Shown piece by piece: positions 1 through 64,000 of a DNA stretch of 64,000 bases. A program made the translations under genes and the position numbers. Numbering within the stretch: the stretch's first letter is position 1; every line of letters begins with the position of its first letter. Under the pieces are notes generated by a model that had not been told where the DNA came from, ran no database searches, and saw only the letters and a program-made list of their open reading frames with translations. The DNA comes from Trichoplax adhaerens (lineage: Eukaryota > Animalia > Placozoa), in NCBI RefSeq assembly GCF_000150275.1, contig NW_002060953.1, forward strand, positions 228,286-292,285. The letters are read 5' to 3'.

Positions 1-375
1 AAAAGCAGCCATTATATATTGCAACTAATATATATGCACTATAAGCAAATAACTGTCTATTAAATCAGTATTATAAAATTACGATAAGGATTGTCGAAAA
101 TATAACGTACTTAATCTAAATGCTTACGTTTACCCTTAGCACTGAGATAATATAATATGAAAGCAAAAATGTGGAAACAAATTAATTAAGCCGTAATATC
201 AACAATTTTATATTAATATTATAGACACAATACTATCGTTATAGTAGTATTCGTGAGCATAGAATAGGAAAATTCTCCTTTATAACGTACAAAGTAAACC
301 ATAACTAATAGATTTAATAGACTTTTAGATATTATTTTGTTTATATGTGAAATAATAAATTAAACAGAAACATAC

Positions 376-1006
376 TGTTACAGTGTTATACACTGTATTA
401 CAGTAGAAATATCAATGTTAGGATAATTCTATTAGACTATCCTTATTTAGTTAACTTCTAATTTGGATATACTGTATTTTAATATAGCACTGACTTTTTA
501 TGACAGTGACACTTATACACATACTGAAATTAATAGTTATAATAGGGAATGCAAATCATCTGCTTACAGTTCGAATCATTGTGATTGTAATTTACTTATG
601 GTAGACTGTAAATTATCATGGAAATGTTCCGTGATAGGACAAATCGTAATCTGACTATTCTGTATTAGTCATTACATGTCTATGTTCGTAAATACTGTTG
701 TCTGCATTAAGGGAGCAGTAGCTAAAATTAATATCTAATTCAGTAAATGATTCTAATGTTAATTGTATTAACTATGACTCATGAACTATTGAGGAATAGT
801 ATATAAATGCAGTATATAGTGAAATAAAAAAGAATTGTCCAACTTAGTGTTTAACGTAAAATACGAGGCGTTTAAGTCTTTGTGTAGTCTGCTAGTAGAG
901 CAAAAGTGTTTGTGATAGTGCAGATATCGTTCCTTGATACGTGGTTCAAGGAATTGACTTATTGATCGTATATTGCGTTATCTTGTTGCAAAGCTGTTTT
1001 GTGACA
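376..1006 (+). mobile_element. Solo LTR, family A copy 1 (631 bp)
   Basis: Begins TGTTACA, ends TGTGACA (imperfect terminal inverted repeat). Flanked by perfect 5-bp TSD CATAC (371-375, 1007-1011). TATATAAA at 800-807, AATAAA at 823-828. Near-identical inverted copy at 22039-22668. Confidence 0.92.
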
Positions 1007-2797
1007 CATACATATCAACATATATATTTATTACTATAATAATAACTATTTACCTATAATAATATTGTTCGTTAAGAATTGTAGTAATGCAACTATGGAT
1101 AACTTTACATTTCTATTCAAGAGTGCGGATTAAATAATTTGAATTATCAATTGTAATAATGTTTAGTCTGGACCGATATTTTAAATTAAGGTTATTTGTA
1201 GACTTCGCAATAATTTACTACAATATAAAAGTGAGTTTCAGAGTAAATTTATAGGATTCGCAATAATTAAATTTAATATTATTTAATCCCACACGTACTC
1301 TTTTATCGGTACAGAGAGAGTCAATTATAGAAATTGCCCTAACAGCATCCTATCCATACTATGCAAGCAAATTAATGTAACTATCATTATTTAAAAGATT
1401 ATTGTAGGCAAAAATATCACAAAGAACATTAATGAAACTTACCATAAATAAATTAATAATTTAAAAAAATGTATTCAAAGTTTTAGAAATATGATGAAAA
1501 TTATGAACGATAAACTTTACTATTTTGTTTCATTAAAATTTCGCTCATGCAATGCCCATACAACCTAAGAATTAAATTAAGGTTAAAGACCACCCTCCTG
1601 CATTAATTATCTAGATTTTGATGCGCTGAAAATAAAGTATTTTACCCGATGTATAAACTATAGCCTCTGTACATTGTATTATATTCCAGAAGGACCCTCA
1701 ATGCAAATCAGAAAGAGGAAGTTTTCGATAGTTTCTTAGCATTGCAATTTTTTATTAATTTTTTACTTTATTTCTAGATACCACACTTTATTAGACATTT
1801 CTAAGTAATTTGAGTTTTTACCTTCAGATACTGAAAAAAGGATAAACTGTTTCAAAATTGGAAATTATTATAATAATTCTAATAAAGAAAATTATAGTAA
1901 CTTTTACTAAGACTAGCAATATTCATTTTGTTTCACTTCAATTTTCTTTTAACTAAGAAAAGGAAGGAACCTGCTTTCAAAATGAAAACCTCCTATACAG
2001 GTTTAATTATATTCAACTTTTATATTATTTAAAAGTTTATATCATTTCAATTTTTTGCGGAAACTAAAATTCTTATTTGATACTTAAGGAAAGTACACTA
2101 GAAGTCTGTTTCTGTACTATCTCTTCGATTATTATCCATTTACATACACTAATAGTTCCTTACAACAAAAAAGATAACGCAAGTATTAGTTAATAAAGAA
2201 TCACTTTTGTCAGTATATAGTAGTAAAATTGACCGTTTCGACCTATTAATGAATATTTAAAACCTGACCAGATACGTTAAATTTGATTTACAAACCGATA
2301 ATAATCTTAATGTTGATAATTTCGGGCTATTTTTATTATTAATCTATTTGCCTCAAAATGTATTAGACTGGAAAATGGTTATAATTGAAGGCATATATAT
2401 ACAGCAAGTCATTTAAGTTTTCAGTGTATTCCAGTATTGGTATGTTAATATTATATCGTTAAGTACGATAATCGATTAAATATTAGCATATCTTATTATT
2501 ACTTATAACTGTATCTTTGAACAGATAATTATTATCTGCTCAAATGATGGAAATAATATAATATTAGGTCACAAACAACGGCAAATAATCCTTCCCGTAT
2601 GGATCAGTATATTTATCTTTACATGTTTTTATGTTTTTCAAAGCTAATGCCGTAAGGCATATCTTTTTAAAGGTTAATAGTAAAATACGTCATTAGACGA
2701 AAATCAAAAAGCGATTCATAAATAGAAACACTTAACATGACTGTACTCACTAATAATAAGAACTTATTCTGATGCCACAACTAACAATTATAAAACC

Positions 2798-2833
2798 AGG
2801 ATGAAGTTTAGGATGAAGTTTAGGATGAAGTTT
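2798..2833. repeat. 12-bp tandem repeat (AGGATGAAGTTT) x3
   Basis: Three exact adjacent copies read directly from the sequence. Confidence 0.95.
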
Positions 2834-3055
2834 ATTAAATAGGCAAGAATTAATCCAAACCGTATTTTGAAATGTAGTAGAGAATAAAATAGTGCAAACT
2901 GTAACTACGTAGCTTGTATTATCATCATCTAGTAATTTTATTTTAAAATATTACATGTAATGCATCTGTGTTAAACACATATATTAATGAGCTCTATCAT
3001 AGCCTCTATGGCATGTATCGTAAATGTAGTATGTTCCTGACCATATAATTAATTA

Positions 3056-3078
3056 AAATGAAATGATTCATTTCATTT
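3056..3078. repeat. Short perfect inverted repeat AAATGAAATGA-T-TCATTTCATTT
   Basis: 11-bp arms with a 1-nt spacer. Confidence 0.8.
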
Positions 3079-6000
3079 CATCTTGATATTGCTATGTCTC
3101 TTTTTAATTTCGCAAAAATACCCATTATAAGATCAAAGCTGTTGTGAGTATTGAGTATGGCGTGATTAAGAGGCATCTCTTTGGTATGAGAATTAAATAA
3201 TTCCAATAAAATGCCAGTATCTTACATACAATCAAAAGCTAGCGGTAAGAAAGTTTTACACAATGATCAGCAAATCAATATTTTTAGCAACATTAAAATC
3301 GAAGTGTTTAGTAACCAGTTGATTTAAACAAAAATTTCCTTTAGCATTTTTAAATTTTTAAAGGAATCTGAATAGCATATTGTTTACGGAAAATTCTATC
3401 GGCAACTAGCTGATTATGATTGAAAATTGTTCTAATTTTAAATCACTTGAAATCTGAATAACAATCTTTCAAAATGCAAGAATTCTATTTTAAATAATAT
3501 AATCCAATAATCTTCTATGCGTTGTTACGCAATGTTAAAAGAAAGAATGTTGACACAATTACTGTGCCAATCAATTAAATCGGTAAACTAAATTATCAAC
3601 TGTGTAATCAGCGTATCAAAAATCTAAGAACAATACAATAAATTTTCTTTCTTCGTAATAAATTTAAAGCACAGTATAACCATGGCGATAAATAAGAATT
3701 AATAAAAAATATGAGAACAAGACAATATCTTAATTCTTTTAATTTTTTCTCGTTACCTGAATAAATGACAGCTTGATGGCTGAGAAGGATCCTAACTTTG
3801 AATTGCTTGAATTAAATATAACTATTAAAGATTATCAATCACAATTTCATTTCTACACAGCTCAATTTTTTATCTACACCGTTTGTTGCGTATAATAAAT
3901 ACCTTCCATTGAGGCTAAATTTTACATTCAAGCAAGAAAGAATTTAATTTTGAATTGGATCATTTTCTCTACACATTAACAGGTTAGTTATGATATTAAT
4001 TTTTTTGCATGCGTTGGACTAACCACTATAAACATTTTGTTTAAATCAAATCCCATTAAATTGTTCACAAGTAAATGTAAACTAACGCACACAAGCGATT
4101 ACCGTTGATAATATAATTATAAACGTAGTATAAATATTAAACATTAAACACGGATAAAGGATTTTGTTGGTATAAACAAATAATGATTGAATTTAGAAAG
4201 AGTTATGATTATCAATTCTTACTCTTAATTAACGAACACACTTTAAATCAAATCAGTTGTATAATACTTTGAAGCAAGAATAGCTACAACACCTACTTAT
4301 ACTATATTCATTCTCCAAAATACACACTAGAATTTCATCAAATATCCGGCTAGATTTATGTTAGCAATGAGATAAGATTTTAACCTTCTGTCAGTAGTGA
4401 AGATTCTAAAACGTAGTCATGATAAGAACAATCTTAGACGTTTACTTTCTCTAAGCGAAATCGCAGTATTTGTCCCTAAATGATTAGATTGCTCTCCTTT
4501 ACATACTCTATGGCACTATAACTTCTATCACCCTTAACAACTTATAATAGGTAATGAAAATTAATAGGGTAATCACACAGTATAAATCTCCAATTAAGGT
4601 TTATCCTGATTAAATTTCGATCTATTCTACATATAATTACTTATAGATCATTTCCATCATGCTCATACAAAGAGATAGACAATATTAACTATCTCGGAAT
4701 TAAAATCTAGCTCTAGGATTTTATACGTTTATGCAATTTACCGAAATTTTCGTTAAACTTTGCCTTATTTTATACTTGGCCCGCTATTTGGCATTATTTC
4801 ATGATGATAACTGAAACCTCAAGTACAAAGCATTGAATGGCTAACTATAAAACTGAGTTATTACTTTACATTCGAAGCTCTTAGTAGCTTTACTGTCTAT
4901 CACTTCACAACTTATTATTGAGGTTATTCTAAGTAATTAAATAACTCCAATCATCATAGATCAATAATAAGCAATATTATGTTAGTGTTGTCAGCTAGTA
5001 CACTCCATTCACCACTGATTACAGATAATGATTTAAATCAATCACTATTATTAAAATCGCCTACCGCATACGTGTATACGAAATGAAATTTTACGAAGCG
5101 TAGTCAATTCCTATGATCTTAAAATCAATGTAATTTATAATGGAATAATAACGGAAATAACACAGCTAAAATTGAAGGAAAAATTGAGGTAAAGACCGTT
5201 CTTCCGTTGTTCTAATCCTTCATCATCTTTCTATCTTTGCGTTATTGTACCATTATAAGCGCATATCAATGGAATTAAAATCATAAGGAAATTTTGTCCT
5301 CTTTTAATCCTAGAATACGATCATGTCTTGACTGTCATCTAAAATTATGCTACTGACTTGTTTGTAAATGGAGAATATACGAAAGAATAAAACTTAATTT
5401 TTAGAAAAGAAATTACCTTTTAATCAGGAAGACAAGAAAGCTAATTTTTCAAACTATTTGATCGGTGCCTTAATAGCAGACAGAAATAAAGATTTATCAG
5501 CTGTCGGCTATCCAAGCTGATTATTAAATCATGCTCACTCTCTTTTCATAAAATGCTAATGCATACGGAAAAAACATTTCAATGGTACTCTGAGTGATTG
5601 ATGATTCAAAGCAATAGCAGATGTTATTTGGTCTTCGCAGTATTTCCATCAGTTTGTTTGATCATGACGCATTTTTGTCAGGTATAAACAATTGATTCCT
5701 AATTTATCATTTTCCAATCCTACTAAATTAATTAAGATTCCATTTCTAAGATTATTTCATGACTACCTATTTTATAAACAACGTAACCGTACAAAATCCA
5801 ATACAATCTATCAGACAGTAAATGTCTATTTCCTTCTTTCTTTAATGAGTACTATATTGTCACAGTACCATCGTGAAACTCCCTAGCTGAATGCATAAAG
5901 GTGATGACAAAATATGAAAATATGCATAAATCATTTATTTTAAGTTCAATGTGCACCCATTGCATTGGATCCAACATTAATATCATTTTACGTAATTAAG

Positions 6001-9000
6001 GTAATCATTATACTTGGCAGGATATAGTATTACATTGGTTAATAGGTACTATAGACAACAATTTCTTTTAAAAATAATTTATTCATAACAGAAAAAAGCC
6101 CGAACACAATCGATTATAGGTCCTCTTTGTTAAAATAGAAGGTCCGTTGAAGTAAAAAAATACCAATAAATCATTCCCTGTTCTCCCATTTTTATTACGG
6201 ATTGATGAACAGATTAAGTCCAATTTACATTGTATCGCGAATATTTGTATGATAATAACTCAATTTTTTAGACATCTCTTTCTAATTTAGTAAGCAATAT
6301 TTTATTGTCTTTAATTTTGCATTTAACACAAGGATGCTTATAAGCATCAACAAAATATCAACCTGTGTAATAAAGGAAATTTTTTCATGATTCTATTGCT
6401 GTTTACCATAGATACGTACCTTTCCGATAATTTATGCAATAGAATAGTAAGCTTGACTCTTCAATAATTATGCTGACTTTAATATTAACGCAGTTACAAC
6501 AAGTAAGACATAACTATTGTTGTCTGCAATTGAAAATTCATAGCTAAATTAAAAAATCATTTCTTGATTCTATTGATAATCATTAACGATTTTCAGAAAT
6601 TTAGTCAGGTATATGAAATCGTATATGAAATTGTAATAGCCGTCTTCAATGTAGAATTACTGAAAGCAGCTTAAAATTTATGAACCATATAATACTTTAC
6701 CTATCTAGTAGTAATGATGTATTAAGAACAAATTTATTATCATATTTGAACTTTATTTCTCGTCAAATGCGATGAAATCAACTTATAAGAACTTATTACA
6801 AGGAGTTTAATCTCTGCAGCTCAATTTTATATAATACTTCAGGAAAATATTAATAAACTCTCATCAGAATTTTATTTTTAATGAATAGATAGAGAATTAA
6901 TCTTAAAATCTAATGCTTGATCGTCTTTCATCCAAATACTATGCTGCTTCGAATCTAACTCGCCTATTTTATTTTTAACATCTAAGTGTTATCTAAACTC
7001 TCCAAAACTTCTCTATTTGGATGCTTCTACGTTATTAACGCATAATCTGCTCATTTCAGACTTACTCTAAGTCTTACAAGAAGGTGTAGCTATAGTTTAA
7101 CTGTTGCTATCATTTTTGCATCAAAAATTTTTTACGTTGTAAAGTCTTCAAATAAATCGTTCACACAGATACTCCAAAAGTGTTGGACTTTGCCCTGTAC
7201 CTTGTCAATAACTGTACCATGTAAACTGTAAATTTATTGCTAAACTGATATATGCATTCTTGAACCTACATATTTTCGAATTTATCATATCTGTTTCGGC
7301 TAGTCTTAGTTAGCAAAGTAGTAAATGATTAAAAACAATTATTTAGAAGAGCAAGGAAAAACCTTCAACTTTAGTAATTTTAATATAATCATCAGCAAAA
7401 CTTTTCCGAAAGAAATCTGACATATGTAAGGAGTTATGAATTGATTTTTAACATCACTGAAACTAATTGATACCGTTCAAAGTGCTTTGTAGGCAAATGT
7501 CAATTACAAACTGCATTTATTCATGAAGCGTGAAGTCTGGATGAATTTAACTATAATGCGTTTTATTAGAATGTTTTGAAAACTCATGCATAAAACAATA
7601 CCTTTTCAATTATGTTAAGTAGATCAATAATGACTTTATTACTTAAACTAAAAATCAGCTTAAATGACGATAAATTTTTAATAATAATATTAATCCTAAA
7701 TTCAGCATGATCTAAAGCAATGATGAATATTTTTCAAGAAACTTAAGAATATTGTATGGCTTTCAATTCAAAATATTCTATCACTCTAGCACATTAAAGA
7801 TTTTCATAATCGTGAATTTATGTTATAATATCAAAAAGCAATAGTAGTTCCGGTGCTTGTCCTTTTGAAGCACGTCTATATTAAACTTAAGATTTCTGCT
7901 CGAAGGCTTTATTCTTACTAAACTTAATTGTATTTAACTGATTGACATAACTTTACTGTTACGGAAATTCAAATAATTTCAAAATGCATACGCTGGGCTG
8001 TTATGTATGAACTATCAAAGTGACTTATACACAATTCGTAATGTAAGTTCGCCTTACTCTCTGATTAGAGCACAGAAATGTAAAATGAAAACTGTAGGTT
8101 TGAAAATACAAGACTATACTGTTTATTGAAAGAACGTACTAAGCTGACCACTGAAAGGAACATAACACCAGTTTAAATATTTACGAATTAAGCATGTGTG
8201 TTTGTGCATGCATTACATGCATGAAAATATATATTTTATGCAAATAGAAAACACGTGTAACTGTGTTACAGGAGTTTCTCTTAGATTTATGATACACAAA
8301 TCGATATCGACTCAAATTATCAGACTTTTTCGATCTTAAAGATATAATCTATAGTCTCTATAAATAATTAATCATCTTTTTATCCCTAAGATATGACTTT
8401 TAATTAATACGGTAATTATTCAGCTTTGAGTTAAAAAACCATCTCGATATGACTCAAAGACCAACTATTGAATTCATTTTCGATAAGTATTGCCAGTGAT
8501 TCTGTATCTCTTCACATCAAAAGAGAAGATTTATAAAGGTAGCTGATTCTACAAAAAATATTTTCTCTTTTTCAGATATGCTTCATAATTGTCACTAAAA
8601 TGTATGATAGACATTACTTTTAAGATCAAATATTGTAGTCAGTACTTATCATTACAACCACTACACTCGATTATTAGCAAATTGTTTATTAGCAAGCCTA
8701 TTGGAAAGGATTCGCTATATCTAATACTCGAATTAAACTAAGATTGATTTGACTAATTTCCAATAACAAATATTAATAATTTATATTCCATAATTAATCG
8801 TTCGCTTCATTTATTTTACTATCTGGCATTGAGGTAAAAATCTATAATTTTATACCTACAGTAAGTAATAAATCCATACTCAAGATTTCTTCACGTAAAA
8901 CGAATAGCTCTAAGGTAGTAATTTCTGCAGAGTACTGATTATTAAAATAGTATTCGTTATATAGCTAAGGGTAGCCACTGGGCCTTTCAATTTTAATTTG

Positions 9001-9514
9001 ATGTAATATTCTGATGAAAATTGAATAAACATAGAATCTTTATAGAGTTTTCTACACAGACATTTTGATTGCTACATTTTCTTATAACGGTTGCTATCGA
9101 CAGAGCAAGCTTTGCTTGCATACTCAAGCGATCCTTAGACACATTATAATGATTGGTATAGAATTGACCACAGTACTAAGGACATTATAACGCAATGTAG
9201 ATATCTTATAATACCTGCTAATCTTAACTTGGTATGTCCATCACCGTACATTAGTTATCATAATGTGCTTTGGACTATTAACTAATCTTAATATAGCATT
9301 TCATCCGTGGATGCATTATTGAAAAGTAGTATTCTACAAGCATAGCTGTGAATATAGTAGTGCCTGACTATTACCGGGATATAAATAATGTCGAATGGTA
9401 ATACTATCTGTTAATTATTAACAAATAAGTACATTATCGTAAACCGTCAGCAAAGCGACGTGAGTTTGAACTAGTGTATTTAATATTACCAATATGAGTT
9501 ATTATATATGGAAT

Positions 9515-10065
9515 CGTAATGTAACTAGTATTGTGATTGTAGACTGTTAGCCATGTTTAGTATAATGTACGGTAGATTTTTTATCCTAAGAGATATTTGG
9601 TAGCCATAACTATAGACTGTAGTGGTATAGACTTTATGCTAGAGTACACATGACTATATACAGAAAGGGGTTGAGTTACTAATAAGGCTATAGGTAAAAA
9701 TAGAACTGTAAATCATATATTAGGATATAGTTAATTCATTGTACTTTGGCTGGTGTAAATAATGTCTACGTAAGTTCTGTAGTCGTATCCATATCGGATT
9801 AATGATGGTCCGCAGTAGAATAGTCTTACTAAGAATAATTTAACTAAGTGTAATATAAGGTAAAAGGTTGCCATACGGATTGTAGCTGCGAATGCTACGA
9901 AAAGTATAAAGCATGCAACTTTAGATTATTCTGTTAGTTCGTTGTAGAAGTCTTTAGTAGTAGTATTCGGCTAGAGTAGAGCTGTGTGTAGTTAATCTTT
10001 GCATAAGATTCAATAAAGCCCTTATTTTTCTAAAGTTTGGAATTTCGTGATTTGTATATATCACA
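9515..10065 (+). mobile_element. Solo LTR, family B copy 1 (551 bp)
   Basis: Starts CGTAATGTAAC (the sister copy has TGTAATGTAAC), ends ATATCACA. TSD GGAAT (9510-9514, 10066-10070). TATAAA 9905-9910, AATAAA 10012-10017. Near-identical inverted copy at 25217-25766. Confidence 0.9.
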
Positions 10066-11544
10066 GGAATGCAGACATAAAAACTAGGAAAAGATTCTTA
10101 TAGAAATTAGATCTTATAAATTAAATCGCTCTAGCTACTTTAAAGAATTATAATACATACAGTAGCGATATGCTGTCCCATTATTTTGATATTCATATAA
10201 ATAGGATATATGTTTGCAATTGGAGTAACAGTAAAACTCTAACAATTACCTGTCTTTTATTGGAAGTTAGAAATCAGCTTATATACGGGCGTATTTGTAT
10301 CTGTATTAAAACTAGCAATACAGATTCAGCATGAACTGGGAGTGTAAATAACAATTTCCCCATTTGTGGGTTGATTCTGGATATTTTTAGTGTCCTTATT
10401 TCAGCCATTAGCTATTTGACAATGATCAACAATTTGAAACTTATCACTGTCAATTGCAAGAAATTGTATCATCAGCATATTTTCGTGATCTATATATGTC
10501 TTGCTGTTACCAGCATCTACTAGCACTGACACAAGCTTTCGGTCATTAAAAGCAGAATTGCTTTTACCAGTATATACTTACATACAAGTCTATATATTTA
10601 TAATCGTAACTGAGTCTGCTGCATTCAATGAATTATATTAAAAAAACATAGAACTACTGTAAATGAAAAAAATTTGAATTATTATCTTAAAAATATGCTT
10701 TAAAACACCAATTTATTATAAAGCATAATATTATTTTTAAATCCAAGACTAAAATTCTGCTAATAAACAAAATAATATTTCATCAAATATTTATTTAGAG
10801 ACATGGTCAGAAAATTAGTTACTTGGAGTTTTGTTGGCCATCAATCGCAATTACAGTTTTTACAACAGCTTTCTAATATCAATCGAATCAACATTTTGCT
10901 CATTTGCATTAGTAAGACCTACAATTACAAAGATCGCGTACGGGGTATAACTGTAATGTAGTTCATAACTGTAATATAGTCCATAAGTGATACATAGGAT
11001 TGAGGATGAAAGATCAAAGTTATCTTAGTATAACTATTCGATTTTTAAAGCGAAGTAAATTAGAACGTTTTCAATTTAATGGTCTGCAAAATCTGATTAA
11101 TTTAAAAAACTATTTAATACATGCTTTGTTCCAATAATTGCAGCATTAGATATGATGGCATGCATTATTTATTGTTTAATTAGCCTTTACGAAGGACTTT
11201 ATGATGTAATTTAAATTGATAAAAGGACTCTATATATTTTCAAGCCATTATAAAATAACGAAAAGTTTTGGATTTTATAGGAGCGCTATATCAATAATCA
11301 GACATTATATCTGAATTAGGAAACGAATGTTGATGCTCAATAACTATTTTTAGTAAAAAATCTATAATTTTAGAAATATTTTGACTCTTTGTAATTTGTA
11401 TTAATGTGGACAATTATATTATAATTGTAGTATACATAGTTTAGGTTGCTATGTAGACTACAAATATTAATGGGGCTTTCCCAATTTTAAATATTTCACT
11501 ACCTTAATCCTCTAAGATTACGTTCTATAAGATCTATTTTAAAC

Positions 11545-12195
11545 ATGCCACAAAGTGAATATCATCTTCCGGAAATTATTATATTATTTCATGTACATCA
11601 GAAAAACACCAAATATTGCAATTCATTAACTGAAATTAATAAAATTAACATAGCCATGTAACTGCCACGATATGAAAGATTGTTCATGTTAAAAAATATA
11701 AAATTTTTCGATATTACAATAGAGTAAACTGTCATCTCCAAGAATAGCCGCAATAATACTAAAAGACGCACGCATATAATTTTGTTTCTACTGATCTTTT
11801 CGAATGAAGACTTGAATAATTCACTAAATTAAAGCATAATGTCTCATAGCTATTATGATGAGCTAACAGAAAGAGCGGAGGATGAACGACTAATTATGTC
11901 CGCTGATGTACAAAAACACCGATTTGATATAGCTCTATCACTCTTTGATCCTACCTTATATTATTTCATATATCACATTGAAAATGTATACGATCTTAGC
12001 ATCTTGAATTACTGTATATCGTCTAGTGGCTATTTTTGTCTGATTAAATTTACATCAAAAACTCGATTTTTTAAGCACATAAACAGTATTTTCTTAAAAG
12101 AAACAAACTATGCCCATGGAATCCCCAAATTAGATTTTACACATCTAAATATCGCAGAAACTCAATTTCATTCATTGCCATTTTCTATAAAGTAA
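11545..12195 (+). pseudogene. Degenerate ORF of unknown origin (217 codons, 3 internal TAA stops)
   Basis: ATG at 11545 is in frame with the 118-aa ORF at 11839-12195. Only three in-frame stops, all TAA, which is few for DNA this AT-rich. No recognisable domain. Confidence 0.35.
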
Positions 12196-15100
12196 TTTGT
12201 ATAAATGATTTCAAGAGCTTTAAAATAACTTCTAGCCTCTAGATAACGCATAATTTCATGAAAATGTATATTTTAGCTTTCTTTATTACCTTAGAAATAT
12301 ATTTTATCTATACGATATCTTGCATGTTAATCAAGGCAAATCAACTATTTCCGGATCAAAATCGTTATATCTTAATCACTGCTAGTATTGTACACATACT
12401 GCCGTACCTGTTGAGAAAATGGATTCCTTGCAACTTCTTTAATTATTTTTCCATCTAAACTTCCCCGCCGATTAGCTAACTTACTGCAGAGATCATATAA
12501 TTTACTTCCAATCTCATAATAAGTGCTTACTCCAACTCCTTTTTCAAATGCTTTAAAATATATTTATTTGATTAAAGTTATAATTATATAAAAAAGTGTA
12601 AGTTAGCAGTATAGGCTTTTGCAGAATTAGATTAGAGGCACAAAACTTGCATCAAGGGAAAATTTCTAAGCAGAAATCGTCTCCTAAATAAGGCAAAATT
12701 ATAATTAATTATTACAGCATCATATAAATGGGTATGGTATAGAATGGAGTATTAATTAATTCATCGAAAACTCTCTCCTTAAATATTTTTTTCAATGGCG
12801 GATAACTGTCGGTACCTCTCAATATCATTCAAACCTGATACTGTTATTTCCCCTTTCTGTTAATGTTTACTTATAGTAAAATTTAGTGATAGTTCCTCAG
12901 ATAAACTTAGATAGCAACTTTGTAAAAAATATTTGCAGGGATTTCTTTCTACGCCTAGGAAGATAAAAATTTTCATTCTTCTAGCTTCCAAGGATGTGAG
13001 CTTTGTTGGTTGTAAGCATTTTGAGAATTAAAAGGTGAATATCCTTAAGGATTGGAACACATTATGCCACGATGAGGAGATTGCAAGATCAAAGCAACCG
13101 TTTTAAATACTAAAGAAATGTGAAAACAAACATTAACTAAGATATAGCCTAGCAAAGCTTTTAGACAATCACAATCTACTTTCTTCCAAAATAGAACATT
13201 TATTAGCGATTATCAGACTTTAAGAAAGCAAAATTTTTCAGATATGAAATCTATAACTATGTTTACCCGTATAAATGAATTTTGGGAACTTTATCAACCA
13301 TCAATTCACATTTTCTCAAGCTAGCAGGATGAGGGCTCTATTTGCAGTAATAAATTTGATCTTATATCGCATAATATGTGAGTAAAAGTTTCTGACACTT
13401 GAAAAAAAATTTAAAATCTTCACTTAATGTCTTAATGCTAGCTATTAATGGCAATAAGTTAGCAACAATTAAGATATATTTGAGATACTGATCTAGAAAA
13501 ATATTTAATTTCTATTTCAGACAAAGTAGGTTGTAGCAACTAAGCTCCATTTCAGGTTCTATTTATTGCATTACATACATCAGCATAAGTTAGATGTATG
13601 ATAAATAGATACTAAATAGTCTGCTATGCTGTAAATTTATGCAATTAGCTGTTCTGGGATAAAGCATTTGCTAATTGATATTAAATTATTTCCAACCGTA
13701 TTAATTCGCAAATCTTCTCATATCAAGTTGAAATTCAATTAAGAAATATCTGAAGCAGGTAGATTTATGATAAAAATGTACTTCTGGCAATGATAGAATT
13801 GATCCGATCTAGCTAACATTAGTAAGAAAACGGTCTTTCATTATTCACGATAATAGATACAGAACTTAATAACATTATTTATCAATTCAAAAAGGTCGTG
13901 CCATGATTAATTGAACCATATATGACCATAATCATTGTTAATGGTTAAATAAATTCTGAAGAATCGACTATTTCTGTCTTATCTTATTTAAGCGATCTTA
14001 GGGTAAATATGTAAAAATATAATTAAATATATTGAAAGATTTCATTTTTCTATTCCCTATTAGTAATATTGCCTAGTCGGTAGAACTTAAATCTTCCTAT
14101 TCGTTTTTAAATTTCCTCTTATAATTTTTTACTTTTCTGATTACAAAATAAAGCCTGCGGCAGCAGCACCATAAGCTTTATTGTTATAAGCACAATAAAA
14201 GGCTTTTCAAAGGCCTACTGAAATTATTGTTAATTATGCATTTTAATATTGATATAATGGGAAATTCCAGCACCTAGTTTACTGAAGTCCCGATGGCTTA
14301 ATTCTAGTAAATTTAAGAGATTACTTAGTAAATAAGTCTATAGTGTGGATCAAAATAGGTCTTTGCAATGTTCATTCTTGCTTAATTGACCCAGTTTTCG
14401 ATCCTAGAATTCGCATAACTGTTCTTTGTTGACAACTCGACCTTACTCATATTGTCTAAATGGTAGATAATGATGATGGGACGATATCCTGATGTGGAAA
14501 GCCGAAAAATATTTATAAATCAATATCTTTATTATTATAAAATTTGCAGATTTTAAAATTCACAACATTTTCCAATTAGTATAGCTAGTTCAGATTAGCT
14601 GAGATTGGCTTCTAACTTTATAAGCAGTCAATAATCTGCCTTTGCAGTATACTACAATCACATTGGGTGATTTATTTTACAATAATTAAGTCGTAAAATG
14701 AAAGTGCATCAATGAATAAGGCAAAGCAACGATTTTAATTTTTCGCTTACCTTGACCAATGAAGGAAGCAAGACATAATATTTCACTAGCTTTCCAACTT
14801 CTACTTTTTTGCCAATCTATTTACTATTTTTGTAACCCAAGAATGAGTTAGTTCCACAATTAATTATACTATATATATGATCATGTAAGCAGTTATATAG
14901 TAGAATTGTTATAATAGTTGAACTACCTGAGTATTATAAGTGCATCTATAATCCTAAAATTATTAATAATATAATCTAGTATACGAAGAAGGCTTATCGA
15001 TTTTGAATTAAGGATAATTACAATGCTAATCTTAAATGAAATTACACTCAGATCGCAATTCTTTCTCAATTCTTCCATTTTTGTAGCCGTGAATATATGT

Positions 15101-16137
15101 ATACCTACCATAGAGGTAACTGTAATACCTAAAACAACAGTCAGTATTCGATTACGTGATATTTCGTATGCAACACAAGCTAGTAGCTTATTGCAGTACC
15201 ATATTGACTTTTGCTGATAAAGAATTGAAATTGAATTTTAACGAAATTAAGCTCTACATTAGCAGAAATGATCCGTCAGAATTCTTTTATTTCGAGTTCT
15301 CTTAGTACTGTACATCTTAGGGGAAGGCAAATATGTTTGTGTTCATAAATTCTCAACAATAAATTACGCAGTAGTTCGTATAGAGCACAAACTAGGGGTC
15401 TGTCTAGATTTTTTATTACAGTATAACTATGATCATAGCAACAATATGAATAAAGCAATAACGATATCTATATCAACAAACAAGAAGCAGCAAGATATTA
15501 TCCATATAAAAACTCGTGATTTCAATTGTTCAGGATGGTATGGCGTAGATGATAATTTAGCCTTATTTACTTACTTATGAACAAGATAACGGTAAAGATA
15601 CACACATATAAAAAAGCAAGAAGGTATAATTCCTATAAGTACTTGTGATTCCAGTTAATTAGGATACTATAGCACAGATGCTAATTTGGTTCTTATAAGG
15701 AATAGATTACATGCTGTAATAGTTGTGATTGTTTACCAATCGTTATTTTAATAGAATAAGCTGTAATGCATGGATATCGCGGAAACTAGCCTTAGGTTTA
15801 TGATCCTAAGGGCTAGCATCGACTCCAGAAATGAATACTATTGCTTTTGACAAACAAAAATTTAATAGTCTTTGTTACCTAGTTAGATTAGACTATAATA
15901 TCGAGAACGAAAAGACCAGGAACTAAGTCGTGAATAGAATCATTTAGTTTATTCATTAATCGGATCCCTTATTATCGATAAGTTTCGGCTCTTGAATTTC
16001 TTTCGATCTGAAAATTTAAAAACGAATTATGTAGCATACTTTAAAAAGATTTTAGAAAGTTATATGAGAAGATTAAGAAAATAATTTAATATAAAAATTT
16101 TGGTATCAGTAGTTGAAAAACATTCAGGGTAACATAT

Positions 16138-16770
16138 TGTTACAGCGTTATACATTGTAATATCGAGGTTATAGTAGAAACATCTATGTTAAGATAATTT
16201 TGTTGATTTACCCTTATATGAAGAATTTCTAATTTAGATATGGGATATTTAAATATAGCACTAGCTTTTATGGTGATACATACAGCCTACTGAAATTAAA
16301 AGCTTAATTAGGGAATCGAGAATAACCTTCTTAGAATTTAAATCACTGAGATTGAAACTTACTTATGGTAGATAGTAGATTATCGAAGAAATGTTCCGTG
16401 ATGGGACATATTTTAATCTGACAATTTTGTGTTGGTCATTCGATGTCTATGTTCGTATGTACTGTTGTCTTCATTAGGTAGCAGTAGATAAAATTAGCTT
16501 TAGATTCTTTATCAGGCTTCAACGTTAATATTACTAAGTAGAAAGTCTTTGCTATTGTAAAAGAGTATATAAATGCGATAAATCGTACAATAAGTGAGTT
16601 CATATGATTAGTGTTTAACGTAAGATACGAGGCGTCTAAGTCTTTTTGTAGTCTACTCGTATAGGAAAAGTGTTCCTGAAAGAGTAGATACTGCTCCCTG
16701 ATACGTGGTTCAGGGAATCGACTGATTGATCGTGCATTTCGTTATCTTGTTGCAAAGCTGTTTTGTAACA
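16138..16770 (+). mobile_element. Solo LTR, diverged family A subfamily (633 bp)
   Basis: TGTTACA...TGTAACA perfect 7-bp terminal inverted repeat. TSD CATAT (16133-16137, 16771-16775). Alignable by eye to 376-1006 along its whole length, sharing GAAATGTTCCGTGAT and the 3' GTTATCTTGTTGCAAAGCTGTTTTGT. Confidence 0.9.
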
Positions 16771-19088
16771 CATATATACCCTCTGTATACAATAAGAAAT
16801 CACTAATGCGAAACAGATTTAGCTTAAATACAAATACTTTTATTATAGGGCACAAATTTTGAATAAGCTCAATCACTGCGAATAATTGATAATTTTCTTT
16901 ATCAAGATTCCATAAAAAAATATATTAAAGATTTCTATCGATTAATTTATTATAGTAAGCTATTGCATAATTATATTAAGCATAGAATCTTAATTTATAT
17001 TGCGCTACTAATCATTCATTGAATGCCTGTGCTAGTATTTCAAACACGATAAATCATCTTTAATGGACAATGAAAGCCGTTATTAACGATATCAATAGAT
17101 TGATATACATCATCTACTTAGCTTCCGTTAATTTATTTATGTCAATACTCATAATTTATACACGTATATGAGCTATACCTACTATGAGATTAAATAACTT
17201 AAGGATGGATTATAAGGCAAATACTATAGAACAATTATTTATAGACGAAGCTTGAAATAGGAACTTCCATCAAGTTTGCATACTGTACCAGCATGGCCAG
17301 ATGAAAATAAGGGGAAATGAAATCGCATATCGTCTAATTACGTATTTTATGGACCAATGCCTTAATCTAAAATAATTGCTTTTGAGGTATTTAAACATTG
17401 ATTTTATCTCTTTTCCAATTGCAGAAGTCGTGTCATATTTGTAAGATATCAAGTAACTGATCCATTCGTGATTTTTGTTGCTAGTAAGTGTAACTCAATT
17501 ATTTCCACCATTTACATCTTGTACAATAAATTAGATTAAGTTACTGCAGAGGCTAGGTTATCGCCGAAATTTATTCGCTTACGAGTACGATATACTAGTA
17601 ATCATAGTACCTTAATTCTGTTTTAAATTGAAAAATTCATCCTTATTTGTGAAAAAATCCAACCGTATACAACTCTTGAATCAATGTATGAGATAAAATC
17701 TCGTCAATTTTATAAATATACATTTATCGAACTTCATTATTAATAATTCATATTATTACTTTTGCTTAATGCGCTTAAACGCACAACTTCCAGACGAAGC
17801 GATTACTTTTACCGAAACTAAATGAATTTAGATTATTTCCAAATATCGCTTTAAAGCTTTTCCAAATCATATAAATTGACTAAATCTAAGAACGTATTAG
17901 CATTGCATTTGCAATATCAATATAATTTCATATACTTTATCAACATTGAGAGCTCGATATAAGCTGCCTTTATAGTGAAGCCCATCAACGCGTTTTGATT
18001 TATGTTTTAGGATTCAATGAGTTTAACTTTCATGTTAACAACTTTTGTTTATACATTTTTCTTAAGAAAAGTACGCTAAAAATAGGCTATTCTAAAATAA
18101 CGACTCTATTCATTACTTCTTTATTAATATAAAACACGATGTGATAAATTAAATTACTAAGTAAAATCTAGCTAGATTGTTTTACTTGTAAGTATGCTTA
18201 CCAGATTAGAATTTTAGCTGAAACCTTGATATATTTCCAAGACAAACGATGACATATATGATAATAGAAACAATGTGAAATATCTACAGCATGAAAAGTC
18301 ATTTTAACCAATTTTATTTATTCAGGCAATCATGATCGGATAGCATACCATCACTCTTAACACAGTAAATCTATTTTAAATCATTGATAGAAAGTTAAAA
18401 AAGTTCCAACGATCTCACCTAAAAGGGTGCTAACAATTTCGTTTTGGGCATAACTATCGAGGAGATAATAGGCAGCTAAATGTGCATAAACTAGGTGCAA
18501 ATATTACGGACTATTACATTTTATTATCATGACCAATCTTTTAATTATAAATTATTGGATACACTATATATTTATAAAGTATAAATCATTAATTCATCTA
18601 ATATGTTGTATTTCAGATAAAACTATAATAAAGGCCTAATATTGGTTGAACAATAATTAGCTTTCATAAAGGGCGATAGATAACTGACTGAGTAGCTCAA
18701 TCAGCATTTTATAGCCAATGAAAGGAATTGTATAAGCCAATTAAGACTTTACTAGATATTCTATTCAATATTTTTACTGATATACAGTACTGAATTTTAT
18801 TAAGTTGTAAAATAGTTTAAACTATCAATGGTATTGATTGCACAGGTGTACACAAAGTAGCAATCTATTGAAAAGAAAGATGACTAATATAGAGTACGAT
18901 AAACTAATGACGTACTAAAATATACAGTTGTCAAGAGAAGGCAGTATGCAAGATATAAGAATAAACTTAAGAGGAATTAAAACGGTAAACCATTTATTAA
19001 AGTTGATTTGTATGATCGAAATTGAAAACGCAGGATCAATTCATAAAGCCCAAGGCATGATGATTTGGTCAATAATATACTAGGTTAT

Positions 19089-19675
19089 TGTCACAACCCT
19101 CACTTGTGGCAAAGGAAAGTAAAGAAATCTAGTGTAGTTACTTAAAACTTGGGCGATTTCTCCCAGTACTTTCAGTTTCTATGAGAGAAGTATTTGAGAA
19201 CTCGATTTCTCGGCTGATCTCCACAGACAACTGACTAATTATTACACTATTCTTCATGATATGATTCTTGCCGTTTCTTGAGCAATTAATAACTTTATTC
19301 TATAAACACACGTGCTTAAATAGGTTTCTACAGTGAATTCCAATATTAACGAGTGAGAATTCATACTTTAAAAGTTACATTAATTACAATTATACCATTA
19401 CTAAATATACATGTCGATATTCTCAGACTTAGATAGCTACAAGCTATCAGGTGTTAAGACGCTTAACCTTCGTTCATATACAGCTCAATTTTTAGAGATT
19501 AACACAACTTATAAACCTACAGTAAATTAACTGTTAACAACTTCTATTTCTATCTCATTTCTACCATCTTATTATCAGCTACAAGCGCATTAAACATAGC
19601 ACATAACCTTATCTTATCTATTCATAAGCATTCATTAATCAACAGTTACTTAATCAGTAACGGCGTACCGTGACA
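19089..19675 (-). mobile_element. Solo LTR, family D (587 bp)
   Basis: On + it reads TGTCAC...GTGACA (6-bp terminal inverted repeat). Flanks GTTAT (19084-19088) and GTTAC (19676-19680), a 4/5 TSD match. AATAAA on - at 19294-19299. Its - strand end (GGGTTGTGACA) resembles the ends of families A, C and E. Confidence 0.75.
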
Positions 19676-21701
19676 GTTACATAGAAAATATCATCATTCA
19701 CTTAAATGCCAAGTTGTCAACAAAAAAAATGGTAGCTCTCTGGATACACTCTGACTTATTATTACTATATAGAAATTTCTAAAGATAAGGTAATCCTTAA
19801 GGCAAAGCAAATACATAAATATACTACGTTTATATTCTAAATGATACTGCTTTTCTCTTGTTATCAATCAGTAATTGTACCAAATATAATGAACCTCCAA
19901 ACTAAGGTCATTTATCTACATAAATTGGTCGTTATCAGCTATACCAATTGGTCATTGCTACCGACAAATTTATAAAGTAGACAAAATTTCCTAGAGAAAA
20001 TTTCCGTTTTGCGTTCATTTGGATTTCCTAGATTCAGAATATGTCCTAAACTAATTCCGTAAATGAATTTATAAATTTAGAATCCCTTTTTTAAAGTTCT
20101 AGATTTTTAATGATATTAGTTGAAAAAAAAGCCAAATTTAATCCGAGCGTCTTGACTACAAGGGTTCGTGATATAAAATTTGACAGCTATTATATTTTAA
20201 AATTTATAGATATCCTCCTTAATAAAAGACCATCTATTATATGCTACTAGACCATAATAAAAAACATTATTCATAGTTACTGGTAGGCGTGATTAGATAG
20301 CTATTCTATAAATAGCTTACAAGTTACCATTAATTTCAGCGATAATATATATGTATGTTTTATTTAAAATTAAGATAAATTTAAAATTTATGGAGCTGGA
20401 TCTTATAATGGATTAAATTGAAGGCTCCATATAATAGCACAGCCATGTAATGTCGGTAACTAAATTAAATGTAGAGCTTATTCTAATTAGATCTTCATTA
20501 TATTAAACAATTGCAATATTTACAGTATAGGTTTGCATAAACTTACAACATGTTGCGACGTATACCTAGTAATTTTATATTTTGATTATAAACTAAAATG
20601 ACGTATTTCAGATTTTAGTAACCTTAAGTTCAGCATCCCATGATTAATAATAAACACAATTAATATTTGAGAAAGTGCTATATTTTTTATAATTTTACTA
20701 CACTCAGCTTGCTACCAATTATTTTAGTAGACTACCAGTAAAGCTATTACTTTGAGTATCCAGTAACGTAAGCTTTATCTCACCAAAATTTGATGCCATA
20801 AAATGGCGCTTGACTATTTCTCTCACACATGACGTACAACTTGTAACTAAATCAACTGTATTCATATGTAGTTATTTCTGAGTAAGAGAAAATTACGTTA
20901 CGATAACTGAAATCAATTTATCCGTAAAATATACAAGAAGGGTATACATAATATGAGATTGCGTAATTTAGAAGAATAAAATCAAAACTACGATATTACA
21001 TCGGTCTTCTTAACTTAGCATAGTTATAGACTATAAGCCATACAAATAAATAAGATAATTAACATAAGCATTAATTTTAAAATTTACTGGTACATTTCTT
21101 CTCAAGAGTACTTCGCGTATCTAGTTTACTTATACGTGTACATTTTGGGTCTGAATAGTTTTATTATCAGCTTAGAATTGTATAACTGTATCACTTAATC
21201 AAAAAATAATTTGGTAACAGTCACATAGCCTTAAATCGCAACACAAACATACACATATATGTATATAAATCGAAGTTATAATAGGAAAATAAAACTACAG
21301 TACTAAAGCTACTTCTGTAGTATTCCACCAATAAAAACTTATCTATGTAGGGTAGTATTGAAACTATAGCAATTTTCGTTTCTTGCTATTATATTAAAGT
21401 AAGGTACCGTAGTTGACAATTGTGTAAAGCTTGAGAGAAAACTTATGTACAATTAACTACAGTAAGAAATATAGCAGCCTTTAAATTTTAAATTATATTA
21501 TTTCGTCTAACGACTGCAAAGAAGATTTGCCTAGAAAAGTAAATAGTTGCAGATGTGCGTTCAATTATAACTTCATAATATGAGAAAGGCTAAAATATGT
21601 TATTATTTTCATTATTAGCTTCATTTGGTAAGCACAGCCAATTATACAATTTCTTCAGTACTATCAATATATCTCTTGAACAAGTGAAAGCTCAATCGAA
21701 T

Positions 21702-21717
21702 ATGGACGTTAATCAAG
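21702..21717 (+). CDS. Candidate distal alternative first coding exon of the ETS gene (MDVNQ-G)
   Basis: AATATGG start context, then CAAG|GTAAGT consensus donor in phase 1. In-frame upstream ATG at 21597 and a second phase-1 donor TTTG|GTAAGC at 21627. The link to the ETS gene is inferred. Confidence 0.35.
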
Positions 21718-22038
21718 GTAAGTTTATGCATTCCTTATCAAATGAATTATTCATAATTTTAATCTTAATTTGTTATCAGATACTGAGTAGCAACTAGTCA
21801 ATTTAATCTGTATATACTTGTTTCGTCAAACCAAATGAACGAGTATCCTTAATTTTTTACAAATATACCACACTAAAACAGCGTAAATTTATTCAAAAGA
21901 CAAGCTTCATTCATCAATAGTAAAAGACTGATTAGCTGAAATATGTATCATGAAGTTATTACCAGCACTCTGCAAGAACAACATCCATCTCTTGTTTATT
22001 AACTAAATTTCTAATATAAATGGATGCTAATGCTACTC

Positions 22039-22668
22039 TGTCACAAAACAGCTTTGCAACAAGATAACGCAATATACGATCAATAAGTCAATTCCTTGAA
22101 CCACGTATCAAGTAACGATATCTGCACTATCATAAACACTTTTGCTCTACTAGCAGACTACACAAAGACTTAAACGCCTCGTATTTTACGTTAAACACCA
22201 AGTTGGAGAATTCATTTTATTTCACGATATACTGCATTTATATGCTACTCCTCAATAGTTCATGAGTCATAGTTAATACAATTAACATTAGAATCATTTA
22301 CTGAATTAGATATTAATTTTAGCTACTGCTCCCTTAATGCAGACAACAGTATTTACGAATATAGACATGTAATGACTAATACAGAATAGTCAGATTACGA
22401 TATGTCCTATCACGGAACATTTCCATGATAATTTACAGTCTACCATAAGTAAATTACAATCACAATGATTCGAATTGTAAGTAGATGATTTGCATTCCCT
22501 ATTATAACTATTAATTTCAGTATGTGTATAAGTGTCACTGTCATAAAAAGTCAGTGCTATATTAAAACACAGTATATCCAAATTAGAAGTTAACTAAATA
22601 AGGATAGTCTAACAGAATTATCCTAACATAGTTATTTCTACTGTAATACAGTATGTAACACTGTAACA
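22039..22668 (-). mobile_element. Solo LTR, family A copy 2 (630 bp)
   Basis: Reverse complement of 376-1006 with scattered substitutions. Has its own TSD TACTC (22034-22038, 22669-22673). Confidence 0.92.
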
Positions 22669-25216
22669 TACTCATATGCTAATATTTCAAAATTAAATCA
22701 AAATAAATGAATTATTCCGTCTCTTAAGAATATCAAATCAATTTAATTTCAGCCCTGAATCTTATAGCAATTACTAGAAACATTTAATAGAAATGACTGA
22801 AGACTTCGTAAATTTTATTAAAGATAGAACTTCCCTGTAGTAGCAAAATGTGTCACTATGTTTTCACTATTAGCATTTACTTAGTATAGCAGATAAAAAT
22901 CGTTTTCCCTTAAACTTCCAGCACTTTTGCTTCCGTATATAGTCTACATCTTGCTGCATTTGCCGGTCTTTTTCACCTAAATGAGTACTTTACAAATACA
23001 CTATGGGAAATTACTAGTGTTGTAATTATATCTGCGCAGCAATAGCATTATAATTATAGCTAGTAGGAGTATTACGATTGTCAGTACGAAGACTGATTTT
23101 ATCAATGACATTAAATTAACCTCGTTATTCTTAACAGTAATAATCGTGAATTGTAATAATAGTGACTCTATATACCTTAAATAGTGATTTTATTTCCATC
23201 CATTATCGTAATAGAACTTCCGTAATAATGGTAATGAGTCTAAAAATCGTTTTTTAATTTTTATATCTACCATAAATCGTTATTTTCATATATAAGCTAG
23301 TATTAAGTTGCATCTTTATTACATGAAGAATAATTACAAAGTTACTACGTAAGCATCAATCTTCCATTCCAAAACTCCTTTTGTGATATTAAGATATCCT
23401 CTTCAGAGTGTTAGAGGTTCCTAAAAAAATTATCAAAGGGGTTTCCATTGTCAGTACCTAGTACTAAAGTGCGTATTTCAGACATTCAAACTGAATTAGA
23501 AATTTGTCATTTTAAACGCAATTAACTATAATACCAAGCTTTTTAATAGTTTCGACAGAAATAAACATTATAGACTCGCTTTTAGATATATGATATATGA
23601 TATACACCGTACTGTAGGTAGGAGGAGTCTTTCTAAATAAAAAATCGATCTTGATTAAGTTATCAAAAAATACTTCAAGTTTATTGCTGATATGAACAAG
23701 CATTTTATTTTCAATACGAAATAATATTGTAAATTTATAGTTTTGTTCGGCATACGATGGTGATAGGTATCAGAACATAACATGAAAGTACTTATTTCGG
23801 AATGAACATGAATTAGTTTCTAGTCGGCTGCTAGCAAGCATCTTTATTCATCTCAGTATTTCAAATTTTAAATAATTCAACCAGACTCGCTACGTCTACA
23901 TCCTTTTTAATTTTAGCCTAGATATTTTTGTTACTTTCTTGATATTATATGGGACAAAAAACTATTTATTAATCATTTTTTATATAATTTATAAGAGACG
24001 AAATAGTATTAGCTGATTTCTTTCAGCTAGTGCCCACCCTCATTGAGCAATTTATTATAATTCTCTGCCATGCAACGATCCTTTTATTTACCTCATCTCA
24101 TGATAAACAAGTATTATAATACAAATGCTAATAGGTCATTTGTGGCACGTAAATATACATTTCTAAAGAAATAAATCCATGAATAGAAAGTAAAATACAA
24201 GGATCAGGTCGTTATGCAATCTCTTGTCCAATCATCCAAGACACCTTTAATCTTTATTGCTCTTAGTCAGTTAATTTGACAACATCCTTTTAATTCCTAT
24301 TGCTATCGGCAGTAGCTGTACCTTACGAAATCTTAGAGCTTGCTTTGGAATACGTTTACTTCCTGTTACCTTATCTTTTCCATTATCGTCATTAGAAATA
24401 GCTTCTAAAATAGTATCTTCTGCACGTTCCTTTTCCGCATTCCATGCTTTAGTACAAAAGAAGGCATTTAACCTCATTGTCTTGCTTTGAAAATCGATGT
24501 TATCCTAGCTATAGTAAATCGTTTTAAACTATTAACTTCACTTCAAAACATCATTTTAAAAGTTATATTTTAAAATCTAGCTCTAATAGCTAAGTGAAAC
24601 TATATTATAACACACATATATTAAATGTTTAGTAGAAGTATATCGATTATTTGCTAAGTATAAACTTGATTGATAAAAAGTCACTTCTTCAATTACCATC
24701 ATGGCGCGCTAAAGCTCCAATGTTGTGTGTTTTACTTCAGTTGGCATGGAGACATTCTATCATTCGATGCCCTTCTGTTTATCAAAAAATCATCACGGAT
24801 ACTGATAACTATGGCACTATCCTCAACCATAATGCTTTCCTTTCTTTTCGTGTAACTACAAATATATTTCCTATTGCTATATTAACTACCGCATTGCAGT
24901 AATTTTACCTCACACAAAAATTTACTGCCTCAATAATTGTGCCACCCTAACCTTATTTTTTTATGGCATCGTGACTTAACGATTTGTTTTAATCTTATTA
25001 TGTCTTAATTCATCAAAGTAATATTTTTTTACTTTAATAGCGTAGTATTTCTTTAAATTGATACTATATAGCATCATAAGTGTCTTTAGAGAACTGTGAC
25101 GCCTGTCTGAGCGTCCTAAAGCATAGACTAGCATATAGCAGATCAATAGTCATAATTATTCCTTGCTAAGGACGGATGAGGGGGTAATATAGCAACAATG
25201 TAAAACTCTAAGAGCC

Positions 25217-25766
25217 TGTGATATATACCAATCACGAAATTCCAATCTTTAGAAAAATAAGGGCTTTATTGAATCTTATGCTAAGATTAACTACACACAG
25301 CTCTACTCTAGCCGAATACTACTTCTAAAGACTTCTACAACGAACTAACAGAATAATCTAAAGTTGCATGCTTTATACTTTTCGTAGCATTCGCAGCTAC
25401 AATCCGTATGGCAACCTTTTACCTTATATTACACTTAGTTAAATTATTCTTAGTAAGACTATTCTACTGCGGACCATCATTAATCCAATATGGATACGAC
25501 TACAGTACTTACGTAGACATTATTCACACCAGCCAAAGTACAATGAATTAACTATATCCTAATATATGATTTACAGTTCTATTTTTACCTATAGCCTTAT
25601 TAGTAACTCAACCCCTTACTGTATATAGTCATTTGTACTCTAGCATAAAGTCTATACCACTACAGTCTATAGTTACAGCTACCAAATATCTCTTAGGATA
25701 AAAATCTACCGTGCATTATACTAAACATGGCTAACAGTCTACAATCACAATACTAGTTACATTACA
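25217..25766 (-). mobile_element. Solo LTR, family B copy 2 (550 bp)
   Basis: Reverse complement of 9515-10065. TG...CA ends. TSD GAGCC (25212-25216, 25767-25771). Confidence 0.92.
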
Positions 25767-28700
25767 GAGCCTTTGCATGATTGTTTTTCATATTCATATA
25801 TAGCATTAGCTATGCATTATTGCTATTACTTCAATCATTATTACACATCAAAAGGAGCCTTTATCTAATCCATTTCCAAAATAGCGGCAAGTAATATTTT
25901 ATTTATTACCATACAAGATAGAGATAAGCGGATCTGAATATGAGTCTTAATTTCTTCACTTATATTGACTCTCTGCAATCGTAGCTGACATTAAATGCTT
26001 TAATCATGCCATATGAAGTAACGTAGACAAAATATCGCGCTAGCATTTATTCAATTACCTGGTAACTTGTGGTAGTTTTATATAGCAATGCATCTTCATA
26101 TCGTTGTCGGCTTTGCTGATTGCAAATAAGGGCCATAATATGGATTAAAAATCGCAAAACGAATACTCTAAGTTAATTTAAAGCCATTCATCAAGTGGCC
26201 TACAGGTTGATAGAAACTTATTATTCTGTTGTTAGAGCTAAATACTAATCAAATAGTAAAGCCTATCGAAGACTTCATTTATAATCAGACAAATATAAAC
26301 ACTTGCTAATGAAGTGTACAAAGTAAAACCACTACGAGAACCTCTTTCATCCTTCATAATATATATATTACCGTAATGTAAGCAATATTATATATATATA
26401 TACATTACCTGATGTTCCATACGTTAATGCATGATAAACGTGGAAAGAAAATCTGACTTCACATTATTTATTCTATTTTCATTTACTTTATAGAAAAAAT
26501 TTCATAGAATATTAATAAAAGGTGCCAGAATGTAGTATGAAACTAATACTATAAAATTGTCACATTCGCATGCTAAATAGTATTATCGCTAAAATAATTG
26601 GACCATATAGAATCCCCTGTAGCATATCTAATTTAGACGATAGCTTAGAGCGTAACTACAGTTATACTAACGAATAAAAATATCAGATCACACGATTTAA
26701 ATGAATTATACAGTGTTAGCAGTAACTTCATACGTTACTGAAGTACCAGCAACAGACCTCAGTAAACCCATTGAAAACAAGTTAAGCATGTCAGCGTACC
26801 CTCCATATATATAAGCAAGACTGCTTAAGGAGAAACTAAATTTAATCAAATAAGAACTGTAAAGTCGATAAAATCCATAGTCTACCTTATATCAATGATA
26901 TTTCGTTGCATTATATTTTGAGATCACTAAATTCAATCACTTTAGTTACTATATTATGGACCCTATGGTCATAGGGAAGCGTGATATACGATTCATAAGT
27001 CTCTTCTAAGTAAACATCGTATTAGTATCATAAATATAAGCATAATCATAAGTCAGTGATATAAGTATTTTATCTAGTAATATTTACTGACATAACTATG
27101 GCATAAAATAATTATTGCGACTCGAAAACCATAAAAGTATTCGAAGAGTTAAGTATTAGAAATAGCCTTATTTCTCAAAGTGTTTCTTATTATATATAGT
27201 ATAGCCATAGCCCGCTTATAGCAAAGTTCTTATTCATTATGCAAGTACTATACTCGCATTCTAATTTTGCATTATTCCTTGTCTAAATCGACGATCTATG
27301 ACTGTAGCATCCAACATTTAGTTATATTTATCATGATAAAGCAACTAATAATAGCTAATACTAAACTTATTGTTGTTAATCAAACAACACTAAGCATATA
27401 CGTGTCTAACGAGCGTACATTAATCAAGAAAAATACTGTTTTACCTTACGCAATCTTACGATATACGACAATTTAGTATTCTATTTAGGTTTCAAATGCA
27501 TATTCATATTATGAAATATTCACATTATGGTAGCTATACTTAATTCAAACGCAGTTTCGTAAAAGTACTGTAATATATTATTTCTGATTATAATTATACC
27601 AAGATCAATGATATAAAGTAGCTTCTAGTATTACGTAATGCAGCGGACGTTATCATCATACTGAGTGATAAATTTTAGAGTATGCTTTTAAGAAATTGAA
27701 ATAACGTTAATAAATTCTTCTTTACACGAGATTATAGTAGTACCGAATGCATATGAATAATGGTAGCTTTACTAATACCTACTCACTATGAAGCATCAGT
27801 ATTCTAGAACTTGAGCTATCGGTGTCATAATTCTAAAGTACTGCCTTTCAAACACTACCAATTAAAGAAAAATTGGCTAAACCTGACACACCTTTCAGTT
27901 ATTACCCATGCTACCAACAAAGGTGCTTCGGATTAGTTTATTGTCGTTATTTAAGAATACCAGACACATAATTGCCTCAACGACTCTTGCAATACAAGAA
28001 ATAGCAAAGTAATAAGAGTAAATTTTTACTTTTATCCTCAAAACTTTTTCCCTAGCCTTTGCTATACTATCTAGAATTTTACAAAGTATGCACTAATGCA
28101 TCACACAGTATAACGTAACATTTATTCTTTATTGATCATTATCCCTCTCATATACTTATCATTCGTTGTAAACATATTTGTTACGCTATCAGCATGTTTT
28201 TTAATAACAATATTGTTACGATTAAGTTAGCATATACGGATACTTAAAGTAATAAACGATTTCACACATACGTTTATCTTGATTACGAGCTATTTCTAGT
28301 TTCTATATTTCTGATATCTATCTGAGATATATTACTATCCTGTCATAATGTTATCGTGAAGTATAAATCTATTTCTAAGCTATTTTTCTTACTGTGACAA
28401 TACTTTATATATCCATTGATGTCATAATTTCCTTACCCTAGTCAATAAAATAAATATGAGATCATGACATTAATTAACCAGGAAGTAAACAATTATTATA
28501 AGTTAACTTCGAAAAACAGGATGTTCTTTCATTGAAGAAATTGCCAAGACAACATCTTAGAACGCTAATGCTAATTTCAGGAACCCATTTTTAACCTATC
28601 ATACGTCTATTTATCTGCTACGAGTTATCAAAAGATTACTGGCAATAAAATAATTATAAAAGATAGCCTGTATAAATTAAATGATCTCATTAATATAGCT

Positions 28701-31064
28701 ACCTCACTTCAGAAATTTAAATCGCTTCAGCTTTTAAATTGACTTCTCAAATACAAAGCATTTATGAAAATACGGCTATAATCATGATAGCTTAAATCCG
28801 CCATTTGCTACACGGTCAGTGGTACATATAATTATAGAAAATTTATAACAGGCTACTACGAGACTGTTAAAAATAGTTAGATATAGAATAAAAGCATTGT
28901 ATCAACAACATTCTAGAATATTTACAATTTGTCTTTTTGCTTCCCATTCTCGCTTAAAATTACCCTGATTAGAAGCCATAACACAATGCAACAGATTGCA
29001 AAGTAACAATACAGTAATGCATGCCCCACATAGTGACTAATGCCAAAAATATTTCCATAAAAATTATATTATAGAATTATTAAGAATAGGAAAATTGAAT
29101 CTAGTTTTAAACTATATATATGTATTAATAATATTTATAACTTCATTAATTATCTTCTAAGGTAAGATAGGTTACTTCAGCGCATGAAAATTTATAGGAA
29201 TGGCTAATATTTATAGAAATAATTTATAATTTTTGTTTAGATTAAACCTGAAGTAACGATATATTATAAATATATATTCAACATGACATTTAATAAGTCG
29301 ATTTCTGATTTTTAATCTCATTACTAAGGTATATGTTCGAATTTCATCCGTAACAGATATCATGATAACTTGTATTTACCACTTAAAATTGCTTTTAGTT
29401 GCAAAGTGAATATTTGCCTATAAGAAAAATGATTCACCATATACGTGTTTTAAATTTTAGTTCATCCTCTTTAGCACTACAGTAAATCTATATTTCTTAC
29501 CATTTAGTATAAATACTTTAGCCTTCACCTCTTGCGATTCCTATTCTTCCGCACTTACAAATTCATCGCCTAATTTATCTCCAAACCACTATCTGAATAC
29601 AATCATATCATAACTGTGTTTAACTATTCATGCCAATTATAAATTAATATTACCAATAGCATGCATCACTTTTGCCACTACTCATTGAGTTCCTTTCAAA
29701 ACACAATCATAGCAATCGAAATGTAATAAGATCAATAGCTACAATTACTCTAATTTCCATCTATCGAACAAATACAATATTAATCTACGGACTTTTTAAG
29801 CATGAGGCGAAACGTAAGACTAAACTTATTGCTTGCTTAGGCTATAGTATACATATCAACTTATACACCCGCACAAAATTAAGAAAGTAAAGCTTATCCG
29901 TTTGTTATAACTTTTTCAACACGACAAATTTAGAAGTTAAAATCCATACCATCCCGATTTTTTAGAAGGAACAGAAAATGATTAGGCAGTTCAATTTATC
30001 CAATATCACGATAGCTTTCAATGCCATACAATTGCGACTGTCGTTAATAATTCCAACATGAATAGATTTAGGCCTACTAGTAGGATAGTTTATAACTGGT
30101 ACATTAATAAGGAATGTGTTCATCTGCTAATCGTTGACTGAGTATCTACACTCATCATGCTTATTGTAAAATTTATCATTTCTTTAGCTTTATGTAGCTC
30201 GAAAGTACATTAAAAGCTGGTAAGTTCTAACATGTGACTGCTTCTATACATTTAAATAATGTCAAACAATATAAATTAAAAGCGTACCAGTTACGTTATC
30301 GTTAGCATTTATCTGTATACCTATATGAAATCCTCCTTATAAAGTGTTTGCCAATCAGCAACTAGCACGAATACTACTATGAAACTATGCATTTATATCC
30401 TGCTATTACAGAAAAGTTAAAATAACACCGTCCATTTCCCAGATATATCTTACAAGTATCGAGAAAATTTACTGTAATTATTTTTAAAACACCTTGGCTG
30501 TCCTATGTTGGCAAATATCTTATAGATTTCCATCTTTAGCTCATATGAAAAGTAAAAGTACCTAAAATAAAGCTTTCTATTTTAATATTGTATTATTTAA
30601 CGAGTAGATTAATTCTGAATTAGATTTTTGGCGAAATTATAGAATGTAATAATCTAATGCTAGTTAAATGAATATTCTAAGCCATCCAACTACGAAACTG
30701 CAAAAATTGCGGAAACAACTCTACACCGGTAGCTTTTCCATGTTTAATCATCATCATTCAGTAACCCCATATTGCACTGTTGTTCCTCTTACCTATCTTT
30801 ACCTTAAATTCAATTCACTGTTAAGAAATTATAATCATTTCAAATCATCAGGGTAATAAATTCATGTGCAAGAAATAATATTTATATTAAAGGCTAATAA
30901 CGATCTATTTTCACGTTGCTAATGAAAATTTCTTTCCATTATCCGATATTACGTAAGATCGTTTTATTTTATTATTGTAAAATGCAATAATATTAATCTA
31001 GGATAGTAGTAATGTGTTGCTTTAAATGAATTGACTAATATTAGGGGGAAAATAATTACATCTA

Positions 31065-31106
31065 GCGCGGCGGGTTATTAACTTAATAGTTCTATATGAC
31101 GTCATA
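31065..31106 (+). promoter_or_regulatory. Candidate promoter: GC-rich box plus perfect CRE palindrome
   Basis: GCGCGGCGGG at 31065-31074. 12-bp palindrome TATGACGTCATA at 31095-31106 containing the CREB/ATF site TGACGTCA, ~110 nt upstream of ATG 31214. Confidence 0.5.
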
Positions 31107-31213
31107 ATTCTAATTTAATAACCATACTATGTTCCATTTATAATGCAATAGTACCTGGAAAACTGGATCAATCATCCTTTTACTATCCCATCAAATCACC
31201 ATTACTTTGGCTA

Positions 31214-31271
31214 ATGTCGGAAAACGAAACTAAAAGACCACCACCAAACCTTGGCATGCCTATGCCATCAG
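31214..31271 (+). CDS. First coding exon MSENETKRPPPNLGMPMPS-G, probably an alternative first exon of the ETS gene
   Basis: ATG-initiated, GC-richer Pro-rich codons. Consensus donor CAG|GTAAGT in phase 1. CRE and GC box just upstream. Confidence 0.6.
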
Positions 31272-32689
31272 GTAAGTCTTGCTTAAAGCCAGCAAATAGT
31301 TGGCTTAATACAAGAGCAGAAACGTTGAAAATTTTTTAATTTTTAATTACCTATATAAGCAAAGAGGCTACTGAGAGAGAATGTAAACCAAACCTAATGA
31401 AGCTGACACTCTTATTTAATTATTACATTATTTTATCACTTTTGAGACGACACATAGAATTTATTTTAACTACAACCTACATTGCAGCTAATTCTAAGGA
31501 TTAAAAGTAAAAATTGAATACATAAATCTAAGATTTAGATCTAATTATGTTGCAATTAACCTTTCGATGACAAAAAATCATCTCCTCCTCTTGTTTAACA
31601 TTAACGCTACACGACTGTCTGTTATATAGCATAACATACATTGAAATTTGAGTGAAGAACTCAAATTATAAAAGATTCAGCAAAAACTATTGGTGGAAAA
31701 CATACTACTCGACTTTACCACTAGTACCTGTTGGCTTTGATCCCTAATAGATAAATGAAGTATTTTATCTAGCCATTAGTAAGAGCTTACAATCCAACGC
31801 ATTAATGTCTACAAATTCAAGGAGATAAATATTGATCGGCAATTGGCCTAAATTTAACCATTACCGACTAGCAAGAGCTATGACATATTGTAGCTTTTAT
31901 TAAAACTGCTTTAAGTCATATAAACATTTAAATTTATACGTTTTACACACTTAATGCTGATATCTGAACAAGAATTAAACTTTATCTTTAATAACTTAAA
32001 ATTACTTGAAGCAATGAATAATTAATCATCGTTAGTGACCTCACTTAAATTGCATTTGCAACTGTATCACTTTATTATGCTCGATGACCATTAATTTTGC
32101 AGCTATAATTAGTAAATTTTGAATTATGATTTAGAAATCTAATTGCCTCCCTTGATTAGACCGTATAAAACCCACGTAAACTACAGTAATTCTGCTTTTC
32201 TGCTTCTAGCATTTGTAATTCAGTAATTATAAGATTGTTTAACAAAAATCTATCGTAAACAGCTACTGCAGATAATCAAAATTTTACCATAACAATATAA
32301 ATTCAGATCAGTAGCTGCTTTTTGGTAACATCATACCAATCCACTCTTTATTTCCATTTGGAATAAAAAATGATATAAGTTAACATCGTGTCTGTTATCG
32401 TAACGATCAAAGAATTTTTTTTTAGACGCATAGCAACTTGGTAATATAAATCATGATTTGCGTTCACGACCATTTCTTTTAATTAAAATAGTTATGAAGA
32501 GAACTTCTATTCTTGAGTAAGGATTGCAAAAATCTCGATATGATCAGTGGCAACATTAGCAAGTATCTTGCCATTAACCATGAACTTGAAATCAATTCTT
32601 ACGGCGTTATAGTAGGTTAAGATTATTATATATTTGATGATATACAAGGGTGGAAGGATTTGTAGATACTAGCTTCTATTCTCTTACAG

Positions 32690-32908
32690 CCGAAAATTTT
32701 AATTTCGATATGACAACTTTAGATAACAACTGGAGATAATGACGATGGTGTTGGAATGGTAAAAGCGCCGTTCATTACGTTTAACATACCAATTGTATTT
32801 GGGATAACCGATAAAAAGAATATCAATTATGATACCATTACTGATGCATTCGATATCAGAAATAATACTGACGACGGCACAACTGATTATAATAATGTAA
32901 AATTGATA
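32690..32908 (+). other. Exon-like segment (219 nt) with strong splice signals but no continuous frame
   Basis: Acceptor TTCTATTCTCTTACAG| at 32689 and donor ATA|GTAAGT at 32908. The phase-1 reading stops after AENFNFDMTTLDNNWR, while a different Asp/Asn-rich frame is open from 32723 through the donor. Confidence 0.4.
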
Positions 32909-35900
32909 GTAAGTTTGCAATAATACCGGGTATCTTACCAATTATAACTGATAGTAAGTCTCCTGCTCAAATGAATATTTAAAAAAGTACTATCAATGAT
33001 TTCATAGTTAAACAGAGATCGCTTTAGTATTGATATACTGATAAAATGAAAGCAATGAATAAATATAAACTAAAAGTCAACATTTTCGATTTCCTGATAC
33101 ATTGATCTAACCATTTTACTATAGTAACTTAATAGTAATATTTATGAAAGGAATAGAATTAAGCCTCCTTTAGTCGCATTCTTAAGTCATCATTCATCCA
33201 ATAGGCTAATCAAATAACTACCGCTATCAAATCAAAGTAATTTATCGAAAGTGGCCTATAAAATGCACAATAGAATAGCAAACGGAACTTAGTAAAACAA
33301 ACTTCCATAAGGACTTTTTAAATGTAAATTACATTTCAATAACTAGATAACCCTATTCTGTTTTATTAGTATCCATAATTATATTTAACTAATCTTATCG
33401 GCATAATCGGCATAATCGTCACGATTATTCCAGGAATCTTTCTCAACAGGACTTCCCTGGTGCAGTCTTACTCTTTGATAGACTCGATTATTTTACACAA
33501 TGATAATTATATCTACCCAGATTTGATCGGAAAACCATTATACAATTACAATTACCCAATGATAAATCATCCAGAAAGATATTTACCAACGGCTTGAAGG
33601 CTTTAAGCAATCTAAAATGGGTATAAAGAATAATCTATCGATAATATTAAGTATCAAGCTTATAGAATTTTCTAAAAGAATAAAATCAAATTCTAATGGC
33701 TATACTTAAAATTAAATTCTCAGATTGGATAAAACTTTGTGATGTACGAGCAAGCTAACACATCATAACCTTAACACAATTAAGTCGTTGTTGAAAATTT
33801 ATGGTTTTGACAAATGCTTAGTTGGTAATACAAAACACTAAGCTTTTCTACTGTCATTCAGCCGGAATTATTAAGAATTAATTGCTAACTTCGAGATTTT
33901 AGCATTCATTCGGCACTACTAACCATAACAGAGTATTGTAACCTTGATATCTGAAGTCTCATAGATACATTTTTCCCTCCCTAACAAAACCTCATTTTTT
34001 CTTTATTTAAATATACCAGGTACCGAGGTAGGCTTTAATCTTTCTTATCTGAAACGCAACTTATCCTAATTTCTAAGACAATGTATTGCCATTCATTCAT
34101 TCTTTTACCTGCCAATTCTGAAGTAAAAATAACTACAGAATAAATATGAAAATAGATTCATCTTTTAGTATAAAATTTCGGTTAGCTTCTAACCTACTGT
34201 ATAAAGTCTAATTTTGAATTGGTACTTAAAAATTATCATTTTTAGTAGCGTAATCATCGCAAAGTATCGATCACTCCTTGAATTATACCGGTACTCATTA
34301 TGTCCTTCCTACTATGTAATTATCACAAAGTTAGGCGATTAAATACATGGTGTTCAATTTGATAATTAATTGTTTCTATTCAACAACCGACTATAGGAAT
34401 GATGATAATATCCCGACTCATTATTCTTTCCATTTCCTATTGCTTTTAACTTTATTATGGTCAAAGTAATTGCAGATAGCAGAAATGTCCCCTTCTTATT
34501 CAATAATACTTATTACTGAAGCAAAAAAATCCTAAACACTGAACAGCATCTCATTCTTTATCAGCTACTGTGCTAAAATTTGGTAAAGAGCACTAGATAA
34601 AATAAGAAAAAGTTCAACTTTATCCAAAAACATTACATCAATAATTCTTATCAAAGCTGATTAATCGATATCAAACAAAAGATATGAGCAGCAATCGTTT
34701 GTAATTAATCAACTCAATTGGATACGGTTGATTGAATACCCAATCATATCTATTTCGTTTAATCATGTTTACTTTGACAAATTTTAATATTAGGTTTCAT
34801 CCTGGCATTGTTATTAATCATCGTTTATTTTTACTTTATCTAGAGAATAGTTCGTCATATAGCTGATCGAGAGCTAAAATGAATATCGATCATAGATAGC
34901 CGCTTGATGCTTTTAAGGCACATACAATATAATAGCTCACTGGAATAAATACCTTATTTTAGTTTACTTCCGTAGCTAATAAATAATTATCAGTAAAATT
35001 ATAAAATAATAAAATCATGATAATCATTCAATTGTAGTCAAAAGCTATTCTATTTCTCATCTATTATGCAGTTATTATTTACCCCTCACTTCCTTCGCTC
35101 GCTTCTAACTATTAATAGCCACTTCCTCTAGAACAAATCAAAGAGTATGACTATTTATCCATTTCTTTATAGCTTCCTTTGATTACTAAGCCATCAAAAA
35201 CAATTTTGTAATCTCGGTTATTTATTATTATCTATTGAGCTATATTTGATCTTATTAATATCTATATGAAAAGGCTAAGACTGCATTCATGTTGGTTAGC
35301 GTGATTGATTCTAAAGACAGTTTCAATGCCATTGTTGATCGCTATCTTCCTGTTTTTAACCGACTCATTGATTGACAAGGCACTTCCATCTTTAAATTGA
35401 ATTACTTTCAATTACTATTGATAGATCAAAATTCAATCTAATATTTTTCTATAATAAGTTTGCAGTGATTACAAAAATACAATTCTTAGATTTTATGCAA
35501 CTAATTCATATATCCTATTCAGTAAAAAAATTATAAATAATTTGATATAGATAAAATTTTTCAAACAAACTTCAAGAAATATATCGCACTATAAGTATTA
35601 CTGAGCATTTCTATAATTGATAGCAGATCAGTAATGTAGTAGTAAATGTGTTAGGTTTGGTAACTTTTAATCATATGCGATAATGTAGAGGTAAAATCAA
35701 AAAGGCATTAATACATTATGTGCCTTAGCTATAAGTAGCTGCTAAAAATCGGCAGAAGAGGCAGATATTTCGCTGATGGTATTCTATAGCAGTGTCATGA
35801 ATTTACGAACAGGTCACAGTTATCTTGTAGCTGATAAGTAAATTCGCTATTAACAACTGAACTGAAATATTTAATTTCAATGATCAATTTAATATCCTAA

Positions 35901-36488
35901 AACTAATAAATAGACAAATAATCTCGCTATAGGCCAGCAACAATGCACTCTATTAGATGATAATCACGCCTGTTGCAAATAGATTTAAATTTCTGCCCTG
36001 GAATTTCATGGTCACGCCATATTAATTCAGATATATACAAAAATAATGATGCCATAACATGCAGAGTATTACTTATCCCGAGTTTCTTAGTGTAATAGTA
36101 TCACAACATATTAATTTCAATCTTTCGTATGGAAAATGGAAGAAAAAATATCTTAAAGTACCCACAGGTTCAATTTAACAACTTCCAATGTTATCTTATA
36201 CTTTATGCAGCTGCAATACGGGTGCCCTTAGAACTACAAATTGTCATGCATGACAGCAAATACCACGACTTGATGATATCTAGCTACAAAATTCACTATT
36301 AATTTGGATATACAGTCAAGAAGGAACTGAAAAATAAGCGAATAGGAACTTTATAGAGGCAATTATTTCGTATTTATGATCTTATATCACCACTTTTTAT
36401 GCCAAAATTTCCTCAGTTACCCTATAATGTCTATTTTAAATAAAGCAAACACTATTTTATTTCCCTATATTGTCTCCTGTACTATGAT

Positions 36489-36928
36489 TGTCATGGTGCG
36501 AACTACCGTGAAGAAATAGCTATCTAAATTTGGTTAATATAATATAGTGATAATATATTACAACTAGTTACTTACAATAGGAATTACTCTAATTATAAAT
36601 GTGTTACAGTAAATTTAATGCTGTGCTGTAATGTGCACTGAAATGATTCTGTGAATGGACATATTGTAGTCCGACTGTGAAAAATTAGTTAGTAGATGTT
36701 CTCCTAAATATTTTTATAAGATGACTCGTGAATGTTAGCTACTATAGAAGGGTATATAAGCCCGTCAGATAGTTGAATGAAGTAGTTCTCAATTGTCAAG
36801 TTGAGTTTAATGTAGAATCAAAGGCGTCTAAATTCTTGTGAGGTAGTTAAGGAATAGCGAATCCCGGAGACTATAGTAATTTAGAGATTTGTTTTACGTT
36901 ATCCTTGTCACGAAGCTGGTTTGTGACA
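36489..36928 (+). mobile_element. Solo LTR, family C (440 bp), 3' end related to family A
   Basis: TGTCA...TGACA ends. TSD ATGAT (36484-36488, 36929-36933). TATATAA 36753-36759. The 3' GTTATCCTTGTCACGAAGCTGGTTTGTGACA mirrors family A GTTATCTTGTTGCAAAGCTGTTTTGTGACA. Confidence 0.88.
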
Positions 36929-38399
36929 ATGATACATAGGCCTACTATTTGTAGAATTCGCTAATATACCAAAAAAAACAATTTCATTCTTACCCCACTC
37001 AATGACCCCTATAGAACTATGTTATTTTCATTCATGGAATAAATATATCGCTCCTTATTCTAGATTTCTCTTCATCGAAGGCCTATAGTATAAACTTTTC
37101 ATTTTAAAGGAAAACATACTTATAAACTAATTTACTCATTCTTTCAATAGTAACGATAGCTTTGCCATCAGAAGCGATTGCAGCAATAAATCATATGTCT
37201 TAAGTGAAGATGATGCGGGCAATTATGCGAAATTATAGCTAGTATAAAGTAGAATTCTTCTCAAAATGCTATATGCATCTACAAATTACTAGAATAGCTA
37301 AAACGAAATCTTAGCGAGATCGATTTTAAGATCTTATTGTAATTATCTACTTCTTATTTTAATCCTCTTGAAGCGGCCAACTCTAGAACATGCAAATCTA
37401 AATTTAAAATAGATTAATATAGCACCAAATGCTAACCGCCGATCAATTAACCTATATCGATCATCATAATCTTATTGCTAAGCCTTGAGCAAGATTAGCG
37501 CTAAATGAGAATCTTTCATGTTAGCTAACTTTGTTAATTCTAATCCATATCTCATTCCCGAAAATTTTCAGTAGTATCAGCAATTCATTTTATGCAACTG
37601 GTTCAACACTTTGATATACAAGAATAAACAAATAAATCTTTTTAGCATTATCAAAACTCTTTATTGCCATAAATTCATGACTTCTTATTCTTAATTAATA
37701 CTTTGAAACTTGATTCTAAATTAACTAAGGAGTGAATTTTTAAATGATATTAAATTATTTTTACCATATTAGCATCTGCTTCTTAATATATCGCTAGCTA
37801 TGTTGTTATTATGATTAATATTTTTCTTCAGGCGGCATATGCTTAAAATTACGTCAATGATACACGTTTAAAATCTCTGAAATATCCACGAGTAATTTAC
37901 TAGCCACTTCTTCTTACTTAAAACAAAATATGATACCTGCGAAAACCCTAATCAACCGTGGCTCAAGCCTCCTAAGGCATAAATTCCAAAAGAATAAGCA
38001 ATGAAATAAGGATTTAGTATCCTAGCACAAATTTTGAATTCTTAAACAACGAGAAATACAGAAAATATGCTCTTCGAGTATGAATAATTTGACATATAAA
38101 AATGAGAATCTTAAAGTTCTTAATAATTTATATAAATATTTTATGATAGCTATTAACTACATTTACGAAGATCTGTGAATGTATGGCAACGCTATATAGC
38201 TTGTATCAGACATTATAAAAATTACAATCAAGATGCCTATTCTTAAGATAATATTCTGGTAACTAGTAAATCAAGAATAGCAAAAAAATAACGGGCTCCG
38301 GTTAGGGTTAGGGCATGCAGAAATACTATGGGTCGATTTGCTGATTCAAAACTATAGCTGGAATAGGTTGGCGATTATTTTAAAGCTTAAATGCAAGCT

Positions 38400-38444
38400 A
38401 TTCTTAATCTAAATTTTCAAGGAATTCTTAATCTAAATTTTCAA
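38400..38444. repeat. Direct duplication of ATTCTTAATCTAAATTTTCAA (21 bp, period 24)
   Basis: Two exact copies at 38400-38420 and 38424-38444. Confidence 0.9.
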
Positions 38445-41400
38445 AGAAAAGAGAAATGATGAGAATTAACAATCAAGAATAATGAGTACTATATTATTCT
38501 GAGCTCATTTTCTCTTCTGATTGAAAATGTTTTATCTTAGTTGACAACAATCTTTAACATTTAGAATGCTAATTCTAGAAATAGATAGTATTACAGAAAA
38601 ATAGTAATTAGAAGAGAGATAGACAGACATGTGAAAACCTGTGCTAATGACAAATAAAGAGAATATAGAAATTTTATTCTCTTCATAATCAATAACTATA
38701 ACAAAGACATTCCTTCGGCGCAACAATAATCTAAATTAAAGCGGCAATATGAAATAGCTTAAAGTAATTTAATTGATACCGCGGAATAAATAAGAATTGT
38801 ATACTCGATACCATAGTACGATGATCTGTGTCTAGCATTTATTTTTTAGATTTCATGAATTTTATAACAGTAGGCACATGCATAATACAATCATATGCTG
38901 ACATATATAAACTGTTCATCAGTCTCCTGATGTGCTGATAGACAGGGCAGCAAAATATGCCGTATCTGAAATCTAGACATTTTAACTTAAATTAATCCTA
39001 CTGATACCTCGTAATTACTGACATTAGAAGTATGATATTGGACATTATTTAGACCATTAGACCATTATGAATGAATGTATGTATGGACAAGGCATATAGA
39101 ATTGTAAAATTAATTTATTGCTTCCTGAAATTAGGATTGTTAACTTATAACGGTAGCATTATGATGCAAAACTATAAGCAATGATCAAGACTGCACGCTA
39201 TAATATAATTTTTATTAAAGAGGGATCAAATATAGTAAATTAAATTAATTTATATTTAAAGGGTGGCCACTTTTTTATTTTTGACTAAAATATTGTATTA
39301 TAAACTGATCAAACTTTTTTAAGATAAGACCAATAATTACTTTTAGTGATTTGTATAATGTAAGTCTGCAGATACTAGTGTACAACTGATAAAATTTCTA
39401 TACTGTCAAGCAAAGATCAAAATCAGAAACAACAATAACAACAATCATAACAACCCAAGAACAATGTATATTAACATTTAACGCTGACAGTAACGGTAGT
39501 CAATCATACTGATCGATTTTATTACAATAAATAAAATTATTGTACGGGGTGATAGTATTATATTCAATCTTCTTTATGGCAATTGATTGGATTGCAATAC
39601 TATAGAATTTGTCAACAGTATTTCTTGATCATACTATTCCCTGCTCAATAGTAAGCATTTTATTTAGTCCTAATTTTCTTCCTGTCGCGCCTAAATGTAT
39701 ACTTTTATGGTACACATTAGCCGGTAGTAACGATTAAAAAAAAATTAGAATAGTTATTACTGGAATAACATCCGATATTGTTAAGAACGAGACTCAAGGA
39801 AGAAATACATCTTGCTTATATAAGAAATGCTCGTAAATATTAATATATAACGAAGCTACTGTTGTATTTAATGCTAATAAAGAAATTCCGCAGCAGATGA
39901 ATCCCAATCGTATACGTACCCATTAATCGATAGGAGGTCCATTTTCAGCCAACAAGAAGCTAGAATTTATTGGTTCTACAGCTGAAACATCTGTAATAGA
40001 ACATCTCGTTTTAAATTAATGTCATAAAAATCTTATGATAGCAGCAAATAGTTTACAAAAGTTAACAATTTTGATCTACGTTATGAACAGCGGCCTACTT
40101 TTTTCAATATATCTAAATAAAAAAATGCAATAGGAATTATATACATCGTGCAGTAATTAGAAATCAAGTGCTGGTAAGATGACGATGAATCTGGAAGTTA
40201 AATATTGTTTATGTATACTGGCTTTGTATCAATGCTCTCTTTAGTCAATATATGGAAGCTCATTCAATCCGACAAATCGTTTATCCTGACAGTACCAGCC
40301 AATATGTGGCGTGCGATTTCAATCTGTTGTTATTAAACTAGCTAAAGCGGATGTGAAGAATGACAGATAAAAAATTGTTTGGAATATTTTGCTTGATAAC
40401 ATTAAAAATCGAATATGATCATCAACAAAACAAGAGTATAGTTACGGAACAATAAATAGAATGGTACAATTTAACTAAGAATTTCCATATAATAATAGAT
40501 GACATTTTAATTAAATGAATAGTAAGCGACAATTAATAGGAAGCTTATTAATGATAATTACTACCTACTAAAATTAACTTGTTGTATGATACTGAACAAT
40601 TCATATCAACGCGAGCTGTTGATTTGTTAAGATTCCATAAACTATAGTTTAATCATTACTACTTCCACCTCCTTTTACATTAAGTCAATGCAACACTCAT
40701 TATAGCTAATCTATTGACTAGAAATGCTCCATTAATCCAATATAATCAATACCCATCTGCTGCTATATGTGCGGCAAATCATTTTAAAGATGAATTATTG
40801 ATTTATCAATAAATGAAGAAAAAATATAATATAAAAATACACATCTTTCATAATGTATTGTATTTATAAATATGATATACCGGGTTTCAGCTTCCTCTTT
40901 TTATAATTTAGTACTATAAACATGTCTTCAATTAAATCAATATCGATAGCTACCGCTCCAAATTAAAAGCACAGATTAGCCCATTTCGAATAGTATAAGT
41001 AAACAATTTATTTGTCATCTAATTCATACCGAGATAGATATATACCTTATTCCTATCACCTCATTACCAATCCACTCTCCCACCTGCTACCATTAACATA
41101 GTAGATTCGGCTGTGATAAAATAGACTGATGCAAAGCTGTAAATCTCATCTTCTATCTTTAAAATAATATTCCTACTCCTTGTAACTATTCTACAGCAAT
41201 TATACTCGAAACGCCAATACCAGAACAGCAAAATATAACATTCGTCAGGTCAATAACAACTAAGATTACTTCTCTAAGTGGATACTTGGCCATTAAGCTT
41301 TGTTACTGTACGTCCAAAATCAAATTTTTACTTGACTATAATACATGGAAGCATTTTGGATACTTATAATCGCAATTGGGATATTCTAAATCTAAGCTAA

Positions 41401-44400
41401 AATTGATTAAATGTACGCCTCATACTTTCTTATAATTTGCTAAAATTTTTCTCTATGGTTGATTACTTTGGTAATTACTCAATCCGCTATCATATTTCTT
41501 TCTAAAAGCCTTTCACCGATTATCGACAGAATTATTTAACAGTTAGTACCAAATTTATCATTTATCTTCATTTGTCAAGCTTCTACTAATTTTGAAAAAG
41601 GTATTAACGAATTGAAAAATTATCCGGAAAAGTTAAAACACTGCCTTATAACAATACAGTTAAGGGTATCGACTCATACAAAAACATACTATATCTCTCA
41701 TTTCCTTATTTCGGTTACTAATTTCAAGAGTTACGGTATTTATCGCCGGATAAATACTAATCTAGAAATCCATATCATCTTAATCTAGACACTAAGTCAA
41801 AATACGGGTGCTGTTCAAATAATTTTCTTTTACTCCATAAATTATTTCATTCAATCTTCATCTATCTACGCTAAAACAACTATTTCGACCACATCGGCCA
41901 TTATCACCATTAGATTGCTAAGCGGCAGATTTAATCGAATTCAAAGATGAAGAACCAGGGTAGGAATTATTTAATCGCAGCTATATAAAATTGTTATTGT
42001 CCGTTATTAAACGTTAGATTAATAATTAAGAACGTTTAATATGTTTATCACTACATCCACAAAAGTGTATTTTAATAATTCTTCATCAAGGCTCCCCTTA
42101 TCATCGCCATCATAATCTTTGTAATTATTTATTCATTTACAGGTTAAGTTTCAATCTATAGGTGTATTATAAACTAACCCCAATTAACGTAACAATAAAC
42201 AAACTTAGGCCAATTCATGCTAAGTACACGAACAAACCTTATGTTTATCGGTAGTATTTTTAATTAGATATCCTGCAAGTTAAACACGTCTGCCTCCTTA
42301 TAACATCGGTAATAAATGAAATAAGAATGATCCTCTTGATTAATGTCTTACACATGACAGATAGGCACAGTTAGTTATAAAGCTGTGAAATCAAGCAATC
42401 CCCGAAAAAATTTTTAAAATGACATATACTAGCAAATGCACCGATCCATCAAGGAATATTGCTGTATATTTGTATGATCATCCTCATAAATGTTACAACT
42501 AATATCAGTAAAATATTCATTATACTAGAAATATTTAGCAATACCAAATAACAGGAATTTTCTACTTTATGTTATAGTTCGAACTATGAAAGAGCTATGA
42601 TGGCATATTACTTGCATATCAATAACTACTGTATTATTTCCATCTACTATCTTTCTGACAACTAATAATTCGCACAGTCTAACCTATTTAAATTACAGTA
42701 TTATAGAGAATTTTTCGTATATATTTTAAATTAATTTTATACGTAGCATAAATTAAAATATCTAACTTACGCCTCAAGCACGTAAAATCAGTCAATTTCT
42801 GTCTAGCAAATAGATTAAGAATATACGTAAGTTAGTAATTTCAGCGACGATGGAAAGCCTAGAATTCCTTCTAGTATTAGACATATGGTAGTCATCTTTA
42901 ATTATAATTCTAAATCCATCTTCATTCTCAAATACATATGAAAGAAATTTACATCATGTATTTTAACATACTCCAACGTCCAACCATTAGCGTTACTAAT
43001 AAACAATTTCTTATCCTGTCAATAGTAGGTATACTGTAAGCGTAAATATTAAATAAGTTGCTTTCATAAAATTACACTTTAAAAAATTCGCTTTACCCTT
43101 TAGATTAGTTACATTTTTGAACCTACAGTTAGACAATATGGTAGGTTTCTTATATATTAAACAATCCCGTAACTGGTTTTTATCCTGCACTAAAACTACT
43201 CCACATGCCTGCCGTTAAAAATGAAATACGTACGTCCGATCATATTTCGGTACAGACAAAAAATTTTAATTCAGTTTAATAGACATGATATTTTCTATAT
43301 TTATTATAGCCAATAATTATTTGGTAAACATACACGGAAGCCATATGGGGGAAAATGTAATAAATTTTCTTACATTAATAGAATATTGCATGTAAATAGT
43401 TATTTCTAAATTTCAGATACACGTATGATTGTGTATACTTTATACACTGAAGCTGGACACTCAGTAGATCGATTGTTCAAACTTATAGTTGTTATGAAAG
43501 GAAGTTATAATATTCACAAGAAATTAAGGATTCAATAAATATATATGATGTATGATAGCAAGTTCAATGTGGCGCTAATACCTTTAAAGAATCTTAGCCA
43601 TTTAGTTCCCCATTCATCATTATAACTGCTCACAAACAGAAAAACCAATCACACTTCAACATTAATTTTATAACAGTCATCGAGCCTTAGTGCCTACAAA
43701 TTCTATCAATTTTGATCATAATTTTATTGATATAGAAAACATTTACTTCACTTCAATTAAGACGCTAAATATATGTGCTTAACCGATAGAGAACAATATT
43801 ACACATGTGAGTATCAATAGTAAGCGATAAAATAACAAACAAAAATACCGAAAAGTCATTCTCTCATACTATAAAAGAATTATCTTGATATTGTAAAAAT
43901 ATCAAACGCAACTACTTTTGAGTCTAAAGGTAATCATTTTTAATCAAAGGTGATAACACGCAAGTTATTTAAATTACACACTTCGAGATTTTATTAGCAT
44001 AGGACGGAATAGATTTTCCATCGCCTAATTTTTTATAGTATCCTAGAATGTTATTTATTTTTTCAATTCATTACTTCAATATTATAATAATCTGCATAAG
44101 TAATAGTGATGGAAGCAATATTGTAAGAATATCCTGTTATTTTATTCCCATATGAAAGATAATTGCTAATTCTTGTACTGAACAATACATTATTTGCATG
44201 GTATCTTTCAGTAATTATTAGTCAATGTAAAAACAGTTTATGTATGATGCTTAGTCTTATTAGAATGCTAGCTTCGCACATTTAATTCGTTAATCGATTC
44301 TTAAAATATAAAACATATTACAGCTTTTTTAGGCGAACATTGGAGTTATTATATCATGTTCATATATCTTTTACCCTAATTCTATAATGCCGGCATGTTT

Positions 44401-44700
44401 CCGTATTTGTTACTGCAAATTAATGATTTTATTTTATCCTTAAATCAAAGTTTTAACAAATGATTCAATGATCGGTAAACATATTGATGAATGATGGCGA
44501 TATAAGGGGTAAAATTTCAGCCGTGAAGAAAGTAAAAAATAACAATAATTGATTAATAATTGCCCATTGATCTAAACTATAAACATGACAGAACCGAATT
44601 CTGTTTATCAAAAAAATAACAATTGATTTAGACAATTTTATTTTTCCAAATCTATTGTAATGATGTCCATTCGGTGGCTGATATTGCGCTTTTAAACAAG

Positions 44701-45147
44701 GCGGTTGCCAATGTTATAGCAATACAACATGGAAAGATTCTATTTTACTTACGCCACCATCATCATGGACGGTCTCATTGCCACAATATCCCACGGTACA
44801 GCATGTTGATGCATTCAATCGACATTGTCATGCAGCCACTATACCGGCAACAACATCAATGTCATCGCCATCAACGTTGCTTCATACTATTTCTTCAACT
44901 CATGACAAAACAACGAATAATTATATCCATCGGGGTCAACTGTTTGACCCAACTATACCTAATACTTCAGTAGACCCTTATAAAACCACCAGCAATTACA
45001 ATAATCATACAGCGGCAACTCCTCTTGTCTATTGCTTCTATTCTCCTACAACTGGTTATCCTTATGAAACAGCAACATCAGTACCCAATGCAGCCACTGC
45101 TTTAACTTCTACCCTACCGAATGATTATAAACAATTTTCGGCTGAAG
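44701..45147 (+). CDS. Ser/Thr/Pro/His-rich coding exon of the ETS gene (internal from acceptor 44700, or first exon from ATG 44859)
   Basis: Frame open 44682-45152. Phase-1 donor GAAG|GTTAGT at 45147. AAG acceptor at 44700 gives a 447-nt symmetric phase-1 exon. In-frame ATG at 44859. Composition typical of transcription-factor low-complexity regions. 5' boundary uncertain. Confidence 0.75.
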
Positions 45148-48100
45148 GTTAGTATTTTATGTTGATTGACCTCAATAAGTACTCCACTTGTTCATGTCGC
45201 TGATAATAATTGTTATCATCATCTTTATTATTATCATCAGTAGCAGCATTATTATCAACATTGGGTTTTATGATATAAAAACCTTCGAGATCTAAATACT
45301 ATTTCTGACATAGCAGTCATCTGGGTACTTCTAAGACGAGTTTTGTTTATCTTTATAGCTATTATTACAAACTTAGGTTAAAATCGAATTATTATAATAT
45401 GAGTAAACATTACGATCACAATCCGATACATTCATCTACTCATATCAACATACTTATAGAACGAGATCGATACCCTATTATTCAAGTAAAATACACCCGC
45501 AACTGAAACATTCAGGTATCAATTGATTAACTTCTACACAGAAAATGCTATAAAGTTCTTAAAATTAAAGTAAATTATGGTCTTTATTTTCTCTATTCCA
45601 ATTAAAAGACTAACACGGAGGTATATCACATCTAGCTTAATCTCCACTTGAGGACACAACATTCTAGCTTTCACACACATTCGTACTTTATGTATAATTC
45701 AGTTAGAAAGAATTATTTTATCATTTTGTAGCGTATCCTTCCCAGACACTATTTCATATTTGCAATGTTTACCTATGCAGAAACTGGTAGATCATTATAC
45801 GTAGACAAGCAGTTTTCTTAGATGACTAACAGGAAAATTTCTACACCGTTATCAGGTTCAGTACCTGTGTCGTAGAAACAGTTCCGTTTATTCCAAGCTG
45901 ATTATACCAAAATTCTATTGCAACTACCGTAGTTAATAATCAATACAGATACACAGTTTTCTCCTTTCAAGCTATCCATAATGTATAAAATATAATCTTT
46001 GTAGCTTCACAATCGATATAATTTCCTCTCTTTTAGTCGAATCAGAGCATACTCATAACTCCTTCTACAATATGCATAAACTATCTTCCTCAATCACTAC
46101 TTAATATTTGACTCTTAACGGGAGCATGTAGGAGACCAGTATAAATGATATAATTTATCTTTGGAGTGATAAGTTGCTAACAAGCAACGGTTGTTCAATT
46201 TTTGTGCTCATAAAATCTAAAACTATCGTTACATTTCATTTCATCCTACAGCGTAAAGATTTCGATTTGATTACCATCTATTGACTCATTGTATAAGCTC
46301 TAAGAAAGATTATCAGTAATAATTCTCAAGTAATATAAGAAGAACTAATGGATGATTTTCAACTACGATAGTATTGAAAGTAGTGAATAAAGGTCTTAAC
46401 TTTAATGTTGAGGAGAACAAGCTTTCAGGTCGTAATAGGAATTAAATATGGAAATTTACAAAGTCTATACGTAAGATAGAACGTAGACTAATAAATAGGA
46501 ATCACGCAAGAGAAGTGTATCTAGCCAAAGTCAATCATCACACTAAATGAAACAAAAACTTTTATCTTTCCAAGAAAACTTTCCTTATTAAATTCTATGC
46601 TATACGTAAAACCTTACTTAGGAATCTTTCAGTTTCCTGAATAATAATCAACCAGTCAACTAGAGTATCCATTTAACATCTACAATAAATAGGAGGGATG
46701 TACTTTTAGCGATACTGAAGGGATATTAAAAGTTCTTTCTTATTTACCGTTATGTTCCGGGTAGACCCTAAATAATATTATAGTAGCAAGCTGTAATGTC
46801 ATATAAACTAGGCTATCCTAACAATTAATGCTATGAGAGTAATTAAAAGACTTCTTAATTTCTAAATATTTATTAATAAATTATTAATACAGAACTTTAA
46901 CTATTTCAACTCTCTCCTGTGACTAAGTATCAACTACTAATCGCATATCCTATTTGATATTCTGCAATGAGTAGAATGAAACAATTTTTAGCAGAAAGTC
47001 TGTACTTATTACTTATACGTGGTAGCTATCGAAAGTACACGAATGTAAATCTTTCACTACCTCAAACAATAAATCTCTATGGTTAGGTGACATTATATAC
47101 TTATTTACCGCGATTTTGAAACACTAGTAACCTCGCCAGTCAGTATCTAACTCGGTATGAGCTATCAATTAAATTACACTAACTTAAGTCAGCTATTAAT
47201 CAATGGCAACGCTTAAACTTAACTTTTCAAATGCATCGAGTGATAGCCAATAGTGACGACGAAAAGTCAAAGCATGCAGTTGTGAAGTAAGTCTGCTTTC
47301 ACTGAGCTTAGACTAGGCTTCTATCGAAAGTACCATATTATATGTAGAAGAATTATGCTTCTACTTCCGTTTTGGAATAGTTGCTTTAGTGCTATCTATT
47401 CAATCATCCAACTTTGATATTTCTATTGATGTGTTCTTTCTTAATTTGCAACAAAATATACCTTAGTAGCTAAATTTATCTTGATAAAGCGGTTAAAGTT
47501 CTGAGCTTGGAAACTGTCAGAGCAATTCTTGACCAATTTTTCCTTGCAAAACGGTACTTCAGCAATAAGCTAAATGCATCGTTCATTTTTCAAAATTATC
47601 AGTATGGCCATAAAATCATTTTTCATAGCTAACTTCGTCTTTATCGCCTACTGTATCAGCTAATTATAGCAGTTATGGTTAAGAACTCATACACTACGAT
47701 TATATATCATTAGATCTTTAAATCCAATTATAACAGCGGATTCATACTTCTATATATTCACTTCAGTATTGTAAGTTTACTATGCTCAACTTATAGGTTT
47801 GCAATCCTTTATTTTGGTTCCTAGTTCTATATTAATCCTGTCAAGATAACTTTATGTCATAAAAATAGAAATACAGGTTACCTCATATTCGTAATCAATT
47901 TTTTCAATATTTTCTACCGCTATCCAGTCCACTGACTGAATTATGCCTTTCGGTAGTCTAGCGCCATTAAGCGGATGCTAACGAAATTTTGGCGATCGCA
48001 ATATCAAGGCTTCTAATGATCCTTTATTCTCTATTTGTATTAATCGCTTCCCATTACGAGCGACAGAAGTAATGATACAAAGTGACACTATAAATATCTT

Positions 48101-49070
48101 ACAGCCAATTTAAACTCCGTCATCTATTTGATTTAATCTGATATTTGCCTTGCAGAGAAAAGATCAATTCGTTCTCTGATATCTTAGTTTATCATACATT
48201 GATATATTTGTTTTATATCTGGAGAAATAGATAAGACATAGACTTTATCTCCAGTAACTGTGAATGTTTAGTCATGATTTGTCTTCTTTCTTATACCTTT
48301 ATTCACTCGTAGCCTTGCTCTATATGCTATACAAACGTTCCTTTTAAGGTACTTAGCAGAAAATAACAACGACAAAAATGGTTATGAAGAGATTAAAAAG
48401 GGCAGAATCAATTCATCTGCATTACCGTTTCCAGGTCTCATCACTTATCGTTTAGATTACTATAGCTATTCACTATATTAAACTTAAACCAAGGGCTTTT
48501 TATTACTGAATGGATATGTATAGTATAACTTGAGATTAGTTTTATCGATTACCACAAATGTAAAGAAATTGTGTTCTACATATTATTTCAACGCTATAAG
48601 CGTTTTTTCGGGAAATGTCTTAAGTTTTCATAGTCTTGCTTGAAAGCAGTCTCTACACTAACTAGAATTTTACAAAGTGACAACGGTCCCAATCAATTTT
48701 CTTACTCTACAGAAAGTAAAATTGCTGTCATTCCGTATCATATGTTTGCACAGTACTATCTAATTGATTCAAATTCGGTGGAACGACTAATACAAATTGC
48801 TTTAAAGGTGTAGCCAGACTATTTTAGCCTTGTAGATGGATGTTTGATGCCATAGTCTCTTAAAAAAGTCACCATTCAATTAGAATTGAGCGTCAGATTC
48901 AATGCGAAGATTCCGCTAATAAATTGCTGAAATACTACCGTTATACTACTTTTAAATGATTCACTTTCTTTTCCTGCAATAGATTGCGTAATTATGCGTA
49001 TACATATATTTGCGTTTAAATTTTACAAATAAATAATTCAATTGAGGTCATACTTTTATGGGCCCACTGC

Positions 49071-50668
49071 AATGCGGAAGTGATAAGTCAGTTATTATTC
49101 AATATTAGAACATTTATCCTTATACTGCTTTTGTTCCATACTATCCACAATATTGGATACTTGCTGAAAAATAGAATCCTGGTCAATTGAAATAGCTCTA
49201 GCAAATAAAATTAATCAATGATTCAATACTTACTATTCACCCAAAATCTGTATCAACTGGCTTTCTTATAATATTTCCACTACCTGTATCTGACTTGATA
49301 GTATTAAAGTAGCTATACTGAATCTTAGTTTCCTATGATAACTTTTAAATTACCGGTATCTAGCTCTAAAGTCATATCAAATAGCCATATTGGCTGGATT
49401 CCCTAGGATTGCATTTAAATTATCAGTATCGAACTCAATGGTACTTAAATTTGACGATATTGGCCGACGCTATTTATTCAATTAGCAGGCGTAACAGAAA
49501 CGCAATGTTCTAATAGTTTGCTCTCATTATCGAATATTGATAATACGCCATAAAATTTCAAATGTGGGCTAGACCATTCTTGCTTTTACTTCTTCTGATA
49601 CAGCAACATTGGAATATAAATCAGATAATCACCCAACAAGGAACAAGGTAATCATCGAACGTACTTCCTGTTCCACCTACAGAACGACTAATGATATCCA
49701 TAATGTAGAAAAAGCGACTGAACTGCTACAACATTAGCTTCCAGTTTTGTCTTTCCATTACCGATGATCGGTTATCTTTGTGGTCATTTCCGAAGAAATA
49801 ATTTATTCTTGTGCTAATAATACAACAAGGCTAAAAAATAATAATAACCGAAACTATACTATTTTATCGCACAATTTATACTGATATCTTCACTTTATAT
49901 TACACTATGGGTTAACTACTCCGACGCTAAACTCTAATAATTTAGCAGCACTCAAATCCGGAAGTATGTCTTTGACTAGTTGGAAAGGTACGATATAAAT
50001 GAGCATTGTCAATGATATCGTTCAGTTAACATTGAACATTTTGAGCTAATGGATCAGATTGCCAGTTCACTTTATTTATCGTGATCGAAATGAATATAAA
50101 CCACTAATAATTACTTTCCTCAAGCATTCTTCCCTCAAGAAATTATCACAAAAACTCTTTCCCTTTATTGTTTTTTGTTGCCATATGCAGTGAAAAAAAA
50201 TTCAATTTGCATCATTTCTGACAATTACTCTTTTACCGTAAAAGTCTGATAATTATAATCGTAATTGATCACTTGGACTAGAAATATACGTAACTTTATT
50301 TACCTTTTGGCTTATTAAAGAATAATAATTTTTCTGATGACAGGGTAAAAATTAAAGTTTTACTTAGCTCTACTTCCCGAATTAACCAACTACCGTTGTC
50401 ATTCAATGGAGTTCCTATTACCACTGCAAATGCCTACTCTAACTATAAGCATTTTTTAAATTTTCCAATTGTTTGATCCGATTCATTTACTATAAGTCTT
50501 AAAACACAATAGATTAATAAACAGGAAATAAAATTCTATGTTTACTTCACTAGGATTTATCAATAGCTTATTCTTTTCTTTTGTCCCTGTGATTAAGAAT
50601 ACAAAGTTGTAGAGAAAATATACTTCCGCAATTGGATACTATTTAAAGTGCAGCCTACAGCGGGAAGT
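49071..50668. promoter_or_regulatory. Cluster of ETS-type GGAAGT sites upstream of the proximal first exon
   Basis: AATGCGGAAGT 49071(+), ACAGGAAGTA ~49662(-), ATCCGGAAGTA ~49956(+), CGGGAAGTA 50371(-), TGCGGAAGTA 50621(-), GCGGGAAGT ~50660(+). Confidence 0.5.
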
Positions 50669-50882
50669 GTTCATATAGAATAATACGGTAGTTGAGATTA
50701 CCTTTTCCATGAGCTATAATTCTACTCAAAAATTCAAATAGAACTGTATCGCAGTATACTATAATCGTTTAAATTGCACTAAAAAATTACAACTTAAGAC
50801 TGTCAATTAATTGACGAGAGTAGAATATCAATTTTATTAGCTTCCATTTATTATCCACTTCTCTCTATTGCTATTCAACACC

Positions 50883-50976
50883 ATGGCAGTCCTTGAAACT
50901 TGTCCTTCAACGGTCTATAATACTAACTCTAACTTATTTTTTATGCCAACATGTCCTAAACCAATCGTTTTAATGG
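50883..50976 (+). CDS. Proximal alternative first coding exon of the ETS gene (MAVLETCPST...PIVLM-G)
   Basis: Kozak context CACCATGG. 31 codons + 1 nt, then donor ATGG|GTATGT. 188-nt intron to acceptor 51164. The spliced product is an uninterrupted 201-aa ETS protein. Confidence 0.7.
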
Positions 50977-51164
50977 GTATGTTAAGCCCAACAACTTTGA
51001 CACTTTTGATTCAATATGGGATAATTCTAAACAGTGATTCAATCGGTTGAATGGATTGATAGTCCAACATTGAGATATGATTTTATTTTAATACACAATA
51101 CAAATAGCTTCAAAGTTGAATTAGTTATTTCTCATTTGTTTAATCATTTCTCTTGATCTCTTAG

Positions 51165-51215
51165 GTAATCCATACTGGCAGGGATATCCGGATGGTCCTT
51201 CGCCATTGCTTCGAG
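51165..51215 (+). CDS. ETS gene common exon (GNPYWQGYPDGPSPLLR)
   Basis: Pyrimidine tract + TTAG| acceptor, GAG|GTAAAT donor. 51 nt, phase 1-1, no stop. Confidence 0.8.
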
Positions 51216-54004
51216 GTAAATAGAAAATAATTACAAAATCGTGCTATCTATCGTGCTCGTCTTTCATCTTTAGTACCAACAAGATTAATTATAAATATGC
51301 CCACAATGTTATTTTTTGCAAATAACTTTCTAAACTTAGTATTGGGAGAGAATATATCGATACTTGTCACTAAGGTACTTCATTTAAAAAGTGTTACTGG
51401 TTTATAGCACATTAGCAAATAAAGTAAAGAAGAACAAATGGTAAAATCGCATGTGACTGCAGTCCTCTAGTGCGATAGTCGTTGTTACATTGTCAGTAAT
51501 CCTTCATTCTAATCGTTGATCTAAGTCAGAATTGATAAAATATGACCCAAAATATCAGATTATCCATCATAGTACTACCATTGTCGCAGCAGGGCCCATC
51601 TCCATGATGGCCACTAGAAGTAACTACAACCAATGCTACAACAAAAGAAAGAAACCTATCTATGGCTACAAATTTATAAATAGCAATGGCTTACTAATCC
51701 ACTTTATTCCTGTTCTAATCCAAGCAAATATAACTACTCCATTTTCTTTGTGTTGTTAATTTAGATTTTAATATCAGATCTAGTTTACCGTCCTTTGCAT
51801 TGGACTTCTCATCATTTTTATTCAGTCTTTTTTATCTTATTTTTCTTTTACTTTCTAATTCCCGCCGTTTTGATCATTACTATAGCTATTTCAGAACTAA
51901 AAAATTACTAATTATCCATGCATATTTTGCATTTAAAATCAGTACAATGAAACAATAGTTGCTATGCTTATGCGTTCTAACAGTAGACGTACAATATGTG
52001 AAGGACTATAACTTAGACTGATTTGAATTAGCAATTTTCAGCTAAGATCACCATTTGATCGACATAACTCACTTTTTATCAGTGACAGTTATCTTAAATG
52101 CTTTTAAAATCACATACCAAATTATGAAAGTGAATGTTCTATTCATCATATAAAATTATGAAATCTACTATGCGTATAATGGAAAATTACCGAGGTTTTA
52201 GTCCTTAATTCAGCGAACTCAGTCTAATAAGGGATATTCTATCCGTCTGTTCTATCTAGTTGAAGGCGTTGAATATTAAAACAGTTCAAGCTTCCCTTGA
52301 AATAGGGGCTATTAATAGTATACTACACTTTCACAGGCAGCAATAAAACTTAATTTACAATTATAAATTCTTCTGTCTGGAATTATATCAAGGTTTCCTC
52401 GAAACTAACTTAGACTGGAAGTACAGAATAGGGCTTTAACAAGTTATTATTGTTCCCATTGATTTTAATTTACATCACTATAGGACTTTAATTAAATTTT
52501 CATAACTTATAAATCAATGTAGCAACATTCCATATTGATTTTTGTTGACTTATGAAAGGCAACGTGTTTTCAATACTATCCATTTGTTATCCAATTAGTA
52601 AATTGTCCTTCGTGTCTGAAAAGGTTACTTAAAAGAAAGGAATGTATAGGAATGATGTCCAACTTGAATTCAGTTGTACATGAACGTCGAATAATATATC
52701 TCCATAGAGCACCTGTGTTGTAGGCTGTGCAGAATTAAAATCACAGTGAAACATTATATTCTGATCCCGACATATTTGTAAATAAGTTTTTTAATACAAT
52801 AGCAATAGCTGTTATTATTGCACAAAGCTTCCCTCATAATAATGAAAGGTAGCTTGATGATTTAGAAATAGTAGCTACTGAAAGTCTAGTAAATCTTGTC
52901 CAACTCGAAGCTACCATAAACGCCAAATGTATTTCTACAATCTATTACGGCAGTCTACTCTGATATAATAATAGCGTTAAACTGTCCATTATTTCTATGA
53001 CATTATCATAACCTTTAATTTAAACTCTGCTTTGCTTATTAAATGCATCGAAGCATAAAAAAATAGCTTATAATGCATTCCTTATTATTTGAACATACAA
53101 ATAATAATCTATCAATTTCCTATAGTTAGACAAACAATAAAACCTGATAAACATTAGGTCGTTAAATATTGGGGCGGTTAACGAGAATATTATTACTATA
53201 CATAGCAATGTTATTTAGTCATAGCTTAATTGAAATTATTTTCGATCTTATTAGTCAAGCTATTGTAAAGTCAATACTTTTTATGGCATTTTGCCTCTCA
53301 AGTTACTGAGGTCATCTAGCTTTACCTGTTTATCTTATACGTTGAAAGTAAATCATTTTTTTAAGTATTTTATTTAAAGATAATTAAATAGAAATTACAC
53401 TTTATATCGATAGATCTTGTTATATATTAATAATTTAAATCCTAATTTGATGTTTAATCTTTTACACGATTGATCGTACACTTAATAACCTCTAAATTTA
53501 TCGATGGTAATCCCCATTGATAACTTATCCGTATTTCTGCCTTGGGTTAGGGCTTTTCCATCTTAAGCAATGCTAATTCAAGTAGCAATTTGTGTATATT
53601 ATACATGCTTCATCCTTAATCAGTTAAATTCGGGGTTACTCACGATAATGTTATTTGCCTCAGCAAAGCTACCGTATAAAATAAGTCTTAGATCTACAGC
53701 ATATGGCCTATAAATATAAGGAAGGTAGATTCATTGATTGACATTGAATATTAAATCACTGCAAATAATGTAGGATTTTCTTATAAATCTTGTCTCGTGA
53801 CATTCAGTTATTACCGCAAAGCGGATAATTCATTATGCTTACTGAATAGCGTTATAATACGCCACTTAATAATATTTATAACCTCGATTCATAAATATAC
53901 TTGCTTATTTTTATGTTATCGATTCTGTGTAAAATTAAACTAACTAAATCTACAAGAATGATATCAATTAGCTTCAATCACTGATTGTATTATTATTCTT
54001 ATAG

Positions 54005-54109
54005 TTAAAATGGAAGGATGTCATCTTCCTCCAACTACTCCTTATTCGCACCCAAGTCGCCCTAATGTCAATTATCATGCAATGCCCAGCGACCATAGCA
54101 TAAACAAAG
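54005..54109 (+). CDS. ETS gene exon (VKMEGCHLPPTTPYSHPSRPNVNYHAMPSDHSINK)
   Basis: CTTATAG| acceptor. 105 nt, phase 1-1 if the AAG|GCAACT GC donor is used. Pro/His/Ser-rich. Confidence 0.7.
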
Positions 54110-54258
54110 GCAACTATAATAAATTAGCAAAATTTTATGAATAACTATTTAACCTGTTATATATAGTGCAATAGAGTAGGATAAGATATTGATTAGCTTA
54201 TCCCTCCAATTTACTGATAAAATATTAATCGACAATTTGTTTTAATCCTTCAAATCAG

Positions 54259-54315
54259 CAAATCCTTATTTAGTATCGCCAAGAATATTTAAGAATGGAA
54301 AATTTTTACCACCAG
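54259..54315 (+). CDS. ETS gene exon (ANPYLVSPRIFKNGKFLPP)
   Basis: ATCAG| acceptor, CCAG|GTAAGA donor. 57 nt, phase 1-1, no stop. Confidence 0.8.
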
Positions 54316-54570
54316 GTAAGATAAGATGGTCATGATATCGTTGAGAATTGAAATACGGATGGTTATTATAATAGTTATCAATCCCATAGTTGAAAGTAAT
54401 CGAAGGTTAAACATAGCTTGTAAATAATATAGACTCAACCTTTGCATAACTACAAGGTGCATAGAAATGGGATCTTTACTGTTATATTCATAGAATGTGC
54501 ATCTAGCTAATAGAAGAATCCAAAGGTGCAATGCCTAATAATCAATTATTTTATGTGTATTAAATCATAG

Positions 54571-54869
54571 TGACCAAAAACTGCTCCTATCTATGGCAAT
54601 TCCTGATAACTTTATTGGAAGATTCTCGTTACAAAGACATTATTTCATGGATTGATAAAAAGGAACGCATTTTTAAATTGCGCAATCCAACCGCCATTGC
54701 ACACCTATGGGGATATCACAAAAATAATGATACCATGAATTATGAAAAATTAAGCCGTGGTCTACGCTATTACTATACGAAAGGCATTTTAGCTAAAGTA
54801 CCACGACAACGGCTATGTTATCAATTTTTGGATGACACCGACAAAATTGCCAAATCCGAGCTCAAATAA
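54571..54869 (+). CDS. ETS-domain transcription factor, terminal exon (class II, ELF/E74- and TEL/Yan-like)
   Basis: Complete ETS domain: YLWQFL...ISW.DK...FKL...A.LWG.HKN...MNYEKLSRGLRYYY..GIL.KV..QRL.YQF. CATAG| acceptor in phase 1. TAA at 54867-54869. Confidence 0.97.
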
Positions 54870-54981
54870 TTTGAACATTTTACAATCTATGTTTGGTTTG
54901 GTAATCGGATATGGAGTCTATTCATTGATCATCTTTTAATTTTATATTCACTCAAGAATTTACAAGTACTATTTCTGTTCC

Positions 54982-55082
54982 NNNNNNNNNNNNNNNNNNN
55001 NNNNNNNNNNNNNNNNNNNNNNNNNNNNNNNNNNNNNNNNNNNNNNNNNNNNNNNNNNNNNNNNNNNNNNNNNNNNNNNNNN
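54982..55082. other. Assembly gap (run of N) in the presumed ETS 3' UTR
   Basis: Ns in the sequence. Confidence 1.
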
Positions 55083-58000
55083 TCAATTTAAGTGATGTAC
55101 TACCGATAATTCAATTTAAATGTTTTAAATTCATATAATCCTAATATCTATGTTTGAAATCTATTTCTTGAAAGAATTTCATTTCATTTCTTGCCAATAG
55201 AATTATTTCATTTAATTCAGCTTCGTAAGTAAGTTTCATATTTGCATGTAAATTATATATGTATAGTATGATATTGTAACGTTCATGGCAATAGTAACAA
55301 TTTGAAAATGTGAATGTATATTAACTATAGCCTTAATTGCTATTACTTTTTAATCCAATAATGAAGGTTATTGCAAAGTAACATTGATAGCTGTAGTATC
55401 CACTACTATTTTACTTCCTAACTTTGCATTCAAACGTTCATGTTAACAAGTAGAATGTTATTTCAGTTTATTATTGCAATAGAAAATAATTTAAAGAGCT
55501 ACGCATGCATTATTTTAAATTGTAATCAATTTTGCAATAGCGCTCTGTTTAATATTATATGCTGAATGCTAGCAAATCCAAGTGTAGACTACTTGCTACT
55601 ATAACTAAAATACATGATACGCCAAAAACCTGTAAGTGAGAATGCGATCATTTTTCCTTCGAGATGAAAACAATCCTGATATTTATCTACGATATTAGCT
55701 ACTCTATATAAAAATACAGATTCAAGTATGCTAGATATCTTCTAATTAATTTTATATCGCCTGATCATTTTATTAATCAAGATGTCTAAAAGTGTGTTGT
55801 AATTGATGCCGTGTGCTTATAATGTCCATCTAGTATCTTAATACAGCCTCAAGCCTGTGCAGGAAGATAGAATGGAAGTTTTACTAGTAAATTTGATTAG
55901 AATATGCCAGATGTTATAATCCTTCCTTACGTTATGTTATTTACGTTGAAATTAACAATAAAATATAAGTGAAGCAATTAAATATATATCTGTCATTATT
56001 ACGTATACGGCTGTGATGTGGTGATGCCGAAAGGAACATCGTGCTTAACATACAACACAACTCAAATTTTCACTCGGAAATCATAATACGCGCTACCTTA
56101 GTAAGATGAGCATGGATAAATGTATGAGTATGAGTATAACACATTTCAGATAGAATCAAATTAGGTAAGTTTTGTAACTTCAAAATTGAGTACAGAACAT
56201 GGAAATTACACTGCTTTAAAATGCAGCCGAAGAATCATAAACACAAATCGCGGCTTTTTTAATCCTCGATGTCGTGTTTTCAGTCCTACCAGTATTATTT
56301 CATCATTGGTCAGGAAGAAATAGTAAAAAACGCGGTTCCTTAGCAATATGTAGGGAAAACGAGTGGTTTATAACCGTAATTACGTCAGATATTAAATTGA
56401 AAAGAATTCGATAAACGTGGTAGTTTTTAGTAAGCGGTGGGATTATAAAAAAATCATAAAATCGCGCTTACACCGGTAACTCATAAGGATGCAAGTAGGC
56501 AGTAACTAGTGTTTTAGCAAAATTATAGAATTTAGGTCAGTAAAGCTAGGTTTATTTAAAAGATATCTGCATTTCAACGTAAATCGTAAAATAATCGATA
56601 AATTGTAGCTCTATTTCCGTAACATTTCTCAGAGTTCCAGTAAAGATATCTATATCAAGGACTTCAAATGGCTCTCAAACATGTAAATCCATTAGTAATA
56701 GCAGTGTTAAAACTGAAATTGAACCGAATTTCATCAACATTTAAGATCAATGTAAGCCAGTAGAAATTAAAGAACCTGAAATGGCTCTGCCAACAATTCT
56801 AGAGGCTCATAACGTTCAGCTGGTGGTTTGGGCTTAGATATTGAGGCTCAGAAACGCGAAACCCAATGATATGTGATGATCACGGAGTCGGCTAATCGGA
56901 AAAATGAATTTTGCTAAGTTTTGGAGACTCCCTTAGATCAATCTTAGAATAGCACTCTTTTTCCTTTGTATTTTATCCAGAATAGAATATTGGCTGCTTT
57001 CTTATTTTATTTACTGGATGTTACGGTAAGCCTATATTGACAACAAAAGATGATCCTAAATTACAGAAAAGCTGCTACCCATACGAAATAAAATTCAATA
57101 TCAAATATGTAAACAGCCTACCATACATAATAGTTGCGTTAAAGCGTTAAGTATTATGTAGTGTAGGGTTATTAACGTTGCTATCACTCTACTAAGACAT
57201 ACGCTACTACTGTAGAATTGAGCTTTTCTAGCGGTAAGGTAACATCGAAACAATAAATCATTCTCTACTGGTGGATACCAGCTCAGTCTGCATTACTAGT
57301 ACCGTAAATAAATTTAGTTCAATTATAATTAAGTAAAAAATAATGATAATCATCAGACGAACAAATATCAATACTTGATACTTCTCTATTTTTAGCGATG
57401 ACACGGTTTGCGAACAGAGAACAAAAATCCATTTACTATTGCACGATAGTTTAGTTCAAGTAAATAATTATAATTACCTTGTAATGTAGATGCTTAAATT
57501 ATTATAAAACTGTGCATCATTACTTTAAGTGTAAATAAAGGGAAATGTTATTCTTAGCCATTAGTCGAGAGCTACAGTTCTGAGAATCTGAATTATGAAG
57601 TAATAATAATCACAGTACCTGAAGTTCCTTGTGTCAGATACAATGCCATTTGTAGTATATCTATTTACAGTTTACAAAATTTTACGTATGTGAATTCAAT
57701 GCTAAATAATAATCATATGTATTTACTCGAGACATCACCGCAGTTATTTACAAGGATGAGATAGCGCCTATCTAAAACTATTTCACTTCTATTTTCCAGT
57801 ATCTTACTTCAGCATTATGGACCTGCTACTAAGGAGGCCGACATCTGTGAATATTCATAGGATGCTGTAAACTCATTCAAAAATAACGTAAAAATCGACA
57901 AGATCAAATTACTGCTTAGTCATCTTTACTGCAAGAAGCTATAAACATCAATCGTAGACCTTGCTGTCTCTAGTGAAACAGCTACAGAAAAGCTACTGTA

Positions 58001-58175
58001 TCTATTAGCAATAGCATTTGAATATTAATCATCTCTGCATAAGCTAGCTTTGAGACCACATTTCCGATATCATTTTCGAAAGACAAATTATTTGGGCTGG
58101 TATCATATTATTATTCTCATTTAAAATTTGATAATGCATCTATTTTGACCACTTTACAGGGCTGTATGATATTGC

Positions 58176-58792
58176 TGTTATGTACCTTGTATTAGATTGT
58201 ATAGATGGTTCTATTTAATATAGTCAGATATCTAGGAATCGATATTATTATGACGCTAATATTAGATGACTACGTCACTGTCATCGAAATAACTTAGATA
58301 TGGATGTATGGTTTACGATAATGTTATATTTTAAAATTGTTAGAAGTACTATTTTAGGAATTGTTGTTATTAGTAATAAACTAAGCTTATTATAATATTA
58401 TGAGATATAGTAATAAGTTATTAGTAAGTACTAGAATATAGGAGTTTGACAGGGCTCACAATCGTAGTAGTTGTTTGTTACCTCGAAAGTCTGTATTTGA
58501 TAATTTAATCATAGTAACATGTTTCTTATTGAAATAGGTTGATAGCGTAGTAAATATGTTTATAACAACTGAAAGAGTATATAAGTAGGACTGTCATCAA
58601 TAAAAAGTTGTTTTGGTTAAGAATAAGTAGTGTGATGGTTATATACCATATATTGTGTAGAGAGAGTTTAGTGTCTACTTCGCATTGATTCCAATTACAT
58701 ACCGTAGGCTAGGGAAGTAATTCTGCAGATTGAGGTATAGTTTATTACAAGTAAAGTGATGCTTTTCTTGAGTCACTAGGGTAGTTGTGGCA
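58176..58792 (+). mobile_element. 5' LTR (family E) of a truncated Gypsy-like retrotransposon
   Basis: TGTTATG start (alternative TGT at 58163), TGTGGCA end (or GGCACA at 58794). TATATAAG 58578, AATAAA 58599-58604. Immediately followed by a PBS. Confidence 0.75.
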
Positions 58793-58796
58793 CAAT

Positions 58797-58814
58797 TGGT
58801 GGCAGCGCTGGAAT
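58797..58814 (+). other. Primer-binding site complementary to the 3' end of tRNA-Leu
   Basis: TGGTGGCAGCGCTGGAAT matches 16/18 with TGGTGGCAGCGGTGGGAT, the complement of a typical animal tRNA-Leu(AAG/TAG) 3' end including CCA. Lies 2-4 nt after the LTR end. Confidence 0.8.
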
Positions 58815-58950
58815 GACTGTTAATTACTATATTGGAAAATAATGATTACTAATATTAGCCAGCTAGCTAATTATGGTAAATAGATGTATGTAACTTGATG
58901 TATTGTAATTGAGAAGATTCCCCGCACCTTTATGGTGTTGAATAGTAACT

Positions 58951-59587
58951 GAAGAGTGATGATATATTGAGCAGATTGAACTGTACATTTGTGATAAAAT
59001 CCGATCACGAAAATCTCAAAGTTGTAGAAAATTAGAATTTTATTAGATCTAATACAAAGACTAGCTTCTCACAAGCTTTACTCTAGCTGAATACAAATAC
59101 TGTGAGACTTCTAGAAAAAAGAATCAGATAATCTAATGTCTATTGCTTTTATACTCTTTGTAGCCTTCGCAGCTACAATCAGCATAGCAGCATTCTACCA
59201 TATATTACACATATTCAACTTATTATTAGTTACAGTATTTCATAGCGAACCATCGTTAATCCGATATAGAAATGATCACAGTATTTTCGTAGATACGAGT
59301 ACTATTCCTACCCCTCAGAGTACATATGAACATAGCAAATCCTAGTATATGATGTATAATTCTATTTCTACATCTAACCTTATTAATAGCTCAATACCTT
59401 ACTGTATATATAGTCGACTATCTGTACTCTAGCATAGAGTAGAGTCTATCCTTACAGTCTATAATTATGGGCTACTAAGTATATCATAAGATAAATATAG
59501 AAAAGACACTACCGTACATCATACTAAACATGGCTAATAGTCTACAATCACAATACTAAGTTACTTTACAACATTAAAACTCATTGA
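58951..59587 (+). pseudogene. gag: gag N-terminal relic interrupted by a nested solo LTR
   Basis: Removing 58990-59575 restores EE**YIEQIELYIKTH, resembling the WxxYxExxExYxxxN start of Mag-type Gypsy Gag, ~140 nt after the PBS. Confidence 0.5.
58990..59570 (-). mobile_element. Solo LTR, diverged family B subfamily (581 bp), nested in element E
   Basis: TGTGATA...TTTACA on +. TSD ACATT (58985-58989, 59571-59575). Both ends align to 25217-25766 (ATCACGAAA; ATACTAAACATGGCTAA...TCTACAATCACAATACTA). Confidence 0.88.
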
Positions 59588-62447
59588 TAACCTATTTGAG
59601 GATATATTGAATAGTGGTTAACGCTATTGCCGTATACTGATCAAACAAAAAATAGTAAGAACAGCAGAGATGAACTTAGAGTAGACTTTGCTTCTTTTGA
59701 GCTCAGGTTATTTTAGTTTGGATTCTCGTTCCATTTAATTATTTTTCTACTATTCTTTGACTCTGTAATGAAGGCCTTTTTAAATTCTATCTAAGTGAAA
59801 TAATTATTTTTTGAGAATTAGACTAAGTTAGGCAGAATAGCTGCAATACTTTTATTACAGATATAGACCAAAAAATTGCGAAAGCAATATTTTTTTATAC
59901 AATCTACATATCAAGATTTCTCAAATAATATCGTTCATATGGATTCTTGCTAAGAAACCGGTAAGATTTCTACGAAAGTGAACGCAGTATAAATGTTACA
60001 TTAGTAAAAATCGATTGTTAAATTAGATATAAAATTTAAAGTAGTAGCAGTGTTCCGATAGAATTACAGCTTGACCACTGTTGTACATAGATAATCTCTG
60101 TCAGACATGACCAGTTACGGTATTTATTAACTTTGATCTAAGCATTGAAAAGAGTACCGTATCAATTATATCTGTTTAACTAATAAGTAACCAATTTCAT
60201 TAATTCTAGTGCTAGCCAAGTTCAGAAACGTTGGAAAGAATACCTTTTATATAATAATGGGAATCGGTTTATGAATAAAGTATTTGTAAGTCCTATAACT
60301 TTCCAAAAATTAAAAATTTCAATTTAATTATCGTCCATCTGTTTCTTGTAAAGTAAAATGATGAGAAATATTAATAAATATTTAATTTATTAACTCCTTA
60401 TTTCATAATGCTTACAAAATTTATATACCGGAAAACCCCAAGAATGACGATAGGAACACAAATTTATTGATTATTGGCAGCTGTTAGAACTGGAAGATTT
60501 CATTATTTTGCGGGAGCCAATAGTTAAATTATTAAGTTAAAATAGAAATTTGGTAAATGGTAGAGTCTGCTTTCAACTTATCCTTTACAATTTGTTGTGT
60601 AAATACTATTTATCGTCTACCTAGCATAGATAGCATTGCAATTAACTTAAAAAGATTCCTTAGAACTTCGATATAGCTACTACAAATATCGTTAACAATA
60701 GCAGTCATCATTCTCACTTTTTAACTAAAATATTGCAATATAACATAATGATAGGGGTATATATTGCAATGCAATTTAACTGAAAAAGATCAATCAGAAA
60801 TCAGAAATAGTTTCTACAAAATGCTATTACTTCAACAGTATTATCTTTTTCGACTCTACAGGACGTCCATCAAGGTATTGGAAATCATTCATGATAGATA
60901 TCTTAAAAAATAGCTAACAAGTAAGGAAGTAATCAAATTTTTCGTTCCAAATGTTGGCTATGCTTATGGCTAACGCCATATTATTGCTGATGTATAGTAT
61001 CTAATTGCAATCCGGCAATACAGTATAAGACGATAGGCTAGCTGAGCAATAGAATAAAAGTTTTCAATCTCTTGGGCTTACTTTCTGCAACATAGCAGCT
61101 GAATACAACTCATTTTTAAAATACTAGATACTGCAACTTGCCACAGTAGCAGAACAGGATAGGTGGATAGACAGAGTAATAAGTTTATAACATACATGGT
61201 TTTGATTTGCATAGGAAAACTCGCTCGTTAGACTACATGAATAATTCAATATCTAACTTATACCTTCGCCCTGTCATTATATATTCTGATCAAGGTAACG
61301 CCAACAGTGTTGAAAATGAAGTTCACTGCCTACAATTATCCCTAGCCATGGCGCTAAGTATTTATCCACTATTATTATAGTGTACTGTAGTTTTGGTTGT
61401 TTAAAAACAGCAAACAGTTACAAATTTCATAATTTAAATGGATGCCAGTATTAATTTTTGCGTTAATCAAGAGTAAGATTGAATTGTAAAAGTATTCTTG
61501 CCCCACTCCTCTCATGTTACTATTATAAGCCTAAGTGCAAGAATAAAACGTAAAATACCAAAAGTCTAACTTTTATTATTACAATAACAGTCTGGACTTT
61601 TTATTATGACACAGATGGTTTAATAGTTAGGCTATTGGTAAATTAAGTAATAAATTATCAATGAGCTAATTCTGTAAACAATAAAAATGTCATTTTCCCA
61701 TAAGATATTGACGTAATCTTAAAAGCAAGCCCACTCTCTTCACGATATCGAATTAATTATGTCATGGGATTTGTGAAACAGAAATATGCAAAAACAAAGT
61801 CTAATCATTGAAATCAATTAAAGACATGCAAGAAGTCGTTAAGTAAATGAATCTAGTTAGGAAATAGAGTTAGCTAAATCTGAATAGAAATATCTTTTCT
61901 TTGGCATTTCTTCCAACAACCATCATCAAATGCCGATCGCCAAGCCAATTTCAAAATCACAACTGGCAAAGATTAATTCTATAAAATCTTAAAGTTTATT
62001 TTGAAACTTTCTTCTTGAAATATCCTTGTAATGAGCTATTATTTAGCCATGATAAATTAATATCAGGTGCTATATCTACAGCATGAAAGAAAACTAACCG
62101 CTGTCTATCAATTAGAATAAGAAATAACGCATTCAATGTGAATGAAATAATCGACAGCAAGATTCATGTATTATATCGTCAAGAAAGATTCTATTTATCT
62201 AATAAGACTTTCTTACGTATACCACTTAATTTTATACGTATTGTTAGTCAAAATGAACTCTGTAATCAGAGCTATAACAACCAGCCACCATTTTCGATGG
62301 TATCCTAAATCTATTTGCCGTGGTAAGAGAATAATAATTCATTTATTTCTCCCCTTTTAAGAGCATCTGTATTAAATTATTCATGTAGTCATGAATATTA
62401 TAGAAACTGTAGCATTGAACTAGATGGCTGTTCTGAACTTTAATAAT

Positions 62448-63644
62448 TTAGACAAAGGTAACCTTACGAGAATGAGTCACATACAATTTAGTTGTACTTC
62501 GATCACTATCACTGGATGCTGTTCGACTTGATTCAGGAATATAGGTAATATCGGGATTGACCGAGTATTGATAATCACTAATGAAATATTTTGCCTTAGT
62601 CAGTCGTTGACAACAAAAAATAGATTTAAAGGCTGAATTAAAGTGAGGATTACAATAATAGCAAATAATAACATTGGAGATACTATAAAAGTAGGTTAAA
62701 TATTTAGTAAATGTTCGAATTATTAATATTTTTTGGCGAAAATCACAATCGTATTTGCTATAGATAGCTATGAGATCCAACATTACGTTAGTATCCACTA
62801 GAAAAATATAAATCCAGAAGGGTAGCCATGCTAACAGATAAACTACAAATATGATGACTGACATTTTACGTAATTTCTCTTTAATTGAATCAATACTTTG
62901 ATCATGTTGAAGAAACTGTAAATCATCAGATGCGCTGAATACTTTTTCAGGCAATTGTCGACCAGGGCTCATTGCTAAATCACGAATAACTTGAATATTG
63001 AAAAAGGCAACAGTAAGTACAGGCGCCACGAACGTAAGAGCAAAGAGGCAAGCATCATAAATTAATCGATTAGGATAACTTTGCAGCGAGCTATTTATTA
63101 CTATGCAATAGGATGATTTGCCAAAGGTTTTCGTTTTTAAGGACATTCCATAAGGAATCATATAACCAATTGCCATCAGCCATATTACTCCAATGCAATA
63201 GATTGCTTGTTTTTTATTCGGTTGTACATATAAAGATTTACAGATTGCACGATAACGTGCATAACACATTAATGTGATAGTTAATGCTGAGACGATGGTG
63301 GTAAAGATAAATGATGAATATAAAATTTGACACAGAAAGGATCCAAATGGCCATGTCCCATGAAATAAAAAATCGGAGATAAACTGGAATAATCCAGATA
63401 TAAGAAATAGGATAGTAACAAAGCTATAATTTAACATCATAATGTTGGTAAATGTCCATAATCGACGTGTACGAATAACTACATATCCGATAATGAGATT
63501 GCCAGTTATGGAGAAGATGAAGGTCGTGATGAAAACGATAGCTTTGACGATAGCCACAATCTTACTAATTTCATTAAAGTTGCCATGATCGTAACAATCG
63601 CTAGATATATTGCTGATAGGGTTGCTTGTTTGATTACTAGCCAT
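62448..63644 (-). CDS. Rhodopsin-like (class A) GPCR, peptide-receptor-like, 398 aa, coding region in one exon
   Basis: Seven hydrophobic segments. GN in TM1, WPFGSFLC in ECL1/TM3, ARYRAIC at the DRY position, W in TM4, ECL2 Cys, P in TM5, AWLPF in TM6, helix-8 F...F and CC. N-terminal N-x-S/T sites. First ATG at 63644. A pyrimidine tract + TAG acceptor at 63659 implies an upstream intron. Confidence 0.95.
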   Translation of the reverse strand: MASNQTSNPISNISSDCYDHGNFNEISKIVAIVKAIVFITTFIFSITGNLIIGYVVIRTRRLWTFTNIMMLNYSFVTILFLISGLFQFISDFLFHGTWPFGSFLCQILYSSFIFTTIVSALTITLMCYARYRAICKSLYVQPNKKQAIYCIGVIWLMAIGYMIPYGMSLKTKTFGKSSYCIVINSSLQSYPNRLIYDACLFALTFVAPVLTVAFFNIQVIRDLAMSPGRQLPEKVFSASDDLQFLQHDQSIDSIKEKLRKMSVIIFVVYLLAWLPFWIYIFLVDTNVMLDLIAIYSKYDCDFRQKILIIRTFTKYLTYFYSISNVIICYYCNPHFNSAFKSIFCCQRLTKAKYFISDYQYSVNPDITYIPESSRTASSDSDRSTTKLYVTHSRKVTFV

Positions 63645-64000
63645 GTTAATATTGATATCTACAGTCAAGCAATAGGGAAAAAAAAGAGTAACAAATTAAT
63701 TGACATGGAATGATTAGAAAGCAAAATTGGATATCCGAAAATCGATACTGCTAATCTCTGCAATCTAAAAATTACTTATTTCAAGCCTATTTTTCCCCTA
63801 TACCAAGCAATGATTCGTTTTAGATAAATTAATCGCTTGTATAATAGGTTTTGCAAAGAAGAAATAAGCGTAAAATGCGACTGGCTTACGATAAAACTTA
63901 ACAAAACATAAAGCTACTACTTTTAACAACGTCAATATAAGAATAAATCAACGATTTTGGATAAGAATATAACTAGTAACATTAGATCCTAATTCAGAAA

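Follow-up and report, generated by a model that had tools for sequence, protein, structure and literature searches.

An ETV6/ETV7-type locus of Trichoplax adhaerens and a candidate two-tier arrangement of its 5' ends

How many start exons supply the Ets domain encoded at the right of the Trichoplax adhaerens DNA analyzed here (a stretch of 64,000 nucleotides, hereafter the window), and over what distance are they spread? The initial annotation described a ladder of four alternative ATG first exons, spliced in frame to shared ETS exons of an ELF/E74-class gene and extending over a 33-kb transcription unit that could serve as a timer. Much of what it recorded was recovered. Four ATG-initiated segments occur at 21702-21717, 31214-31271, 44859-45147 and 50883-50976 of the plus strand (segments A, B, the 3' part of exon C, and exon D), followed by donors GTAAGT, GTAAGT, GTTAGT and GTATGT that cut after the first base of a codon. 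Every downstream exon is phase 1; these exons end at 51215, 54109 (a GC donor), 54315 and 54869, and the predicted protein lengths of 189, 201, 266 and 338 amino acids follow from these ends. Overall, that observation was partly confirmed and the interpretation placed on it partly supported: at most two start exons are supported, at 41.9 kb and 50.9 kb, in place of a four-step timer, and the documented span is ~13 kb, not 33 kb.

The window contains a placozoan ETV6/ETV7-type ETS transcription factor gene that was already annotated. As had been proposed, its last exon (e4; 54571-54869, plus strand), which closes with the stop codon TAA at 54867-54869, carries the Ets DNA-binding domain. Pfam PF00178 matches it at E = 8e-34 (116 bits; cut-off 26.9) over profile positions 2-81 of 81, a match that identifies an ETS family member and makes the locus one of seven Ets-domain loci found in the genome. 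The top solved relatives of the domain in a PDB ranking were six ETV6 chains (92-96 bits), followed by ELF2 (91) and ELF1 (90), which score only about 5 bits below the best ETV6 chain (96 bits). In the gene trees of Najle et al. (2023), TriadT29770 / TrispH2_009522 falls in orthogroup Ets.HG1.15:ETV6/ETV7, and ELF-type orthogroups are occupied by other Trichoplax genes (PMC10580291, Table S4); TrispH2_009522 was equated here with RDD38907.1 by adjacent locus tag and name, not by direct sequence look-up. NCBI names RDD38907.1 (P0008; 201 aa), the ortholog in Trichoplax sp. H2, 'Transcription factor ETV6'. The PDB ranking, the NCBI name and the published orthogroup agree that the gene is, as judged from sequence, of the ETV6/ETV7 class, an assignment that leans on published trees, PDB scores and the NCBI name. 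Membership of the ELF/E74 class conflicts with both the published trees and the identity of the best solved relatives.

Like ETV6/ETV7 (TEL) and Drosophila Yan/Aop, the gene has a C-terminal Ets domain, and this domain scores best against ETV6 chains. Unlike them, it has no PNT/SAM domain detected in the window. A six-frame genome search for PNT (SAM_PNT, PF02198) at E <= 10 gave five matches, none inside the window, and PNT is present at two other Trichoplax ETS loci. Pfam domains were absent from the upstream exons 1 and C described below and from the part of P0008 encoded by exons D to e3. The Elf-1_N domain (PF12310), found N-terminally in vertebrate ELF1/2/4, had no matches genome-wide in a search that was also silent in control genomes, and scans for Rfam families and tRNAs returned no matches in the window.

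Annotation and conservation show that exon D (50883-50976, plus strand) is a genuine ATG first exon, and that the exons from D to e4 give the annotated 201-aa protein. Exon D comprises 31 codons and 1 nt, ends at the donor GTATGT in phase 1, and encodes residues 1-31 of P0008. The H2 protein is continued from residue 33 by e1 (51165-51215, 51 nt), from residue 50 by e2 (54005-54109, 105 nt) and from residue 85 by e3 (54259-54315, 57 nt), all of them phase 1-1 exons of the plus strand, so that D to e4 yields exactly its 201 residues; this mapping, like that to the H2 protein P0006 below, was made exon by exon. In L003, a sequence from a distant placozoan, exon D is kept in collinear position (tblastn E = 0.007) and e1 is conserved (E = 1e-6) with its AG and GT boundaries. 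Both L003 and L001 retain e2 (E = 2e-6 and 5e-8, respectively) and e3, and the amino-acid identity of e4 to L001, L002 and L003 is ~80%. The donor of e2 is of the GC type in Trichoplax (GCAACT at 54110), with a canonical GT at the equivalent position in both L003 and L001.

The distal part of the locus has a different structure from that first described. The ATG at 44859, previously taken as a start codon, is located inside a conserved exon with 52 conserved codons upstream of it, and its Met is Leu in P0005, the distant-placozoan ortholog. This exon C (44701-45147, plus strand) is an internal phase 1-1 exon of 447 nt, which shares 51% identity with P0005 across its whole length, including those 52 codons, and has an open frame spanning 44682-45152. 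Its AG acceptor (44699-44700) is conserved in a distant placozoan, and the acceptor at 44701 already named in the initial annotation is real. Since it is real and conserved, an upstream start exon must exist, which makes a nested two-promoter layout plausible. That exon had been sought at 21702 or 31214; the H2 gene model and conservation in L004, also from a distant placozoan, place it at 41947-41959 (plus strand), 2.7 kb upstream of exon C. The coding part of this exon 1 measures 13 nt and consists of the ATG-initiated codons MKNQ plus one base of the following codon, with the donor GTAGGA at 41960 in phase 1. It is the start of the Trichoplax sp. H2 protein RDD38905.1 (P0006). L004 encodes the same four residues, differing in these codons only by two synonymous substitutions at third positions, and the donor GGTAGGAAT is identical. 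By annotation and conservation, exons 1 and C are a real coding unit, with its distal start exon at 41947-41959. Structure prediction for the two exons gave no confident fold (mean pLDDT 30), which is weak evidence given an alignment of only three rows. The exon C alignment found no matches in JGI metagenomes, and word searches with the Ets exon, exon C and P0008 recovered placozoan fragments only.

Clusters of conserved non-coding sequence lie upstream of exon 1. The largest block (40336-41100) matches L004 with a blastn E of 1e-51 in islands of identity, and the block at 39389-39810 (E = 2e-23 to L004) is patchy and motif-like. The block at 34693-35360 is collinear with L004 at 68-88% identity; its similarity is spread over several reading frames, which marks the conserved sequence as non-coding. 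An exonic nature of the blocks between 34.7 and 41.1 kb was rejected because similarity extends over several frames and stops are present. No conserved non-coding clusters were found by blastn against L004 between exons C and D. Intron 1 holds a further conserved element (44448-44504; 84% identity over 58 nt); a mini-exon considered there (ATG 44487, donor GTAAAA, phase 1) was discarded, given that the other species has no phase-1 GT donor at this place and that H2 uses 41947. Distal enhancers have been reported in T. adhaerens (PMC12221973).

Based on conservation and annotation, we propose a single ETV6/ETV7-type gene of ~41.9-54.9 kb with two ATG-initiated 5' ends and all exons in phase 1, a reading to which we give a probability of roughly 0.55. 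The distal 5' end would be exon 1 spliced to exon C, and the proximal 5' end would be exon D, serving as the first coding exon of the 201-aa protein. Exons 1 and C would most likely be joined directly to e1, with D skipped, in a long form of ~323 aa that has a domain-less and probably disordered N-terminal region; we infer this junction from the conserved phase-1 donor of exon C. The outcome would be a two-tier nested-promoter gene, with the non-coding blocks at 34.7-41.1 kb as its probable upstream enhancers. Of the four first exons originally listed, D is upheld by annotation and conservation, A and B fall to a count of chance sites (see below), and the ATG of C to the Leu of its ortholog. 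The associated idea that ATG first exons share the ETS exons holds for D; exon 1 and C are real, and their sharing would depend on the predicted splice into e1.

The RNA-informed H2 annotation divides the same exons between two genes, in which exons 1 and C (RDD38905.1, TrispH2_009521) encode a 154-aa protein that terminates at a TAG inside the exon C donor (45150-45152), and the 201-aa ETV6-like protein RDD38907.1 belongs to a separate, independent gene beginning at exon D, so that the Ets domain would not be shared among isoforms. This arrangement is possible, though we consider it doubtful. Reading through the donor (GTTAGT at 45148) leads to that in-frame TAG, which requires donor position +3 to be a T, an unusual base there. 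The distant placozoan shares this TAG, and P0005 likewise ends in ...EG. A conserved in-frame TAG within the donor fits a real stop codon and counts against a splice from C to the ETS exons, as do the conserved ATG that exon D owns and the finding that none of the proteins of 111-352 aa (length filter) in the databases searched combines exon C with the ETS exons. However, the TAG is embedded in a near-perfect donor that matches 7/8 consensus positions. The region AAG/GTTAGTAT is identical in L003, and conservation ends right after these 8 nt, with the following sequence unconserved. Furthermore, the phase of this donor equals that of every downstream acceptor, the older JGI model TRIADDRAFT_59433 did employ it, and the order of exon C, exon D and the ETS exons is preserved in the distant placozoan. 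The 154-aa product also shows no domain and no confident fold, and its low-complexity composition is typical of a transcription-factor activation region. At the opposite extreme, one promoter near 41.9 kb could produce a single 352-aa protein in which D is internal (50890-50976) and its ATG incidental. A possible AG acceptor at 50888-50889, 7 nt into D, follows a pyrimidine-rich stretch and keeps phase 1; it is present in Trichoplax alone, where it would permit an internal D. In L003 the ATG of exon D lies two codons further downstream, with an in-frame TAA 30 nt upstream and no AG between them, a configuration that rules out an internal coding role for D in that species. The ATG at the start of D in both species and an H2 model that begins at this ATG argue in the same direction, and we judge an internal D to be very improbable.

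A longer gene than the two-ended one favored here would result if A, B or both were additional first exons spliced to 44701 or 51165, making 21.6-54.9 kb one multi-promoter unit. Both segments are single copy in the genome and end in perfect GTAAGT donors in phase 1, B resembles real exons in being locally GC-rich (about 47%) and Pro-rich, and a conserved domain of C>G skew runs from near 19.2 kb to the 3' end of the gene. Neither segment is annotated. The number of such sites is what chance would provide. Four donors of this type with an open in-frame phase-1 ATG were counted on the plus strand of 19196-44700 and five on the minus strand, with 3.06 +/- 1.77 expected from first-order Markov simulations (P = 0.36 for at least 4). 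If donors are allowed to be as loose as the gene's own (GTAGGA, GTAAAT, GTAAGA), the count rises to 70 phase-1 ATG candidates upstream of exon C. Since the site count is within simulated chance, A and B have no statistical weight; they are ATG-plus-GTAAGT coincidences, no more than chance. Comparative DNA (L004/L027) has its left end at ~34.1-34.7 kb (the full Logan contig adds 518 nt), with A and B beyond its reach. In addition, the start codon needed by exon C is already supplied by the conserved, annotated exon at 41947, and the H2 annotation has no gene or exon within 10 kb upstream of it. Extra first exons at A or B are thus quite improbable.

The skew itself deserves separate consideration. 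A two-change-point fit delimits the C>G strand-asymmetry domain at 19196-54293 (plus strand), with a mean skew of -0.117 (z = -12) and negative values in 32 of 35 1-kb windows. Orthologous DNA of the other placozoan shows the same sign, and a comparable domain is absent from 200 kb of control DNA. The use of GC skew as a marker of transcription was rejected: putative introns of ordinary Trichoplax genes have a sense-strand skew of about zero, and the domain is consequently no proof that the region is transcribed. The model with two 5' ends does not explain why the domain extends back to 19 kb. Conceivably, the 35-kb skew (19.2-54.3 kb) could have been left by mutation along a very long primary transcript beginning at ~19-22 kb, near segment A, whose far-upstream leader exons would feed the ETV6-like gene, an explanation that we consider improbable. 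If it were true, the locus would be an exceptionally long multi-promoter unit for a ~100-Mb genome with short introns.

When compared with the public models TRIADDRAFT_59433, TrispH2_009521 and the H2 'ETV6' gene, exon 1, exon C and exons D to e4 were already available, and no model among them links exon C with the ETS exons. The main value of the analysis is the correction of annotation. TRIADDRAFT_59433 begins at the non-conserved ATG at 44859, misses the conserved 13-nt start exon, and ends in an unsupported, non-conserved exon (46371-46445). Furthermore, a single gene with two promoters may account for both the neighboring 'hypothetical protein' and the ETV6-like gene.

Drosophila E74 (Eip74EF) produces E74A and E74B from nested promoters, and ELF2/NERF isoforms are similar. 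If exon C joins e1, the Trichoplax gene would resemble E74 in having distal and proximal promoters and in attaching unrelated N-termini to the same C-terminal Ets domain. It differs in having two tiers at most, in spanning ~13 kb as compared to the 60 kb of E74, and in not being an ELF/E74 ortholog. Should the single-gene reading with two 5' ends be correct, placozoans would already show distal and proximal promoter use for an ETS factor as well as a conserved upstream non-coding cluster, a result that would be useful but expected.

The ETV6-like gene at this locus is genuine and already annotated; its exons are phase 1, and two start exons have support. Cluster look-up in Trichoplax sp. H2 retrieved two gene models, RDD38905.1 (154 aa) and RDD38907.1 ('Transcription factor ETV6', 201 aa), which follow one another on NOWV01000155.1 in the same order as here, with no annotated gene in the 10 kb upstream of them. 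In a deeply diverged placozoan, the Logan contigs L003 and L004 jointly span the orthologous locus from ~10 kb upstream of exon C (44701-45147) through the Ets exon, and two metagenome contigs of a third lineage (L001 and L002) carry e2 to e4.

An exon-by-exon check revealed that RDD38907.1 is composed of exon D (50883-50976), e1 (51165-51215), e2 (54005-54109), e3 (54259-54315) and e4 (54571-54869), all on the + strand, and that it equals the 201-aa form predicted by the initial annotation. Exons e1 to e4 are each entered in phase 1, as had been stated, and e4 encodes the Ets domain (E = 8e-34). Conservation extends to all five exons in L003 and to e2, e3 and e4 in L001. Exon D of L003 has an ATG of its own, two codons further downstream than in Trichoplax, and an in-frame TAA lies 30 nt upstream with no AG between; D is therefore a first coding exon there, a layout that, together with the H2 model, bears out its proposed role as an ATG-initiated first exon. 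The e2 donor (54110-54111) defines a GC-AG intron in Trichoplax (AAG/GCAACT), and the canonical GT found at exactly this position in two other placozoan lineages confirms the e2 boundary.

Among relatives of solved structure, ETV6 chains ranked first (92-96 bits), followed by ELF2 (91 bits) and ELF1 (90 bits). A published classification places TriadT29770, TrispH2_009522, Hhon_g09719 and HoiH23_PlH23_007262 in orthogroup ETV6/ETV7 and fills the ELF-type groups with other Trichoplax genes (Najle et al. 2023, PMC10580291, Table S4). Since TrispH2_009522 adjoins TrispH2_009521, the locus tag of RDD38905.1, we infer that it corresponds to RDD38907.1. Given this ranking and orthogroup, the earlier likening of the locus to Drosophila E74, of the ELF class, is unsupported. 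TEL/Yan proteins are defined by a PNT domain, whereas the protein described here has an ETV6-type Ets domain without one; no PNT domain was found in the window.

Exon C had been read as starting at ATG 44859. The ortholog has Leu in place of this Met, protein-level conservation covers the 52 preceding codons, and the AG acceptor at 44699-44700 is likewise conserved, which argues against that start; on such comparative grounds, exon C is an internal exon. Trichoplax lacks any in-frame ATG from the upstream stop (44679-44681) up to 44859, which makes an upstream start exon necessary. The first exon of RDD38905.1 (exon 1) lies at 41947-41959 on the + strand (ATG AAG AAC CAG G, then GTAGGA), and L004 encodes the same four residues with two synonymous changes and an identical donor. 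This exon was overlooked because the donor set used did not include GTAGGA. Exon C matches the JGI model TRIADDRAFT_59433 and a 155-aa open reading frame (51% identity) in the Logan assemblies of the same placozoan that supplies L003 and L004. TRIADDRAFT_59433 (120 aa; 44859-45147 plus 46371-46445) looks mis-predicted, as it starts at the non-conserved internal Met and its terminal exon has no counterpart in the other placozoan.

The proposed ladder of first exons over 30 kb rested on four ATG-initiated segments (A, 21702-21717; B, 31214-31271; C, from 44859; and D), which are all present, with donors and phase as described. Between 19196 and 44700, the + strand holds four donors of this type with an open in-frame ATG in phase 1, against 3.06 +/- 1.77 expected from first-order Markov simulations (P(>=4) = 0.36), and the minus strand holds five such sites. 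The actual donors of the gene are weak (GTAGGA, GTTAGT, GTATGT, GTAAAT, GCAACT, GTAAGA), and donors as loose as these yield 70 phase-1 ATG candidates upstream of exon C. Segments A and B, both single copy, thus amount to no more than a 25-kb stretch of such DNA would offer, and the four-step ladder is not supported. The comparative placozoan DNA reaches back to ~34.1 kb of the window.

The + strand has more C than G from ~19196 to ~54293 (mean skew -0.117, z = -12; 32 of 35 1-kb windows negative, versus 16 of 28 outside), and the 3' edge of this domain falls where the ETS gene ends. In the other placozoan, the orthologous DNA shows skew of the same sign and size, also upstream of exon 1. Control DNA of the same scaffold (200 kb) contained no 25-kb window with absolute skew above 0.065, putative introns of ordinary genes had no sense-strand skew, and repeats do not account for the domain. 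The skew leaves a small opening for a longer transcription unit and is no evidence for exons A or B. Two young dispersed repeats (92-98% identity) form inverted pairs at 376-1033/22012-22668 and 9516-10067/25215-25765, each placing one copy in the gene desert that precedes the ETS gene; a third, weaker family occupies 25372-25627 and 59148-59410. In Trichoplax adhaerens the window corresponds to C1404:228286-292285, has 30% G+C and is very sparse in genes, with only five open reading frames of at least 90 aa, three in the ETS locus and one an intron-less rhodopsin-family GPCR (62448-63668, - strand; 406 aa as listed; Pfam 7tm_1, E = 6e-32). This frame lies downstream of the ETS gene, convergent with it, and has a 398-aa ortholog in the H2 annotation.

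Three conserved non-coding blocks precede exon 1 (34693-35360, 39389-39810 and 40336-41100), and a fourth lies within intron 1 (44448-44504). They are 67-88% identical to a placozoan whose exon C protein is only 51% identical, and contain short perfectly conserved islands. Together they are candidate enhancers for the ETS gene, in a species where distal enhancers have been documented (T. adhaerens; PMC12221973).

Whether exon C joins the Ets exons separates one gene with two promoters, to which we assign a probability of about 0.55, from two separate genes in which exon 1 and C form a unit of their own, a tentative, less probable reading. Joining is favored by the end of exon C, AAG/GTTAGTAT, which matches 7 of 8 consensus positions, shares its phase with all downstream acceptors and recurs unchanged in L003, where conservation ends directly after it. 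The product of exons 1 and C shows neither a Pfam domain nor a confident fold, as expected for the activation region of a transcription factor, and none of the large conserved non-coding blocks falls between C and D, all being located before exon 1 or within intron 1. From exon lengths, the joined protein would measure 323 aa (exon 1, C and e1 to e4), or 352 aa with D internal. Separation is suggested by the H2 annotation, which terminates the first gene at an in-frame TAG (45150-45152) made by the T at donor position +3; both this unusual T and the TAG are conserved in the distant placozoan, and no database protein of 111-352 aa unites the exon C part with the Ets part. Retention of the intron that follows exon C would yield a 154-aa product that lacks the Ets domain.
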